In this document: piece by piece, positions 1 through 50,968 of the stretch | Layout of the letters: each line of letters opens with the position of its first letter | Position numbering within the stretch: the first letter of the stretch is position 1 | Assembly (NCBI GenBank): GCA_964631145.1 | Contig: CAZVXT010000001.1 | Coordinates: 1 to 50,968, forward strand | DNA: 50,968 nucleotides | Direction: 5' to 3' | Source: an uncultured Candidatus Saccharibacteria bacterium | Lineage (GTDB): Bacteria; Patescibacteriota; Doudnabacteria; UBA920 | Position numbers and translations under genes: made by a program | The notes under the pieces: model-generated | Databases searched by the model: none | Seen by the model: only the letters and a program-made list of their open reading frames with translations | Told to the model about the DNA's origin: nothing

Positions 1-3000
1 CTGCGGCAATAGCACCAGAAGAGTTTACTTGGAAGAGGTCGCCAGATCCTACGGTTAACAAACTTGCAGGGGAGGTATCACCGATCCCGACGTTGCCGCC
101 ATTTGGATTTAGACTTATTGCCCATTTGGCACTTAAATCAGTTGAAGAAGTTGCTTGTAGCCAAGCAGTTCCAGTACCATTATTAACCCCCATATCAAGA
201 ACTTGAGTTCCAGGAGAAGTAGTAATCAAACGCATTACCCCTGTTTGAGTTGTTCCAGAAGTAGCAGGATAACCACTTGAACCTAACACTTGAAGCTTAA
301 GAGCTGGACTACTCGTCCCTATCCCCACATTACCACTCGCAACCACTAAGGCAGCTGGGTTAGTTATGGTTACGTTAGAACCTGCAGTAGGAGGTCCTGC
401 AATGTATAAGGTTGATGCTGAGGTGTAAGTTGTTGCAGAGGAAGCTGCAAAGGTTGGAATACCTAAACTATTAGCAACAGCGTTGGCTACAGTTCCAGTA
501 CTTGATGTGTCAGTATATGTTGCAGCTGCGCCTTGGAGTGCAATACCGTTGACTCCCCAGGCAGAGGCAGAGCGGTTACCAGAAATGATATTATAGTTAC
601 TCGTTAGTCCTGCATAACCGCTGTCATCAGCTAAACGAAGATCTAGAGCAGAGCCATTGCGTTTGATAGCTGGGAAGCTGGAAGAAGTGCCGCCGAAATT
701 CAAACTGGTAAAATTGTTTTGAGCTGCATTCATTAATGTTATTTGTCCGTCTACAGGTGAATTAACAACAGAATGAGTTGACCAAGAAAGGGCTCCAGTT
801 GCATTTAAGGATAATCCCGAAAATGCTCCAACGGATTGTGAAGTAACATACCCTGATTTCAGAACAGAAAACTTACTTACGCCACCTACTTGCAAATCCA
901 TTAATACTGAATTAGCATTACTAGCATTATCTGTAACATTTAATTTTACAGCAGTTGGCGTACCACTTGTACTCCATGTTTGAGCAATATTTAATACAGA
1001 TCCAGTAAGTGCACCAGAACCAGCCAAGGTAGTATCTAAAATATCTAAACGAGCATTAGGTGAAGTATTGCCAATACCGACGTTGCCAGAAGAAAGTATA
1101 GTTATATGCTGCGAACCAGAACCATTTGCTCCTAAGTACATGCTACCGGTATTAGAATTAATATATAAGCTTTGTCCAGAAGTGCTTTGATAAATGTTAG
1201 CGCTATTAGCACCTGAAAATACCAATTCAGAACTGACTGTATTTGCGATAGCAATACTGCTATTAAAAGTATTCTGTTGCGAAAAAATATTTAACTGATC
1301 TAAATACGCTACATTAGATAGCGTGCCGCCAGTGTTGATGTTCGCACCACCTACTAGCAAGGAACCTGCATCAAAAGATGCATACCCAGAGTCATCAGCA
1401 AGACGTGCTTGTAAAGTAGTACCGCTTCGTTTAATAGCTGGGAACGATGATGTCGTGCCGCCGAAATTCAATCTAGAAAAATCTGTGTGCGCATTATTAT
1501 ACAAATCTATCACCCCATCTGCGGATGAAAATATTGCGCTTCTTCCACCACTACTACCGAAACGTAAGTAACCACTTCCAGCTGTTAGGGTAATATTTCC
1601 ACTTGTGTTAATAGATCCAAGGACATCTAAAGCAGAAACAGGCGTACTCGTCCCTATCCCCACATTACCACTAGCAACCACTAAGGCAGCAGGGTTGGTT
1701 ATGGTTACGTTAGAACCTGCAGTTGGAGGTCCTGCAATGTATAAGGTTGAAGCTGAGGTGTACGTTGTTGCAGAGGAAGCTGCAAAGGTTGGAATACCTA
1801 AACTATTAGCAACAGCATTAGCTACTGTTCCTGAAGAAGAAGTGTCCGTATAGATAGCTGCTGCACCTTGGAGGGCAATACCGTTTACTCCCCAGGCAGA
1901 AGAAGAACGATTGCTTGTAAGCAGTAAAGAATTTGCAGTTAAACCACCATAGCCAGTAGACGCGTCGCTGACTTTTAAAATTCCAGCAGCGGACCTAGCC
2001 AATGCAACATCTGCAGAACCTGCCAAAGCGTCGGTGTTATCCTTCCATGTGATAATTGCATTTGAATTTAATACTTCCCTATTATTAATACCGTCTAAAT
2101 AAAGTTTTGTTGTACCAGAGCTATTAGCTCTAATTTGATCACTCGCGTACAACTGTCCCAAGGCTAAGTTAGTATAGGCAGAGTTGTCTGCCAAGCTTAA
2201 GTTTAAGTTTGCGCCGCTAACTTGTAGAGAAGGGAAGCTAGAAGTGGTACCACCAAACTGTAGCCTAGAAAATCCTGTGCCCGCGTTGTTTGATAATCTA
2301 ATATTACCATCTGCGTCGGAATACAATTTACTTCTATTTGTCCAACCTATCCAAGCAGCGTTTGCCCCTGAAACGGCATTATTAAATAAAATGGTATTTG
2401 CATCATACTGATTACCGTTTTGGTCAATTCTAAATTTACTACTGCCATTAACTTCTAACTTTAATAAATCACCTGCAAACCCACTAACAGCATTCACACC
2501 TATTGCTGTACCACCAGTAGACCAATTGTTTGAAGTAGTTCCGGTTGGTTCTATGAGTAATTGTGGTTTGGTGGTAGTTGCATCACCACCTGTAAACCAA
2601 GTCCCGGTTAAAGCAACAGAAGGAGTGGAAGCAGCTCCATTTGCAGGAATAACAATGTTGTCAGTTGAAGTTGCTGGCTGTAAGGCTGTGCCAGAACGAG
2701 ACCAGTAACCAAGAGAGCCGCTGGTTGGAGCGGTAGTAGTTAAATTCTTAGATGCGTCGGTATACACAGCACTACTTGCAGATAAGCCAGAGAAGTTAAT
2801 TGTTCCAGAAGAAGTAATACCTGTAGCTGCTGCAATAGCACCGGAAGAGTTCACTTGGAACAAGTCACCGTTACCTACTGTCAGTAATGCTGCTGGGGAG
2901 GTGTCGCCGATGCCAAAATTACCTGCTGAATCGAAAATTCCTACATCGGTATTATTTGTATTGAATTTAATATTCTTATTTACTCCTGTACCCATAGCAA

Positions 3001-6000
3001 TATATGAATTGCCTGAGCCTGATGAGCTATAGAAATTAGTACCAAAAAAGTTTGTAGCATAACCGTTAGTACCACCAAATGTACCTACATCATTGGCATA
3101 GAATAAGGTTGTACCTCCATTTTTTACTTCAAATCTATATACTGGCGTACTCGTCCCTATCCCCACATTACCACTCGCAACCACTAAGGCAGCTGGGTTA
3201 GTTATGGTTACGTTAGAACCTGCAGTAGGAGGTCCTGCAATGTATAAGGTTGATGCTGAGGTGTAAGTTGTTGCAGAGGAAGCTGCAAAGGTTGGAATAC
3301 CTAAACTATTAGCAACAGCGTTGGCTACAGTTCCAGTTGAAGTGGTGTCTGTATAGGTTGCAGCTGCGCCTTGGAGGGCAATACCGTTTACTCCCCAGGC
3401 AGAGGCAGAGCGGTTGCCTCCAAGCGTCAAAAGACCAGCAGGATTGCTTACTCCTATACCTACATTGCCGGATCCAGATAAAATTCTCATTTTCTCACCA
3501 GCTGAACCATAGCCTGTATAAAAAATCAAATCTACCTGATCGAGCCCGGAAGCATTTGTTTTACCTTCTATTCCAGCATATGCACTTGAATACGAAGGAT
3601 TGTAAAATTTAATTATTCCCTGACTAGTACTTACAGCATTACCGCCAAATAATCCAATAGATGATGAAACAGATAACTTTTCTCCGGGACTCGTCGTCCC
3701 AATCCCCACATTACCGCCTTGCTGAATACGCATATACTCAGCTGCTGTACCACTAAAACCACCGATCGCCCCAAAAGCTAAATCAGATATATTGTTTCCT
3801 CTAGTAATACTTGCTACATAATTTCCATCTCCAACATTTGAGTCAGCACCACGAGGTACTAAACGCAATGAGGCGTACGAATTCACTATGGCACTGTCGT
3901 TACTAATAACTAATCCGGAAGTGTCCGTATTTAAATCTATCGCTGAATTATTTACATTATTAGAAATTTCGGTTCTAGCATAAGGACTACTCGCACCAAT
4001 ACCAACATTGCCGCTAGTCTCCAAAATAAATTGTGGGGCTATTGAGGTGCTTGGTGTAAAAATATTACCAGCTGTTAGATTTAAAGAATGCGTAGTCTGA
4101 ATCCAGTTTTTGGATCCATCGTCACCAAAGAAAAATTTATTGTTTGGATCGTTAAATCTAAAAATATTCCAATTCTGTGTTCCAGAAGTAACTCCAGAAA
4201 AATTAGTTATTAACTGAGATGGATTCGCCCATTGCTGTGCAGATAAATTTCCAGTTGAGTCATAAAAACCAAGTGCAGCAGTTGCGTTACTTTTAATTGA
4301 CAAAGATTCTACTGGAGAAGAATTACCTATCCCCACATTGCCATTAAAGTACGCCACTCCACCTGTAGGTGTAGTAGAACTTCCAACCGAAAGATTACCA
4401 AGCGTATATATATTGTCAGTGTTGGTTGTCGGAGAAAGGGTTGTACCACTGCGTGACCAGTAACCAATGGTCCCACTAATTGGCGCTGTGGTAGTAAGAG
4501 CAGAAAACGCGTCAGTATACACAACGCTATTGGTAGCCAAGCCAGAAAATGTAGCAGAAGCAGAGAAGGTGGGATTAGTACCAAACACTAATGCCCCAGT
4601 ACCAGTCTCATCGGTTACTGCAGTCAACAAATTTACACTGGAAGGTGCAGTTAAGAATGTCACAACTCCGCTGGCCAATCCAGATACACCAGTGCTAATT
4701 GGAAGTCCCGTACCATTAGTAAGTGTTACCGCTGATGGTATTCCTAAATTAGGAGTAACAAGTACCGGGCTATTAGCCAAAACCAGATTACCAGTTCCCG
4801 TTTCATCAGAGATCACAGAAGCAATCCCTGATGAGGTTGTAACTGCCGAAAACGGTGATGCACCATTTCCCATAAGCAATCCTGTTAAGCTTGTCGCACC
4901 ACTACCGCCATTACCAACCCCTAATGTACCCGATACTTCTGCGGTGGACAGATCTACGGCCGTAGTCGTAGAACCAGATCCTGTAAAGAATGCGGAAGTT
5001 ACTAAATCCGAAACATAATTATCAGTTAAGGCTGTACCATTCCATACACCAGTGGTTATAGTACCGACTGTTATAATAGATGATTGTCCAGTATATGTAG
5101 CTGCTATGTCGATAGTTGGATTACCGGCAATACCACTTCCATTAGTTACGGCAATACGGTCGTTGGTACCGGTTAGTGTGCGTGCAGTGCTGACGTTATT
5201 TGCTGTACGCACCACTAAGCCATTGCTCCCTGGATCGCCCAATGAAGTCAAAGATTGCTGGTCAAGTTGATATCTCGTTGCGCCGATAGTAATGTACAAA
5301 TGAGAACCATCATACTCAACAGCACCATCTTCAGGTATTGCAAGATTAGCGCCTGCAGATATTTTTAGTGGAGCTGTTCCAGCCGCTACAGTCCCAGCTG
5401 CAATCGTTATTCGTGCTGAAGGGGTTATTGTACCAACACCCAAAGAATTACTTCCGGTATCCCAAAATAAATTATTATTGCTTTGTGCCAAGTTACCAGC
5501 ACCATCTACAAACAAGATAGAACCAGCAGTACCGCTAGTAACCGAACTACCAATCGCCCCTACTCCGCATGATGCACCTGCTACACCTACAACACCGCTA
5601 TTATCAACTTGCAAACACTTGGTACCATTTCCAGCTAAACCACTTAAGGTTAAATTATTTATAGTAGCCGTTCCAGTTATACTTGCTGTGTTTGTGTAAA
5701 ATCTTGTTGAAGACAAATCAGTTGCAGAAAACAAACTTACACCAGAAACATTTGTAGAAGGACTTGCCGGAATGTAAGTAATCACCGCAGGGGCTGTTGC
5801 TGTCTGATTATTATTTGATTGTCCAACTGACTTACTAATTAAATCTCCAAACCATCCAGCTTCAATCACCTGTTGAATGTTTCTCATTACCAATCTATCA
5901 ATCTCTCTTTCGTCGTACTTACCTAGATCAAATGTATTACGTTGAGCATATCCCTTAACCATGTTACTAGTCGTGAGACTACTATTATCAACCATGCTCA

Positions 6001-6355
6001 ACACACGACCACTGACTACTTGAGCTGGTGCAACAGCTTCACCTCTTGGCATGAAAACCAAAGGCTTAGAGTGTTCATTTATATCAACCGACTTAAATAA
6101 GTTTGCTACCCCAGGAAATTCTGGTACATGCAAATTATTTAACCCAAGTCCTGTTTTTACAACTGCAATTTTATCGTTAACAATATTTAAAACAGTTTGC
6201 TTTTGTTCAATGTTATAAAAATATGAAGTAGTAATTCCATAAAACGCCAAAGCTATAATCCAGGCAAACAAATATTTAGTCTTAAGATAACCGTGCTTCT
6301 TAATCTGCAATTGCTTTTCGTTAGCAATTAAATTGATCTCTAATTTAGGACGCAT
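1..6355 (-). CDS. Giant (>2118 aa, runs off the left edge) membrane-anchored, tail-fibre-like repeat protein with recurring GNVGIG motifs
   Basis: Not in the ORF track. Manual translation from ATG at 6355 (MRPKLEINLIANEKQLQIKKHGYLKTKYLFAWIIALAFYGITTSYFY...) stays in one frame down to position 2; frame checked at 5464, 4459, 2704 and 4. GGAGGTGG lies upstream. The sequence is Gly/Ser/Thr/Asn/Ala-rich with repeated GNVGIG(T) motifs and an N-terminal hydrophobic helix. Confidence 0.9.
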   Translation of the reverse strand, partial: MRPKLEINLIANEKQLQIKKHGYLKTKYLFAWIIALAFYGITTSYFYNIEQKQTVLNIVNDKIAVVKTGLGLNNLHVPEFPGVANLFKSVDINEHSKPLVFMPRGEAVAPAQVVSGRVLSMVDNSSLTTSNMVKGYAQRNTFDLGKYDEREIDRLVMRNIQQVIEAGWFGDLISKSVGQSNNNQTATAPAVITYIPASPSTNVSGVSLFSATDLSSTRFYTNTASITGTATINNLTLSGLAGNGTKCLQVDNSGVVGVAGASCGVGAIGSSVTSGTAGSILFVDGAGNLAQSNNNLFWDTGSNSLGVGTITPSARITIAAGTVAAGTAPLKISAGANLAIPEDGAVEYDGSHLYITIGATRYQLDQQSLTSLGDPGSNGLVVRTANNVSTARTLTGTNDRIAVTNGSGIAGNPTIDIAATYTGQSSIITVGTITTGVWNGTALTDNYVSDLVTSAFFTGSGSTTTAVDLSTAEVSGTLGVGNGGSGATSLTGLLMGNGASPFSAVTTSSGIASVISDETGTGNLVLANSPVLVTPNLGIPSAVTLTNGTGLPISTGVSGLASGVVTFLTAPSSVNLLTAVTDETGTGALVFGTNPTFSASATFSGLATNSVVYTDAFSALTTTAPISGTIGYWSRSGTTLSPTTNTDNIYTLGNLSVGSSTTPTGGVAYFNGNVGIGNSSPVESLSIKSNATAALGFYDSTGNLSAQQWANPSQLITNFSGVTSGTQNWNIFRFNDPNNKFFFGDDGSKNWIQTTHSLNLTAGNIFTPSTSIAPQFILETSGNVGIGASSPYARTEISNNVNNSAIDLNTDTSGLVISNDSAIVNSYASLRLVPRGADSNVGDGNYVASITRGNNISDLAFGAIGGFSGTAAEYMRIQQGGNVGIGTTSPGEKLSVSSSIGLFGGNAVSTSQGIIKFYNPSYSSAYAGIEGKTNASGLDQVDLIFYTGYGSAGEKMRILSGSGNVGIGVSNPAGLLTLGGNRSASAWGVNGIALQGAAATYTDTTSTGTVANAVANSLGIPTFAASSATTYTSASTLYIAGPPTAGSNVTITNPAALVVASGNVGIGTSTPVYRFEVKNGGTTLFYANDVGTFGGTNGYATNFFGTNFYSSSGSGNSYIAMGTGVNKNIKFNTNNTDVGIFDSAGNFGIGDTSPAALLTVGNGDLFQVNSSGAIAAATGITSSGTINFSGLSASSAVYTDASKNLTTTAPTSGSLGYWSRSGTALQPATSTDNIVIPANGAASTPSVALTGTWFTGGDATTTKPQLLIEPTGTTSNNWSTGGTAIGVNAVSGFAGDLLKLEVNGSSKFRIDQNGNQYDANTILFNNAVSGANAAWIGWTNRSKLYSDADGNIRLSNNAGTGFSRLQFGGTTSSFPSLQVSGANLNLSLADNSAYTNLALGQLYASDQIRANSSGTTKLYLDGINNREVLNSNAIITWKDNTDALAGSADVALARSAAGILKVSDASTGYGGLTANSLLLTSNRSSSAWGVNGIALQGAAAIYTDTSSSGTVANAVANSLGIPTFAASSATTYTSASTLYIAGPPTAGSNVTITNPAALVVASGNVGIGTSTPVSALDVLGSINTSGNITLTAGSGYLRFGSSGGRSAIFSSADGVIDLYNNAHTDFSRLNFGGTTSSFPAIKRSGTTLQARLADDSGYASFDAGSLLVGGANINTGGTLSNVAYLDQLNIFSQQNTFNSSIAIANTVSSELVFSGANSANIYQSTSGQSLYINSNTGSMYLGANGSGSQHITILSSGNVGIGNTSPNARLDILDTTLAGSGALTGSVLNIAQTWSTSGTPTAVKLNVTDNASNANSVLMDLQVGGVSKFSVLKSGYVTSQSVGAFSGLSLNATGALSWSTHSVVNSPVDGQITLMNAAQNNFTSLNFGGTSSSFPAIKRNGSALDLRLADDSGYAGLTSNYNIISGNRSASAWGVNGIALQGAAATYTDTSSTGTVANAVANSLGIPTFAASSATTYTSASTLYIAGPPTAGSNVTITNPAALVVASGNVGIGTSSPALKLQVLGSSGYPATSGTTQTGVMRLITTSPGTQVLDMGVNNGTGTAWLQATSSTDLSAKWAISLNPNGGNVGIGDTSPASLLTVGSGDLFQVNSSGAIAA
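311..577 (-). repeat. 267-nt intragenic repeat, copy 1 (89 aa: NRSASAWGVNGIALQGAAATYTDT...ALVVASGNVGIGTS)
   Basis: Direct sequence comparison. 311-499 is identical to 3149-3337. Confidence 0.95.
1646..1912 (-). repeat. 267-nt intragenic repeat, copy 2
   Basis: Near-identical to copies 1 and 3 with scattered, mostly synonymous differences. In frame (offset 1335 nt). Confidence 0.95.
3149..3415 (-). repeat. 267-nt intragenic repeat, copy 3
   Basis: Offset 2838 nt from copy 1 (in frame). The first ~189 nt on the + strand are identical to copy 1. Confidence 0.95.
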
Positions 6356-6599
6356 AGCCACCTCCCAATCCCTCAAACTTCTTCAAAAACTTTCTATGCT
6401 TTATTTCCTGTTGTTTAGAATATGCCAAAACAGCTTGACGTGTAGTCAACCAATCGCGAGAAATCTTTAACGCTGGAAGTCTTCCTTTACGAGCTAGTAA
6501 AGATAAGTATTCTGAACTATAAGGAGTAAGCTTCGAAGCGTCAGAGATAGAAATAAGTTGTCCTGAAGCGAGTAATATCTGCTTCTCTTTTTCTGACAT
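6345..6599 (-). CDS. Small excisionase/MerR-like helix-turn-helix protein
   Basis: ISISDASKLTPYSSEYLSLLARKGRLPALKISRDWLTT matches the HTH_17/Xis-like pattern. Overlaps the start of the giant ORF by 11 nt. Confidence 0.75.
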   Translation of the reverse strand: MSEKEKQILLASGQLISISDASKLTPYSSEYLSLLARKGRLPALKISRDWLTTRQAVLAYSKQQEIKHRKFLKKFEGLGGGYAS

Positions 6600-6754
6600 T
6601 TCTAAATTGTATTTTTATTTTTGTTTCGTTATCCAATATATGATTGTTTAAACTATCATAATCGTCTATCCGATACTCTTATAACCTAATTTTAGCAAAA
6701 ATTAGCACTAAAATCAACCAGGTTAATATATACACTTAAGTGCATTAGACAAAC

Positions 6755-6780
6755 TTAAAACGTCCTTTCGGGCGTTTTAA
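6755..6780 (-). terminator. Intrinsic terminator downstream of rplS
   Basis: Hairpin ttaaaacgtcc-tttc-gggcgttttaa. Confidence 0.7.
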
Positions 6781-6799
6781 AAAGTTTTATATAAATTTA

Positions 6800-7180
6800 C
6801 TACTTAGCCTTTGCTTTATTAGGTCCAATTTTAGACTTAGTAGAATTTTTGCGAATTCTAGGTGCGTTATCACGAAGCTTTCTGACATAATAAAGTTTGC
6901 TTTGTGTGACAACACTATCTTTAACTATTTCTAGTTTTGCAATGTTTGGAGAATGTAAAGGATAAATACGCTCTACCCCTACTCCATTACTAATTTTACG
7001 AACAGTAAATGTAGCGTTTACTCCATTACCACCCTTGCGAGCGATAACCAAACCTTCAAAGATCTGAATACGTTCTTTACCGGCTTCTTTAATACGGTTA
7101 TGAACTTTAACAGTAAATCCAGTCTTAAATTCTGGCAATTCTCTGACTTGTTCGGTTTTTAAATTTTTTACAATTGGCAT
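6800..7180 (-). CDS. rplS: 50S ribosomal protein L19
   Basis: GFTVKVHNRIKEAGKERIQIFEGLVIARKG...TFTVRKISNGVGVERIYPLHSP. Confidence 0.98.
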   Translation of the reverse strand: MPIVKNLKTEQVRELPEFKTGFTVKVHNRIKEAGKERIQIFEGLVIARKGGNGVNATFTVRKISNGVGVERIYPLHSPNIAKLEIVKDSVVTQSKLYYVRKLRDNAPRIRKNSTKSKIGPNKAKAK

Positions 7181-7182
7181 AA

Positions 7183-8151
7183 TTATAATAAATTAAGTTT
7201 ATGACTATTTAAGCTTACTAGCAATTCTTTAATATCATTAGGTAATTTACTTTCAACTTTTACCGACTGTCCATCAGGTAAAGGTATAAAGATCGAGTAA
7301 GCATGTAAAGCTTGTCTAGAAAAACCTAATTTTAAAGATTTTTTTCCTCCATATAAAGTGTCTCCTACTAATGGAAACCCTAAGGAAGAAAAATGAACGC
7401 GAATCTGATGCGTTCTACCTGTGTGTAATTTTACCTTAATTAGAGTATATTCGTCAAGTTTTGCAAAATCACCCTTTTTAGCATCTCCATAGGTTAATCT
7501 TTCTAGCACCTGATATTCCGTTAAAGACGCTTTTTGGAGCACCATATCTTGTGTATCTGTTGTATATTTACGAAAGTCCTTTTTGCTTTTACCTAAAGGA
7601 CTGTCTATTAATCCATGCTCATTTGGCAATCTACCACAGACCAAAGCAATATATTCTTTTTTAACTTTTTTCTCCTTCCAAGCCGTCTTCAAGTAATCAT
7701 ACATATCTGAAGTTAAAGCTATAGCTATAACACCACTTGTATCTTTATCTAGTCGATGTACAATACCACTTCTGCCCTCTTCCCCAACCAGATGGATATC
7801 CTTAAAATGATACAACAAACCTTGAGCCAAAGAATTGCCCTTAAACCCAGCACCAGGGTGCACTGGCAATCCAGCAGGCTTATCCAATATTAACAATCCA
7901 TGATTATTGTATAAAGTTTTCAAAGGAATATTGACGGGTCCTGGAATTTCTTCTTTGCTAGGTCTATAAGAAATAGAATCATCTTTTCGCACAACAAATT
8001 TTGGCTCAAGTTTATTTTCGTTATTTACTTTTACTAAACCAGCTTCTATATCTCGCTGAATTTTACTGCGTGACAGATCTGGCAATTGCTCTGCCAAAAA
8101 TTTATCCAGTCTTAATTTTAATTGTTCAACTTTAAAAGTTTTGATTGACAT
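7183..8151 (-). CDS. rluD: RluA/RluD family pseudouridine synthase with S4 domain
   Basis: N-terminal RLDKFLAE...SRSKIQ; catalytic HRLDKDTSG; GRTHQIRVH; GDTLYG. Confidence 0.92.
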   Translation of the reverse strand: MSIKTFKVEQLKLRLDKFLAEQLPDLSRSKIQRDIEAGLVKVNNENKLEPKFVVRKDDSISYRPSKEEIPGPVNIPLKTLYNNHGLLILDKPAGLPVHPGAGFKGNSLAQGLLYHFKDIHLVGEEGRSGIVHRLDKDTSGVIAIALTSDMYDYLKTAWKEKKVKKEYIALVCGRLPNEHGLIDSPLGKSKKDFRKYTTDTQDMVLQKASLTEYQVLERLTYGDAKKGDFAKLDEYTLIKVKLHTGRTHQIRVHFSSLGFPLVGDTLYGGKKSLKLGFSRQALHAYSIFIPLPDGQSVKVESKLPNDIKELLVSLNSHKLNLL

Positions 8152-8387
8152 ATACTAAGTATTAAGATAAGCTAATCTAAAAGTTAAAGCAGGAATTGGT
8201 TATAGTAATGCCGAGTTACTATTTAAGGTTCGATCCCTTAATCCAAATTTTTTGTTTAAAATATAATATATGCAGAATAGGTGGGAGATATGCTTTATGA
8301 ACATATCAACAGTGAGATACCCCAATATTAATATTTTAAATATTAGGCTTTAACCCGTAGTTACATCTTTGAGGTGTAACTACTTTT

Positions 8388-9095
8388 TTATTTTAATAAA
8401 TCTGGTCGACGTTTTTTTGTTCGTTTAATGGACTCTTCTTTTCGCCAAGCCTGAACGTTTGCATGATGTCCGGAAAGCAAAACTTTAGGTACTTTAAATT
8501 TTTTATTATTTACTTCTAAAACTTCTGGCTTAGTATATTGAGGATATTCTAATAAATTATTAGCAAAGCTTTCACTGTCAGCAGACTCATCTTTTCCCAG
8601 CACTCCAGGGATCAATCTTAATACTGCTTCTGAAATAACTAATGACGGTAGCTCCCCTCCCATCAACACGTAATCACCGATAGACATTTCCTCATCTACA
8701 AACTTTCTAACTCTTTCATCAAATCCTTCATAGCGACCACAAACAAAAATTAACTCATCGTATTTAGAAAGACGTAAGGCATGTTGTTGGTTAAAAACTT
8801 TTCCTTGAGGTGACATCAATATCACTCGGGTTTTTTTACGATCTAATTTTTTACTAATTGTTTTTAAAATTGATTTAATAACAACATCTGGTCGCAGCAC
8901 CATGCCAACACCGCCACCATATGGTCTATCATCAACAGTCTTGCGTTTATCCAACCCAAACTTTCTCATATCTACGGCAGCAAATTTTAATAAGCGATTT
9001 TTAATCGCTCGTGCAATAATTCCAAAACTTGTGTAATTATCAATAAAGTTTGGAAACAAAGTTATTATAGATATTTTAAATTTTTTCTTATTCAT
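8388..9095 (-). CDS. trmD: tRNA (guanine37-N1)-methyltransferase
   Basis: VDDRPYGGGVGMV, CGRYEGFDER, SIGDYVLMGGE, LEYPQYTKP, LLSGHHA. Confidence 0.98.
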   Translation of the reverse strand: MNKKKFKISIITLFPNFIDNYTSFGIIARAIKNRLLKFAAVDMRKFGLDKRKTVDDRPYGGGVGMVLRPDVVIKSILKTISKKLDRKKTRVILMSPQGKVFNQQHALRLSKYDELIFVCGRYEGFDERVRKFVDEEMSIGDYVLMGGELPSLVISEAVLRLIPGVLGKDESADSESFANNLLEYPQYTKPEVLEVNNKKFKVPKVLLSGHHANVQAWRKEESIKRTKKRRPDLLK

Positions 9096-9185
9096 TTTAT
9101 TATAATTTCATCAAAAAAATCACAACCTAATCTTAACACAAAACCCGCACTAAAAATTAATGCGGGTTTTGTTTTGATTTCAAAA

Positions 9186-9512
9186 TTATAAGCTGAAATC
9201 CATATCGCCGGAAGCGTCATCATTGTGACTTGCGCCGTGTTCACGACGTGGTCCACGATGAGAACCTTCTGGTTCATGGATCTTCAAGTTTACGCGAGCT
9301 TTATGCTTAGCACCAACCACACGAAGAAGTGTGCGAAGAGCTTTAGCAGTTTGACCCATACGACCAATTACTTGACCCATATCAGCTGGATTAATATGAA
9401 GAGTAATAAGTACTCCCATTTCATCAACTGAACGTTCTGTTTTTACATCACCTGGGTTGTCGACTAGAGCCTTAACGATATATTCTACAAACTCTTGATC
9501 TTGTTCCATCAT
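9186..9512 (-). CDS. khpA: KH-domain RNA-binding protein KhpA
   Basis: EFVEYIVKALVDNP...DMGQVIGRMGQTAKALRTLL (GxxG KH loop); position next to trmD. Confidence 0.93.
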   Translation of the reverse strand: MMEQDQEFVEYIVKALVDNPGDVKTERSVDEMGVLITLHINPADMGQVIGRMGQTAKALRTLLRVVGAKHKARVNLKIHEPEGSHRGPRREHGASHNDDASGDMDFSL

Positions 9513-9613
9513 TGCTTTCGAAAATTTCTGCTATAGAATTTGGGCTTTCGACCTTTCAAGAATTGAGCCATCTATTGCAAAATCATAATAGCATATCCGA
9601 GTCGTATGGTCAA

Positions 9614-9647
9614 TTTAAAAGACATCTCAATAGAGATGTCTTTTAAA
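9614..9647. terminator. Bidirectional terminator after the Ig-repeat gene
   Basis: Perfect inverted repeat tttaaaagacatctc-aata-gagatgtcttttaaa. Confidence 0.8.
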
Positions 9648-12600
9648 TTATGGAGTAGTTTCTCCACCATCTGGGACACCAGATCCTACTGCAAATAAGT
9701 AAGGAGGTGTGTACACAGCAAGGTTTCGCTGATCGGACTGAATATTGGCTGTATTTTGGAATCTGTATAATGTACCAGCACCACCACCAGGATTACTTAT
9801 AGTTGCTGTCATGATAATACTACAAACCCCGCTTGGAGCAATATTACTTACAGAAAAAGTCTTAGTACCAGCATTAAATCCTGTTACACAATTACCACTA
9901 GAACTTACATATGACAGATTTGATAAATTAGTTGTAGTATCAACTACTCGAACATTGGTTAAAGTTTGGTTTCCAGTATTACAAATATTAACTTTAAATT
10001 TAACTGTATCGCCTGTTTTCAACAACCGATTACTTGGCAATTGATAAACATCAGACTGACCATTACAATCTACTGCGGTAGACCCAGAAGTGTTTGCATT
10101 TACTTGAATCAAATCTTTATCTGACACAGAGATATTAGAACTACATGTAACAGGAACAATCGGTGTTACCGAAGCATCTACTTTAACAGATTCAGAAACA
10201 CCTATATAAGCAGAGACCGCATAATAGTTTGAACCATTTGGATTGAGAGGAGCCAAATCAGTAACGCTATAAGTAGATCCATATAATACATTTGCCCCTA
10301 GTTGTTGCCACGCATCTGTAGTAGCAGCTCTTCTATAAACCTTAAATCCTTCTGGAGCTGGACCGGTTCCTGATATAGTCCAATTAATTTGTATCGTACC
10401 GCAAGCAACGCTTCCACCAGAATTTACATCATTAACAGATGGGGGTGGATTAGGTGGCTGTGGTTGATTAACAACAAAGTTAACAGCGCAAGTATGAGTC
10501 TGTCCACCTCCAGTACCTGTAAATGTAATTGTATAAGTTCCTAAGGTTGTACTTGTGGTAGTCGACACTACAGCTGTCGTCGCGGCACTAGGCACTGCTC
10601 CATTATTGGTATAACTAACTATTGGAAGAGTTCCTGTGTTTGGGCTAAAACTATGGCTAAATGTAACTGCAGAACTAAATCCACTTAAAGCAGTAGTAGA
10701 AAGATTGAAAGAACTTGTAGAACCTGCAGCAACAGTTTGAGTAGCAGGAGTACAACTTACACTAAAGTCTGGGTTAACATTTACAGTTACTGTGTCAGTG
10801 GCACTACCACCAGGACCAGAACAGCTTAAAGTATATGTTGTAGTAGTTGTAAGATTGCCCGATGACTGGCTTCCTGATGTACCGCTTGCCGATAAAGGAC
10901 TGACTGTGCAAGATGTAGCAGCAGTAGATGTCCAACTAATAGTAGCTGCTGTATTATAAGATACATTAATTGGACCATCCGAACTATTGGCTTTTATATC
11001 TGCTGTTGGAGCAACAGTATTAACTATGAACGTGACATTGCAAGAATGACTTTTTCCACCTCCAGTACCTGTAAATGTAATTGTATATGTCCCTGGTGTT
11101 GTGTATAAACCTGTCCAGACATTTACGTAAGTAGTAGCGCTTGGCACAGCCCCATTATTACCATATGTAACCGTTGGAAGAGTTCCTGTGTTTGGACTAA
11201 AGCTATGGCTAAATGTAACTGCAGAGCTATAACCGTTTTGTGCTGTGGTTGTTAAGTTAAATGTACCTGTCCCACCTAAATTTATAGTCTGCGAAGTTGG
11301 AGTACAATTGATTGTAAAGTCTGGGACATTAATCACATTTACCGTTACTGTATCAGTGGCACTACCACCAGGACCATTACAAGTTAGCGTATATGTTGTC
11401 GAAACTGTTAAAGATCCAGAAGACTGGCTTCCTGATGTACCACTTGCCGATAAAGGACTGACTGTGCAAGATGTAGCAGCAGTAGATGTCCAACTAATAG
11501 TAGCTGCTGTATTATAAGATACATTAATTGGACCATCCGAACTATTGGCTTTTATATCTGCTGTTGGAGCAACAGTATTAACTATGAACGTGACATTGCA
11601 AGAATGACTTTTTCCACCTCCAGTACCTGTAAATGTAATTGTATATGTCCCTGGTGTTGTGTATAAACCTGTCCAGACATTTACGTAAGTAGTAGCGCTT
11701 GGCACAGCCCCATTATTACCATATGTAACCGTTGGAAGAGTTCCTGTGTTTGGACTAAAGCTATGACTAAATGTGACTGCAGAACTATAACCGTTTTGGC
11801 TTGTAGTGCTAATATTAAACGAAGCACTACCACCAGCAGAAATTGTTTGAGTTGAAGGAGAACATGTAAAGGTAAAGTCTGGGGTACCTGTAACAGTTAC
11901 AGTTACACTTTGCGTTGCGCTGTTTGTAGATAAAGCACCGCTACAATATAAAGTGTATGTATAAGTGCCAGGGGTATTTAGAGCTCCTGTAGATGCAGTA
12001 TAAGTTGTTCCGGGAGTACTAGATTTTGCACCGCTCCATGAACCTCCTGCTGTACATGCAGAACCACTATTTGTCGCAGTTGGTGTCCAAGATAATGTTG
12101 CAGACTGACCTACGGTTAAACTCGACGCATTAGATCCATTAACCTGAAGCACAACTGTTGGTTGCTGGTATATAGCCAAGTCTGTAGAAGTTTGCAAAGT
12201 GATTGCAGCGTTAACAACTAAATTAACCGAGCATGTATGGGTTTGTCCTCCGCCAGTACCTGTAAATGTAATTGTATATGTTCCTGCAGCCAGACCCGCT
12301 CCTGTTGTAACTGTTGCTGTAGTGGTCGCATTAGGAGCGGCACCATTGTTGGTATAGCTTATACTCGCTGATACTCCTGGGTTAGGGTTCATATTATGAG
12401 AAAAACTTACCCCACTAGAAAACCCACTTAACGCTGATGTAGATAAATTATATGAAGCAGAACTGCCTGGGTTAATTGTCTGTGTTGAAGGACTGCATGA
12501 TAAAGCAAAGTCTGGGGTTGAACCAGCAGAAAAAGTTAAAATAATAGTGTTTGTCTCAGTTATTCTATCTACATTATAATCAGTAGCATCGCAATTAGCT

Positions 12601-12998
12601 GTTAATTCAACAACATCATCTAATGATTGCAGTGTGTAGGTTGTGTTTAAATGACCAGCTGATCCATAGTTATATATATTAAAACCTCTATATTCGCCAT
12701 TAGGCATAATGGCATATGCATCTTGCAATGAATAATTTAAGGTATCAATGTTTGCATCTAGTTCAAAGGTATCACCCGCTATAAAATTAGAAAAGTCAAC
12801 ACTATTAATTTGATATATAGTTCCTTCATAATAGCTCTGTTGAGCCCCGGTTCTCAAATTTTTAACATAACCATTAAAGGCTTCGTTACAACCACCTTCT
12901 GCCAAAGCTTTGTTTACATTAAAGACAGAGAATGCTTGCAGTACTAAAATAAAAATAAATAATATTTTTAATATTTTAACTATCATGGACAAATACAC
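9648..12998 (-). CDS. Large secreted/surface Ig-like repeat protein (4 Cys-bounded modules, PKD-like spacers, FN3-like and DUF11-like C-terminal domains); likely start ATG at 12986
   Basis: Signal peptide ending ALA-E. Four PDF..SC.P.TQT...GTYTITFTGTGGG...C.V...VN modules. GDTVKFKVNICNTGNQTLTNVRVVD resembles DUF11. Confidence 0.85.
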   Translation of the reverse strand: MYLSMIVKILKILFIFILVLQAFSVFNVNKALAEGGCNEAFNGYVKNLRTGAQQSYYEGTIYQINSVDFSNFIAGDTFELDANIDTLNYSLQDAYAIMPNGEYRGFNIYNYGSAGHLNTTYTLQSLDDVVELTANCDATDYNVDRITETNTIILTFSAGSTPDFALSCSPSTQTINPGSSASYNLSTSALSGFSSGVSFSHNMNPNPGVSASISYTNNGAAPNATTTATVTTGAGLAAGTYTITFTGTGGGQTHTCSVNLVVNAAITLQTSTDLAIYQQPTVVLQVNGSNASSLTVGQSATLSWTPTATNSGSACTAGGSWSGAKSSTPGTTYTASTGALNTPGTYTYTLYCSGALSTNSATQSVTVTVTGTPDFTFTCSPSTQTISAGGSASFNISTTSQNGYSSAVTFSHSFSPNTGTLPTVTYGNNGAVPSATTYVNVWTGLYTTPGTYTITFTGTGGGKSHSCNVTFIVNTVAPTADIKANSSDGPINVSYNTAATISWTSTAATSCTVSPLSASGTSGSQSSGSLTVSTTYTLTCNGPGGSATDTVTVNVINVPDFTINCTPTSQTINLGGTGTFNLTTTAQNGYSSAVTFSHSFSPNTGTLPTVTYGNNGAVPSATTYVNVWTGLYTTPGTYTITFTGTGGGKSHSCNVTFIVNTVAPTADIKANSSDGPINVSYNTAATISWTSTAATSCTVSPLSASGTSGSQSSGNLTTTTTYTLSCSGPGGSATDTVTVNVNPDFSVSCTPATQTVAAGSTSSFNLSTTALSGFSSAVTFSHSFSPNTGTLPIVSYTNNGAVPSAATTAVVSTTTSTTLGTYTITFTGTGGGQTHTCAVNFVVNQPQPPNPPPSVNDVNSGGSVACGTIQINWTISGTGPAPEGFKVYRRAATTDAWQQLGANVLYGSTYSVTDLAPLNPNGSNYYAVSAYIGVSESVKVDASVTPIVPVTCSSNISVSDKDLIQVNANTSGSTAVDCNGQSDVYQLPSNRLLKTGDTVKFKVNICNTGNQTLTNVRVVDTTTNLSNLSYVSSSGNCVTGFNAGTKTFSVSNIAPSGVCSIIMTATISNPGGGAGTLYRFQNTANIQSDQRNLAVYTPPYLFAVGSGVPDGGETTP
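10864..11798 (-). repeat. 558-nt-period intragenic tandem duplication (186 aa)
   Basis: 10885-11207 is identical to 11443-11765. Confidence 0.95.
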
Positions 12999-13119
12999 TA
13001 ATTATTTTAAATTCTTTGAAAATTTATAATTTAATTGTACCACAAATTTGCCATAAAGTAATTTATTTAGCTGATTATTACAAATAAAAAAGACAAGGAT
13101 TTAAACCTTGTCTTAAATA

Positions 13120-13710
13120 TTATTTAGATAAAGCGACTTGCTCATCTAATATTGTAGATTTCAAAAAAACCTTAGACTCTACAGAATCCATACAACCTTT
13201 ATTACTAAATAATTTATTGTAAGATTTTTGCCTTTCATAAGCAAACCGTTCGTCTGCTATACCCTGTTTATGAATTAATTCATGACCAATCAAAGATACT
13301 AATGAATAAACGATGTCTGGGTATTTACAGCTAAATTCTGATTTTTCTAAATAATTATCATATTCTTCTTCCCAAGCCAAAAATTTATTATAGTCATTTT
13401 TTTCTCGGACTATATAAATAGGAAACAAACCTGTTTTAGTAAAGGCTTTTGCGGTTTTTAGTTTTTGCAAATCTTTATCTGTGCATTTCTCATCTAAACA
13501 AAAACGTTCTATATTATTAACGATAACAATATTACCAAGCAATATTTGATTAAAATCTGCCTTAATATGAGGCATATCATTTAAGACCTTTAAAGCATCT
13601 TTTACAATTTCAGGGTTTTTGTCACCTGTAATAGTTGCTGGCTCTCCTCCATTTACACCTGCAATAAAAAACATTATAAGAAACATTCCGAAAAATAAAA
13701 CTCTTAACAT
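13120..13710 (-). CDS. Secreted zincin-like metalloprotease candidate
   Basis: Hydrophobic N-terminus; HELIH (HExxH) followed by DERFAYE; own promoter, AGGAGG SD and terminator (13090-13114). Confidence 0.65.
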   Translation of the reverse strand: MLRVLFFGMFLIMFFIAGVNGGEPATITGDKNPEIVKDALKVLNDMPHIKADFNQILLGNIVIVNNIERFCLDEKCTDKDLQKLKTAKAFTKTGLFPIYIVREKNDYNKFLAWEEEYDNYLEKSEFSCKYPDIVYSLVSLIGHELIHKQGIADERFAYERQKSYNKLFSNKGCMDSVESKVFLKSTILDEQVALSK

Positions 13711-13775
13711 AACAACCTCCTTACTGAAATTAATCAGTTTTTTTCAAAGATTTAGTCTTACGACTTTGTGAGCAT

Positions 13776-13804
13776 AGTATACATAATTTCTATACAAATG
13801 TCAA
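13776..13804 (-). promoter_or_regulatory. Consensus sigma70-type promoter TTGACA-17-TATACT for the 13710 gene
   Basis: Direct reading of the minus strand. Confidence 0.8.
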
Positions 13805-13820
13805 GAGCTAAGATTGTTAC

Positions 13821-13863
13821 TAAATAATAAAAGCACTCAATATAGATAAGTGCTTTGTTTAAA
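13821..13863. repeat. 43-bp imperfect direct repeat / terminator, left copy
   Basis: taaataataaaagcactcaatatagataagtgctttgtttaaa; the last 18 nt are identical to the copy at 16600-16641. Confidence 0.8.
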
Positions 13864-13864
13864 T

Positions 13865-14995
13865 TCAAAATTCTAAACCAAATATATGATTAAGAAACCA
13901 AAGATCAAAATCACCTGGAACCTTATATGATCTAATAATCTTAAACATTCTATTCAAGTAATCTCGATTTAATATAGTAGCCACCTCATCTATCTCTACT
14001 TTATGGTCATTAGATATATTTTTTTGCAAATATTTAATACATAATTTAACATAATGCAGATCTTTGAGCATAATAGCTGATTCATTTGAATTCCATTTAG
14101 AACTTAGTGCTAATAATCCCCTAATTTCGTTTACATTGCTAAATATATCAAACACTGATTCTAGTTGTAAATTTTTGTGCAAGGCATCAGTTTTGTTACA
14201 CCGAAGAAGTGGATGAATAATAAATCTAAACCTTAAATTTTTTTTCAACATTTGTGTAATCAAGACAACCCTAATCGCTTTATTAAGATTATTAGGTGAC
14301 AAAACCATCACAATTTCATCTACAGACTGAGGTGCGATAAAATTAATATATGTGGACCAAATAAATTCTGTATCATAACTTATTTTTCTTTGACTTCGAG
14401 AAATAATATATGGAAATTCACATAGCGAATAATAATCCTTTTCTGCTTGTAATTTATATTTTGACGGTAATATAATATTTAAATCTGTATTTGCATCAAA
14501 ATTTAAGATTTTTACACTTTGTTTTTTAAAGTCTAATCTCTGCATGCAAAACTTGCACTTTGGATCACTAGATGTTCCTACTACTAAATTTTTATTACTA
14601 TTATTTATAAAAAAATATTTTTCTAAAAAACTTATAGGTATTTCTACCTTACCACATTTACACCAAGCCATATCTAATTCTTTGCTTTCAATAAAATTAT
14701 TACTATTTAACAACTGTAAACATTCCTTGAAATAATATTTAAATTTTAAAGAGCCATCGTGATCAGCTGTATTAAAATTTATATACAAAGTGTTTAATTG
14801 TTTTTTGTATAGTTCAAATAACAATTGTTGCTTTTTACTATCAAAAGTTGTTTTCATACCCACAGTATTGCAAAACATAAAAAATGGCGTATGACTTACT
14901 CGTGAAATAACATCTGCAATAAAAGGTGTATAGAACCTTAAAAGTGGAGATGACGAAGAAGGTGTAATAGGCAAAGTCGTAATTATTCTATTCAT
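13865..14995 (-). CDS. Class I aminoacyl-tRNA synthetase (MetRS-like) catalytic-fold paralog with degenerate HIGH/KMSKS
   Basis: Colinear with MetRS landmarks by eye: IITTLP, FIADVISR, Zn-knuckle WCKC...CKFC, IISR, HPLLRC, EIRGLL. HIGH and KMSKS are absent. Confidence 0.6.
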   Translation of the reverse strand: MNRIITTLPITPSSSSPLLRFYTPFIADVISRVSHTPFFMFCNTVGMKTTFDSKKQQLLFELYKKQLNTLYINFNTADHDGSLKFKYYFKECLQLLNSNNFIESKELDMAWCKCGKVEIPISFLEKYFFINNSNKNLVVGTSSDPKCKFCMQRLDFKKQSVKILNFDANTDLNIILPSKYKLQAEKDYYSLCEFPYIISRSQRKISYDTEFIWSTYINFIAPQSVDEIVMVLSPNNLNKAIRVVLITQMLKKNLRFRFIIHPLLRCNKTDALHKNLQLESVFDIFSNVNEIRGLLALSSKWNSNESAIMLKDLHYVKLCIKYLQKNISNDHKVEIDEVATILNRDYLNRMFKIIRSYKVPGDFDLWFLNHIFGLEF

Positions 14996-15054
14996 AATTT
15001 CCTCCTAACTATGTGATTTGATACAATAGTACTAAATCAACAAATTTTGTCAAT

Positions 15055-15765
15055 ATGAAAACCTTACTAAAAAACTTCTATCACAATAAATGCTATGTCG
15101 AATATCTGCTAAACGAATCCAGCAATGCAATTATTTTACTAGATGGATTACCAACCAAAATTCAACGCGAAAAATTAATTTTTGAATTATCTAAATATGG
15201 TTATTCAGTATTTTATCCTCACTATATAGGAACTTGGAAGAGTAAAGGAGAATTTCTAGATCACCCCCCTACCAAAGAAATAGATGATTTGATTACGTTA
15301 CTTCTTAACAATTTTAAAGAAAACAAAAAAATTTTGCAGATCAATATTATTTCTTCTAGTTTTGGATCAGCTATAGCATCTTGTTTATCAAACATGGAAT
15401 TTATAAATAAATCTGTATTACTCTCGCCGGTTTTAGATTTTACAAAAGTTCATGGCATTTCTACTTTAGAACAATATTTAAGGGATAATTATAAAAATGA
15501 ATACCGCTTCAAATCTTACAATTGGGAAAAGCTAGTAAACAACCAAATCATTAACCCAGCAAACGTCCTTAAAAATTCTAATTTTAAAACAAAATTTAAA
15601 ATTTTCGCAGGAAAAGAAGATGTGCAAATAGATATTAATTATTTAAAAAAATTTTCAAAAAATAATAACATTGCTTTTGAAAATATAAAAAATATAGGAC
15701 ACTTATCTTATTCTAAAATAGATAAACCAATGCTTGAGAAGATATTAAAATGGCTAAAATCTTAG
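15055..15765 (+). CDS. Alpha/beta hydrolase
   Basis: LLDGLP oxyanion segment, GYSVFYPHYIGTWKSKG, nucleophile elbow SSSFG, GKED acid, IGH His. Confidence 0.8.
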   Translation: MKTLLKNFYHNKCYVEYLLNESSNAIILLDGLPTKIQREKLIFELSKYGYSVFYPHYIGTWKSKGEFLDHPPTKEIDDLITLLLNNFKENKKILQINIISSSFGSAIASCLSNMEFINKSVLLSPVLDFTKVHGISTLEQYLRDNYKNEYRFKSYNWEKLVNNQIINPANVLKNSNFKTKFKIFAGKEDVQIDINYLKKFSKNNNIAFENIKNIGHLSYSKIDKPMLEKILKWLKS

Positions 15766-16479
15766 CCTTTTATTTTTGTACAATTGTAAGTAATTAAAAT
15801 ACAGTTCCGTTTTTATTTCTAACCAATGATTAGATTTTATATCGCTATATTGAATAAATAGCAATTTCTTAATTTTAGATGAAAAGATTTGAGATTTTGC
15901 AATATATTTTTCAATAATTTCTAGGTGAGAATACATGTTTATATCAGAATATGAAATATTATTTTCTATTAACATCATATCTATACATATGCGCATAATA
16001 TATTTTCGAAAAAATATTTTCCATTTATCATCACTACTATATAAATAACTTTTATTAAGCCTCCAAAAATATTCTTCGATTTGAAAAAGCAAGGACTGCT
16101 CTTCCTTATGCTTATCCAAAAAGTTAAGCTTATTTAAAAAATAGTTATTTCCGATAATACTTTGAGCAGTCGCCAAATACTTAAAGAAAAAAGTGCCATG
16201 GTTTCCATGTTGAAAATTTTTTACCCCTTTAACTTCTATAATACTTTTATACTGCAACGAAATATCGACTATATTATATGATTGCAAACAAGCTCTTAGT
16301 TTTATTAAGTCGTCGTCATGAGGTAGATCTAATAATAAATAAAAGTCCAAATCTGAATCTTGGGTAGTATTTTTATTCGTTGCTCCAGATCCATAAAATA
16401 GAAAGTCTACAACCCTATCTTTACCATACAGACTAACCACTTCTTTTATAAACCTATCTAAAAAAAATTCTTTTGGCAT
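15754..16479 (-). CDS. Pol-beta superfamily nucleotidyltransferase with helical C-terminal domain
   Basis: FLFYGS...DSDLDFYLLLD signature. Confidence 0.8.
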   Translation of the reverse strand: MPKEFFLDRFIKEVVSLYGKDRVVDFLFYGSGATNKNTTQDSDLDFYLLLDLPHDDDLIKLRACLQSYNIVDISLQYKSIIEVKGVKNFQHGNHGTFFFKYLATAQSIIGNNYFLNKLNFLDKHKEEQSLLFQIEEYFWRLNKSYLYSSDDKWKIFFRKYIMRICIDMMLIENNISYSDINMYSHLEIIEKYIAKSQIFSSKIKKLLFIQYSDIKSNHWLEIKTELYFNYLQLYKNKRLRF

Positions 16480-16599
16480 TTAATAAAATTTTTAATTTAA
16501 AATAAGCAATTTTTAACCTATTTATATCATTTTATATGCCTAAATGCAAAGTCTATCGTATGATATTTAGCAATATCAATACAATATGATGCAATAGAT

Positions 16600-16641
16600 T
16601 AAATAACAAAAACACTTATATAAATAAGTGCTTTGTTTAAA
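16600..16641. repeat. 43-bp imperfect direct repeat / terminator, right copy
   Basis: taaataacaaaaacacttatataaataagtgctttgtttaaa. Confidence 0.8.
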
Positions 16642-16643
16642 AT

Positions 16644-17162
16644 TTAAACTATTAACTGCAGATCTTTTATTGGTTTTATCTCATGGACATAACCTGATTG
16701 CAAACTTTCATTAGTATCCCCCGAAACCATTGGCGGCGAAACATAATATATCCCCTGAAAAGGATAATGAGCATACTTCTTCATATCCGCATTGGCAAAA
16801 GCTTGATCCGCTGTTTTTTTATTCATATAGCCTTGGATTATCAAAACAATATTTTTCATATCAATCTGTTGTTCTGTAAATTTATTAAATTTTCTATCTA
16901 TAGCTTCTAGAGTTGGTCTACGGGAATAATCCTGACTAACACCTTCGTATGCAATAAAAGAATTTTCAATAGCATAGGTTAACTGTAAATCTAAATGAGG
17001 AAATTGTTTTAACCTAGAAACCAAATGCATATCCACGGCAGAATACTCTGTAAATTCGGGAACAACTTCATAGTCAGTAAAATATTTATGATTTAAATAC
17101 TTTACAAAAACTTTTGTCCAAATCAACTCTGTATTCTTTTTGATATTTATATTAATGCCCAT
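16644..17162 (-). CDS. Hypothetical protein, possible PD-(D/E)xK nuclease-like fold
   Basis: E...VD(x11)LQLT pattern and AIDRKFNK helix; weak, by eye only. Overlaps the LOG stop by 11 nt. Confidence 0.45.
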   Translation of the reverse strand: MGININIKKNTELIWTKVFVKYLNHKYFTDYEVVPEFTEYSAVDMHLVSRLKQFPHLDLQLTYAIENSFIAYEGVSQDYSRRPTLEAIDRKFNKFTEQQIDMKNIVLIIQGYMNKKTADQAFANADMKKYAHYPFQGIYYVSPPMVSGDTNESLQSGYVHEIKPIKDLQLIV

Positions 17163-18042
17163 TTACTTTGCGGTTAGCAGAAATTTTTTGAATGCGCTTG
17201 ATTTCTTCTGGATCGTCCACATCACAAGCATCCTTCATTCTAACACCAGATCGTTTTTGACTTAATGCATCTTGAGCACGAGAAGGCAAGCCATGCTTAT
17301 ACTCATCAATAACTCTTTTTATATATCGCAACGCCTCTTCTGCGCTATCAACCAAATGATAAAGTTTAGTATCTTCTTCCGATATCGCACCATCTTTTTG
17401 ATACATTGTTTTCTCAATCCATCTTAGCAATGGCTTCCAAAACTCTTTATTTACCAAAACAATTGTAATAGGTGATACTTTTTTTGTCTGCACTAAAGTG
17501 AGCATTTCAAACAATTCATCCATCGTTCCAAAACCTCCAGGGAAAAACACATAAACCTGTGAAGCAGAAGCCAGCATTACTTTTCTTGTAAAAAAGTAAT
17601 GGAAAGAAGATGCTTCATTTACATAAGGATTAATACGCTGTTCATGTTCAAGTTGTATATTAAGCCCCACAGATTCTCCGCCAGCTTTTGCAGCTCCTTT
17701 ATTAGCAGCCTCCATTACCCCAGGTCCACCACCCGTAACAACTGCGAAGCCTTCTTGGGTTAACCAATAAGCAAGCTTTGTAGCGTCTTTATAAACTTTA
17801 TGATCAAAGCCGCATCTTGCAGAGCCAAAAATAGTGACAGCTTTTTTGTAATGACGAATAAATTTATACCCTAAGATTAGCTCGTTCATAATTCTAATTA
17901 ATCTTCGAGTAGAAAAGCCGCCTTTTTGAATACTCATTAATTCGTCAATTTGACCAGTGCTCCACGCTACAGAATCCGAATCTATATTTTTAGGCAAAAT
18001 TGCTTTTACCTGCCCATGTTTCTTTTTATTTATCTTCTTCAT
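17152..18042 (-). CDS. LOG family (TIGR00730-type) Rossmann-fold nucleotide phosphoribohydrolase
   Basis: VTIFGSAR, TGGGPGVMEAANKGA, FFTRKVML, PGGFGTMDELFE. Confidence 0.93.
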   Translation of the reverse strand: MKKINKKKHGQVKAILPKNIDSDSVAWSTGQIDELMSIQKGGFSTRRLIRIMNELILGYKFIRHYKKAVTIFGSARCGFDHKVYKDATKLAYWLTQEGFAVVTGGGPGVMEAANKGAAKAGGESVGLNIQLEHEQRINPYVNEASSFHYFFTRKVMLASASQVYVFFPGGFGTMDELFEMLTLVQTKKVSPITIVLVNKEFWKPLLRWIEKTMYQKDGAISEEDTKLYHLVDSAEEALRYIKRVIDEYKHGLPSRAQDALSQKRSGVRMKDACDVDDPEEIKRIQKISANRKVNGH

Positions 18043-18109
18043 AATACTTTAATTTTATCATGAAGTTTATGGCAAATAAATAAAAACCCGCCGGAGCGGG
18101 TTTTATACT

Positions 18110-18625
18110 CTAGTTTTTAGTTTCTACTTTTTTTGGAGCAGTAGGGGTTTCGGTGTAATTAATACTTACTGTTTTGATATTAAAAGCAGTGTTATTATCA
18201 ATTGAAATCTGCAAACTTGCTTCGTCTTTGGTGCCAAAAATCATTTTATAATTATTTTGATCAACAGTGCTCTGTACTTTATACCCTGCTTTAGATAAAT
18301 AATTTTTATATATTGTTAGATTTTCATCTAAAGTTTTTTTGGTTTCAAATACTCTTGTTGCCTGAAATCTTCCATCTTGTGCAGTAGCATTATAGTTTTG
18401 AGTAATCTTTGCCCCAGATTCTATAGGTATATCTGCTGGAAATTTTTCTGGGTTTTTATTTACATCAACATCTTGCTTCTTTACTAAATTATTTTGAGAA
18501 GTTTGAGTTTGAACAGTTGTTGGCTGTTTCTTCTTTACTACAAACATCATGAGAAGAGAGATTACCACAATTAATAAAATAACTGCGATAAAACCAAAAA
18601 ATATTTTTTTAAATTGGTCGGACAT
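18110..18625 (-). CDS. Hypothetical membrane-anchored exported protein
   Basis: Single N-terminal TM helix, FPADIPI motif, soluble C-terminal domain. Confidence 0.75.
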   Translation of the reverse strand: MSDQFKKIFFGFIAVILLIVVISLLMMFVVKKKQPTTVQTQTSQNNLVKKQDVDVNKNPEKFPADIPIESGAKITQNYNATAQDGRFQATRVFETKKTLDENLTIYKNYLSKAGYKVQSTVDQNNYKMIFGTKDEASLQISIDNNTAFNIKTVSINYTETPTAPKKVETKN

Positions 18626-18670
18626 TTTTGTTTCTTAATTAGTTAACTTTTTTATATTATATCATGACTA

Positions 18671-19750
18671 TTAATAAGCTGTGCCAGTAACTGTAAGTGT
18701 TTGCCCCAATCTAGACTGGGGTGTAGAAAGTTGATTGCTTGGAACATTTCCTGTATTAGTTATTGTTAAAGTTACAGAACCTCCGCAATTAATAGTTGTA
18801 TTTGAAAAAGTATATGATAGATTACTAAAACCGCTATTAGCTGATAGTGCTGTAATTGGACCAGCCAAACCGCCAGTACAAGTTGCGGAAACAGTATAAG
18901 CCTGACTATTACCTTTAAGAACATCTGCCGAACTTGGTGATATAGATAGTGTATAAGTACCAGCTGGTGCAGCATTAACAGTTAAAGTCACACTGCAACC
19001 TGAACTTTGTCCACCTCCACTTCCGGTAAATGTAATTGTATATGTACCAACTGTAGTGGAAGTAGAAGTACTTATATTTGCTGTTGTGGTGCTTGAGGGA
19101 ACTGCTCCATTATTTGTATAAGAAATCCCTGGCAAAGTTCCACTTGATGGACTAAAGCCGTGGCTAAAAGTTACTCCAGAAGAAAAACCATTTTGGGGAG
19201 TTGTAGATAAATTAAATGAAGTAGAGCCACCCGCTGTTATAGTCTGAGTTGAGGGAGAGCAAGAAACTGTAAAAGTAGGCACTGGACCTGAAGGGACGTT
19301 TAATAAAATAGATATAAAAATATTTGCCGAAGCTCCGTTACAACCTTGTCCAGCAGACATAGTAATATTTTGAGAAGAATCATTAATAGGGTTAGTCCAA
19401 TATGGTCCCCAAGGAGTGCCGTTACCAGAATAATTATAAATAGAGTTATTAGTATCTGTCGTAATAAACCCTCCTGGCCAAATTAAACTACCGTAATCTA
19501 ATATACTTCCCATATGATAAGTCATTGAAGTTATAGATGTACCAGCATCAACATACACAGATCCACTAAATTGGTTACCGCTATCCGCCGCAGCACTAAA
19601 CCATTCTTGCTGTCCGTCTTTTATATAAGCAAAATCTAAATTTGCACTAGCTGATGATTCTGGACATTCTGCAAAAACCGGCTTATAACCTATAAAGCTT
19701 CCAAGAGCAGCGCTTAATAAAATACTTATAATTAATAAAATATGTTTCAT
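18671..19750 (-). CDS. Secreted protein carrying one copy of the same Cys-bounded Ig-like module as 9648-12998
   Basis: Signal peptide ending VFA-E; PTFTVSCSPSTQTITAGGSTSFNLSTT...GTYTITFTGSGGGQSSGCSVTLTVN. Confidence 0.85.
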   Translation of the reverse strand: MKHILLIISILLSAALGSFIGYKPVFAECPESSASANLDFAYIKDGQQEWFSAAADSGNQFSGSVYVDAGTSITSMTYHMGSILDYGSLIWPGGFITTDTNNSIYNYSGNGTPWGPYWTNPINDSSQNITMSAGQGCNGASANIFISILLNVPSGPVPTFTVSCSPSTQTITAGGSTSFNLSTTPQNGFSSGVTFSHGFSPSSGTLPGISYTNNGAVPSSTTTANISTSTSTTVGTYTITFTGSGGGQSSGCSVTLTVNAAPAGTYTLSISPSSADVLKGNSQAYTVSATCTGGLAGPITALSANSGFSNLSYTFSNTTINCGGSVTLTITNTGNVPSNQLSTPQSRLGQTLTVTGTAY

Positions 19751-19825
19751 TTTTTATTTTTATCACTTCTACTACGATTATAGCACAATAAAAAAAGGAA
19801 AGCATTAAAAGCTTTCCTTTATCAT

Positions 19826-20671
19826 TTATTTTAGAGCTACCAAATTTTGCTTTATAGATTCTTCAAGCACCTGCGCTCGAAGTTCCATAACAACTTTGCT
19901 AGAACCTTCAAGTTCTGCAATATCTCGCAAAACTTTTGGTAATAATTTTGGTTTACCAATGGAAACTAGATAATTTTGAGCTTTTAGATCTGCGGCAATT
20001 TCTTGCCGTATACGGATTAAAGCCGCTTGGTCTTTAGTTATTGTTTTATTATTAAGCCATGATAGCACAATAACTCTTTTTAAAGAATCAGCGGGATCAT
20101 GACTAACTTCATGAACAAAAACTCCCATTAAAGTTTCGTCGGTTGACTTTAAATGCTTTTTGATAAAGTCTTCTCTTATCAAAATAACACTTCCAAATAC
20201 CATCGACGGTTTTAAAATACTCAAAATTTGATCCTTATCTAGATTTTGTTTATTCATTTCTTCTTTTGCAGCATTATTAATTTTGGTTGTATCAATAATT
20301 TTGTAAGAAAAAGATTTAAACTTTTCTAATGGATCAAGGTTATTTGCTATGGTTTTGTATTCTACTCCATAATCAATATGGGGTAGGGAATAAATCCCGA
20401 ACCAAAACGCATAATTATCTAACATTTTTTTGTTATTCTCTGAGACCAAATTTTGGTTTTCAGAGACAAATTTATCCATTGCTTTTTCATACTTTTCCAA
20501 ATCTAAAGAAGAATCTTGGATAATTATTTTATAAGCGTTAATTGTTTTTTGCAACTCCGCCCTTGACTCTGCATCGGTAAGAGAATTAGAATATGATGAA
20601 TCAAAACTTTGACCATCAATTACAACTAAAGCCAAAAAAACAACGAATAAAACAAAAATAACATTTTTCAT
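19826..20671 (-). CDS. Secreted zincin-like metalloprotease candidate (start revised to the ATG at 20671)
   Basis: GGAGGG 5 nt before the ATG; signal peptide; HEVSH followed by EIAAD (M48/M56-like third ligand); terminator at 19794-19820. Confidence 0.65.
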   Translation of the reverse strand: MKNVIFVLFVVFLALVVIDGQSFDSSYSNSLTDAESRAELQKTINAYKIIIQDSSLDLEKYEKAMDKFVSENQNLVSENNKKMLDNYAFWFGIYSLPHIDYGVEYKTIANNLDPLEKFKSFSYKIIDTTKINNAAKEEMNKQNLDKDQILSILKPSMVFGSVILIREDFIKKHLKSTDETLMGVFVHEVSHDPADSLKRVIVLSWLNNKTITKDQAALIRIRQEIAADLKAQNYLVSIGKPKLLPKVLRDIAELEGSSKVVMELRAQVLEESIKQNLVALK

Positions 20672-20739
20672 ATTCCCTCCACTACCGATTGCCAAATCGG
20701 TTTGATTTTAAAGATTTAAGTCCTAAGACTATTGAACCA

Positions 20740-20768
20740 AGTATACACTATTTTTATAAAACTGTCAA
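20740..20768 (-). promoter_or_regulatory. Consensus promoter TTGACA-17-TATACT, homologous to the one at 13776-13804
   Basis: Direct reading of the minus strand. Confidence 0.8.
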
Positions 20769-20879
20769 GTTTGATAATCTTCCTCATTTTATTATTTTAA
20801 AGACCGTATTATAAAATTTAAATAAATTAGATGGTATTTTATAAAATAAAAAGCACCAGAATTAACTGGTGATTTTTAT

Positions 20880-21272
20880 TTATGCAGCAGGAGTTTCTTC
20901 TGGTGCTGATTCTTCAGCAGGAGCTTCAGCTACCTCTGGAGTAGATTCTTCTGCAGGCTTTTCTTCAGTTGCAGCAGGTTCTTCTGCAGGAACTTCTTTT
21001 TTAGGTAAAGTAAAAGATTTTACTTTTGGTGCATCAATCAATTTGTTAGTAACAAATAAATTATGAACTGTTTCAGAAACTTCTACGTGTTGTTCTTTAA
21101 GCCAGTAATTTAGACGTTCTTGATCTTTGATTAATAAAGTTTTGGTATGAGGGTTGTAAGATCCTAAAACTTCAACAAATTGCTTTTGAGCAGCTGTGGT
21201 CTTTTTTGCTAAAACCACTTTATATTGAGGCATATTCTTCTTACCACCACGGAGTAATCTAATAGTTAACAT
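20880..21272 (-). CDS. rpsP: 30S ribosomal protein S16 with acidic Pro/Ala/Glu C-terminal extension
   Basis: MLTIRLLRGGKKNMPQYKVV...VEVLGSYNP...RLNYWL. Confidence 0.95.
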   Translation of the reverse strand: MLTIRLLRGGKKNMPQYKVVLAKKTTAAQKQFVEVLGSYNPHTKTLLIKDQERLNYWLKEQHVEVSETVHNLFVTNKLIDAPKVKSFTLPKKEVPAEEPAATEEKPAEESTPEVAEAPAEESAPEETPAA

Positions 21273-21476
21273 GTATATTATTAAAATAAATTATAAGACC
21301 TGTATGCAGCTATATAGGTCGCCATTAAAATTGAATGCTCAACAAACCAATCTTAATAGAAATTACTAATAGATTTTAGCATTAGCAGGCTATTTGGTCA
21401 AGTTTTATAAATTTAGTATTTTATAGGTAATTTACCCAAAAAATCAAAAAGAACCTGTAGAAATAGGTTCTTTATA

Positions 21477-24113
21477 TTAACTAGCCTTTGCGTATGCAGA
21501 AGCCTCATCCAATTTAATAGATAACAATTGAGAGGCACCGTCATCCCCCATAGTTACCCCATAAATAATCCTAGCCTGAGACATGGTTTCTCGATTATGA
21601 GTGATAGTAATAAATTGAGTCTGATGGGACAGCTTGCCTAATATCTGACCAAATCTAATAGTATTAGCTTCATCCAAAGCTGCATCTACTTCATCCAGAA
21701 CTACAAAGGGTGAAGGGAAGCAAGTTAGCAAACTACATAGCAATGCTATGGAAGTAAGAGATCTTTCACCGCCTGATAAAGATTGTATAGAAGACAGCTT
21801 TTTCCCTGGCGGAGTAGCTTTAATATCTACCCCAGCAACATGTAATCCAGCATTTTCATATTTAGCGACAATTTTTTCTTCGGGTCGAAGTTTTTGATTT
21901 TCATCCATTGATTCTGATTCCTCTTCAACCCCCTCTGCTTCCGTCTTATCTTCGTTTGGTTTAACTAAAGCTAAATGAGCCTTCCCTCCGTTGAATAGCA
22001 TCTTAAAGTATTGCTCGAATTTTTCATTAACCTCATGAAAAGCTTTATTAAACTGCTCTTTAATATTACTATCCAGCTCGTCCATTACGCTACGCAAGTC
22101 ATCTATACCCTTTTTAAGATCTAGCACTTGAGACTCTAAACCCGTAAATCTGGCTTCGGTTTCTCGGTACTCTTGAATAGTTAATTCGTCCACCCCGCCA
22201 ATCATTTCTAGCTGATGTTTTAACTTGGCAATTTTATCTGACAAACCCTCTTCTTGTAATTCAATTCTTACTTCCTGAATCTTTTGCAAACCCACTTCTG
22301 ATAACGAACCAATTATTTCTTGTTCTAATGTTTGATTCTGAGTTTCGATTCTTGCTTTTTCTATCTCGAGTTTTGTTTGATCATCTCTTAAACTCGAGAC
22401 ACTGCTTTGAACTAAACGAAATTCTTTATCTGCTTCTTGTAACTGTTTTTTTATATCCTGTTCGCTGTTATAAAAATTGTTAATTTTATTTTCTAGGGAT
22501 TGTTGTATTTTTAACTTATCTTCAATTTGTGATTGTAGTTTTTGCTTAGCCTGCAGTGCATCACTGACAAATTCATCACTTGCGCCCGTGGCAATTCGCT
22601 TTAATTCTAACTCAACCTGCAATAAATCTTTCTGTAAAGTTTGATGTTTATTAGTCAAAAATTGTTGCTCAGCTCTGATCTTAGAAATTTCACTGCTAAC
22701 CCTATTTTGCTCTGACAATAATTGATCTTTTTGATCCCCTAATTCTTTAAGAGATGCTTTTAGCTGCTGTAAGTTTTGAGCAGTTTCATTTGGCTTTCCT
22801 AAAACAACTTCTAGTGCCCGCCAGCTTTTTACCAAGCTTCCCGCCTGATGTTTGATAGTCAAAATATCTTCCGCTTCTTCTAAGAAACTTTCAAATTCTG
22901 ACAAGCTCCTTCCAAAATGTTCAACCTTGCCTTGTACTTCTTGCCACTCTAAATTATTACCATCATGTCCTGAAGAAGAATTAGAACTCTGATACAATAA
23001 ATCAATTTGATTATTAAGGTCAGAGATAGTTTGAGCAAATTTCGCCTGAGCAGATTCCAAAGTTTGTAATTTTTCAGATAATCCAGATAATTCTTGTACG
23101 GTTATCTGCAGATCTTGCGTAATTTGATGTTGATTTATTTCTAAAGAACCTTGGTCTCCACTAGTAGTTTTTAAATTATCAAGTTTTCCTTGAATAAGAC
23201 TGACTTGTTCTAATAAAGCATTTTTTTCTTTTACTATGGATTGCAAATCTTCTTGATCACGACGAACAGATAATAAAGAATCTGAGGTTGCTGCTTCATA
23301 ACTTTCTACTGCTTGTAAATGAGCAGAAATTTTTTCTTCTAAAGAATTTCTTTCAGCTTGCAATGCACTAATTTTGGAATTAATATTTTGCAAACTAGAT
23401 TGATGTTGCCACCACAAATAACCCAAATGTTTGTGCAAATATCCTTGTAATTCATTTTCCAACTCAGCCCTTGCCTCCATACGCTTTGCTTGTCGTCTTA
23501 AAGATTTTACACGAGGTTCAAGCTCTCTCATCAAATCTTCTGCACGCATCAAATTTTGCGCTGTCTGCTCTAATCTGCGCATCGATCTATCGCGCTTCAT
23601 ATAATAAACCTTAACACCGCTTGCTTCATCGATTAGATTTTTTATTTCTGAAGGTCCGGCTAAAATCATTTGATCGATTGTCCCTTGTCCAATTACAGTA
23701 TAACGTGAGGTTCCAATATTACTCTTCAATACAAGATCAATAATATCTAAAAGCCTTGCTCTATTGCCATTAATTAAATACTCGCTTTCTCCACTACGAC
23801 TTACTCTTCGTCCAATAGAAACCTCTGCGCTATCAATAGGGATTTTTCTGTCCGCATTATCAAAAGTCGCGATCACTTCTGCAAAGCCAGCACGTGAACG
23901 CTTGTCGCTTCCTGCAAAAATTACGTCTTCACTTTTTTTGCCGCGCATCATCTTTGCACTTTGTTCACCAAGAACCCAACGCAAACAATCAGCAGAATTG
24001 CTTTTACCACTTCCGTTTGGTCCAACAATCGCAGTAATACCAGTTTCAAACTCCATTATAGTCTTTTTGGCAAACGATTTAAACCCTTGAATTTCTAAAC
24101 GTTTTAAGTACAT
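21477..24113 (-). CDS. smc: SMC chromosome partition ATPase (short, 878 aa)
   Basis: MYLKRLEIQGFKSF, Walker A GPNGSGKSN, signature LSGGE, Walker B VVLDEVDAALD; follows rnc. Confidence 0.93.
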   Translation of the reverse strand: MYLKRLEIQGFKSFAKKTIMEFETGITAIVGPNGSGKSNSADCLRWVLGEQSAKMMRGKKSEDVIFAGSDKRSRAGFAEVIATFDNADRKIPIDSAEVSIGRRVSRSGESEYLINGNRARLLDIIDLVLKSNIGTSRYTVIGQGTIDQMILAGPSEIKNLIDEASGVKVYYMKRDRSMRRLEQTAQNLMRAEDLMRELEPRVKSLRRQAKRMEARAELENELQGYLHKHLGYLWWQHQSSLQNINSKISALQAERNSLEEKISAHLQAVESYEAATSDSLLSVRRDQEDLQSIVKEKNALLEQVSLIQGKLDNLKTTSGDQGSLEINQHQITQDLQITVQELSGLSEKLQTLESAQAKFAQTISDLNNQIDLLYQSSNSSSGHDGNNLEWQEVQGKVEHFGRSLSEFESFLEEAEDILTIKHQAGSLVKSWRALEVVLGKPNETAQNLQQLKASLKELGDQKDQLLSEQNRVSSEISKIRAEQQFLTNKHQTLQKDLLQVELELKRIATGASDEFVSDALQAKQKLQSQIEDKLKIQQSLENKINNFYNSEQDIKKQLQEADKEFRLVQSSVSSLRDDQTKLEIEKARIETQNQTLEQEIIGSLSEVGLQKIQEVRIELQEEGLSDKIAKLKHQLEMIGGVDELTIQEYRETEARFTGLESQVLDLKKGIDDLRSVMDELDSNIKEQFNKAFHEVNEKFEQYFKMLFNGGKAHLALVKPNEDKTEAEGVEEESESMDENQKLRPEEKIVAKYENAGLHVAGVDIKATPPGKKLSSIQSLSGGERSLTSIALLCSLLTCFPSPFVVLDEVDAALDEANTIRFGQILGKLSHQTQFITITHNRETMSQARIIYGVTMGDDGASQLLSIKLDEASAYAKAS

Positions 24114-24182
24114 TTTAAATATAATTACTCATTTATTATAACATGCAAGCATAAAAAATAAGGATCCGAGGATCCTTTTTTG

Positions 24183-25007
24183 TTAACAAATCGATTTATA
24201 TATTTGCAGGTCTGTTAAATTATATAAATCTTTAAATAGCCTTAAAACTTTTAGTTTATGTTTTAGCCATTCGTCTGTATATAAACTGTTTTTTATAGAA
24301 AGTTTTTCCCACACCCTACTAATGGCTTGTTCTACAGCCTGTTTTTTTACAGCTAATATATCAGCTACTTTTTGATAAGTTGATATTTGTCCAAAATTAA
24401 CTTCTATAATGCCGTAATAATACTTAAATTTAATTTTATCTTTTATAGATTTAACCGAATCTAAGCATTTGATAAAACACTTTGTTTTTTCAAATAAATC
24501 AGGAAGCTCTATTAACAAGTCAACAAAATAATTATAAGTTTTAAGCGTGTTGTGACACTTTTTATAATCATAATTAATTAGTTGTCCGATAATATATTCT
24601 GGAGTATCTCTTATAACAATTTTTTCTGAAAGATTTAATTGTTCTGCGAGTTCTTTAAATGAAGGATATTCTCCAAAATTTTGAAAAGCTTTATTAGCAA
24701 TGGCTGCGATTTTTCTTTTTCTAGCTAATATGTGCGACGGGTAATTAATCACCCCACCATGCATATAATAATTGAGTATAGAATTTCTAATAATATTATA
24801 AGCATAGGTAGAAAATGATGCTCCCAAACTTTCATTATATCCATCATAAGCCATTAGCAAACCTATTCTCCCGCTTTGATAAGCATCTTCATCACCTTTC
24901 AAATGCGGAAAGTTTCTTTTTACTACATAATGAATTAAAGGTTCGTTTTGTAATACAAACTCTTCTCTAGCATTATGTTCTGTTAAGTTTTTTGGGTTGT
25001 TTGTCAT
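24183..25007 (-). CDS. Sigma-70 family (SigB/FliA/phage-like) alternative sigma factor
   Basis: Region 2 DAYQSGRIGLLMAYDGYNESLGASFSTYAYNII, region 3 PSFKELAEQLNLS, region 4-like TYQKVADIL; own promoter, SD and flanking hairpins. Confidence 0.8.
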   Translation of the reverse strand: MTNNPKNLTEHNAREEFVLQNEPLIHYVVKRNFPHLKGDEDAYQSGRIGLLMAYDGYNESLGASFSTYAYNIIRNSILNYYMHGGVINYPSHILARKRKIAAIANKAFQNFGEYPSFKELAEQLNLSEKIVIRDTPEYIIGQLINYDYKKCHNTLKTYNYFVDLLIELPDLFEKTKCFIKCLDSVKSIKDKIKFKYYYGIIEVNFGQISTYQKVADILAVKKQAVEQAISRVWEKLSIKNSLYTDEWLKHKLKVLRLFKDLYNLTDLQIYKSIC

Positions 25008-25192
25008 AATTCCTCCTTAAGAATCAAACTATATAATAATACGCAATATTGGTCGAAGTCAATACAAAACAAAACCGCCATGTTTTAGCGGTTTTGTTTG
25101 CTTTGTGTTTGTTTGGTTACTCGGATACTATCCTATTTAAGATTAGCACACCGAAATACATACACAAACCAAGTTATCAACAATTTTATTAA

Positions 25193-25885
25193 TTATACTT
25201 CAAAGTTTTTTAATGCGTCTTTAGCAGCTGACGCTTCTGCTTCTTGTTTGCTTGGACCTTGTCCTCGTCCAATTTCTTTTTTAGACATAAAGGCAGCAAC
25301 TATAAAAATTTTGTCATGATCAGGTCCAGTTTCGGATACAACTTCATAATGAGGAGTAACAGACCATTTATCTTGAACGAATTCTTGTAACTTACTCTTT
25401 GGATCTAGATATGCACCACCAGAAATTATATCTGGAAGCTCGATAAGAATCTCTTTCTCTACAAATTTTTGGGTCGCTTCATAACCTAAGTCTAAATATA
25501 TAGCCCCGATCAAAGCCTCAATAGTATTAGCCAATATTACCTGTCGAGCTCTACCTGTGTCCTTAGCCTCCCCTCTAGACATTAATAAAAACTGCTCCAA
25601 GCCAATCCTTTTAGCTATATTAGAAAGCATTTTATAATTCACTAAGGCACTGCGGAAGTTGGTTAACTCACCTTCCGGATGATCATAAGTTTTGTATAGA
25701 TACTCTGTGGAAATTAATTCCAAAACAGCATCTCCTAAAAATTCTAAACGCTCGTTGTGAGGCAAAGAAAAACCTCGGTGCTCGTTTAAATACGACCTAT
25801 GAGTAAAAGCTGATAAATACAAATCAAGATTTTGCGGGACCGAACCAATTATGCGTTCGATGTGCCCTGCATTGAGTGTGGGCAT
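25193..25885 (-). CDS. rnc: Ribonuclease III (ATG start at 25885; the ORF track uses 25900)
   Basis: HNERLEFLGDAVLEL signature; dsRBD DPKSKLQE...GPDHDKIF. Confidence 0.97.
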   Translation of the reverse strand: MPTLNAGHIERIIGSVPQNLDLYLSAFTHRSYLNEHRGFSLPHNERLEFLGDAVLELISTEYLYKTYDHPEGELTNFRSALVNYKMLSNIAKRIGLEQFLLMSRGEAKDTGRARQVILANTIEALIGAIYLDLGYEATQKFVEKEILIELPDIISGGAYLDPKSKLQEFVQDKWSVTPHYEVVSETGPDHDKIFIVAAFMSKKEIGRGQGPSKQEAEASAAKDALKNFEV

Positions 25886-25962
25886 ATAAGCCTTTCTCAA
25901 GAAACGCGAACTTTAGATCAATATATTAATATAAAATTCCCGGTTCTTGGGTGATAATTTTA

Positions 25963-26038
25963 TGGTGGACGGTACAGGAGTCGAACCTGTGACCTTCCCC
26001 ACGTCAAGGGGACGCTCTACCAACTGAGCTAACCGTCC
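25963..26038 (-). tRNA. tRNA-Val(GAC)
   Basis: GGACGGTTAGCTCAGTTGGTAGAGCG...anticodon loop TTGACGT...GGTTCGACTCC...CCA. Confidence 0.97.
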
Positions 26039-26091
26039 ATATTACTTACTACTAAAATCTTATATATACTATTACAAAATTTTTCTTTTGT

Positions 26092-26946
26092 CTACCTAAG
26101 CTGTACTTGAGCTTTATATGAAGCTACAGGCTTATCTTTCCAAGGCTTGTTATATTTATCCAAAAAATAAATTAAAGAAATATTAAAAGCGCAATTACTA
26201 AATGCAAATAAACATAAAACCAAGATAGTTAACATTGCTTTGGGTAAGATCATATTTAATATAAATAAAATTAAACCAATCATAACCAAAGAAAATAAAT
26301 AAAAGAATCCTAAGAATAAAATAAACTCAGCGATGATTTTAATTTTCTTTATAATAAAATCTACAGCAATTAACAAAGCTTTAGTAAAAGTAACTTCTAA
26401 CCATAATAGATTAAGCAATACTAACATATTTGCTATAGATGTAAGACTAATAAACGAATATAAGATAATAAGCAAAACAATACTTATTATTTTTGATGTT
26501 TCATTTATTGATATTAACTCTGTAACTAACCATATAACAAAGGAATTTATACCAATGGTTAATAAACTGGACAATAAAACTGCTGGGATAATAGATAAAT
26601 TCAAATATTTAGAGTTTTCCAACTCTATGATTGTTTGGCATCTAGGGCAAATAATCTTACCATCCAAGCTCTTGTGTAATAAATTATGAGTATAAATAGA
26701 GAAAAATATTTTTAGCAAATTTAATACTACAAAAAAAATAAAAACTATTAAATAAAAGATTATAGAAAAATTAAAATCTAAGTGTAAATTAGACAACACA
26801 CTGCTAATTAATTTGGACTTAAACCAAAACCAAAAATACAAAAAATGGAAGCTAAATCCCGAAGACAAAAACAAACCAAAAAACCAAAGTTTTGGGTTTT
26901 TCCAAGTAAGCTCGATAGATTTTATGATAATTTTAAAATCTTCCAT
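26092..26946 (-). CDS. Multi-pass membrane protein, hypothetical
   Basis: About 6 hydrophobic segments; N-terminal WKNPKLWFFGLF. Confidence 0.75.
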   Translation of the reverse strand: MEDFKIIIKSIELTWKNPKLWFFGLFLSSGFSFHFLYFWFWFKSKLISSVLSNLHLDFNFSIIFYLIVFIFFVVLNLLKIFFSIYTHNLLHKSLDGKIICPRCQTIIELENSKYLNLSIIPAVLLSSLLTIGINSFVIWLVTELISINETSKIISIVLLIILYSFISLTSIANMLVLLNLLWLEVTFTKALLIAVDFIIKKIKIIAEFILFLGFFYLFSLVMIGLILFILNMILPKAMLTILVLCLFAFSNCAFNISLIYFLDKYNKPWKDKPVASYKAQVQLR

Positions 26947-27040
26947 TTATATATTATATGCCAAATTACAAATAATAGATAACATCTGGGGGCTATTAAA
27001 TAATAAAAAACCATAAATTTTTTTTATGGTTTTTTATTAT

Positions 27041-28921
27041 TTAATTACCGGTTACTTCTTGAGGAAGTTCTTCAGTAAATTCATCATTTAACTTTTTGCC
27101 GGCAGGGATAATTGGCTTAACAATTGCAGTAAATTCTTCTTGTTCTAATGTTTCTTGCTCTACTAATTTTGTTGCTATGACATCCAAATAACTACGGTGA
27201 GTAGTCATAACTTCAGTAGCTCTCTTTGCAGCGGTTTCCATAATTGCTTTTACTTCAGCGTCAATCTGCTGCGCAACCGCTTCACTATAATTTTTTCTCT
27301 CGCCTAAATCACGTCCTAAGAAAACATTATCATGAGGCTCACCCAACATAACTGGTCCAAGCGTTTCGCTCATACCGTATTGAGTAACCAATTTACGAGC
27401 CATATTAGTTGCCACTTTAAGATCATTACTTGCACCAGTTGTCAGTTCTCCAAAAACTAATTTTTCTGCAGCCCAACCACCCAATAATGCAGCAATCTCA
27501 TCCAAGAAGCTTGATCGAGTGTGCATATGTCTATCTTCTACCGGAAGCTTCATTGTATAACCAGCAGCTCTTCCGCGAGATAAAATAGTAACCTTATGCA
27601 CAGGATCAGCTTTCGGTAAAACAGATCCAACCAATGCATGACCACCTTCGTGATAAGCAGTAACTTTTTTCTCTTCGTCTGACAGCACATGACTTTTACG
27701 AGCAGGACCTAGAGTAACTTTTTCAATAGCTTCTTTTAGATCATCAGTTGTTATAGAAGTTTTATTACTACGCGCTGCTAAAATTGCAGCTTCGTTGATG
27801 ATATTTGCAAGGTCAGCGCCAGAAAAACCTGGTGTACGTTGTGCTATCTTTCTTAAATCAACATTTTGATCAAGAGGCTTATTTTTACTATGAACTTTAA
27901 GAATTGCTTCGCGATCATGGATGTCTGGTAAATCTAAAACAACTTGCCTATCAAAACGACCTGGGCGAAGAAGAGCAGGATCAAGAACATCAGGACGATT
28001 AGTTGCAGCTATAACAATTACATTTGTATCTGTTTCAAAACCATCCATCTCAACCAATATTTGGTTTAAAGTCTGTTCTCTTTCATCATGTCCACCGCCT
28101 AGCCCAGCCCCACGCTGTCTTCCCACGGCATCGATTTCATCAATAAATACAATGCATGGCGAGTTACGCTTTGCTTTTTTAAATAAATCTCTCACTCTAC
28201 TAGCACCTACACCTACAAACATTTCTACGAATTCTGATCCAGAAATATGAAAGAATGGAACGTTTGCTTCACCTGCAACGGCTCGAGATAATAAAGTTTT
28301 TCCAACACCAGGATTACCTAACAATAACACCCCTTTTGGAATTTTTGCGCCGAGCGATAAAAATTTTTGCGGAAACTTTAAAAACTCAACAATTTCTTGC
28401 AATTCTTCTTTAGCTTCTTTTGCCCCTGCTACATCAGCAAACCTAACTTTATTTTTCATTTCATCAGATAGCTTAACCGATGATTGTCCAAAAGTTAATG
28501 CTCTGTTATTAGAACCTTGAACTTGACGCATTAAGAAAAATATAAACAATGCAATTAAAATAAACGGTACCAAGAACGGCAACACTGATCCAGCTAAAAC
28601 TGTTAAAAAGCTTGTGTTCTTAAATTCAATTTTTACTTTACTAATTTGATCAGTACTAACTCCGCTATCAATAAAATATTGTGGTATATCTGTATTACCA
28701 CCGATGGTTGCGGTTAATTTATCGTTAGTATCTTTAATTTTAATATCTAATGTTTGAGGGTTAACTCTGATACTTTCTACTTTTTCTTGTTTGATCAAAG
28801 AAGAAACTTCTGATAAAGGAACGTCTTTAGTTTGGTTATCTTTTGTTAATCCAGCAACAGCAACAGAAACAATTAATAATCCAATTAAGACCAATAAAAT
28901 ATTTTTTGTAATTTTTCCCAT
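27041..28921 (-). CDS. ftsH: ATP-dependent zinc metalloprotease FtsH
   Basis: Two TM helices; GNPGVGKT; FIDEID; [13 protein letters not shown]; HEGGH. Confidence 0.98.
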
Positions 28922-28965
28922 AAATGACTTTCTATACGAAAACTAAGTTAAAAAAATTATATTTT

Positions 28966-28986
28966 GTGGTGGGCAAGGAGGGACTC
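28966..28986. repeat. 21-bp duplicate of the tRNA-Leu 3' end (att-like)
   Basis: gtggtgggcaaggagggactc occurs at 28966-28986 and 29160-29180. Confidence 0.9.
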
Positions 28987-29160
28987 ACCTCCCTCACGCT
29001 AGTCTCCTCAACACATTCGTTTATTTCACTCATTGTGTTTCGTCGACTTACGCTACGGTAGGCTCTGACGCTTTCAACTTGCCACTGGCAACTTGAAAGC
29101 TATTTTCTCATCCCACTACTTTTAACCACTCTCGTACGCCCTTATGAAGGCGCACAAGAG

Positions 29161-29245
29161 TGGTGGGCAAGGAGGGACTCGAACCCTCAATCCTTACGGA
29201 ACTAGTTCCTAAGACTAGCGCGTATACCAATTCCGCCACTTGCCC
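29161..29245 (-). tRNA. tRNA-Leu(TAG)
   Basis: GGGCAAGTGGCGGAATTGGTATACGCG, anticodon loop CTTAGGA, long variable arm, GGTTCGAGTCC, CCA. Confidence 0.97.
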
Positions 29246-29314
29246 ATAAAAATTAATAACCAGAAAAGGTCCTTCTGGTTATTAATTATAGTTGATTTTC
29301 AAAAAAATATCAAA

Positions 29315-30157
29315 CTACTTTATTATAAATGATAATATTGCCTGAACAACCGCATAAGCCATAACCACTATAACCAAGCCAATCAAAGCATTTGTAAAGG
29401 TTTTTCTACCGCTAGCAGACTGAGCATCATTACCTCTAGAAGTTATATATAAGTAACCTCCGTAAATAAGCATTAACACAGCAATTATACCCGACAACCC
29501 TAAAGCTATATTTATAATTCTTAAGACTATAGCACCTATGGATCCAGACTTCACCAGACTATTATTATTAGAATTATTAAAAGGATTATCAGGAACGCAT
29601 AGCAAACCCGCTTCATGAAAACCACTCTCACAATTTCCTTGAGTACCATTGTTAGAAGTAGATCCATTATTAGTGGATCCATTTGAGCCATTATTGCTAC
29701 CATTTCCGTTGTTGCCCGTACCGTTACCATTACCAGGACTACCACCGTTATTTCCATTATTTGGGACAGTTCCGTATGGCTTTAACTGATCAATTTTAAA
29801 TGGACCTTTTTTTTGTTTAATCTTCACCGAGTCTGTGCTAACTATAAAATCACAACCCGCATTTAAACCACTCGCATCGTACTTAGCTTCTGTTAAAGCG
29901 ACAGAGGATTCTGTACTTCCTGATTTAATAAATTCGTAAACACAAATTGCACCACCATATTTATTAATACTTTTAGAAACAGTATCATACCCAGAAGGAC
30001 AAGAGCCTGACCACAAAACACCAACATCCAAATTATCTCCATTAAGACAAAAATCATAATCTGTTTTAATACCAGATTGTGCCTTTATAGTTATAAAAGG
30101 CATTATTAATAAAGTAATAACTATTAAGAAAGATAATGATCTAATAAAAATTTTCAT
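29315..30157 (-). CDS. VirB2/TrbC-like (T4SS pilin family) protein with Cys-rich N-terminal domain and Asn/Gly linker
   Basis: C-terminal IINIAL..SGIIAVLMLIYGGYLYITSRGN...NALIGLVIV two-helix motif. Confidence 0.8.
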   Translation of the reverse strand: MKIFIRSLSFLIVITLLIMPFITIKAQSGIKTDYDFCLNGDNLDVGVLWSGSCPSGYDTVSKSINKYGGAICVYEFIKSGSTESSVALTEAKYDASGLNAGCDFIVSTDSVKIKQKKGPFKIDQLKPYGTVPNNGNNGGSPGNGNGTGNNGNGSNNGSNGSTNNGSTSNNGTQGNCESGFHEAGLLCVPDNPFNNSNNNSLVKSGSIGAIVLRIINIALGLSGIIAVLMLIYGGYLYITSRGNDAQSASGRKTFTNALIGLVIVVMAYAVVQAILSFIIK

Positions 30158-30160
30158 AAT

Positions 30161-30976
30161 CTATTTTCCTATTATAAAGTTATAAACAACCTGAACGAGG
30201 GCGTAAGACATGACAATAATAACTAATCCTATAACTGCATTACTTAATGTTTTTACCGCTTTACCTACTTGAGCGTCATTACCACGTGCTGTTATATATA
30301 AATACCCCCCTATTATAAACATAATTACCGCAATAATACCTGCAAACAACAATGCTATATCGATAATTCGTTTTGCGATATCAGAAATTGATGTGGTTCT
30401 TACCAAACTATTAGAATTATTAGAACTAAATGGGTTATCTGGTACACAAAAAGGTCCTAACTTATGAAATCCTGATTCGCAATCACCTTTGGAGTAAGTA
30501 CTGGTAGTTGAATTTTTTCCGCCTGAGGGGATAGCTATAGGAGAAGTATTAGGTTTGCCATTTGTGGGAGTAGAAGGAGTAGTTTGATTATTAGTAGGAC
30601 TGGAAGGATTGTTTGGACTAGAAGGCAAACTAGATGGATTATATTTAGGCAAACTAGAAACTTTAATAGGACCTATATACATAGCCCCGGATTCGGTATA
30701 ACAACCATTGCCATTTACAGGTTCACTTATAGAACCTTGAGGTTTTGTATAATAAACACAAATAGTTTTTAAGCCGGATGGAAGGGGAATAGGAATTATT
30801 CCTGACGGACATACTTTAGTAGACGAGATAGATTGAGTCGCGTTCTTTGAATCAACGCATACATAACTAGAAGCAGTGGTATTAGTACCTTCTCCTATAG
30901 CTAAGACAAAATGGCTAGGTAAAACTACCATAGCCATTAAAAATATAAATAAAATTTTTGAAAAAATATTTTTCAT
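30161..30976 (-). CDS. VirB2/TrbC-like pilin with Cys-rich N-terminal domain and Pro/Ser/Thr linker
   Basis: Same C-terminal motif; shares CESGFH..G..CVPDNPF with 29315-30157. Confidence 0.8.
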   Translation of the reverse strand: MKNIFSKILFIFLMAMVVLPSHFVLAIGEGTNTTASSYVCVDSKNATQSISSTKVCPSGIIPIPLPSGLKTICVYYTKPQGSISEPVNGNGCYTESGAMYIGPIKVSSLPKYNPSSLPSSPNNPSSPTNNQTTPSTPTNGKPNTSPIAIPSGGKNSTTSTYSKGDCESGFHKLGPFCVPDNPFSSNNSNSLVRTTSISDIAKRIIDIALLFAGIIAVIMFIIGGYLYITARGNDAQVGKAVKTLSNAVIGLVIIVMSYALVQVVYNFIIGK

Positions 30977-30981
30977 TAGAA

Positions 30982-31401
30982 TTAACTTTTTCCAACTAAG
31001 AAATTGTATACCACTTGCACTATCAAGTAAGATAAAACAATCATGGCAAGTCCTATTAAAGCATTCCTTGCAGTCTTTAATCCGGTATTTGCCTTAGAAT
31101 CACTACCTGCGGAAGTTATATACATATAACCACCGACAATAATAAATATAACTGCTATCATTGCTGCTAGATACAAAGCCCAGTCAATTATTTTCTTTAT
31201 AAAATCTTGTGGGTTGGTGGTATCAATTGCAGTATTAGGAAAAGAACCAGAAATACTACTTAAACCATCTTGTACTTGATTGCTTCCACCAGTAGAAGTT
31301 TGATTTGTAGTGGGAGTGGTTCTATTTGTTGTTTGTGCAAAAACATAGTTTGGTGCAAACAAAACAAAGACCAAGCTCAAAACGAATAATATTTTTTTCA
31401 T
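30982..31401 (-). CDS. VirB2/TrbC-like pilin
   Basis: Signal peptide; IIDWALYLAAMIAVIFIIVGGYMYITSAG...NALIGL. Confidence 0.82.
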   Translation of the reverse strand: MKKILFVLSLVFVLFAPNYVFAQTTNRTTPTTNQTSTGGSNQVQDGLSSISGSFPNTAIDTTNPQDFIKKIIDWALYLAAMIAVIFIIVGGYMYITSAGSDSKANTGLKTARNALIGLAMIVLSYLIVQVVYNFLVGKS

Positions 31402-31483
31402 TTATTTTATAGTTACAATTCTGGAGTTAAAATATCTTTTAATCCCAGAGCTGTACCGCACAAAATGTGCGGACAAGCCAATG

Positions 31484-31933
31484 TTAGGTTCCAAATGCTC
31501 CAGTTCCTTGTCCAGAGACAAAGCGGTAAACAATTTGAACAACAACATAAGATAAAACGATGATTACAATACCAATTAATGCATTACGAATTGCAGTCAT
31601 ACCAGTTTTAGCAGAAGCATCGTTTCCTGCAGAGAAGATATATCTGAATCCACCGTAAATTAATACGATAACAGCTCCCAAGAATGCTATTGCTAATGCC
31701 CAGTTAATTATCAATCTAAAGATAGAAGTTAAACTACCTTCGCTACATCTAATACCTGTTTCACCAGGACAGCTGTTAGCAAAATTATTAATTAATTGTG
31801 CGTGAGTAAATTGTGGTATAACTATTGGAGAAAGAGCCATAATAGTTACCAAAGCTAACTGTACAACATTTAGCCAATTTAAGTTTTTTAATATTTGTTT
31901 CAAGTTTATCACCGCCTTTCTAGTTTTTGTCAT
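31484..31933 (-). CDS. VirB2/TrbC-like pilin
   Basis: IINWALAIAFLGAVIVLIYGGFRYIFSAGN...NALIGI. Confidence 0.82.
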   Translation of the reverse strand: MTKTRKAVINLKQILKNLNWLNVVQLALVTIMALSPIVIPQFTHAQLINNFANSCPGETGIRCSEGSLTSIFRLIINWALAIAFLGAVIVLIYGGFRYIFSAGNDASAKTGMTAIRNALIGIVIIVLSYVVVQIVYRFVSGQGTGAFGT

Positions 31934-31996
31934 ATTAACGAATAGTCGTTAATTAATATTTATTCCTGTAAATATTTTACAATACTTTTAGAGAAA

Positions 31997-32398
31997 TTAA
32001 AACAACTTGTTGTCAACAACGTAATTTACAACTACTTGAACTAATATTACTGCCATAGCTGTAACTATTACACCAGCTAGTGCATATTGAATAATTTTTC
32101 TACCCTGAGATGCTTGTGCGGGGTTGCTTCCAGCAGTCATATATATATAACCTCCATAAATTACGGCAATTACAGCAATAACCCCAATAAACCAATACAT
32201 TAAATTAATAATTTTATTATAAACTTGACCTTCTGTACAATAAGCTGGTAACTGCGAAGTAATATCTTGCCCAGCCGATCCACCTTCGTTAATAAATTTA
32301 GCCTTTAAATCATCACACTCGTTGGCATAAACACTATTTGGGGCAAAAACAAATAGTGAAGCAATAATCAAAATCAAACTTAAAAATATTTTTTTCAT
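31997..32398 (-). CDS. VirB2/TrbC-like pilin
   Basis: IINLMYWFIGVIAVIAVIYGGYIYMTAGSNP...YALAGV. Confidence 0.82.
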   Translation of the reverse strand: MKKIFLSLILIIASLFVFAPNSVYANECDDLKAKFINEGGSAGQDITSQLPAYCTEGQVYNKIINLMYWFIGVIAVIAVIYGGYIYMTAGSNPAQASQGRKIIQYALAGVIVTAMAVILVQVVVNYVVDNKLF

Positions 32399-32400
32399 AT

Positions 32401-32841
32401 TTAAACCAAATTATAAATTATCCCGACAATAGCATACGACATCAAAGCGACAACTAGCCCAATTAAGGACCATGTAATTCTTGATTTAGCAGTTTTTACA
32501 ACCGCATCACTACCCTGACTTGTAACCAACTGGATTCCCGAATATACAATCATAATAGTTGCCACCATTGCTATTAATAAAAACAAAATTCTTATTACTC
32601 TATTAATTAACTGCGGAATACTTGTTGCTTTCACAGGGCTATCAATAGTCGGTAATACATCTTTATCACCTGCATAACCTGTGGGTTGCGTAGAAGCTTT
32701 TGGAGTTATAGTAGATGTTTCGTTGTTTGTAGTTTTAACCTCTGGAGACTTATTTGATGGATCTACAGCAAATGAAGTTAAAGGAACTAAAAGTAATAAT
32801 ATAAATGAGAAAGTTATAATACTTATTATAATTTTTTTCAT
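32401..32841 (-). CDS. VirB2/TrbC-like pilin
   Basis: VIRILFLLIAMVATIMIVYSGIQLVTSQG...AKSRITWSLIGL. Confidence 0.82.
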   Translation of the reverse strand: MKKIIISIITFSFILLLLVPLTSFAVDPSNKSPEVKTTNNETSTITPKASTQPTGYAGDKDVLPTIDSPVKATSIPQLINRVIRILFLLIAMVATIMIVYSGIQLVTSQGSDAVVKTAKSRITWSLIGLVVALMSYAIVGIIYNLV

Positions 32842-32842
32842 A

Positions 32843-33328
32843 CTAATTATCAGAATTAATATATTGTTTTGGATCAGTAAAGATTAAAGCTCCGTTTTTT
32901 ACACCCAAATTTAATGACCCTGTAAAAGCCGCATTGACCAACACAAATGCTGTTGCCACAATGGCAAGCCCAATAACTGCTCCGGTCAATCTTTGCTTAG
33001 CATCTGTTAACTGCCCTTGACCCTGAGAAGTAGTCATCAAAATCCCTGCGTATACAATAAATGCAACCGCCAAAAACCCAGCCATCCCAATCATGTAATT
33101 AATAATCATGATTGTAATTTTAAATAAATGAGATACATTACAAGGATTATTAACATCATTTCCACAAATCACAAAACCATTTTTTGGATCTCGTGTAGTT
33201 GTCTGTGAAGCTTGAGCCAACAAAGTATTATTATCAGATACAGCTAGTGCGTAATAAGGAATGATAAAAAATATGATTGCGAATGCTACCAAAAATATCT
33301 TTAAAATATTTATTTTATTTATATACAT
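32843..33328 (-). CDS. VirB2/TrbC-like pilin
   Basis: CGNDVNNPC; IINYMIGMAGFLAVAFIVYAGILMTTSQG...AKQRLTGAVIGL. Confidence 0.82.
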   Translation of the reverse strand: MYINKINILKIFLVAFAIIFFIIPYYALAVSDNNTLLAQASQTTTRDPKNGFVICGNDVNNPCNVSHLFKITIMIINYMIGMAGFLAVAFIVYAGILMTTSQGQGQLTDAKQRLTGAVIGLAIVATAFVLVNAAFTGSLNLGVKNGALIFTDPKQYINSDN

Positions 33329-34240
33329 TTAACCATTAATTAATCTTTGAATTATAGCTACTATACTAAATGAAAATAGACTTAAAAGTAATCCTGCAAC
33401 AGCGTAAATAACAGTTAACCTAGCTTTTGCTACAGCAGACGAATTACCACTATTAAGAACCATCATAAAACCACCATACACTATAAATAGTACAGCCAGC
33501 ATCCCGGCGACAACCAACATAATCTGGACCACCCTAGCAATACCTTCAGAAATATTATCAAATTCAAAAGCATTAAAAAAAGTGCCTACACTACTATCAT
33601 ACATACCGGCAGTACTTTTTACTCCAAGTCCACCATCTATACTCGCCCCAGCCTGTCCTTGCACACCCCCAGAAACAGAACCAGTTGAGGTGTTTCCTGA
33701 TGATGTACCAGTCGATGTACCAGTTGTATTAGATCCATTAGAAGTTGTTGAAATTGACGAAGCTGTACCAAAATTTACTTGCATATTAGCCGCACTTTTG
33801 TCGTTGATTAAAATTGTATAGACATATGTAGCGGTTGCCGCACTACCCAAATCTTTACTATAAGATGCATTATTAGTAGTAATATTTGCATTATTAATTA
33901 AGGTAAAGCTGCTAGTAATTTTCTTGCCAGAAAACTGACTACCGGCAACATGTATAGTACTTCCCGAGCAATTCTTGGTAATAACTCTTAATATATACTT
34001 CCCTTCTGTAGGAGTATTAACGGTTGTGGTGGTGCCAGACTTAGATGAAGCTTTTACAGTTTTTCCATCCTTTAGCAAAACAGGTGTTACATCACATTTT
34101 TGGAAATTAAACACCGAGCTTCCACCATCTATATCTGCTCCAGTTGTAATTTCACCCTGAGCAAAAGACAAATTAGCAAAAGATAAAAATATTATAAAAA
34201 TAATATAGGAAGATATTAATTTTAATAAATTATTTTTCAT
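33329..34240 (-). CDS. VirB2/TrbC-like pilin with beta-rich N-terminal domain and Thr/Ser/Gly linker
   Basis: C-terminal VVQIMLVVAGMLAVLFIVYGGFMMVLNSGN...AKARLTVIYAVAGL. Confidence 0.8.
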   Translation of the reverse strand: MKNNLLKLISSYIIFIIFLSFANLSFAQGEITTGADIDGGSSVFNFQKCDVTPVLLKDGKTVKASSKSGTTTTVNTPTEGKYILRVITKNCSGSTIHVAGSQFSGKKITSSFTLINNANITTNNASYSKDLGSAATATYVYTILINDKSAANMQVNFGTASSISTTSNGSNTTGTSTGTSSGNTSTGSVSGGVQGQAGASIDGGLGVKSTAGMYDSSVGTFFNAFEFDNISEGIARVVQIMLVVAGMLAVLFIVYGGFMMVLNSGNSSAVAKARLTVIYAVAGLLLSLFSFSIVAIIQRLING

Positions 34241-34246
34241 TTATAA

Positions 34247-35542
34247 TTATTTATTAAAAATAGAAGACTGCACTAATGCACTTGCCTGACTTTGGGCTTG
34301 CCCTAGAGCAGTATCAATTTTTAAACCTCTCAAAACAACATTTTCAATCATATCTGACATTAACTTATCAAACTTTGTTTCGTTAAATTTATAAAAAGAT
34401 TTTGCTGTTAAATTAGCTGTAGCAAAAACACCAATCTCTTCATCAGATGCTTGCAGCTCTATCAAATCTCTTCTAGAAGAAGGCTGCTTATCTTTAGCAT
34501 AATATTTATCTAACATGTCTTTTCCAGTTGCAAATTTTAAAAAGTCCCACGCCACATCAGATACTTTACTTTGCTTACTAACAACTTCAGCAAAATAATT
34601 GGCATAATTAACATTGCTGGCACCTAATTTATACTGGGGAGCAAGTGCTGTATCGTAATTTAAATTCGGAGCTTTATTATTAATCTCTTCTCTAGCATAA
34701 GAATATCCATACATAAAAGCCGACCGCCCATTAGCAAAACTATCTATAGAGTAGTCACTATCCGTATTCCAGGTATAGTTTACGCTGTTTGGATTTGCAA
34801 ACGATGTATAAAATTCTGTAGCAGTTACACCTGGCGAATAATTCTTGCCATCGCGACTAATAGTTTTTGTAAATTGTGCAGTTCTACCATCGCTAGACCA
34901 AGGCACAGCACCAGCTTGAAGCATCATTAAATATAAAATATCAGTTGCGCGATTAACATTAGAACTCAGCCCAATAGCTACACCACTTTTGCTAAAATAA
35001 CCGTCTTCATCTTGTTGAGTTATCCTCCTACTATCCTGAGCTAATTCATCCCATGTTTTTGGAGGTGTTGCAATACCCGCTGTCCCTAAAAGATCCTTAT
35101 TATAGTAGAGACCTAGCGAATCAACCCACATCGCAGTTCCATAAATTTTATTATCCTTAACAAAATCAGCAGACAACACATCTACAAAAGTATCTTTATA
35201 TTCTTTAAGTGTAAAAAGTTTATCTGGTGCAGCAACAACCTTATCCATATATTGAGGCAACCAAGAGTTATTTATAGAAAAGATATCTGGTCCATTACCA
35301 GCTGCTAAAGCATTTAAAAGATCGCTTTCATAATTATCTATATTCTTTTTGGTATATTCAATTGTTACATTTGGATGCTTTTTGTTATAAGCAGTAATAA
35401 TGTCTTGCATCTTCTCTGAGTCAACAAAAGGCTTCCATATTTTTATAGTATATTTTTGCTGTGTTCCCCCTCCACTACATCCAGCTGCAAGAACTGATAC
35501 AGATATAACTGCTACTATAATTTTTTTGTATATTTGTTTCAT
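34247..35542 (-). CDS. Extracellular solute-binding lipoprotein (sugar-binding family 1 type)
   Basis: Lipobox LAAGC; GPDIF; GLYYNKDLL; PPKTWDEL; AWDFLKF. Confidence 0.9.
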   Translation of the reverse strand: MKQIYKKIIVAVISVSVLAAGCSGGGTQQKYTIKIWKPFVDSEKMQDIITAYNKKHPNVTIEYTKKNIDNYESDLLNALAAGNGPDIFSINNSWLPQYMDKVVAAPDKLFTLKEYKDTFVDVLSADFVKDNKIYGTAMWVDSLGLYYNKDLLGTAGIATPPKTWDELAQDSRRITQQDEDGYFSKSGVAIGLSSNVNRATDILYLMMLQAGAVPWSSDGRTAQFTKTISRDGKNYSPGVTATEFYTSFANPNSVNYTWNTDSDYSIDSFANGRSAFMYGYSYAREEINNKAPNLNYDTALAPQYKLGASNVNYANYFAEVVSKQSKVSDVAWDFLKFATGKDMLDKYYAKDKQPSSRRDLIELQASDEEIGVFATANLTAKSFYKFNETKFDKLMSDMIENVVLRGLKIDTALGQAQSQASALVQSSIFNK

Positions 35543-35552
35543 TTTCGTTATT

Positions 35553-36446
35553 TTATAAGCTTTTTAAAAATGCTCGAAAATCATCTTGCAAATCTTGGTG
35601 CTTAAGTCCAAATTCCACCACAGCTTTCAAATACTCTAATTTATTACCGCAATCATAATAACGACTATTCTGTATTTCTATTGCATAGGTTTGTTTACCA
35701 TCACGCAGCATAATATTCATGCCGTCTGCCCAATATAATTCTTCAGGAGTATTTCGTTGTTGCAATGCATACATAGCTTCTTCCATTGCTGGAAAAATAT
35801 CAGGACTGAAAGCATAACCACCTACAACAGCATACGGGGAATCGATTATGCCTGGACCAGGTTTCTCAATAAATTTATCAATAGCGACAACTCCAGGTTT
35901 TTTTTCGTTACCAACAGCATATCCATACCTCTTATAATCTTCATCTTTGGTAGATCTAATAGCACCCAAAATAGCGCTACCACCGTGCTCTTCATATGCC
36001 TCTACTAATTGCTGAGAACGGGTTTTAGGAGATGCTTCAACAAACTCATCACCCCACAAAACTAAAAATGGTTCATTTCCCACAATATGTCTTGCATTCC
36101 ATATAGGTGTACCATTTCCCATAGGACCTTTTTGTCTAACATAATAAAAATTAGCCAAATTAGCAATATTTCTAATCTCTTCGAGTTGCTCATACTTACC
36201 AGCTTCTTCCAAGCGTTTTTCTAATTCAAAAGGGTAATCAAAATGGTCTTCAATATTACGTTTATGCCACCCTGTGACTAAAATAATATCTTCGATTCCA
36301 GCAGAAACAGCATCCTCAACTACATATTGAATAATAGGTTTATCAACCAAAGGCAACATTTCTTTTGGTTGTGCTTTTGTAGCAGGTAAAAATCTAGTTC
36401 CAAAACCTGCTACAGGTATTACAGCTTTTCTAATTTTTTTATTCAT
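35553..36446 (-). CDS. galU: UTP-glucose-1-phosphate uridylyltransferase
   Basis: KAVIPVAGFGTRFLPATKAQPKEMLPLVDKP; YDCGNK. Confidence 0.93.
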   Translation of the reverse strand: MNKKIRKAVIPVAGFGTRFLPATKAQPKEMLPLVDKPIIQYVVEDAVSAGIEDIILVTGWHKRNIEDHFDYPFELEKRLEEAGKYEQLEEIRNIANLANFYYVRQKGPMGNGTPIWNARHIVGNEPFLVLWGDEFVEASPKTRSQQLVEAYEEHGGSAILGAIRSTKDEDYKRYGYAVGNEKKPGVVAIDKFIEKPGPGIIDSPYAVVGGYAFSPDIFPAMEEAMYALQQRNTPEELYWADGMNIMLRDGKQTYAIEIQNSRYYDCGNKLEYLKAVVEFGLKHQDLQDDFRAFLKSL

Positions 36447-36484
36447 ACGTGCTTATTATAACACGCAAACATAAAATATTTAAT

Positions 36485-37990
36485 CTATTCTACGAATCTA
36501 TATTGTAAAGATTCTATCAAATGATGATCTCCTATTTGTTCTGAACTATCCAAATCTGCAATTGTCCGAGATACTTTTAAAATTTTACTAACACTTCTTG
36601 GCGAAAGATCATAAACCTCCACAGATTTAGCTAATAATTTTTCTGTATTATCGTCTAAACTACAAAACTGCTTAATTTGTTTAGAACTTAAATTACCGTT
36701 AGTCAAAATTTTTTTATGCCTATTATATTGTATAGAACGAGCAGCATTAACCCTCTTCTTAACTTCTGAGGAACTCTCGTTCGACAAATTAGTTCTTAAT
36801 TCTTCATACTTTAGTTTTGGCACAACAGTGTGTAAATCTATTCTTTCTAAAATCGGTCCAGATATTTTTTTATTATATTTAATTACATCCCAAGGTGAGC
36901 ACTTACATTGCTTGTCTTTATCTCCTGTTCCACCACATGGACATGGATTTTGAGCAGTAATAAAAATCAAGTCGCAAGGAAACTCTACTGACTGGTTAAC
37001 TCTTGAAATCAAGACATTTTTATTTTCTAATGGTTGTCTTAAAGATTCTATTATATGCCGCGGAAACTCAGGAAATTCATCCATAAACAATACACCTTTA
37101 TGAGCTAAACTAATTTCTCCCGGCTTCGGGCGCACACCACCACCAATTAAAGATATTTGAGAACAGCTATGATGAGGAGACCTAAATGGTCTACTCATAT
37201 AAAGTTTAGATAAATTGCCAAGCCCGGCTAAGCTATGTAAGTTAATAATTTCTATTATTTCTTCCAACAATAAATCTGGCAAAATACCAATAAAAGACTG
37301 AGCCAACATTGTTTTGCCAGAACCAGGTGGACCTATCATTCTCAAGTTATGACCACCCGCTGCCGCGATCTCCAAAACCCTTTTTGGAATTAACTGACCA
37401 GATATATCACTAAAATCAACTATTTCTAATTTATTATTATCTATCTTTTCCTGTACAAATTCTAAGGGTTTTAATCTAACCTGCTGAGTTAAATGTAAAA
37501 TTACTTCTTTCAAAGAATTAACCCCATAAATATTAATACTATCACCTAATATCATCGCCTCTTCAATATTATCGATCGGGATAAAAACTTCTTCAAAGTT
37601 AAGTTTTTTGGCTGCCAATAACATAGACAATACACCAACTGCAGGTCTAACCCTACCATCAAGGGCAAGTTCGCCGACAAACAATGAAGTGTTATTAACT
37701 GTTGGGATTAATTTTACTGAGTTTAAAATAGCTATGGCTATACCCAGATCAAAGTGACTACCGATTTTTCGAAGATTTCCAGGAGCGAGACTAATAGATA
37801 TTCTAGCAACAGGGTAATCATATCCCGTAGACCTCAAAGCTGATCTTATTCTCTCTTTACTTTCCTGCACAATTGTATCTGGTAACCCTACTATAATAGT
37901 GGCAGGCAAGCCATTAGATACATCAACTTCAATTTCTACCAATGAAGCATAATAACCAGCTAACGTTGCTGTTAAAACTTTTGATACCAT
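36485..37990 (-). CDS. comM: ComM/YifB Mg-chelatase-like AAA+ ATPase
   Basis: IVGLPDTIVQESKERIRSAL, GPPGSGKT, RPFRSPHHS, PGEISLAHKGVLFMDEFPEF, NPCPCG. Confidence 0.93.
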   Translation of the reverse strand: MVSKVLTATLAGYYASLVEIEVDVSNGLPATIIVGLPDTIVQESKERIRSALRSTGYDYPVARISISLAPGNLRKIGSHFDLGIAIAILNSVKLIPTVNNTSLFVGELALDGRVRPAVGVLSMLLAAKKLNFEEVFIPIDNIEEAMILGDSINIYGVNSLKEVILHLTQQVRLKPLEFVQEKIDNNKLEIVDFSDISGQLIPKRVLEIAAAGGHNLRMIGPPGSGKTMLAQSFIGILPDLLLEEIIEIINLHSLAGLGNLSKLYMSRPFRSPHHSCSQISLIGGGVRPKPGEISLAHKGVLFMDEFPEFPRHIIESLRQPLENKNVLISRVNQSVEFPCDLIFITAQNPCPCGGTGDKDKQCKCSPWDVIKYNKKISGPILERIDLHTVVPKLKYEELRTNLSNESSSEVKKRVNAARSIQYNRHKKILTNGNLSSKQIKQFCSLDDNTEKLLAKSVEVYDLSPRSVSKILKVSRTIADLDSSEQIGDHHLIESLQYRFVE

Positions 37991-38013
37991 TTCTAAATTA
38001 TAAAGAACCGTTC

Positions 38014-38451
38014 TTAAAGTTTATTTAAATTATTTTTAAAAATTAAAATTAATAATGCGAAAATAATATAAAAATCTGCAATGTTAAACACAGCGCTTCC
38101 AATGTGGATAAAATCTATCACCTGACCAAAATATACTCTGTCGAAAAAATTTGAAATACCTCCAGCCAAAATCATAACTCCCAATGCAGGATTTATTTTT
38201 TTTGAGAAATAAGTAAAATAGAAAACAAAAGTGATGACAAAAATATATAAAACTATGACTATGTATTGCGGTGCGGTTATATCGAAAATTAATTTTGAAT
38301 TTAAAAAAATTATACTTGGTGCAAATTTATTAAATAAAAATTTAGTTAGTTGATCAAATATAACAAGCGAGCAAAAAAACCAAAAACCGAAAGTGTAATT
38401 AGAACATCTTTCGGTTAAGTAGTTATAAAATTTATCAGTTGAGAAATTCAT
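38014..38451 (-). CDS. lspA: Lipoprotein signal peptidase II
   Basis: DQLTK; LAGGISNFFDRVYFGQVIDFI; FNIAD. Confidence 0.9.
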   Translation of the reverse strand: MNFSTDKFYNYLTERCSNYTFGFWFFCSLVIFDQLTKFLFNKFAPSIIFLNSKLIFDITAPQYIVIVLYIFVITFVFYFTYFSKKINPALGVMILAGGISNFFDRVYFGQVIDFIHIGSAVFNIADFYIIFALLILIFKNNLNKL

Positions 38452-38454
38452 TTT

Positions 38455-38760
38455 CTAAATATCAGATTGCGCCCATGGCAACACCCTAAGTCTTTCTTCT
38501 CTAATAGGGTTACCATCTTGGTCTAAACCATAAGACCCATCTTCAATCTTCGATAAAGCCAAATCGATTTTTTCTAAATCTGATTTCATTTGAGAAATAA
38601 CATCCTGATTAACTTCATCCATTTGTAATTCTGTAGCTGCTTCATCTAGATCATCGCCAACTTCTGTATGTGCACTTAATCCAGACAAGTCTTCTTGTAA
38701 TTTGTTTTTAGTTTCTAAAAGCCTTGCTTTCATTTCATCTAAAAATTCTTGTGAGAACAT
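38455..38760 (-). CDS. DksA/TraR-family protein lacking all four zinc-finger cysteines
   Basis: Coiled coil with DxxDxA tip (DDLDEA); ALSKIEDGSYGLDQDGNPIREERLRVLPWA, where CxxC is expected. Confidence 0.85.
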   Translation of the reverse strand: MFSQEFLDEMKARLLETKNKLQEDLSGLSAHTEVGDDLDEAATELQMDEVNQDVISQMKSDLEKIDLALSKIEDGSYGLDQDGNPIREERLRVLPWAQSDI

Positions 38761-38814
38761 AATTTGTGGAATTAATTTATAGGATTATTATATCAATATT
38801 TTTACAAACAAAAA

Positions 38815-39311
38815 AGCGCCCCTTCTCGGGCCCCAATTTATATATAATGAACGAGCCGGAAGTAGGCGCTATCTGACAAATTTCTCAGATAGTCGCCGCT
38901 CTAGCTGCAGGATCCCAAACTTTATGAGACCCTAAACCTAGAGCAGTCGCTACCAACATTGAATTAGTCAGTTTCTAGCATAATGCTAGAGCGTCTGTAT
39001 CCCAAACGATATCAAACTGCACTCCAAACTTCTCTTGTGGTCTTTCGACCTAAAACTTTTGTTCTATTTTTTTTGTTTTTGTTTTTGAAAAATTTTTTGT
39101 CGGTATTAAAGGACACCGAAGAACCTACATTTGTTTTTGTTTTTTTAGTCAGCTTTGTTTGGTAAAGCTATAACGAGAAGTTTAAAGGAAAGCTACGCTC
39201 TATAATACACTTTGTAAAACAAAGTCTCTAGAAATTACAGCGCAGGTTACCTTTGTTCAGCAATCGTTTGAGATTTTTATTTTTATTTCAAAGAACTAAT
39301 CAACTTGTAGT
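38815..39311 (-). ncRNA. Candidate large structured non-coding RNA (unassigned)
   Basis: Promoter TTGACT-17-TATCAT at 39346-39318; no ORF of 60 aa or more on this strand; many hairpins and long-range helices; GC hairpin plus U-tract at the 3' end. Confidence 0.55.
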
Positions 39312-39317
39312 ATATAT

Positions 39318-39346
39318 ATGATAACAGAATTTTTACTAAAAGTCAA
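39318..39346 (-). promoter_or_regulatory. Promoter TTGACT-17-TATCAT driving the ORF-less structured region
   Basis: Direct reading of the minus strand. Confidence 0.7.
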
Positions 39347-41489
39347 TATCATTTTGCAAAACTTTTACATTTTTTCTTAAACTCAATCTAAAAGTTAACT
39401 TAGACATTAAAATATTTAACAAAATTTGATCCAAATCTGTAAATTCATTTCTATATTTTTTATATACACAACTTTGGTAATAATTATTAACCAATTGTAT
39501 ATCCTTATTTAGCATTAAAAGCTGATCGCAATCAATTTGATACTTCTGTTTGACTATAAAATCGCTAGTTGCTAACAAAATACAACTATTAAATAATGAG
39601 AAGTTTCTAAATATTTTATTACCACTGCCCGAATAATCTTGCGCCAACACATGAGAAAATTGTTTTAGCTGTATATAATACTTTTTATAGAAATCCTTAA
39701 CCGATATAGCGCTATCAAAGATAACAGCTGTACTTAAAATATTATTTGTTAAATAATTTGCAAGATTATCATATGAAGATATGCTAATTGAATTATTTTC
39801 TAAATTTTTAGATTCCACAGCAATCTCTGTATCTAATCCTAGACGTTCGTTAATAAATAAAAGTGAATCGAAATTTAAAATATTTGTTGAATAAGCAGTA
39901 CTCTCAAATTTGAACCATAAATTTTTTAGAGTTAAGGCAATATCTAATGGTTGAGAGTAGATAAATATATTATATTTTTCTAAACTCGCCCATTTCAAAT
40001 AACCCTCTCTAAAATTAAACATTTCAGATAGATCAGCTTTCAATTTATTTAATATTTCTGGTAATAGCTTATTTGATAAAGAATCTAGTTTAACCAGAAA
40101 GTTGTTTACACTGTTCTGTAGCTTTAAATACTCATAGCTATCATCTTTATAAAAATCGTTTAGCGGGTACACTGCATACTGAGCTGTGATATTTTTGATT
40201 AAAGATATATGGAACAAGCCAAACAACAGATCTGCCTGAGCCAATAGATTTGCCAATAACCCTGCATCTTCCTCGGACAAACTCTCTTCTTCTCCAAAAG
40301 ACTTTTTTAAATTAAACAATAACCCCAACCAAGAAAGTCTCTTTTCTAATTTTGAAGTTACATAGTGTTCAAATTGAGTTATGTTGGAAATGATTAATCT
40401 ATAAAATTTAAAATCATCATTAGATGAAGATAGTCCCAGGAGTGTTTGATAGCTCATACATAAACTATCGGAGTTATAGTTTTCTTCACCACCAGTAATA
40501 AAACTTTTAAACTGCCCGCCGAAAAATGAAAGGTTTAAATCTAAGATTGTTTTACATTGCCAATTTGTTTCCTGCCAAACTAAAATTTTTAAAACAAATC
40601 TTAGTTCTTCTGAAGTTTGGGCATTGTAAAAAAATGAGTCGAATAAATTTTTGTTAAATAAATCAGAAGACCTAAAAACACCTTCTGCTGTTCCTGCTTT
40701 CCATAGATCTAAAACCTGTCTGTCTGAGGATACAGCTAAAACGTATTTACTTGATTTATTATTTAAAGAATTTGCCAACCTAAATTCGTGCTGAAAATTA
40801 TTTGCATCATATATTACCTGTTTATCAACACTCAAATCAACTTCTTCAGATTCAACTATTTCGTTTTTTAAAGAGTCTTGAAAAGTTTTTATATTTTTAA
40901 AGCTATAATTTTCTTCAAATAAATGTTGCCATGAAAAAATTCCTCTGCGCATTACGTTGCGCAAATTTTGTTTAAGTTCTAAACTGTAACTTGAAAAAAT
41001 ATTTAATAAATCGTTTAGAAGCAACGCGGTAGTAACAGCATCAGATAAAGCCCTATGACTTCCTGTATGTTTGATATCAAAATAGTGAGCTAGATTTTCT
41101 AAATTATAACTATGATGTGTGGGTAACAAAAATTGCACCAACTCTAACGTATCTATTACATTACCTGAAAGCTTTACACCTACACTTTCTAAAAATTTTA
41201 CATCTAAGGTTGGGTTATGTGCTAATAAAGTTTTGTCTGATAATTTTGCTGACAAAAATTCTACAAAATCTGTAATCTTAGGTGCTGCGTCTAACTCTTC
41301 CTGAGTGATGCCGGTAAGACCTAAGATTTTTTCATGAACTTCAATATCTGGTTGAAAAACCTGTTGCCATTTTTCTCCCAAAACCACACCTTCTTCAGTT
41401 ACATCAAAAAATACAAATCCAATTTCTAAGATCTGGTCTTTTTCTGGTTCGAAGCCAGTAAACTCTAAATCAATGCTGCAATATTTCAT
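39336..41489 (-). CDS. DEDDh 3'-5' exonuclease (DnaQ-like) fused to a degenerate DinG-like helicase region
   Basis: SIDLEFTG, LAHNPTLD, HRALSDA. The C-terminal ~500 aa show no Walker A or DEAH motif. Confidence 0.8.
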   Translation of the reverse strand: MKYCSIDLEFTGFEPEKDQILEIGFVFFDVTEEGVVLGEKWQQVFQPDIEVHEKILGLTGITQEELDAAPKITDFVEFLSAKLSDKTLLAHNPTLDVKFLESVGVKLSGNVIDTLELVQFLLPTHHSYNLENLAHYFDIKHTGSHRALSDAVTTALLLNDLLNIFSSYSLELKQNLRNVMRRGIFSWQHLFEENYSFKNIKTFQDSLKNEIVESEEVDLSVDKQVIYDANNFQHEFRLANSLNNKSSKYVLAVSSDRQVLDLWKAGTAEGVFRSSDLFNKNLFDSFFYNAQTSEELRFVLKILVWQETNWQCKTILDLNLSFFGGQFKSFITGGEENYNSDSLCMSYQTLLGLSSSNDDFKFYRLIISNITQFEHYVTSKLEKRLSWLGLLFNLKKSFGEEESLSEEDAGLLANLLAQADLLFGLFHISLIKNITAQYAVYPLNDFYKDDSYEYLKLQNSVNNFLVKLDSLSNKLLPEILNKLKADLSEMFNFREGYLKWASLEKYNIFIYSQPLDIALTLKNLWFKFESTAYSTNILNFDSLLFINERLGLDTEIAVESKNLENNSISISSYDNLANYLTNNILSTAVIFDSAISVKDFYKKYYIQLKQFSHVLAQDYSGSGNKIFRNFSLFNSCILLATSDFIVKQKYQIDCDQLLMLNKDIQLVNNYYQSCVYKKYRNEFTDLDQILLNILMSKLTFRLSLRKNVKVLQNDIDF

Positions 41490-41650
41490 ATAAGGTAATT
41501 ATAGATGATACCTAAAATTTATGTAATAGTCAATCAGTAAATATAAATCAAAAAAACTCGACTAAATTGCCGAGTTATATTTATAAAGAGTAATTAGATT
41601 TAAGAATAAAAATTTTTCGTGTTATTACTAAAATACAAAGTTTTATTATC

Positions 41651-41791
41651 TCAATTAGATCGGAAGAAGTTTGTATTACCTACTTGGGTAAATTCGACCA
41701 TAGTTAAACCACCGGGGTATGTAAACCTAATAGCTACAGTGTTTTGTGAATAATAAGATCCACCCTTAAAAATTAAATCTTGTTTTTTCAT
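41651..41791 (-). CDS. 46-aa small protein missed by the ORF track (MKKQDLIFKGGSYYSQNTVAIRFTYPGGLTMVEFTQVGNTNFFRSN)
   Basis: AGGAGG 5 nt before the ATG; downstream terminator aactcgg...cgagttttttt at ~41555-41580. Confidence 0.6.
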   Translation of the reverse strand: MKKQDLIFKGGSYYSQNTVAIRFTYPGGLTMVEFTQVGNTNFFRSN

Positions 41792-41861
41792 AATTGCCTC
41801 CTAAAAATTTTTATTAATATATCAGCATTATAAAAACACCGCAAGGGTGCTTTTATAATTA

Positions 41862-42920
41862 TTATTCTTCTTGCTCAATAGCTTTATTAGGTATTGACTC
41901 TCCGGATTTTAATTTGTCTCTAAGCTGTTTATCCACCTCTTCAAAAATATCTTTATGTTCTTTAAGAAATGTTTTAGCATTTTCTCTTCCTACTCCCAAT
42001 TTAACATCTCCAAAAGAATATGAATTTCCACTTTTACTAATAACTTCCATAAGCAATGCAGTATCTAGAACGTCACCGCTAGCTGAAATACCTTCGTTAT
42101 ACATAATATCAAATTCCGCTGCCTTAAATGGTGCTGCTACTTTATTTTTCACCACTTTTGCTTTAGTACGGTTTCCTATAATTTTATCTCCTGCTTTAAT
42201 CTGAGCAGTTCTACGAATTTCTACACGAACCGAAGCATAAAACTTTAAGGCGTTTCCACCAGTTGTAGTTTCTGGGTTACCAAACATAACTCCAATCTTC
42301 ATACGTATCTGGTTAATAAAAATAACAGTGGTATTGGTTTTTGAAATTATTGCAGTAAGTTTGCGCAAAGCTTGGCTCATTAATCTAGCTTGAAGACCCA
42401 TATGAGAAGCACCCATTTCACCTTCAATTTCTGCTCGAGGTGTTAACGCTGCAACAGAGTCTATAACTATCAAATCTAAAGCATTACTTCTTACTAAAGT
42501 TTCTGCGATATCCAATGCTTGCTCACCGCTATCAGGTTGGGAGATTAACAAATCATCTAACTGAACGCCAATTTTTTTAGCATAATCAGGATCAAGAGCA
42601 TGTTCTGCGTCAATGAAGGCTGCAAGACCACCGCGCTTTTGAACCTCTGCAATCATGTGCAAAGTTAAAGTGGTCTTTCCAGAACTTTCAGGTCCATAAA
42701 TTTCTACAATTCTTCCTTTTGGAATACCGCCAACACCAAGAGCCATATCCAAACTTATACTTCCAGTAGGGATTGCTTCAATATTTAACTTCTCGTTATC
42801 TGAGATTTTCATAATACTACCATCACCAAATTTATCACGAATTTGATCAATAGCATTTTCTACTGCAGCCATCTTACCATTAGAACTAATAGTTGTATTT
42901 TTTTTAGTTGCTTTAGCCAT
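41862..42920 (-). CDS. recA: Recombinase RecA
   Basis: [17 protein letters not shown]; [10 protein letters not shown]; [12 protein letters not shown]. Confidence 0.99.
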
Positions 42921-42930
42921 ATGTTTAAAA

Positions 42931-43968
42931 TTATTTAGAAATTATATTTTTTGAATTTAGATTAAATGGGATTGTTAATTTTTGACCATGCTTGCCCAAT
43001 ACCCCAAAAGGCTTACCATTTAAAACAGCCTCTACAGAACCAGCATCTGACGTTGTAATACTAATATCATTTTGTGCTTCAATAACTTTACTTGTTCCTG
43101 CATTCACATCTTCTTTTTGATCAGAATTATTATCTGATGTATATATTAGCTGAGAATCTTTTTTAAATTTTAATTCTAGCTTTAGTGATGGAGAAGTTTT
43201 TTCTTGCACGGGCTCTTGAGCAGTTACAGCCCCAGCTACCCTTGGCTCTTCTACCCGTAAAGATATTGTTTCTTTTCTAGTTTTACCAAATTTGTTTTTT
43301 GCTGTTATTGAAAATTCCTTTTGCCCTGGCACAACACCAAGTTGTTGCTCAAAGGTACCATCCTTATTAACAAAAACATTTTGTCCATTTACACTTAAAG
43401 TTATACCGCTATCAGTTTTACCTTTAAGCATAATAGTAGAACCTTCGATCACCGTATTAGAACTAGGCTGATAAACTTCAAGTTTAGGAGTTTTATTTAC
43501 TGACATAATTTGGACAACGACATAACCTACAAACAATACCAGTAATACCAAGGCGCTGATAATGCTAATATTTTTTGGTGTTATGGTAAGTTCAGTAAAA
43601 TACTTTTTCAACCTCGGTATTAAATCTTGAGACTCTACTATAGAGACAGTTAACAAACCTTTCTCTTTCTTATATTGAGCTATTAAATCATCTGAAGAAA
43701 TTTTATAAATAACAGATATTTTCTTCAAAAAGCCAATAACATAAACCTCTGGAGGCAAAAGATTGTATTTCCCTTGTTCTAAATAAGAAATAAACTTTTC
43801 AAAAACACCAGTTTTATGCGAGACCTCTTCAATAGTCAAATTATGATCTTTTCTTACCGAAGATAAATATTCTCCTAAAGTTTCAAATGGGATTTTTTTG
43901 GTTTCAAACTCAGAAATCATATTTATTATAGTATCACACCTATCAATACTATTTAAACATTTATTCAA
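42931..43968 (-). CDS. RodZ-like protein (XRE HTH, TM, Ig-like and DUF4115-like domains)
   Basis: [11 protein letters not shown]...[20 protein letters not shown]; TM helix; [13 protein letters not shown]; lies between ftsK and recA. Confidence 0.85.
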
Positions 43969-44016
43969 GAGTTTCTTAATTAAAAAAATAAAACCCCTTA
44001 GTTAAGGGGGTTTATT

Positions 44017-46257
44017 TTAAAAATTTTGATCTTCTTGTTCATCAGCACCATATTCAGCACGTTCACCATCTGAAACTCCATATACCTCTCTTGGTTTGGC
44101 ACCATCAGCAGGTCCTACTATACCATTTTCTTCCAGAATGTCTAATAGTCTTGCAGCTCTAGCATATCCAACGCGAAGACGCCTTTGAAGTAGTGAAGCA
44201 GATGCCTTTCCGGCTCTAAGAACTTCATCCCTTGCTTCATTGAATAATTCATCACCAGCATCAGACCCATTATCCATACCAGGGATACCCAATGCTTTTT
44301 TAGGCTTTTCAACTATCTCTTCGTTATAAATTACGGCTCCAGTTTGCTGCTTAAAGAAATCAACTACTTTGCGAACTTCCTTTTCTCCTATATAAGCACC
44401 CTGAACGCGGCGAGGTTTATTGCTTTCAGCAGAAACAAACAACATATCACCATTACCTAACAACTTTTCTGCACCGCTAGTATCTATAATAGTACGGCTA
44501 TCAATTTGACTTGCTACCGCACAAGCTATTCGAGCAGTTATATTGGCTTTAATCAATCCAGTAATAACTTCTACGCTTGGACGCTGAGTTGCCAACACCA
44601 AGTGAATACCAACTGCACGAGCCATTTGTGCCAAACGCACAATTGCCGCTTCAACATCATTTTGAGCAACAGCCATAAGATCAGCAAGCTCATCTACAAT
44701 GATTACAATATACGGTAACTTAAGTTCTGTTGTTTCGTTATATTCAGAAATATTTCTCTTTCCAACCTCTGCCAACATTTTGTACCTACGCTCCATTTCT
44801 GACACTGCCCACTTGAGCGCATTAACTGCTTTATCAGGTTCTGCAATAGCAGGAGTTAACAAATGTGGAATACCGTTATATAAACTAAGTTCTACGCGCT
44901 TCGGATCCACAACTATAAATTTTACATCTTGCGGTGTGTTTCTATATAGAAGAGAAACGAACAAACTATTAATTGCCACACTTTTACCAGTTCCGGTGGC
45001 ACCAGCAATTAACATATGAGGCATCTTTGCCAAATCAGTAATTTGAGGACGTCCGGCAACATCTCGTCCGATAGCTAACGCTAACTTACTCTTATGATTA
45101 ACGAAGTCGGACGTTTGCATAACTTCGCGAAGTCTAACAATAGCAGTTGATTTGTTTGGAACCTCTACCCCTACTAATGCCTTGCCTGGAATTGGCAATT
45201 CCATACGAATCGAATGTGCCGCGAGTGATAATGCCAAATCATTTTGCAAAGAAGCAATTTGCGATAATTTTACTCCAGTAGAAGGTCTTAAAGTATATTG
45301 CGTTACAGTTGGACCAACATTAACTTCTCCCATTTCTACTTCGATCCCAAAATCAGATAAAGTTTTTTGAATAATTGCAACATTGCTTTCAATGTTACCA
45401 GAATCTACTTTAGACTGATTATCTTCTAATAAATCAAATGGAGGCAGCTTCCAATCGCGTCGATCATCTACTGTAATTGATTCCATCTTGCTAATTTCAT
45501 CGTCTGATTTTGAAGCTACCGGCGGAAGATTAATTTTCATTTTTACCGTCTGGTCTTTAGCAGCAGGCATTTCTTCAACATCCTCATAATCATCATCTTC
45601 ACGAACCGGCTCGTTAATCTTTAATGGTTTTTGAGCAACAACAGGCTTATCCCCTGTCTCTTGATCAGATTTTTTAAACCAATCCAGTGGTGATAAATTA
45701 AATGTGATCAAAACACCAATTACAGCTAATGCCAAAATTACCAAATCACCAGCCCAAAACCCAAGAGCTCCGATAATTGGACCTGCAAACAAAGCCCCTA
45801 AGTAACCACCAGATTTTCCTTCATTAGCAATAGCGATTGCAGAAGCTCCGCCCTTTATACTGATCGAATGAACCAAACCCGCCAATGCACCAGCAACTAA
45901 AAATATTCCAACATAAGTTCTAGCATAAGGGTGAGTAGATTCTTCCCCTTCTTCCGAGCTATCAATTTTTTGCTGGAATAGCACCCAAGCAATAAGCAAA
46001 AAAATGACTGGCATTAAGTAAGCCATGACCCCAAATAATATAGAAAGGAGTTTATAAAAATATTGTCCAAGCACGCCAGCACCGCCCGCCAAACTAAACA
46101 CTGTAATTGCTGCTAATACTACAAATACTACTATAGAAATACTGCGCTTAGTATCGCTAGACAAATACAACTTTGGAGGTTTGATTGTCTTTAATATAGA
46201 AGAGTCTTCTTTTGATTGATTCTTTTTGTTTCGTCCCATAGTTTTTTTATTACTCAA
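44017..46257 (-). CDS. ftsK: DNA translocase FtsK/SpoIIIE
   Basis: 4 TM N-terminus; PHMLIAGATGTGKS; IIVDELADLM; ATQRPS; gamma domain ASLLQRRLRVGYARAARL. Confidence 0.97.
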   Translation of the reverse strand: MSNKKTMGRNKKNQSKEDSSILKTIKPPKLYLSSDTKRSISIVVFVVLAAITVFSLAGGAGVLGQYFYKLLSILFGVMAYLMPVIFLLIAWVLFQQKIDSSEEGEESTHPYARTYVGIFLVAGALAGLVHSISIKGGASAIAIANEGKSGGYLGALFAGPIIGALGFWAGDLVILALAVIGVLITFNLSPLDWFKKSDQETGDKPVVAQKPLKINEPVREDDDYEDVEEMPAAKDQTVKMKINLPPVASKSDDEISKMESITVDDRRDWKLPPFDLLEDNQSKVDSGNIESNVAIIQKTLSDFGIEVEMGEVNVGPTVTQYTLRPSTGVKLSQIASLQNDLALSLAAHSIRMELPIPGKALVGVEVPNKSTAIVRLREVMQTSDFVNHKSKLALAIGRDVAGRPQITDLAKMPHMLIAGATGTGKSVAINSLFVSLLYRNTPQDVKFIVVDPKRVELSLYNGIPHLLTPAIAEPDKAVNALKWAVSEMERRYKMLAEVGKRNISEYNETTELKLPYIVIIVDELADLMAVAQNDVEAAIVRLAQMARAVGIHLVLATQRPSVEVITGLIKANITARIACAVASQIDSRTIIDTSGAEKLLGNGDMLFVSAESNKPRRVQGAYIGEKEVRKVVDFFKQQTGAVIYNEEIVEKPKKALGIPGMDNGSDAGDELFNEARDEVLRAGKASASLLQRRLRVGYARAARLLDILEENGIVGPADGAKPREVYGVSDGERAEYGADEQEDQNF

Positions 46258-46302
46258 TTATTATAGCAGTTTTCTTTAGTTTGATAAGCAGACCAGCAAT
46301 AC

Positions 46303-46360
46303 TTGTCAAAATAATAAAAAATAGCTATAGTAATATGAAAATTTAACATTTGGAGGAAAT
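46303..46360 (+). promoter_or_regulatory. Promoter (TTGTCA-17-TATAGT) plus RBS block, copy 1
   Basis: 46311-46360 is identical (50 bp) to 47438-47487. Confidence 0.85.
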
Positions 46361-47374
46361 ATGAATAAAACCACGACTATAGAATTTTCAGAAGCTATAA
46401 AAAACGAAGGTCTAATTAACTTTGTTTCCAAAAATGCAAGCCTAATTGAACATATAAGAAACTATTGGTTATCAAAAATTGATCCTTTGATTGATTTCGA
46501 AGATGCTAAAAGAAGAGCTAGTTCAAATGGGTTTATTAGTTTTTGTTTTGCTGGCATTGTGACATGTGTAATATTATTGATACTTAGATACACCACAGAT
46601 CAAAATATGAATGATGGAATTGGAACTCTCCTAATAATTTTCACCACTGTCATTACCATATTGATTAGCTTTTCTATTTCAGCATGGTTTACAAAATATA
46701 TAGCTGCAAAGAAAATATTAGAAGATGAAGTTATAGAATACAATCAAAAAATGTCAGATTTAGAATTAAAAATTGCTAAACTTGATACAGATAAAGTTTT
46801 TTATTTGGAGTCAGCTTGTGACTTTTTAAGGAATAGTGTTTCTAGATCATTATCAGGGGAGCTAAAAAATTTACAAAACAAAGCCCAAGAATTTTATGAA
46901 AAACCAAACCAAATTTTAAAAAAAGATTTAGAAAATGCAAAAGCAATTCAAGACAAAATTAAAGCAGATAAAAACCACAGTGCTGATCTACAACAAATAA
47001 ATTTAATCATTGAAGAGATCAAATTAAGATTAAAAGAAAATCAAAATCAATTTGCCGATCTGGACTCCAAAATAATGCAAGCACAAAAAGCAACTTCAGC
47101 CATAGATGATCTTATTAATAAGCTAGAGGCAAGCAAGCAAATATTTAAAGATAAACTGGAAACACAAAAAGATATTGAATCTTTAACTAATAAGTTTTTA
47201 CTTGGAGAGTATCAATCTGTTTTAGCCAATAGTGCTTATCAAGAAATGGATAACTCTATAAATGAAGTGATAGATAAAATTAGACAGACTTTAGAACAAG
47301 TTGTTATATGTTATAACGAAGTTACAGGAAAGCAATTAAAAGCTTCGGATTTAAACCTTCAGCTTGTAGCGTAA
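46361..47374 (+). CDS. Hypothetical protein, 2 TM helices plus long coiled coil
   Basis: Hydrophobic segments at ~aa 57-76 and 86-112; Lys/Glu/Gln-rich heptads. Confidence 0.8.
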   Translation: MNKTTTIEFSEAIKNEGLINFVSKNASLIEHIRNYWLSKIDPLIDFEDAKRRASSNGFISFCFAGIVTCVILLILRYTTDQNMNDGIGTLLIIFTTVITILISFSISAWFTKYIAAKKILEDEVIEYNQKMSDLELKIAKLDTDKVFYLESACDFLRNSVSRSLSGELKNLQNKAQEFYEKPNQILKKDLENAKAIQDKIKADKNHSADLQQINLIIEEIKLRLKENQNQFADLDSKIMQAQKATSAIDDLINKLEASKQIFKDKLETQKDIESLTNKFLLGEYQSVLANSAYQEMDNSINEVIDKIRQTLEQVVICYNEVTGKQLKASDLNLQLVA

Positions 47375-47429
47375 TAATTTTTACAAAGGTATTTTAATTA
47401 ATACCTTTTTTTATTTTATTTGACCAGTC

Positions 47430-47487
47430 TTGCCAAGATAATAAAAAATAGCTATAGTAATATGAAAATTTAACATTTGGAGGAAAT
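47430..47487 (+). promoter_or_regulatory. Promoter (TTGCCA-17-TATAGT) plus RBS block, copy 2
   Basis: 50-bp identity with copy 1. Confidence 0.85.
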
Positions 47488-47488
47488 T

Positions 47489-48541
47489 ATGAATAATAAA
47501 GAATTTAGTGGTGTAGAGTTATATAACAATACTCCCAGCAACTTAAAAGAAGAAGTTCTAAATTGGCTAGATGAAAAGTCTGATAAAGAAATAGAAAAAG
47601 TTTACAAAGCCCAAACAAATGGTTTATTTACAACTGTAGCACTGACAGTATTTTGTATGGTGGTTTCGCTGATAGGAGCAATAATACTTTATGGTATTGG
47701 CACATTAAGTTTTCTTTGTGAAAAACGTCATGGAACTTGCGAAGATCCAGGAAATTATTTTTATTTTGTTCATTTTTTGTTTGTGATGTTGTTGATTATC
47801 TCTCTAAGAAACATAGCGTTTAGCTATATCTTTAAAAGAAATAATGAAGTAAAATGGACTAAGGAAAAGCAAGAAAAATATAAACAAGATTTTTTATCAT
47901 ACAAAACCTATGAGTTAAAAGATTCGATAAATTATCTAGAATATAAGAAGCAAGTTCTACAAGAAAAACAAAAAGCTGCCAAAATTGCAATGGCAGGTGC
48001 TAACATATATACCGTAGAAGAAATCAATGCAAAGTTTAAACAAGCAAGTAAAGAATATAAAACTTTAATTAGTGCAAACAATAATTCTTCTTTAAAATTA
48101 GATACTATCCAAATTAATCAACTCAAAGCAAAAGAGTTAAAAGAAAAGGTTTTAGATAAACGAGAAGTGATTATTTCTGAATATCAAAAAAATAACTCGA
48201 TCACTTTAAACAAATATCATGAAGCAAGTAATAGCTTACTAGCACTTGATACCTTAATCATTGAAATTAAAAATAAACGAATTGCATACATGGAATCCCC
48301 TTCTAATGTTCAAGCCGATAAACTAATTGAGTTTTTTGACGGAATAAATTTAACAGCAACTGAAGAAAACTATCCTTCGTTAAATAATACCTATCAATCA
48401 CTAAACGAAGCTGCTAAGAAATTTGATGATGTTGCTACAGAGGCAAATAGAATTATTAATCTGGGAAAAAATATTTCTCTTGAAGAGATTACAGGATCAC
48501 CGGTAGATAAATTTTTACAAGAAAACAATTCTTTAAGTTAA
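47489..48541 (+). CDS. Hypothetical protein, 2 TM helices plus long coiled coil (start revised to the ATG at 47489)
   Basis: GGAGG 5 nt upstream; same architecture as 46361-47374. Confidence 0.8.
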   Translation: MNNKEFSGVELYNNTPSNLKEEVLNWLDEKSDKEIEKVYKAQTNGLFTTVALTVFCMVVSLIGAIILYGIGTLSFLCEKRHGTCEDPGNYFYFVHFLFVMLLIISLRNIAFSYIFKRNNEVKWTKEKQEKYKQDFLSYKTYELKDSINYLEYKKQVLQEKQKAAKIAMAGANIYTVEEINAKFKQASKEYKTLISANNNSSLKLDTIQINQLKAKELKEKVLDKREVIISEYQKNNSITLNKYHEASNSLLALDTLIIEIKNKRIAYMESPSNVQADKLIEFFDGINLTATEENYPSLNNTYQSLNEAAKKFDDVATEANRIINLGKNISLEEITGSPVDKFLQENNSLS

Positions 48542-48649
48542 ACATTAAACCCATTATATAGAATGGGTTTTTATTTTTAATGAATTTTTTATAATTCATT
48601 TTATTCAAATTAAAAAATCATCTACTAGACCAGTAGATGATTTTTATTT

Positions 48650-49294
48650 TTATAACCCTTTAACTTTTACTTTTTTAGTTTTAGCCTTTGCTGCTTTAGG
48701 GATTATGACAGTTAAAATTCCGCTCTTCAAATCTGCTTCAATATTTTCACTATCAATATCTACCGGCACTAAGACACTGCGAGAAAAGTTTCCGTAATAA
48801 CATTCTTGATAGAAGTAATCTTCGTTATCAATTTTTTCTTCACGATAACGAGTTCCTTTGATTGTAACCATATCATTAGCAACAGTTATATCTATATCAG
48901 CAGGACTTACCCCAGCAATAGTTGACTTGATAATTACATTATCTTTGGTCTGATACATATCTATATTTAGAGCACCTTCATAGTCAGCCATCCAATCTTC
49001 GTCCTGTTTGGTATTCATTCCAGCAGATACAGGTTGCGGAATCTCTTCTTCAGGATCAGATTCTACAGCCACCATTTCTTCTTGGTAATTTTCTTCGTAC
49101 CCAGACTCATCATCCTCTTCTAACTCATCTTCTGCCAAATCTTCGTCAGTAAGTTCTTCTGCCTCATCCAAATCCTCCTCGTCTTCCTCTGCCTCATACT
49201 CATCAGCTGGGTATTCTACGATCTTTTCTTCTTCGTCTTCAGTTACATCCCCTCCCATAATTTTTCCGAAAAATGATTGTTTTTGTCTAGCCAT
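48650..49294 (-). CDS. Hsp20/alpha-crystallin small heat-shock protein with long acidic N-terminus
   Basis: LNIDMYQTKDNVII...DIDITV...GNFSRSVLVP...GILTVIIPK. Confidence 0.92.
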   Translation of the reverse strand: MARQKQSFFGKIMGGDVTEDEEEKIVEYPADEYEAEEDEEDLDEAEELTDEDLAEDELEEDDESGYEENYQEEMVAVESDPEEEIPQPVSAGMNTKQDEDWMADYEGALNIDMYQTKDNVIIKSTIAGVSPADIDITVANDMVTIKGTRYREEKIDNEDYFYQECYYGNFSRSVLVPVDIDSENIEADLKSGILTVIIPKAAKAKTKKVKVKGL

Positions 49295-49351
49295 ACTTTT
49301 ATGTTATATCTTAATTCTTCTTTTTTATACTAGCCAAGTTATTTTAGTAAG

Positions 49352-50476
49352 TCAAACTTTGTTTAACATTGATTTTATTGCGTTTAACAATACTTCACCT
49401 TCTTTATTCTTTTGAGTTATTTCGTTTATCTTATCTGTTTCATATTGCTCATCAAGGTTGTTTAAAATGTTACCAGCTCTTTCTAACAACGTTTCTGGGG
49501 TTAAGACTTTTGGCATAGAATTTACTAAATGATGTTTTATCAGATAATTGTAGTTGGCTATTTCTTGTCCTGGTAAAGTGTGGCTAATTAATATTTTAGT
49601 GCCTGCCTGAAAGCACTCTGCTAAAGTTAAACCTCCAGGTTTGGTAATAATCAAACTTGCAACTTGATAAACAGGTTTTAAATTTTCATAAAAACTTAAA
49701 GGTATAAATAAGTCTGATTTGTTTGATAATAAACTGTTGTATAAATTTTTATTTTTACCACATGCAACTACCAAACATTTATCTTGATGTTTCTGATTAA
49801 ACAGCTTGGCAAAATTTAATATAAAATTTTTATCAATTCCTATACCTAAAGAACCACTTGCTAAAATTACAATCTCCTTATTTGATGGTAAACCAAATTC
49901 ACTTTTTACCCTATCTAAGTTTTCTTTCACAAATGGTTGAAGAGTAACACCGCAAACATAAATTTTATTTTCAGGTATACCCAAACTAATCATCTCTTGT
50001 TTCTGTTCTTCTATGTTCGCCAAGTACACATCAACTTCATTGTATAACCAAAATTTATGCAAATGATAATCGCTAAAACCAGTGACCAATTTTCCATTAA
50101 ATTTTTTTTCTTTTTTTAAAGAAGCTACGACTGCGGTAGCAGTAGTTTGGGTAGTAATAATTATTTCGGGTTCAAATTTTTGTATTAGAGAATTTAAATG
50201 CTCTGAGTTTTTTTTAGCAAGAGGTACCCTCAGTGGTCTGCCTATAAAATTTACCAACTCACTAAAGTACATCCAGTGCCAGACAAATGGAAATTTTGTA
50301 TTAATAATAGAATGCAACCAAACTCCAAATTTACCAGCCTCCCCTGTTTCTACTTTTAAAATATCTTCTTTCAAAACTTCATAACCAGCTTGAGATAAAT
50401 GCCAAGCCATATTGTCCGCAATATATTTATGTCCCATACCAATAGAGGTATAGAGAATTAAAATTTTATTTTTCAT
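49352..50476 (-). CDS. GT28 family glycosyltransferase (MGDG synthase/UgtP-like)
   Basis: SIGMGH, SDYHLHKFW, VACGKNKNLY, LIITKPGGLTLAEC, PGQE..N. Confidence 0.9.
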   Translation of the reverse strand: MKNKILILYTSIGMGHKYIADNMAWHLSQAGYEVLKEDILKVETGEAGKFGVWLHSIINTKFPFVWHWMYFSELVNFIGRPLRVPLAKKNSEHLNSLIQKFEPEIIITTQTTATAVVASLKKEKKFNGKLVTGFSDYHLHKFWLYNEVDVYLANIEEQKQEMISLGIPENKIYVCGVTLQPFVKENLDRVKSEFGLPSNKEIVILASGSLGIGIDKNFILNFAKLFNQKHQDKCLVVACGKNKNLYNSLLSNKSDLFIPLSFYENLKPVYQVASLIITKPGGLTLAECFQAGTKILISHTLPGQEIANYNYLIKHHLVNSMPKVLTPETLLERAGNILNNLDEQYETDKINEITQKNKEGEVLLNAIKSMLNKV

Positions 50477-50525
50477 ACTTTGATATTATCATAATTAAAA
50501 AACTAGCGCTTTGCTAGTTTTGTTA

Positions 50526-50968
50526 TTAATCAACTAATTTTAATCGACTCCACTTTGATAACCAATTCTTTTTTTGAACTCGGTACAAAAATTTTTCTTT
50601 ACCTCCAATAAACCTTGGAGACATTTTTAATCTTAGGGAAAATAAATCATCTAATCCGTATGGCGCAATTACTTTTAAGCTACCATCTTCAAGCATTCTG
50701 ACACCAATCGCTGTAGCAGTTTCTGGGAAACGACTTATTGCGTCTTCTGAAGAAATATAGTCATCTTTCTCTCCATTTACTTTTGCCATTCGAACTTGAT
50801 TGGTAACAGACCATTCTGCAGAAAGTTTTTGATTTAACAAATCTTGTAAATGCAATTCATGTTCTTCTGACAAATTTTCTTTGTCATAATAAACAACATC
50901 AATATCTGATAATGGAGTTGGGTTTGATAAATGATGCAAATCATCCCAAACCAGATTTCTTACAAAAC
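50526..50968 (-). CDS. DUF925-type nucleotidyltransferase family protein (5'-truncated by the window)
   Basis: Frame stays open to the right edge: FVRNLVWDDLH...SDIDVVYYD...WSVTNQVRM...FPETATAIG...APYGLDDLF. Confidence 0.85.
   Translation of the reverse strand, partial: FVRNLVWDDLHHLSNPTPLSDIDVVYYDKENLSEEHELHLQDLLNQKLSAEWSVTNQVRMAKVNGEKDDYISSEDAISRFPETATAIGVRMLEDGSLKVIAPYGLDDLFSLRLKMSPRFIGGKEKFLYRVQKKNWLSKWSRLKLVD

Follow-up and report, generated by a model that had tools for sequence, protein, structure and literature searches.

Shine-Dalgarno cassettes and core genes in the window

The window, by which we mean the whole 50,968-nucleotide stretch of DNA analysed, belongs to a small Patescibacteriota genome (~1 Mb, 34% GC). 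We called 1016 genes in this genome with our own hexamer caller, using first-ATG starts, and defined genes as core when tblastn found a homologue in both of only two fully fetched relatives, the congener G022 (a closed 943-kb genome with 44% GC) and G013, which represents another family of the same order. By this criterion 442 genes are common to both relatives and 405 "unique" genes have no homologue in either. Features of the window that bear on initiation at Shine-Dalgarno (SD) sites are listed below.

1..6365, minus strand: species-specific giant gene of >2118 aa, cut by the contig end; GGGAGGTGG, GGAGG 6365-6361
6800..9512, minus strand: rplS 6800-7180, RluD-like gene 7183-8151, trmD 8388-9095, khpA-like KH-domain gene 9186-9512
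13090..13804, minus strand: SD cassette; ORF 13710-13120, 196 aa, no Pfam match; promoter TTGACA-17-TATACT 13804-13776; GGAGG 13720-13716, 5-nt spacer; terminator hairpin 13114-13090
13830..15053, minus strand: SD cassette; ORF 14995-13865, 376 aa; promoter TTGACA-16-TACTAT 15053-15026; GGAGG 15005-15001; terminator 13856-13830
19794..20768, minus strand: SD cassette; ORF 20671-19826, 281 aa, no Pfam match; promoter TTGACA-17-TATACT 20768-20740; GGAGG 20680-20676, 4-nt spacer; terminator 19820-19794
20880..24140, minus strand: core genes rpsP (20880-21272) and smc (21477-24113), SD-less
24160..25062, minus strand: SD cassette encoding a species-specific sigma-70-family protein; ORF 25007-24183, 274 aa, Sigma70_r2 and weak r4; promoter TTGACT-18-TATTAT 25062-25033; GGAGG 25016-25012; terminator 24177-24160
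27041..28921, minus strand: ftsH, core, SD-less
35553..36460, minus strand: galU, core, SD-less; TGtTATAAT (36455-36460) 8 nt before the ATG at 36446, leaderless or near-leaderless geometry
36485..38002, minus strand: SD-less gene of 501 aa; TATAAT 37997-38002, exactly 6 nt before the ATG, leaderless geometry
39336..41503, minus strand: core DEDDh-exonuclease-domain gene of 717 aa, SD-less; TATAAT 41498-41503, 8 nt before the ATG
41555..41801, minus strand: SD-led small ORF; GGAGG 41801-41797; ORF 41791-41651, 46 aa; terminator-like hairpin 41576-41555
41862..42920, minus strand: recA, core, SD-less
46302..47374, plus strand: SD cassette; ORF 46361-47374, 337 aa; 59-nt module 46302-46360 with promoter TTGTCA-17-TATAGT (46303-46331) and GGAGG 46352-46356
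47429..48570, plus strand: SD cassette; ORF 47489-48541, 350 aa; GGAGG 47479-47483; terminator 48547-48570

All seven GGAGG sequences that the initial annotation had quoted ahead of accessory genes were recovered where it placed them; six head ORFs of 196 to 376 aa, and the site at 41791 heads the 46-aa ORF, which belongs to a genome-wide set of ~20 intergenic SD-led ORFs of 10-59 aa. The annotation had missed an eighth, at 6361-6365, ahead of the giant gene that runs off the start of the window. The predicted SD pairing of this gene, at -16.4 kcal/mol, is unmatched in the window, and the ORF shares 11 nt with the upstream gene at 6345-6599. All of the called GGAGG genes in the window (7/7) lack a homologue in both relatives and none of its 23 core genes carries the motif, a pattern far beyond chance given that GGAGG precedes only 0.35% of internal ATGs. 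The ribosome binding sites had also been described as near-identical, which holds for a shared consensus, (T/A)AGGAGG(A)(A)(A)T-ATG, but not for repeated DNA, with the exception of one duplicated 59-nt promoter/leader/SD module whose copy at 47429-47487 is 97% identical to 46302-46360. The 350-aa protein behind this copy is unrelated to its 337-aa neighbour (BLASTP E 7.5), for which we found no homologue among 5.8 billion protein clusters and none in phages. The 376-aa protein likewise lacks a homologue in 24 congeners and a phage match, and only two homologues, both distant, were found for it among the clusters. The best promoter matches and terminators of an independent scanner fall on the window cassettes.

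The core genes named in the annotation were confirmed (rplS, trmD, a KH-domain protein, rpsP, smc, ftsH and galU by NCBIfam, together with recA), and none of them has an SD; their NCBIfam profiles align from residues 1-12. The rplS, RluD-like, trmD and khpA-like genes are all core and SD-less, with A/T-rich upstream sequence. The best matches of recA, at 63-72% identity, come from Parcubacteria, Paceibacter and Saccharibacteria alike. The galU promoter has its -10 box, TGtTATAAT, at the short distance originally reported, and smc has the same element at 24135-24140, giving a leader of ~14 nt without an SD.

Distribution of the SD motif across genes and genomes

Genome-wide, GGAGG lies 3-11 nt ahead of the ATG (mode, 4 nt) in 164 of 1016 genes, as called with our own caller. 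It precedes 37.5% of the 405 unique genes and 1.1% of the 442 core genes, so that equal frequency in the two classes is decisively ruled out and the SD-less state of the inspected core genes extends to the core as a whole. As had been proposed from the window, the motif marks accessory genes, with 152 of the 164 GGAGG genes lacking a homologue in both the congener and the other-family relative by tblastn (Fisher p ~1e-38 for GGAGG versus conservation, tested against one relative). The signal is all-or-nothing, since 164 perfect GGAGG motifs stand against only 35 four-base matches and 31 cases of AGGA, and partial SDs before core genes occur at background level. Predicted duplex energies of -8 kcal/mol or lower were obtained for 44% of unique genes (4% in mock sequences) and 6.8% of core genes (2.7% in mock); at -6 kcal/mol the core genes are indistinguishable from mock, with 12.0% in each. 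Position within operons does not recover core SDs either: GGAGG precedes 1 of 167 internal core genes (a 4-mer, 6/167) and 4 of 275 others. The 16S rRNA 3' end, which the annotation had singled out for inspection, reads ...GGATCACCTCCTTTCT, a canonical anti-SD with CCUCC complementary to the motif, and the same tail is kept in the relatives.

A home-made gene caller, and SD genes that are shorter (median 158 aa) and have lower coding scores than core genes, leave room for an artefact in which wrong starts, false small ORFs or chance GGAGG create the split. We give this explanation almost no weight and regard it as effectively refuted. Among first-ATG starts, GGAGG begins at -9 to -15 in 162 of 1015 genes and at -8 in none; spacers are mostly 4-9 nt and those of 3 nt or less are absent. 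This sharp positional peak, with its hard edge at a 4-nt spacer, stands >100-fold over the internal-ATG background. The contrast between unique and core genes is present in every gene-length bin, core starts are confirmed by NCBIfam profiles, and allowing alternative start codons adds GGAGG to at most 7 core and 31 unique genes, which fails to rescue core SDs. Independent promoter and terminator scans concur, and the same split reappears in a second genome.

That second genome is the 44%-GC congener G022, in which the core/orphan SD split recurs: SD genes number 123 of 947, the modal spacer is again 4 nt, and only 7 of the 123 have a G013 homologue (p = 5e-29). Eleven SD genes of the studied genome have a G022 homologue (23-51% identity); the partner keeps a well-placed GGAGG in 4 of these, and 3 more have a partial or oddly spaced one, with a baseline of 13%. 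More widely, counts of AGGAGG-N3-9-ATG range from 32 to 145 across 24 members of the genus smaller than 1.1 Mb and from 19 to 145 across 61 genomes of the order; they exceed a reversed-pattern control in most genomes, with several genomes at the control level. As a marker, the motif points to orphan genes and not to accessory genes at large. Since 56% of unique genes have no SD, it marks a subset of the flexible genome, not the whole.

Anatomy and origin of the orphan cassettes

The class marked by the SD is that of orphan genes, as whole promoter-SD-ORF-terminator units. Of the SD genes 77% are followed by a terminator, compared with 32% of the core genes, and a -35 box matching at five or more of six positions is found in 37% of SD promoters compared with 8-11% of others. 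The extended -10 TG shows the reverse (10% of SD promoters versus 24-39% of others), and a TAnAAT -10 box is locatable ahead of only half of the SD genes. A repeated mobile element carrying the ribosome binding site was ruled out, as 97% of SD genes are singletons and just one pair of upstream regions is shared. Prophage islands were also ruled out, the SD genes being dispersed singly or in pairs. SD genes showed no excess of membrane or secreted proteins.

Syntenic intervals between core genes hold 134 of 161 SD genes. These slots are shared between genomes (odds ratio 7.6), with positional partners that have no sequence similarity, although slots with a single gene show a correlation in the length of their occupants (rho 0.73, n=24). 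We considered whether SD genes might be divergent positional orthologues and found no support for this, as same-slot SD-SD pairs (G000/G022) score like shuffled sequences (z ~0); some non-SD slot pairs are diverged orthologues.

The initial annotation had offered a common donor pool, phage or host, as one origin of the motif. In this account the SD genes would be recent horizontal imports from SD users (host bacteria, phages or plasmids) that carried their signals along, and several features agree with it: the cassettes bear the "textbook" signals of ordinary bacteria, are species-specific and sit in variable slots, their coding score falls below that of core genes, and the 13 SD genes of G013 are mostly much GC-richer than the G013 genome. 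We nevertheless consider it improbable, and the foreign donor pool was rejected mainly because cassette GC tracks that of whichever genome the cassettes reside in (31.7% here, against 34% for the whole genome; 46.8% in the congener, against 44%) and because homologues are missing. Only ~10% of SD genes encode a Pfam domain; 12 Pfam families are matched by 91 SD proteins, compared with 66 by 79 non-SD unique proteins. PHROG matches are few and none is to a structural phage protein, and the two window cassettes without a phage match have almost no homologues among the 5.8 billion clusters. Species-specific genes that do look imported and have recognisable domains, as classic imports do (integrase, resolvase, beta-lactamase and others), fall in the non-SD class, and contig C4, which spans 35 kb and consists entirely of unique genes, has an SD in 1 of 36. 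Neither a mixture of donors nor decay would be expected to leave 164 perfect and 35 partial SDs. Slot turnover together with a base composition equal to that of the resident genome leads us to read the cassettes as a resident, fast-turnover class and not as fresh imports. Their near-absence of homologues anywhere fits such turnover, whatever the source of the orphans.

Two sets of expression signals and comparison with known systems

We hypothesize, and consider it likely, that this genome contains two kinds of gene unit: conserved genes that are SD independent, and resident, fast-turnover SD orphan cassettes that are self-sufficient. The conserved genes would initiate without an SD in more than one way. 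TATAAT at -12 occurs in 40 cases, against ~3-4 at adjacent offsets, and positions -15 and -14 are enriched in T and G, which bears out the leaderless promoter geometry reported for some core genes. A TAnAAT box with a 6-9 nt spacer precedes 62 of 275 non-internal core genes. A broader "leaderless" class of 239 genes, defined by TAnnnT and a spacer of 5-8 nt, proved mostly noise; only the exact TAnAAT/TATAAT peak rises above background. About one-fifth of core unit starts carry an extended -10, TGnTAnAAT, only 6-9 nt ahead of the ATG, so that the mRNA would start at or beside the start codon and be suited to leaderless, 70S-type initiation. The remaining core starts have short A/U-rich leaders or adjoin the preceding gene (internal cistrons, median gap 3 nt); the former, as first genes, would begin from SD-less leaders, and initiation at the internal cistrons is probably by coupling or on A-rich RNA that lacks structure. 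An S1 homologue with four domains is encoded in the genome. The ~160 orphan cassettes are stand-alone units made up of a promoter with -35 and -10 boxes, a short leader, a perfect (A)GGAGG placed mostly 4-9 nt from the ATG, an ORF and an intrinsic terminator; their translation most likely relies on ordinary base pairing with the anti-SD of the 16S tail, which is intact. They occupy variable slots between syntenic core genes and are quickly replaced between species. The anatomy of the sequences, the statistics, their replication in the congener and the synteny are observed, whereas a function of the cassette SDs, the production of leaderless transcripts from the -10 geometry and the reason for the difference between the classes are inferred. 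Selective translation of a gene class through SD pairing, the alternative suggested in the annotation, is plausible because the anti-SD is intact.

Among the 442 core genes, rpsU, which encodes bS21, ranks first in predicted SD pairing (-14.9 kcal/mol; GAAAAGAGGTGA, TTG start). Its motif, G(A/G)GGTGA, usually lies 4-6 nt before a start that is mostly TTG or GTG, and is kept in most of 29 loci sampled from six families of the order, as well as in G022 and G013. Bacteroidia have SD-blind ribosomes and autoregulation of rpsU (Jha et al. 2021, PMC7797042; McNutt et al. 2023, PMC9976891), and a pairing energy of -13 kcal/mol is characteristic of rpsU in Bacteroidota (PMC9976891). By analogy, bS21, together with bS18 and bS6, might normally conceal the 16S tail on the 30S platform. 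Ordinary ribosomes would then be SD-blind and core genes would have lost their SDs, while ribosomes lacking bS21 would read SD mRNAs, placing rpsU and ~160 cassettes under co-regulation by bS21 supply. We think this rather unlikely. It draws on an rpsU pairing energy beyond that of Bacteroidota, on the conservation of the site in most of the 29 loci across the sampled families, and on an anti-SD kept though core genes do not use it. On the other side, rpsU is nearly the sole SD gene in Flavobacteriales, and the 16% of genes with a perfect SD here is hard to square with a blind ribosome; SD-like sequences in core genes are not below mock, unlike in Flavobacteriales (PMC9976891). In addition, bS21 from this genome aligns best with gammaproteobacterial bS21 of solved ribosomes in a PDB sequence search. 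On the specialised-ribosome reading the SD would act as an address label, with the 16S tail normally unavailable and a bS21-poor subpopulation of ribosomes translating rpsU and the SD-led orphan cassettes, a scheme to which we assign only a small chance. Were it true, the flexible genome would be a translationally separate regulon switched by ribosome composition. We know of no structure or biochemistry of any CPR ribosome. The specialised-ribosome reading refines the two-unit explanation that we favour, and both can hold together. The conserved rpsU site itself forms a link between CPR and what is known of bS21 and the anti-SD in Bacteroidia.

Genomes that combine several initiation modes are already known; for a near-complete partition by gene age and conservation we found no description in the literature searched. 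The partition spans promoter type, ribosome binding site and terminator together, with textbook signals in the orphan genes and none in the core. It offers a one-line marker by which the flexible genome of such uncultured bacteria can be recognised from sequence, has a bearing on expression-vector design for CPR bacteria, and is a warning that one or other of the classes will be mis-called by gene finders trained on a single start model. It also makes testable the idea that housekeeping and accessory genes use separate translational channels in one cell.

Integron gene cassettes are promoterless ORFs with a shared attC, arrayed beside an integrase, whereas the units described here own their promoters, are dispersed and have no shared upstream repeat save in one tandem pair. 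A closer likeness is to phage "morons", known from the Hendrix-lab literature as autonomous promoter-gene-terminator units between conserved phage genes: here, too, units of one gene each, with a promoter and a terminator of their own, are wedged among conserved, syntenic genes and vary between relatives. Unlike morons, however, they lie in a cellular chromosome among housekeeping genes, with no prophage and no phage protein signatures, and their defining mark is a translation signal missing from the surrounding genes. Genomes of GeneMarkS-2 group C (leaderless plus SD; Actinobacteria and Deinococcus-Thermus) have a Pribnow box 6-8 nt before some first genes, and use SD sites for genes inside operons and for first genes with a leader, all of them part of the ordinary gene set (Lomsadze et al. 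2018, PMC6028130). The studied genome likewise mixes Pribnow boxes at leaderless distance with SD-led starts, but its internal core genes are as good as devoid of GGAGG (1/167), its leadered core genes are also SD-less, and its SD class is set by orphan, species-specific status and not by operon position. With Bacteroidia it shares a retained anti-SD, SD-less core genes with A-rich upstream regions and an exceptionally strong, conserved rpsU SD, and differs in its 16% of genes with a perfect SD, its undepleted SD-like sequences in core genes and a bS21 sequence that is not Bacteroidia-like. Finally, some Parcubacteria have lost the anti-SD (Tsurumaki et al. 2022, PMC9297842), and the present genome adds to the evidence of little CPR reliance on SD pairing; unlike them, it keeps the canonical tail together with a gene class that apparently uses it.

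Distribution of Shine-Dalgarno motifs

All seven Shine-Dalgarno (SD)-ATG strings quoted in the initial annotation are found in the window, where they precede ORFs of 196-376 aa in six cases and of 46 aa in the remaining one. An eighth SD site lies upstream of a giant gene at the window start. The core genes described there as starting without an SD were recovered by NCBIfam (rplS, trmD, a KH-domain protein, rpsP, smc, ftsH and galU, profile alignments beginning at the first residues) together with recA; their upstream regions are indeed A/T-rich and lack an SD, and galU carries TGtTATAAT 8 nt upstream of its ATG.

The genome under study (G000) spans 981,724 bp in 7 contigs (34% GC, completeness rating 100%), with the window at the start of contig C1 (bases 1-50,968), and looks like a Patescibacteria/CPR genome. 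Its relatives have genomes of 0.6-1.3 Mb in which 16S matches are frequently split into pieces, and the best matches of recA (63-72% identity) are scattered across Parcubacteria, Paceibacter and Saccharibacteria. Calling with our own hexamer model, with the first ATG as start, gave 1021 genes (90% coding). We judged conservation against two whole genomes, the congener G022 (closed as a single contig of 943,189 bp, 44% GC, same genus) and G013 (724,694 bp, 38% GC, same order but another family), using tblastn (E < 1e-5, coverage > 40%); core genes have a homologue in both and unique genes in neither. SD genes are those with GGAGG 3-11 nt before the ATG.

GGAGG starts at -9 to -15 in 162/1015 G000 starts, with a mode at -9 (a 4-nt spacer) and none at -8. 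Sorted by motif, GGAGG accounts for 164 genes, a 4-mer for only 35 and AGGA for 31; the SD signal is therefore all-or-nothing rather than graded. A second positioned motif, TATAAT, starts at -12 in 40 genes, compared with about 3-4 at adjacent offsets, and TAnAAT starts there in 67.

SD motifs before the starts of G000 gene classes and before internal ATGs
Core, homologue in both relatives (n = 442): GGAGG 1.1%, 4-mer 2.5%, AGGA 4.5%
Unique, homologue in neither (n = 405): GGAGG 37.5%, 4-mer 4.7%, AGGA 1.2%
Background, 15,537 internal ATGs: GGAGG 0.35%, 4-mer 2.8%, AGGA 1.8%

Only 6/164 SD genes have a G013 homologue, against 458/852 other genes (Fisher p = 1e-38), a contrast that persists across all length bins. 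If other in-frame starts are permitted, the gain is no more than 7 core and 31 unique genes, and duplex energies with the 16S tail reach -8 kcal/mol in 44% of unique genes (mock region 4%) and 6.8% of core genes (mock 2.7%). Within the window, the called SD genes are unique in 7/7 cases and GGAGG precedes 0/23 core genes. An equal SD frequency before core genes, which would have told against two initiation regimes, is contradicted by the genome-wide scan (1.1% core versus 37.5% unique); with the window counts, the scan therefore leaves the initial observation standing.

We note three further features. The giant gene (window 1-6365, minus strand) is species-specific, encodes > 2118 aa, has a higher GC content (42%) than the genome, overlaps by 11 nt with the core gene upstream of it and has the strongest SD of the window (GGGAGGTGG, -16.4 kcal/mol). 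The base at -1 is T in 59% of starts overall and in 79% of SD genes. Contig C4 (35,312 bp) has long co-oriented blocks and one SD only, and 36/36 of its called genes lack a G013 homologue; it may be a phage or plasmid not using SDs.

Cassette anatomy and encoded products

SD genes tend to be single-gene cassettes of promoter, SD-bearing leader, ORF and intrinsic terminator. Terminators, taken as hairpins of -7 kcal/mol or lower with a run of T, follow 77% of SD genes and 32% of core genes, rising to 88% versus 46% where the downstream spacer exceeds 40 nt. Among genes with a locatable TAnAAT, to which the promoter comparison is limited and which include only half of the SD genes, a -35 box with at least a 5/6 match accompanies the promoters of SD genes in 37% of cases, those of core genes in 8-11% and background sites in 1%, while the extended -10 TG shows the opposite trend (10% of SD promoters versus 24-39%). 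In an independent scanner the best promoter matches (11/12) and the terminators fall exactly on the window cassettes. Core TAnAAT-N6 genes are enriched in T and G at -15/-14, which, judged from sequence, points to these boxes being genuine extended -10 promoters placed at leaderless distance.

The ribosome-binding sites were initially called near-identical. This holds for a common consensus, (T/A)AGGAGG(A)(A)(A)T-ATG, but not for repeated DNA, with the exception of one tandem pair: a 59-nt promoter-leader-SD module, 97% identical between window 46302-46360 and 47429-47487, precedes the adjacent yet unrelated ORFs at 46361 and 47489 (BLASTP E 7.5). No other upstream module common to more than one gene was found in the G000 genome.

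The products are short (median 158 aa versus 281 for core genes), 97% are singletons within G000, and they show no enrichment in hydrophobic segments. Ninety-one SD proteins matched 12 Pfam families (an estimated 9 or so proteins, as the search reports families rather than members), whereas 79 non-SD unique proteins matched 66, including integrase, resolvase and beta-lactamase types; PHROG families numbered 11 and 30, respectively. Searches of 24 congeners gave no homologue of a 376-aa SD protein from the window, and 5.8 billion clusters yielded two, both distant; for a 337-aa one those clusters gave none, and neither protein matched the phage collection searched. Given this scarcity of families and homologues, the SD marks orphan genes specifically; its proposed use as a marker does not extend to accessory genes generally.

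One SD-led, species-specific window gene (24183-25007, minus strand) encodes a sigma-70-family protein with region 2, a weak region 4 and a PHROG sigma-factor match. It might conceivably read those cassette promoters that have a -35 box.

Relatives, genomic slots and origin

The pattern recurs in G022, where despite 44% GC 123/947 genes carry GGAGG, likewise with a modal spacer of 4 nt; a G013 homologue exists for only 7/123 (p = 5e-29), and 99/123 lack one in either G000 or G013. This mode (GGAGG-N4-ATG) is short and has a hard edge below it in both genomes. G013 has only 13 SD genes, most far GC-richer than its own genome. They are mostly 50-60% GC in a 38%-GC genome (e.g., C1:66666-67250 and C5:28875-29804), an offset opposite to that of G000, whose SD genes are slightly AT-richer. 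AGGAGG-N3-9-ATG counts range over 32-145 in 24 genus members below 1.1 Mb (with 304 in a more contaminated bin of 2.8 Mb) and 19-145 in 61 genomes of the order; reversed-pattern controls give about 7-53, some genomes lie at control level, and G000 is among the top, level with two other genomes (144-145).

Synteny between G000 and G022 is high (568 reciprocal best hits), and for 134/161 G000 SD genes the orthologues on either side also adjoin each other in G022. SD genes occupy 84/495 syntenic intervals in G000, 26 of which also hold them in G022 (odds ratio 7.6), an overlap that reflects common variable slots. Slots filled in both genomes show no further SD-SD association, and SD genes paired by position resemble each other no more than random pairs do. 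The GC content of SD genes is 31.7% in G000 (core 35.4%) and 46.8% in G022 (core 45.2%). Eleven G000 SD genes have a G022 homologue (23-51% identity), whose GGAGG is well placed in 4 and partial or oddly spaced in 3 more, against a baseline of 13%. The common donor pool suggested initially, taken as a fixed foreign source, is thus argued against by GC that tracks the host, slot turnover and retention of the SD in homologue pairs. The synteny slots, GC tracking and SD retention instead favor a flexible class of genes that is probably resident and quickly turned over, with a maintained SD.

The 16S tail, rpsU and known initiation systems

An anti-SD, for which the 16S 3' end had been singled out, is present in canonical form: the single 16S gene (C3:20448-21915) ends in ...GGATCACCTCCTTTCT, the canonical tail. 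Several relatives have exactly the same last 46-47 nt, among them congeners poor in SD sites. The lineage thus retains an anti-SD, unlike some Parcubacteria that have lost it (PMC9297842). About ten core genes have GAAAGGA(A) 6-10 nt upstream (e.g., C1:361947, C1:474342, C1:172484 with a minus-strand start at 172933, and C2:65729); this would pair with the extreme 16S 3' end (UCCUUUC), a weak second SD flavor. G000 also encodes a four-domain S1 homologue, which would suit initiation without an SD on leaders rich in A/U.

Among the core genes, rpsU, which encodes bS21 (C1:234702-234938, outside the window), is predicted to pair most strongly through its SD (-14.9 kcal/mol; GAAAAGAGGTGA, TTG start). 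A G(A/G)GGTGA motif is kept there in G022, G013 and most of 29 rpsU loci from the order sample; its distance to the start codon, mostly TTG or GTG, is usually 4-6 nt. This motif resembles the bS21 autoregulation signature of Flavobacterium and other Bacteroidia; in Flavobacterium, a strong rpsU SD marks autoregulation by ribosomes without bS21, the anti-SD being otherwise sequestered (PMC9976891; PMC7797042). Such a conserved strong SD would also fit rpsU and the cassettes sharing one specialized-ribosome channel, but we consider this unlikely, as perfect SDs occur in 16% of genes, core genes are not depleted of SD-like sequences, and the G000 bS21 aligns best with gammaproteobacterial bS21.

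Full-text literature searches found no paper on an SD split between core and orphan genes in CPR. Leaderless and SD starts also coexist in GeneMarkS-2 group C genomes, whose normal gene set uses the SD for its internal and its leadered genes (PMC6028130), whereas in G000 the internal core genes are practically without GGAGG (1/167).

Follow-up and report, generated by a model that had tools for sequence, protein, structure and literature searches.

A recurrent trio of a MetRS-fold pseudoenzyme, an alpha/beta hydrolase and a nucleotidyltransferase: a putative three-part enzyme module of small-genome bacteria

Described relatives of the three proteins

Dead paralogues of aminoacyl-tRNA synthetases (aaRSs) that have a defined partner are rare, and each has shown the synthetase scaffold put to a new use. 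The textbook case is HisZ, a pseudo-HisRS subunit that joins HisG in ATP phosphoribosyltransferase and contributes ligand binding or regulation. The cyclodipeptide synthases are class Ic aaRS-like enzymes that have no ATP motifs and use aminoacyl-tRNA. Amongst nucleotidyltransferases (NTases), MenT and AbiEii are toxins that act on the acceptor end of tRNA and block its charging, and amongst alpha/beta hydrolases, BPHL is specific for amino-acid esters of nucleosides. A literature search on MetRS-like or aaRS-like proteins in connection with NTases or defence found, as the only MetRS-like enzymes with a non-tRNA function, the hydrazine synthetases, in which cupin and MetRS-like domains are combined and amino acids are activated in an ATP-dependent reaction (PMC8664883, PMC12376268).

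The locus described here brings together a MetRS-like protein (ORF1), an alpha/beta hydrolase (ORF2) and a Pol-beta-superfamily NTase (ORF3). It resembles HisZ-HisG in joining a dead aaRS paralogue and a nucleotide-using transferase as one obligate unit. However, HisZ is a class II protein, its partner enzyme is unrelated and no esterase is involved, and it is only through gene fusions that a complex of the trio can be proposed. As in the cyclodipeptide synthases, an aaRS catalytic-domain fold seems to have been re-purposed after losing its ATP-binding signatures, but those enzymes are of TyrRS/TrpRS-type origin, are catalytic alone and have neither a zinc knuckle nor NTase and esterase partners. 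Such partners are also absent from the hydrazine synthetases, whereas ORF1 has no cupin domain, HIGH or KMSKS. The likeness to MetRS (PDB 7wpi, 1a8h, 1qqt) extends to the overall fold, the N-terminal strand motif (TLPI in ORF1, ALPY in MetRS), the four-Cys zinc knuckle of the connective-peptide domain, the ISR motif, the HP/HG strand and the stem-contact-fold Arg. The differences from MetRS are a sequence identity of only 10-13%, the family-wide absence of HIGH and KMSKS, a length of ~376 aa against 500 or more, and the constant partnership with an NTase and an esterase.

ORF3 appears to share with the ANT(4')/ANT/Lnu enzymes (PDB 1kny, 6un8, 6p01, 6sxj, 3jyy) a two-domain layout of ~250 aa, the G-S, DxD/E and third-carboxylate positions, the HG-x-FF linker motif and a Glu at the position of the catalytic base. 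In contrast to them, it is ~19% identical and lies under every curated ANT cut-off, Gln replaces the putative base in some members of its family, and the NTase is never alone where ORF1 is present. Some members of the family are closest by sequence (7e-9) to the MntA antitoxins of the HEPN/MNT type VII toxin-antitoxin (TA) systems (NF047752; PDB 7ae2), with which the minimal NTase core is shared. Unlike those systems, the trio has no HEPN RNase (Rx4-6H), and ORF3 has its own helical C-terminal domain and is partnered by a pseudo-MetRS and an esterase. The likeness to MenT and AbiEii is one of proposed chemistry only, a mechanistic analogy; these toxins belong to another NTase family (DUF1814), and ORF3 showed no relation to them in sequence.

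The locus and its predicted products

The coordinates and strands given for the three ORFs in the initial annotation of the window (the whole 50,968-nt stretch of DNA analysed) are borne out (Table 1), and the 12-nt convergent overlap that it reported between ORF2 and ORF3 is real (15754-15765) and lies within the hairpin at their junction. ORF1 and ORF2 are indeed divergent. The overlapping promoters suggested for them are plausible but undemonstrated, because promoter-like sites in the block are no commoner than in shuffled sequence (25 observed vs 29 +/- 4.8, no enrichment). Signals in this region include a perfect AGGAGG 5 nt 5' of the ORF1 ATG and a promoter-like TTGACA-16-TACTAT on the - strand at 15053-15026. 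The block is AT-rich, as had been claimed: its GC content is 26.4%, whereas the window as a whole has 34.2% and the genes average 33.2% (sd 4.6), and ORF1-ORF3 have the third to fifth lowest GC among 42 genes. The adjoining genes are AT-rich too (28.8% GC at 13120-13710 and 31.2% at 16644-17162), and the compositional boundary is therefore soft.

Table 1. Features of the locus, in window coordinates
Feature	Position	Strand	Length	Description
ORF1	13865-14995	-	376 aa	Predicted pseudo-MetRS
ORF2	15055-15765	+	236 aa	Predicted alpha/beta hydrolase, esterase-like
ORF3	15754-16479	-	241 aa	Predicted Pol-beta-superfamily nucleotidyltransferase
ORF1/ORF2 divergent intergenic region	14996-15054		59 nt	Shine-Dalgarno of ORF1 (- strand); each strand has promoter-like hexamers
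GC-rich palindromic hairpin at ORF2/ORF3 convergent junction	15752-15767			Bidirectional, terminator-like; dG -8.5 kcal/mol on each strand
Region upstream of ORF3	16480-16643	-	164 nt	Presumed ORF3 promoter; contains repeat copy B
Terminator-like hairpin after ORF1	13830-13878	-		Includes direct-repeat copy A (13840-13878)
Terminator-like hairpin after gene 16644-17162	16606-16656	-		Includes direct-repeat copy B (16618-16656)

The direct repeats said to bound the block are also present, as two 39-nt copies that are 82% identical and share a perfectly matching 16-nt core that the rest of the window lacks. They are not classic insertion repeats: each copy forms the 5' arm of, and approach to, a - strand terminator-like hairpin (dG -11.7 kcal/mol and z -3.3 after ORF1; dG -13.3 kcal/mol and z -4.4 after gene 16644-17162). 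A role for them as attachment sites or target-site duplications is accordingly unsupported, although they may represent an insertion scar. On its upstream side the cassette is bounded by the second hairpin. An Rfam scan of the window found two tRNAs only, both far from the block.

As a single sequence, ORF1 has no match in Pfam, NCBIfam, PADLOC, PHROGs or PDB, and curated MetRS models (Pfam tRNA-synt_1g, NCBIfam) gave nothing at E <= 1. A word-indexed homologue search returned only 2 relatives, and an exhaustive profile search was needed to assemble the family, which has 217 representatives (clusters at 50% identity). AF2 modelling with 3 sequences was unusable (pLDDT 38); with a 113-sequence alignment, pLDDT was 94.3 and pTM 0.93. 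The top 41 Foldseek matches of this model in PDB were all MetRS (E to 5.6e-13; TM(query) 0.55-0.67), a profile search against PDB led to MetRS/LeuRS, and the top BFVD match was a giant-virus MetRS. The model indicates that ORF1 is a MetRS-fold pseudoenzyme with a Rossmann core, a stem-contact-fold region and a connective-peptide domain that carries the zinc knuckle. With its relatives it makes up a family of class I pseudo-synthetases that is unannotated: neither Pfam nor NCBIfam has a model for it, and none of the sources consulted gives it a name.

Amino-acid activation should be beyond ORF1, since the whole family has lost both ATP-binding signatures. The HIGH of E. coli MetRS aligns (hhalign) with P17-L18-L19-R20 of ORF1, the corresponding family columns being P/S/K, F/L/I, G/L/R and T/L/I with no His, and an HxGH string is found in none of the 113 family members. 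The KMSKS loop (267-277) is unconserved and variable in length; KMSKS-like strings occur in 2 of the 113 members, at unrelated positions, and a forced alignment sets KMSKS opposite ...DALHK... in ORF1. The zinc-knuckle residues C112, C114, C147 and C150 are invariant (113/113), and conservation is also seen at L8-P9, N43, S199-R200, D208, D210, W213, P262 and R292. ORF1 keeps the knuckle and a conserved, remodelled pocket. The C-terminal anticodon-binding helix bundle appears to be missing: ~115 aa remain after the last Rossmann strand, with three short helices predicted beyond the stem-contact-like region, and in a forced global alignment of low confidence ORF1 ends at about residue 427 of E. 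coli MetRS.

ORF2 matches Pfam Hydrolase_4 under the cut-off (8e-5), and its family profile leads to S33/Hydrolase_4 esterases in PDB (4.6e-6). It is predicted to be an intact Ser-Asp-His esterase with the triad in canonical order. Ser102 (x-S-F-G) and Asp189 are invariant in the family alignment, and the catalytic His (~216) is present in all 9 aligned sequences, with a one-column offset in lineage L013.

ORF3 scores 21.2 bits with Pfam NTP_transf_2, for which the cut-off is 21. Its catalytic residues would be G30-S31, D43, D45 and D72; the first four are invariant in 12 NTase-family sequences and D72 in 7. The hhalign match to KNTase (probability 83%, E 8.8e-6) pairs residues 5-149 with 14-158 over 129 columns and places E136 opposite the KNTase base E145, a position held by Gln in two fusion proteins, P0076 and P0089. 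Within the family, some members match MntA (7e-9) and ANT(9) (1e-3) in NCBIfam, the ANT(9)/ANT(3'') matches being weak, sub-threshold and limited to a few members; the family profile also matches minimal NTases in PDB (9xbd at 2e-6, 7ae2). These features make ORF3 a probably catalytically complete KNTase/MntA-like enzyme. A HEPN RNase fusion was ruled out, the C-terminal domain of ORF3 having no Rx4-6H on reading of its sequence, and the search for a HEPN partner gave no significant match, with a chance-level one in ORF2 (E 0.14). The family calls made by eye (a MetRS fold without catalytic motifs, an alpha/beta hydrolase and a Pol-beta NTase) were thus all correct.

Recurrence of the trio

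The initial annotation proposed that the three genes form one undescribed system, the opposing case being homologues that never co-occur elsewhere. Examined from the ORF1 side, the trio co-occurs in every other lineage. With a trio taken as the three families within ~2 kb of each other, or fused, an ORF1 homologue adjoins an NTase and a hydrolase in 11 of the 11 independent lineages that have enough flank (the window and 10 others). The genes are found in eight arrangements and in fusions of three kinds: ORF1-NTase (P0076, P0089, P0098), NTase-hydrolase (L022) and, probably, hydrolase-NTase (L014), where the NTase part is a GS...DxD motif read by eye only. Because the trio recurs in about a dozen small-genome bacteria that are unrelated to one another, in some of them with fusions, it is likely to be one undescribed three-part enzyme system, and this shuffling of gene order together with three kinds of fusion is unusually strong genomic evidence for one functional unit. 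The obligate co-occurrence and the fusions point to one complex or pathway, in which ORF3, since it is fused to either partner in other lineages, is the hub. On genomic grounds, then, we regard the trio as one conserved three-component enzyme module.

All-against-all BLAST of the flanking ORFs revealed no fourth recurrent gene. The methyltransferases near the L008 and L019 trios, considered as a shared component, are not specifically related. The LOG-family gene and the 172-aa gene that flank the trio in the window were rejected as parts of the system, the pair being conserved in trio-less relatives. Because these relatives have no trio at that site, the position of the trio is variable, and this, with its low GC, suggests that the trio is accessory. 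Most trio neighbourhoods are housekeeping and not defence islands. No phage link was found, a scan of viral contigs giving no locus; a metagenome scan with the NTase alignment also gave none, and a GTDB scan with a narrow alignment gave one.

A comparison with known defence systems had also been suggested, and in PADLOC-DB v2 no component has a significant match, the best (E 0.018-0.038) being to candidate models and for ORF3 only. The combination does seem to be undescribed: the trio as a system has no model in PADLOC, Pfam, NCBIfam or PHROGs, and no description of it was found in the literature search.

Possible substrates and roles

Our preferred reading, a tentative one, is of a three-protein complex: the dead synthetase would dock an aminoacyl-ribose ester, on which the esterase and the NTase would act. 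ORF1 would be the substrate-docking or specificity subunit, as HisZ is for HisG, and would present a ribose-linked aminoacyl ester, most likely the aminoacylated 3' end of tRNA, from which the ORF2 esterase would strip the acyl group. ORF3 could then nucleotidylylate the freed 3'/2'-OH, blocking recharging in the manner of MenT-type toxins, or it could nucleotidylylate a partner protein and so restrain the module, in the manner of its nearest named relatives, the MntA antitoxins. The net effect would be switchable translation control, by an accessory stress, toxin or defence module of small-genome (CPR-type) bacteria. HisZ/HisG, the cyclodipeptide synthases, MenT and BPHL are precedents that suggest this reading by analogy. 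It is possible, but rather doubtful, that the trio represents a new class of conflict or stress module directed at tRNA. A dead MetRS core would guide the esterase and NTase to (initiator) tRNA at its aminoacylated 3' end, and the tRNA would be deacylated and capped, or else a toxic deacylase would be restrained by NTase nucleotidylylation.

We infer the link between the module and tRNA, and against it stands the apparent lack in ORF1 of the anticodon-binding bundle, the main tRNA-affinity element of MetRS. No tRNA or RNA-repair genes of relevance are found near the trios, NTase relatives with the same layout (ANT(4'), ANT(9), ANT(3''), Lnu) act on small molecules, and some neighbours (L001, L022, L008) are of nucleotide-metabolism or resistance-like types. 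The ORF1 family is basic (median pI 8.8 vs a window background median of 8.35), but this is weak evidence for tRNA binding because the genomes are Lys-rich and AT-rich. Also against this reading are the neighbourhoods, mostly housekeeping and not defence islands, and the lack of a PADLOC match. If tRNA is the target, the module would provide a new mode of translation control and a new candidate type of toxin or defence in the poorly understood CPR bacteria; if translation is indeed shut off in this way, ORF1 would be the first class I pseudo-synthetase to act as the targeting subunit of such a system.

A small-molecule target is nearly as likely as tRNA. It is conceivable, though again doubtful, that the obligate trio acts on an aminoacyl-nucleoside, an aminoacyl-adenylate mimic or a methionine-like metabolite, in detoxification, resistance or salvage. 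The remodelled methionine/adenylate pocket of ORF1 would bind the compound, the esterase would cleave an acyl or aminoacyl ester, and the NTase would O-nucleotidylylate a hydroxyl. The alignment of ORF3 with KNTase, which exceeds the minimal domain and includes the base position, is consistent with such chemistry, as are the weak ANT(9)/ANT(3'') matches, but the replacement of E136 by Gln in two fusion proteins speaks against it. Similarly, ORF1 seems to have no anticodon domain and keeps pocket-lining residues (L8-P9, equivalent to L13-P14; R200, equivalent to R233; the conserved Trp), yet those with which MetRS holds adenosine or ATP (HIGH, KMSKS and, in the low-confidence global alignment, the Asp of GKDI) are lost. 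Several neighbours are suggestive: ABC-F, S66/MccF-like peptidase, truncated class II aaRS-like and methyltransferase genes in L008; ABC ATPase genes of differing types in three lineages (ABC-F in L008, exporter-type in L013 and L022); and nucleotide-metabolism genes in L001 (IMPase/CysQ-family) and L022 (weakly NDK-like). However, each such neighbour occurs in one lineage and none is recurrent. Resistance enzymes normally act alone, and an obligate trio with fusions would be unusual for detoxification; the layered, independent detoxification offered in the initial annotation fits poorly, since co-occurrence and fusion point to a joint complex or pathway. A small-molecule target would imply a new resistance or salvage route of three enzymes, with relevance to antibiotics that target aaRSs.

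An unlikely alternative dispenses with tRNA and gives ORF1 a regulatory role more like that of HisZ. ORF1 would sense methionine or a related ligand and allosterically control the NTase, which would nucleotidylylate a protein, possibly the esterase, as in a type VII TA system. The conservation of the ORF1 pocket despite lost catalysis would be explained, the closeness of some NTases to MntA and to minimal NTases (9xbd, 7ae2) would be expected, and the patchy, variable position and low GC of the trio, together with the YafQ-like TA pair that adjoins it in L015, would suit a TA-like element. Against this, there is no HEPN-type Rx4-6H toxin, no autoregulatory DNA-binding component and no match to a PADLOC or TA model, and it would not be typical for a toxin and its antitoxin to be fused.

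A mini biosynthetic cassette is improbable. The NTase would supply in trans the nucleotidyl transfer that ORF1 has lost and so activate an amino-acid-like substrate bound to ORF1, the hydrolase would be an acyltransferase or thioesterase, and the product would be aminoacyl or nucleotide-linked. Pol-beta NTases, however, normally transfer to hydroxyls and not to carboxylates, and the small-genome hosts have little biosynthetic capacity. Secondary metabolism does make use of MetRS-like domains, those of the hydrazine synthetases (PMC8664883), but these domains activate amino acids with ATP, a reaction that should be beyond ORF1, and they are joined to a cupin, which ORF1 lacks. The fusions suggest channelling among the three proteins, and a PqqD/radical-SAM RiPP-like cluster adjoins the L008 trio; neither a carrier protein nor a tailoring enzyme nor a dedicated exporter recurs near the trios.

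Independent insertion of unrelated neighbours into an AT-rich spot could draw on the extension of AT-richness past the trio and on some genomes in which the NTase family (L006/L007), and perhaps also the hydrolase family (L026), is found without ORF1, but it is effectively refuted by the presence of both partners in all 11 ORF1 lineages that have enough flank, in eight gene orders and three kinds of fusion.

Conservation of the three genes

ORF1 (a pseudo-MetRS, O), ORF2 (an alpha/beta hydrolase, H) and ORF3 (a Pol-beta nucleotidyltransferase or NTase, N) are conserved together as a three-component system that has not been described before, centred on a new pseudo-MetRS family. Every fetched locus was scanned with an HMM of each family, and all three families were found in 11 of the 11 ORF1 lineages with enough flank, in eight arrangements. 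The refuting condition named in the initial annotation, that homologues of these genes never co-occur elsewhere, does not hold.

Arrangements of the trio (> and <, direction of transcription)
Arrangement	Locus	Remark
N> <H O>	window, L008, L011, L012	
<H <N O>	L001	
N> H> O>	L013	Candidatus Saccharibacteria MAG
O> N> H>	L023	organism with UGA = Gly
O-N fusion> H>	L016	
O> <methyltransferase H> N>	L019	
N-H fusion> O>	L022	
O> <H fused to region with GS...DxD motif	L014	NTase part recognized by eye only

A further locus, L002, carries H and O and is too short to show an NTase. Among the trio lineages there are fusions of the NTase to either partner, and the protein sequences P0089 and P0098 are further O-N fusions. 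There is no recurrent fourth gene among the trio neighbourhoods. Chance adjacency of the three genes is excluded; the components are obligately linked and very likely work as a single functional unit, in which the NTase is probably the hub of a physical complex.

Exceptions to co-occurrence come only from the partner side. An NTase homologue of 42% identity in L006 and L007 lies in another cassette (8001-12110 in L006) that lacks a pseudo-MetRS. Beside it are a second NTase-domain protein of 464 aa, an MBL-fold protein with weak similarity to class II phosphodiesterase/anti-Pycsar proteins, a small ORF and a NUDIX hydrolase, and the set may be a related system centred on nucleotides. The hydrolase-family member of L026 (323-1111, - strand; JRYD01000181.1, a 527-kb contig) matches the family HMM at E 1.4e-40 and is 26% identical to ORF2. 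It has no pseudo-MetRS or NTase gene to its right, its left side ends at the locus edge, and it may be a solo paralogue.

Two of the trio loci have peculiarities of their own. The L014 hydrolase gene (2445-4274, - strand) continues into a long C-terminal region with the GS...DxD motif and a helical HEAT-like tail, with no family match, and in L015 the ORF1 homologue is preceded by a YafQ-like toxin gene pair. The trio genes of L023 (a Logan SRR16020816 contig, 2248-4941; proteins P0012 and P0013) contain 19, 13 and 10 in-frame TGA codons, and the database translations have Trp at conserved-Gly sites (SFWW for SFGG). Read with code 25 (UGA = Gly), the genes show the motifs again; the source thus mis-translated a contig that belongs to a Gracilibacteria/Absconditabacteria-type organism.

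The trio components belong to known superfamilies. As a set they correspond to no system model of PADLOC, Pfam or NCBIfam and are described in no paper found by literature search, in keeping with the original impression of novelty, and the trio is rated as lying outside the known kinds of system. The only 'MetRS-like' enzymes found in the literature were cupin-fused hydrazine synthetases, which perform ATP-dependent amino-acid activation, whereas ORF1 cannot.

Properties of the components

As a single sequence, ORF1 has no match in Pfam, NCBIfam, PADLOC, PHROGs or PDB sequences. An exhaustive profile search gives a family of 217 representatives at E <= 1e-3 (135 at <= 1e-10), nearly all of 360-390 aa and none named in any source. 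AlphaFold2 modelled ORF1 with pLDDT 94.3 and pTM 0.93 from a 113-sequence family alignment (pLDDT only 38 from a 3-sequence alignment). The top 41 Foldseek matches of this model in the PDB are all MetRS (E 5.6e-13 and weaker; TM 0.55-0.67 on the query, 10-13% identity), and a giant-virus MetRS ranks first in a viral structure library. The best PDB sequence matches of the family profile are MetRS and LeuRS, and are weak (E 0.008-0.016). By hhalign, ORF1 residues 6-113 align with residues 12-131 of E. coli MetRS (sequence identical to PDB 1f4l) at E 8.6e-5, placing TLPI opposite ALPY and P17-L18-L19-R20 opposite HIGH. There is no His in the four HIGH-aligned columns family-wide, the HxGH string occurs in 0/113 members, and the loop where KMSKS is expected (267-277) is unconserved and variable in length.

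A forced global alignment with MetRS, of low confidence, pairs ISR with ISR and IIHPLL with FVHGYV and stops near MetRS residue 427, short of the anticodon-recognition part; this agrees with the model, in which only three short helices are predicted after the stem-contact-like region. The four zinc-knuckle Cys are invariant in the family, and L8, P9, N43, D80, G115, E118, P177, S199, R200, D208, D/E210, W213, P262, R292, W301 and R355 are strongly conserved. The fold matches, the loss of motifs and the conserved residues together bear out the name pseudo-MetRS given in the initial annotation. ORF1 differs from a functional MetRS in the features that define one: it is a MetRS core in which canonical ATP binding is not possible, a non-catalytic synthetase scaffold that keeps a conserved, remodelled pocket.

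The two partners had also been assigned to the right families. The ORF2 family profile matches Hydrolase_4/S33 esterases, FphH and cinnamoyl esterases (4.6e-6 and weaker). All aligned members have the catalytic His, and neither Ser102 (x-S-F-G) nor Asp189 varies among them. ORF3 passes Pfam NTP_transf_2 marginally (21.2 against a threshold of 21 bits), with G30, S31, D43 and D45 invariant in the family alignment (n=12) and D72 invariant among 7 closer members. Its profile matches minimal NTases/MNT (9xbd, 2e-6; 7ae2), ANT(3''), KNTase and Lnu. Against KNTase (its sequence verified against 6un8), hhalign gives a 129-column match of 83% probability (E 8.8e-6) that extends into the helical domain; HGTFF aligns with HGQFF, and E136, which is Gln in two fusion proteins, lies opposite the catalytic base E145. 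NCBIfam gave sub-threshold MntA-antitoxin (7e-9, 2/12 members) and ANT(9) matches, the family being below the cut-off of every curated ANT or MntA model.

Possible target of the system

Judged from their sequences, ORF3 is likely to be an active NTase, with a hydroxyl as the acceptor of the nucleotidyl group, and ORF2 an active carboxyl-esterase. The only chemical object uniting the three folds, we infer, is an aminoacyl ester on ribose, be it the 3' end of aminoacyl-tRNA or a small aminoacyl-nucleoside or adenylate mimic. The favoured target, tentatively, is the tRNA 3' end. ORF1 would dock it, ORF2 would deacylate the docked tRNA, and ORF3 would cap the free hydroxyl or nucleotidylylate a partner in the manner of MntA. 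Precedents are HisZ, cyclodipeptide synthases, MenT and BPHL. Retention of the CP/zinc-knuckle and stem-contact regions in ORF1 argues for a tRNA target, as does, weakly, the basic character of its family (median pI 8.8), although the anticodon domain seems to be missing and the trios were not seen to have RNA-linked neighbours.

A small-molecule substrate is only slightly less probable. It would suit the KNTase-like NTase and certain single-lineage neighbours: an S66/MccF-like peptidase, a truncated class II aaRS-like gene, ABC-F, an IMPase-family gene and a weak NDK-like gene. That the trio is instead a HisZ-like regulatory or type VII TA-like system is less likely, and a biosynthetic role is unlikely.

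Layout and genomic context

The island reported in the initial annotation is real, its gene calls are right, and its three ORFs, with the 12-nt convergent overlap of ORF2 and ORF3, are exactly where it placed them.

Coordinates of features in the window
Feature	Position	Strand	Description
ORF1	13865-14995	-	376 aa, MetRS-fold pseudoenzyme
ORF2	15055-15765	+	236 aa, alpha/beta hydrolase
ORF3	15754-16479	-	241 aa, Pol-beta nucleotidyltransferase
Small palindromic hairpin	15752-15767		contains the ORF2/ORF3 overlap
Direct-repeat copies	13840-13878, 16618-16656		39 nt, 82% identity
Gene preceding second repeat	16644-17162		
LOG-family/172-aa gene pair	16644-18042	-	11-nt overlap
Repeat-module protein gene	9648-12998	-	1116 aa
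Module paralogue	18671-19750	-	359 aa
AT-rich gene	26092-26946	-	24.6% GC
AT-rich gene	38014-38451	-	24.4% GC

A perfect AGGAGG lies upstream of the ORF1 ATG. Overlapping divergent promoters had been proposed for the 59-nt spacer between ORF1 and ORF2; promoter-like hexamers are indeed there, but they remain unproven as promoters because such matches are no commoner than in shuffled sequence (25 observed, 29 +/- 4.8 in shuffles). The bounding direct repeats are genuine, with an exact 16-nt core that occurs only twice in the whole window. Both copies fold as terminator-like - strand hairpins with a U-rich tract behind each (dG -11.7 and -13.3 kcal/mol; z -3.3 and -4.4), one apparently terminating ORF1 and the other the preceding gene.

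The block is AT-rich, as had been noticed (26.4% GC vs 34.2% in the window), and its genes are third to fifth lowest in GC among 42, with a soft compositional edge because the flanking genes are also rather AT-rich. The two genes more AT-rich still may be further acquired genes.

The window carries the genes of an ordinary chromosome (FtsH, FtsK, RecA, ComM-like, SMC, S16, sigma factor), the same protein as in the window is also found on a 654-kb contig, and the genome fits a small CPR type. Upstream of the trio, a LOG/TIGR00730-family (SLOG) gene with an N-terminal extension and a 172-aa gene are kept as a pair in relatives (64-67% and 47-54% identity; loci L024, L025, L026). Since the trio is absent downstream of this pair in L025 and L026, its GC is low and the terminator is duplicated, it is a variable and probably acquired cassette in this genome. 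In other lineages it lies mainly among housekeeping genes, and its neighbourhoods contain neither integrases nor phage genes; there are no PHROG matches and no viral-contig relatives.

Gene clusters adjoin the trio in L008 (JGI 3300056883; 1945-7756 and 10883-12556). They comprise a PqqD and radical-SAM/SPASM RiPP-like cluster with a 51-aa ORF, an operon of a truncated class II (Asp/Asn/Lys-type) aaRS-like gene, a SAM methyltransferase and an S66 (MccF/LD-carboxypeptidase-like) peptidase, and an ABC-F ATPase downstream. In L001 alone, an inositol-monophosphatase/CysQ-family gene (444-1175, - strand) abuts the hydrolase gene in an operon shared with the NTase. In the window itself, the 1116-aa protein, secreted or on the surface, consists of modules that repeat in lengths of about 100-190 aa. 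Two of these are almost identical over >150 residues, and the 359-aa paralogue has the same module; the long protein is probably a variable cell-surface protein.

Follow-up and report, generated by a model that had tools for sequence, protein, structure and literature searches.

The window analysed here, a stretch of 50,968 nucleotides, carries on its minus strand, at 38810-39311, the gene for a previously undescribed folded non-coding RNA of Candidatus Doudnabacteria (Patescibacteria/CPR). The gene lies between a DEDDh/DinG-like exonuclease gene and a DksA-like gene, an order kept in all loci that have the RNA, and synteny extends across the whole 10-kb neighbourhood (FtsK-RodZ-RecA-exonuclease-RNA-DksA-ComM), so that gene context is uninformative about what the RNA does. 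Its promoter (39346-39318, minus strand; -35 TTGACT, 17-nt spacer, TG-extended -10 TATCAT) overlaps the 3' end of the DEDDh/DinG-like ORF and is the strong promoter that an earlier, sequence-only reading of this DNA had described. Among 69 homologous loci, 66 have a TTGACA-17-TAnnnT promoter at this position, 58 of these with the extended -10 TG. At the other end lies an intrinsic terminator (38870-38810; -23 kcal/mol), in which an AGCGCC...GGCGC stem, 90% paired with 4 compensatory pairs, is followed by a U-run; the run is found after the stem in 67/69 loci. From these signals we infer transcription of 39311-38810, giving a primary transcript of ~500 nt whose ends are deduced from promoter and terminator. 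Over the RNA gene the G+C content rises to 0.38 from ~0.25-0.30.

That this interval encodes a real, conserved ncRNA family is close to certain. The RNA is ~490 nt long in the window and 420-560 nt in homologues, and its profile match (39304-38809, 312 bits) is the sole copy that the profile search returned within the window. Members were found at 74 genome loci of Doudnabacteria, on 53 metagenome contigs and on one further contig, each locus having a single copy. In 72 of 79 genome loci nhmmer placed the RNA directly 3' of the DEDDh/DinG-like gene, a profile search added two more (L037 and L053), and 53 of 56 metagenome loci carry it; the most divergent locus with the RNA is L140. Identity to the window copy is 53-78% for the RNA and 25-46% for the neighbouring exonuclease protein. 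The minus-strand transcript (~39311-38810) folds at -150 kcal/mol (z = -8.0), a value equalled by none of 100 shuffles. As had been suggested, there is no conserved ORF: the only two, of 34 and 60 amino acids, are there by chance. The sequence features expected of an independent ncRNA gene are present, namely a covariation-backed structure, its own promoter and terminator, the lack of a conserved ORF and cross-species conservation. Searches outside Doudnabacteria used exact patterns or protein synteny, by which more distant relatives can be missed. A pattern scan of metagenomes returned the same family in the same context only, plus three chance matches, one of which (L117) falls inside an ORF; viral contigs gave two chance matches with the first pattern and none with the second, and blastn against phage records found no copy. 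A protein search from the most divergent exonuclease led to three contigs, one with a further family member and two with unrelated genomic contexts. Literature searches returned no description of this Doudnabacteria RNA.

The secondary structure rests on covariation among 68 homologues (alignment A2). The 75 proposed pairs reach 91.9% pairing, compared with 78.9% for shuffles, and compensatory changes are numerous; the covariation score of these pairs is 0.42 versus 0.19 when shuffled, none of 500 shuffles scores as high, and slid controls reach at most 0.12. G-U pairs are frequent (UG 32 and GU 15 at columns 698-816), which fixes the strand. Towards the 5' end, hairpin H3 (39251-39187) pairs GGUAACCUGCGC (39251-39240) with GCGUAGCUUUCC (39198-39187) through 10 pairs, 86.6% paired and 7 of them compensatory, below a variable apex that spans 12-100 nt among relatives; the consensus of the 5' strand is AAGGAAAUCUG. 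Directly adjoining H3 is the long-range helix H4, formed by UUUAAACUUCUC (39186-39175) and GAGAAGUUUGGA (39034-39023), in which 97.9% of pairs form and 7/10 show compensatory changes; this helix was already seen in the sequence-only reading, as an inner helix at 39175-39183/39026-39034. H4 encloses H5, H5b, H6 and ~60-100 nt of A-rich strand, and the enclosed region is 49% A. The AGCUU/AAGCU stem of H5 (39169-39151) is 100% paired, with 3/5 pairs compensatory, and is flanked by near-invariant GUCAU on its 5' side and GNNUG on its 3' side. H6 (39050-39039; GGUC-GAAA-GACC) has an invariant GG/CC base below a variable upper stem and loop, its stems differing in length and sequence across the alignment. 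Both hairpins had been proposed before, and both are backed by covariation. The hairpin placed at 39099-39120, here H5b, stands in part: it lies just 3' of a conserved AUGWAGG, folds in the window (-7.7 kcal/mol) and has, by eye, equivalents of different sequence in relatives, but it is variable and missing in a few members.

On the 3' side of H4 follow, in order, H10, H7, H8, H9 and the terminator. H10 (39017-38993) pairs GUUUGA (39017-39012) with ACAGAC (38998-38993), a stem that is 97.5% paired in the 68 sequences and 98% in a set of 107, with 3 compensatory pairs. The next hairpin, H7 (38990-38974; UCUAGCA-UUA-UGCUAGA), had likewise been anticipated; per-sequence folds give -8 to -17 kcal/mol with the sequence differing each time, and almost every folded homologue has a hairpin here (22 of 23 listed). 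Next comes the long helix H8 (38954-38888), in which GGUAGCGACUGCUCUAG pairs with CUAGAGCGGCGACUAUC around a 4x4 internal loop: 15 pairs, 98.2% paired, 14 compensatory. Its apical stem H8b (38933-38926/38916-38909) has 8 pairs, 96.1% paired and 8/8 compensatory, and is absent from several relatives. The short H9 (38889-38872; UCUGA-GAAAUUUG-UCAGA) is a fold of the window sequence with partial covariation (columns 818-831, CG 36 and UA 17). Where a three-way junction had been drawn at 38850-38958, three hairpins follow one another instead: H8 (bearing H8b), H9 and that of the terminator. When all alignment columns were scanned against each other for covariation, in search of long-range partners for the conserved single-stranded elements, only the known helices and noise came up. 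One further candidate helix, H2 (AAACUGAAC/GUGCAGUUU), scored 0.794 against 0.787 shuffled and overlaps the well-supported H10, and was dropped.

The core of the RNA is pseudoknotted. The H5 loop, inside H4, pairs with the H10 loop, outside H4 (consensus CCAAUC with GAUUGG; in the window, CCAAAC at 39162-39157 with GUUUGG at 39007-39002, minus strand). This kiss is 96% paired with 5/6 pairs compensatory, whereas slid controls are at most 49% paired, and it shows 19 doubly changed cells versus 2.0 +/- 1.3 in shuffles, although covariation is blind to whether the two loops meet within one molecule or between two. If intramolecular, it would lock the core of the RNA together. A pseudoknot had been expected here, and one exists, but not through the helices first proposed. 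Those crossing helices (39263-39270/39003-39010 and 39195-39202/38987-38994), together with a closing helix at 39294-39303/38959-38969, can form in the window sequence; across the 68 homologues they are 42.9% paired versus 43.3% when shuffled. For the closing helix, 5'/3' duplex energies computed sequence by sequence also give a mean z of ~0. A hairpin drawn at 39209-39225 proves to be the window-specific tip of the variable H3 apex. Two sequences once read as echoes of RNase P conserved regions fare no better: AUACAGA is the 3' strand of H10 and varies, its commonest form being UUCAGAC, and AAACGAUUGCUG is not conserved.

Several conserved sequence elements lie outside the helices. Near the 5' end, between a variable leader and a variable insertion site, a single-stranded motif AGYWCYUUGAAAAY (39297-39284; AGUUCUUUGAAAUA in the window) has near-invariant columns G17, C20, T22, T23, A25 and A27 (alignment A2); neither the covariation scan nor duplex energies gave it a covarying partner. 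Within H4, the A-tract AAAACAAAAA (39143-39134) is almost invariant and predicted to be single-stranded, with 7 positions identical in 68/68 sequences (A170-A173, A176, A177 and A179) and the remaining three (C174, A175 and A178) at least 90% conserved; 67-68 of the 68 contain the k-mers CAAAAA and AAAACA. A second A-rich element, CAAAA (39086-39082), has invariant columns A229-A231 and at least 90% conservation at A228. It is predicted to be single-stranded in the subgroup of the window, and in the other subgroup it apparently sits, by eye, in a hairpin loop, UCAAAAU. Around these elements runs a low-complexity A-rich strand of variable length, ~60-130 nt or about a fifth of the RNA. The two A-elements never vary, and they may instead be engaged in tertiary contacts or base-paired to a U-rich strand. 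Beside the covarying helices sit near-invariant junction nucleotides (GUCAUAG, GCUG and GRAGUGCAG). Two other ideas about these regions were tried and set aside: pairing of the A-tract with the terminator U-tail, where the G position in the tail is not conserved, and a start codon or mini-ORF at AUGWAGG, whose AUG varies among members and whose W makes the next codon either a stop or Lys.

The RNA is not recognisable as RNase P, tmRNA, SRP, 6S, OLE, GOLLD, ROOL, raiA or HEARO RNA. With gathering scores as the cut-off, no Rfam family matches the RNA, either in the window or in 15 homologous loci, and searches at E <= 10 (the window RNA and the RNA of a relative, L035) and at E <= 1 (the whole window) gave tRNAs and noise only. 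The suggestion of an undescribed ncRNA class is supported in that the family is conserved and covarying, has its own promoter and terminator and is without an Rfam match. Neither SRP nor 6S RNA matches at E <= 10, and at the place of a would-be SRP symmetric loop H8b pairs canonically, with covariation. With tmRNA it shares stability, a pseudoknot and an A-rich, poorly structured middle, but it lacks a tRNA-like acceptor/T-arm domain and ends in an intrinsic terminator. ARAGORN finds two tRNAs and no tmRNA in the window; the Rfam tmRNA match in L035 is local, over the A-rich region, and reaches 5.8 bits. A tag reading frame ending at the conserved GCAGUUUGA, followed by eye in one frame, is closed by UGA in many members, those carrying GUUUGAAG. 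There is also a likeness to the large orphan RNAs OLE, ROOL, GOLLD and the raiA motif, with which it shares large size, an intricate fold, a lineage-restricted distribution, strong covariation and highly conserved junction nucleotides, and loop-loop contacts are a structural theme common to that group. Unlike them, the present RNA is confined to Doudnabacteria and has long A-rich single strands, no copy in the viral contigs and phage records searched and no homology that we could find; the OLE, ROOL, GOLLD, raiA and HEARO covariance models gave no Rfam match.

Whether the RNA is RNase P RNA deserves separate consideration. In RNase P RNA, CR-I is GAGGAAAGUCC and CR-V is ACAGAANNCGGCUUA, and CAUAG follows P5; even the minimal Pyrobaculum-type RNAs retain CR-I, CR-IV and CR-V, and type B molecules have a loop-loop contact, L5.1-L15.1. 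The Doudnabacteria RNA resembles RNase P RNA (RF00010/RF00011) in several ways: it is stable, present in single copy and a few hundred nucleotides long, it has variable 'expansion' sites as well as one long-range helix, and its pseudoknot joins an element within the domain closed by a helix to a strand beyond that domain. A housekeeping RNA could well have this size, copy number, strong promoter, pseudoknotted core and conservation throughout the clade, and one might picture an RNase P RNA that has diverged in Doudnabacteria until it is no longer recognisable. The consensus AAGGAAAUCUG is loosely like CR-I, GUCAUAG is like the CAUAG after P5, and no rnpB was found in the 51-kb window, which is part of a 654-kb contig, or in the relatives' flanks of 4-10 kb or less. 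RNase P RNAs of CPR bacteria can moreover drop below Rfam thresholds and lose helices (PMC8172020). Yet the diverged CPR RNAs of that study, which covered no Doudnabacteria, are still detected by RF00010, whereas no RNase P model is among the matches reported at E <= 10 in 511-nt and 751-nt searches of two family members, the former listing matches as weak as 5.8 bits.

The structure also speaks against RNase P. Covariation assigns AAGGAAAUCUG to the local hairpin H3, as its 5' strand, and not to a long-range P4; a P4 formed by CR-I and CR-V lacks both motifs in the 68-sequence consensus, and the P4-like helix proposed earlier is 62.5% paired versus 64.8% shuffled. No covariation was seen for a P1-P2-P3 arrangement with P2 crossing P4, the sole supported pseudoknot being the H5-H10 kiss. 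In place of a specificity domain (P7-P12, with CR-II/CR-III), the interior of H4 holds H6, an A-rich linker with variable hairpins and the conserved A-tracts, and the helix order differs, the 3' strand of H4 preceding any candidate P2 3' strand. The earlier proposal of a highly divergent RNase P-like ribozyme, with helices analogous to P1, P2 and P4, finds neither covariation in those helices nor an Rfam RNase P match, and the analogy drawn from a single sequence was built on non-conserved helices. The RNA is thus very probably not RNase P, and a diverged RNase P RNA is very unlikely.

Few large, intricately folded bacterial RNAs are known. Those with a worked-out function are mostly ribozymes or the cores of essential ribonucleoproteins, and the orphans OLE, GOLLD, ROOL and raiA are under active study. 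CPR bacteria are uncultivated and have tiny genomes. That such a lineage keeps a ~490-nt RNA with a near-consensus promoter across the genomes examined argues for an important and abundant RNA, as judged from the sequence. A bolder reading, which we regard as doubtful, sees in it a new class of large structured RNA, universal in a single CPR lineage and acting as a ribozyme or as the RNA subunit of a housekeeping ribonucleoprotein peculiar to that lineage; at the extreme, if true, it would functionally replace a universal RNA (e.g. RNase P RNA) through an unrelated architecture. With ~120 sequences, two conserved A-tracts and a secondary structure that covariation supports and that includes a defined kissing loop, the RNA becomes directly testable.

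We favour, with about even confidence, a new stable RNA that is specific to its lineage and probably serves as a protein-binding scaffold, with a kissing-loop core that displays the A-tracts. Such an RNA would act in trans: the core would form a rigid scaffold presenting the (AAN)n-like AAAACAAAAA and CAAAA, and the A-rich single strands would bind a protein that recognises such RNA, as a subunit or by sequestering it. KH-domain, S1-like or Hfq-like proteins are candidates, and the window itself encodes KhpA (9186-9512) as one candidate binder, with the DEDDh/DinG-like and DksA-like proteins as others. The narrower claim that the A-tracts themselves make it a protein-binding scaffold or sponge is more tentative. 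Protein-sequestering RNAs offer a precedent, CrcZ/CrcY through A-rich Hfq/Crc sites and CsrB/RsmZ through GGA motifs. As in those RNAs, short A-rich motifs (AAAACAAAAA and CAAAA/UCAAAAU) are apparently displayed in linkers or hairpin loops between stable helices, and AACAAAAACAAAAA fits the (AAN)n pattern; unlike those RNAs, the Doudnabacteria RNA has two strongly conserved A-elements and not many repeats, together with a precisely conserved pseudoknotted core.

Other functions can be weighed against the scaffold. The size of the RNA and its many near-invariant junction nucleotides beside covarying helices would also suit a new ribozyme with those nucleotides as the active site, or a self-assembling 'ornate' RNA like ROOL, GOLLD and OLE, in which the loop-loop pairing is intermolecular and builds homo-oligomers. 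The covariation fits an intermolecular kiss as well as an intramolecular one, and large orphan bacterial RNAs reportedly assemble into homo-oligomeric complexes (PMC12286853). Set against this are the absence of homology to ROOL, GOLLD or OLE, a variable-length A-rich strand that makes up a fifth of the molecule and would be unusual in a compact catalytic core, and a genomic context that hints at no chemistry or substrate, and we regard the idea as unlikely. In an improbable alternative, the RNA would form one ribonucleoprotein with the adjacent DEDDh exonuclease, a clade-specific protein with a degenerate DinG-like C-terminal region, as its RNA partner or its substrate. The RNA lies directly 3' of the exonuclease gene in every locus that has both, the full-length protein family ends at the same clade boundary as the RNA (below ~26% identity, relatives are found through the N-terminal exonuclease domain only), and the C-terminal ~500 residues show no detectable helicase domain. 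But since the whole block from FtsK to ComM is syntenic, adjacency is not specific, the RNA has a promoter and terminator of its own, and the protein evolves fast whereas the RNA is conserved. Least probable of all is a long cis-acting leader or attenuator that would control dksA-like-lspA-comM through its terminator. The RNA is on the same strand as these genes, and only a short spacer (median 66 nt, minimum 39) separates it from the DksA-like start codon, but covariation gives no sign of a conserved anti-terminator pairing, and ~490 nt with a near-perfect consensus promoter is more typical of a stable RNA. The spacer, moreover, holds a -10-like hexamer before the DksA-like gene in 62/64 loci, in the window TGaTATAAT directly after the terminator U-run, and in L037 and L053 a tandem-repeat array, ~500 nt long, lies between the RNA and that gene.

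The RNA of about 490 nt encoded on the minus strand between the exonuclease gene and the dksA-like gene (approximately 39311-38810) is a new family, judged by Rfam 15 and by such literature as can be searched, in which no description of it was found. Of the two proposals in an earlier sequence-only reading, an undescribed ncRNA class is supported and an RNase P-like ribozyme is not; the observation itself is confirmed in part. The 497-nt stretch folds to a minimum energy of -150.4 kcal/mol, against -107.9 ± 5.3 in dinucleotide shuffles (z = -8.0; 0 of 100 as stable), and G+C is 0.37-0.38 across the gene versus 0.24-0.31 in its flanks. As that reading had stated, no ORF accounts for the interval: overlapping frames are short and unconserved.

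An alignment of the 717-aa exonuclease family led to 79 loci from a one-genome-per-species collection, in records labelled Doudnabacteria, Patescibacteria or 'uncultured Saccharibacteria' MAGs. With the window RNA as single query, nhmmer matched 72 of these, directly 3' of the exonuclease gene and on the same strand, with best E-values reaching 1e-71; a profile search added two more (L037 and L053). Three loci without a match stop at a contig edge short of the site. At locus L025, where the downstream sequence is present, neither search found the RNA; no other genome locus with sequence 3' of the exonuclease gene lacks the RNA, the dksA-like gene and comM there. Since the region looks rearranged, that genome may carry the RNA at another place. 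Metagenome contigs, scanned with an exact pattern, contributed 56 loci, and 53 of them have the RNA between the same neighbours. The RNA (317 bits) also adjoins the full-length exonuclease homologue that diverges most among those found, at 27% identity to the L070 query. Homologues are 420-560 nt long and 53-78% identical to the window copy, with one copy per locus and one in the window; viral contigs and phage genomes yielded none.

Covariation analysis was based on 68 aligned RNA sequences, for which RNAalifold predicted 59 pairs, 42 with compensatory changes. A refined model of 75 pairs in 10 helices is 91.9% paired versus 78.9 ± 0.3% in column shuffles, with 690 doubly changed cells versus 202. 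Its covariation score is 0.42 versus 0.19 (0 of 500 shuffles as high) and falls to ≤ 0.12 when partners are slid by 1-3 columns. The minus-strand reading of the RNA follows from its frequent G-U pairs, each of which would turn into an A-C mismatch in the opposite orientation. Supported elements on that strand include the helices H3 (39251-39240 with 39198-39187) and H4 (39186-39175 with 39034-39023), the hairpins H5 (39169-39151) and H6 (39050-39039), and H10 (39017-39012 with 38998-38993; 97.5% paired, three compensatory pairs). Nearly all folded homologues have a hairpin of differing sequence at the site of H7 (38990-38974). Next come H8 (38954-38938 with 38904-38888), which contains an inner stem, H8b, and, 3' of it, H9 and then the terminator, all of them supported. 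Indels are tolerated at four sites (the leader, the H3 apex, the hairpin H5b and the H8 apex); stable structural RNAs have comparable sites that accept insertions. A candidate helix H2 failed against shuffles (0.794 versus 0.787).

Several features proposed from the single sequence hold up, namely the inner helix 39175-39183/39026-39034, which is H4, and the hairpins at 39151-39169 (H5), 39099-39120 (H5b), 39039-39050 (H6) and 38974-38990 (H7). The same test leaves its crossing helices (39263-39270/39003-39010 and 39195-39202/38987-38994) and its closing helix at shuffle level, 42.9% paired across the family versus 43.3%, and its P4-like helix fares no better (62.5% versus 64.8%; 107 sequences). 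Nor is a conserved 5'/3' closing helix supported by per-sequence duplex energies, whose mean z is about 0, although the window itself reaches -2.1, and the supposed three-way junction (~38850-38958) resolves into three hairpins in succession.

The pseudoknot that is conserved lies elsewhere. It joins two hairpin loops of complementary sequence, those of H5 (consensus UCCAAUCU) and H10 (AGAUUGGA); because the H4-closed domain contains H5 but not H10, this kissing contact is a true pseudoknot. Its six core pairs are 96% paired in the 68 sequences, five with compensatory changes, and doubly changed cells number 19 where shuffles give 2.0 ± 1.3 and none of 500 gives as many; with the partners slid, pairing is at most 49%. 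When the set is enlarged by 45 metagenome sequences to 107 distinct ones, every core pair is 93-99% paired; CG is replaced by UA 13 times at one of the pairs, and CG-to-GC changes are also among the exchanges. In the window the contact is itself doubly changed, CCAAAC with GUUUGG, and the discarded helix 39263-39270/39003-39010 competes there for this GUUUGG strand.

Between H5 and H6 runs an interval of 59-128 nt that is 49% A. It carries the almost invariant element AAAACAAAAA (39143-39134, minus strand), with seven positions identical in 68 of 68 sequences and three at least 90% conserved, and a second conserved A-rich element, CAAAA (39086-39082, minus strand), which lies in a linker in the window's subgroup and, by eye, apparently in a hairpin loop, UCAAAAU, in the other. 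Near-invariant strings also mark the junctions: GUCAUAG 5' of H5, GCUG 3' of H5 and GRAGUGCAG between H4 and H10.

That the RNA is a diverged RNase P RNA is very improbable. Searches of 511-751 nt, one reporting down to 5.8 bits, returned no RNase P model at E ≤ 10, and CR-I, CR-V and the specificity domain are missing. The helix order is unlike RNase P's P1-P2-P3-P4...P2'-P4'-P1'. CR-I, CR-IV and CR-V persist in known RNase P RNAs, including those that are most reduced. On the other side, no rnpB was found in the window or in the analysed flanks of relatives, and surveyed CPR RNase P RNAs may score below Rfam thresholds and lose helices; RF00010 still picked those RNAs up with low scores, and conserved features were retained, in a survey that contained no Doudnabacteria (PMC8172020). 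The H3 5' strand (39252-39242, consensus AAGGAAAUCUG) agrees with the CR-I motif GAGGAAAGUCC at 8 of 11 positions, and a U-C mismatch in H3 sits at the position of the bulged U that RNase P P4 has. Because covariation shows a local hairpin, this loose likeness is treated as coincidence. More broadly, the window at gathering score gave only two tRNAs and no other known family, and a 751-nt Rfam search at E ≤ 10 gave noise only. ARAGORN finds no tmRNA in the window, a tRNA-like domain is absent, and in many members a UGA closes the candidate tag frame that was inspected by eye. Rfam gives no match to SRP RNA, 6S RNA, OLE, ROOL, GOLLD, raiA or HEARO.

The RNA is conserved, independently signalled and single-copy, with a core locked by a kissing-loop pseudoknot and almost invariant A-rich strands. 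A promoter-like site (39346-39318, minus strand; TTGACT, 17 nt, TG-extended TATCAT), confirming the strong promoter of the earlier reading, recurs in 66 of 69 homologous loci as TTGACA-17 nt-TAnnnT, at constant spacing to the alignment start (TTGACA exact in 64, extended -10 TG in 58), and the final hairpin is followed by a U-run in 67 of 69. The spacer between the RNA and the DksA-like start codon has a median length of 66 nt; a -10-like hexamer occurs in 62 of 64 of these spacers, though in DNA so rich in AT this is weak evidence. Combined, these signals point to a transcription unit that is independent and probably strongly expressed; a cis-acting leader of dksA-like genes is the least probable reading of all. 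We infer that the RNA would be abundant and act in trans, its rigid core displaying the A-rich elements to a partner, most probably a protein binding single-stranded A-rich RNA. With such a partner it would be a scaffold or sequestering RNA, a role proposed tentatively. A new ribozyme or self-assembling RNA, the kissing contact possibly being intermolecular, seems unlikely, and an RNA partner of the adjacent clade-restricted exonuclease decidedly so: the entire block FtsK-RodZ-RecA-exonuclease-RNA-DksA-like-(LspA)-ComM-NTP-transferase is syntenic, so position is uninformative about specific function.

The upstream 717-aa protein (39336-41489) has an N-terminal DnaQ/DinG-type DEDDh exonuclease domain; no helicase domain was detected in its C-terminal ~500 residues. 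Its nearest relatives are labelled Candidatus Doudnabacteria or Patescibacteria group; full-length relatives extend no further than the clade boundary of the RNA, and remoter matches cover the exonuclease domain only. The downstream 101-aa protein (38455-38760) matches NCBIfam DksA_like below the model cut-off. It retains a DxxDxA-type tip motif, DDLDEA; by eye, cysteines are absent at the position of the C4 zinc finger that DksA normally has. At L037 (~6900-7400) and L053, a tandem-repeat array of ~500 nt, with units containing AAAATCTGCAATCGAGCTGAGACTGGGGACGCCTTCG..., lies between the RNA terminator and the dksA-like gene.

The AT-rich window (G+C ~30%) has gene content typical of Patescibacteria (CPR), including ribosomal proteins L19 and S16, TrmD, KhpA, SMC, RNase III, FtsH, RecA, FtsK and ComM, together with a series of T4SS-pilin paralogues. 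The latter form a tandem array of nine ORFs (29315-34240, minus strand; 133-303 aa), each with a C-terminal T4SS_pilin domain (PF18895), adjoining a tRNA-Leu gene. A weak Rfam Phe_leader match in the intergenic region that separates the RNase III gene from a sigma-70-like gene (25065-25188, minus strand; 34.4 bits, E = 0.05, under the gathering score of 55) is probably noise. An open frame of >2,127 codons without a stop (2-6382, minus strand) extends past the window start and probably encodes a giant protein.
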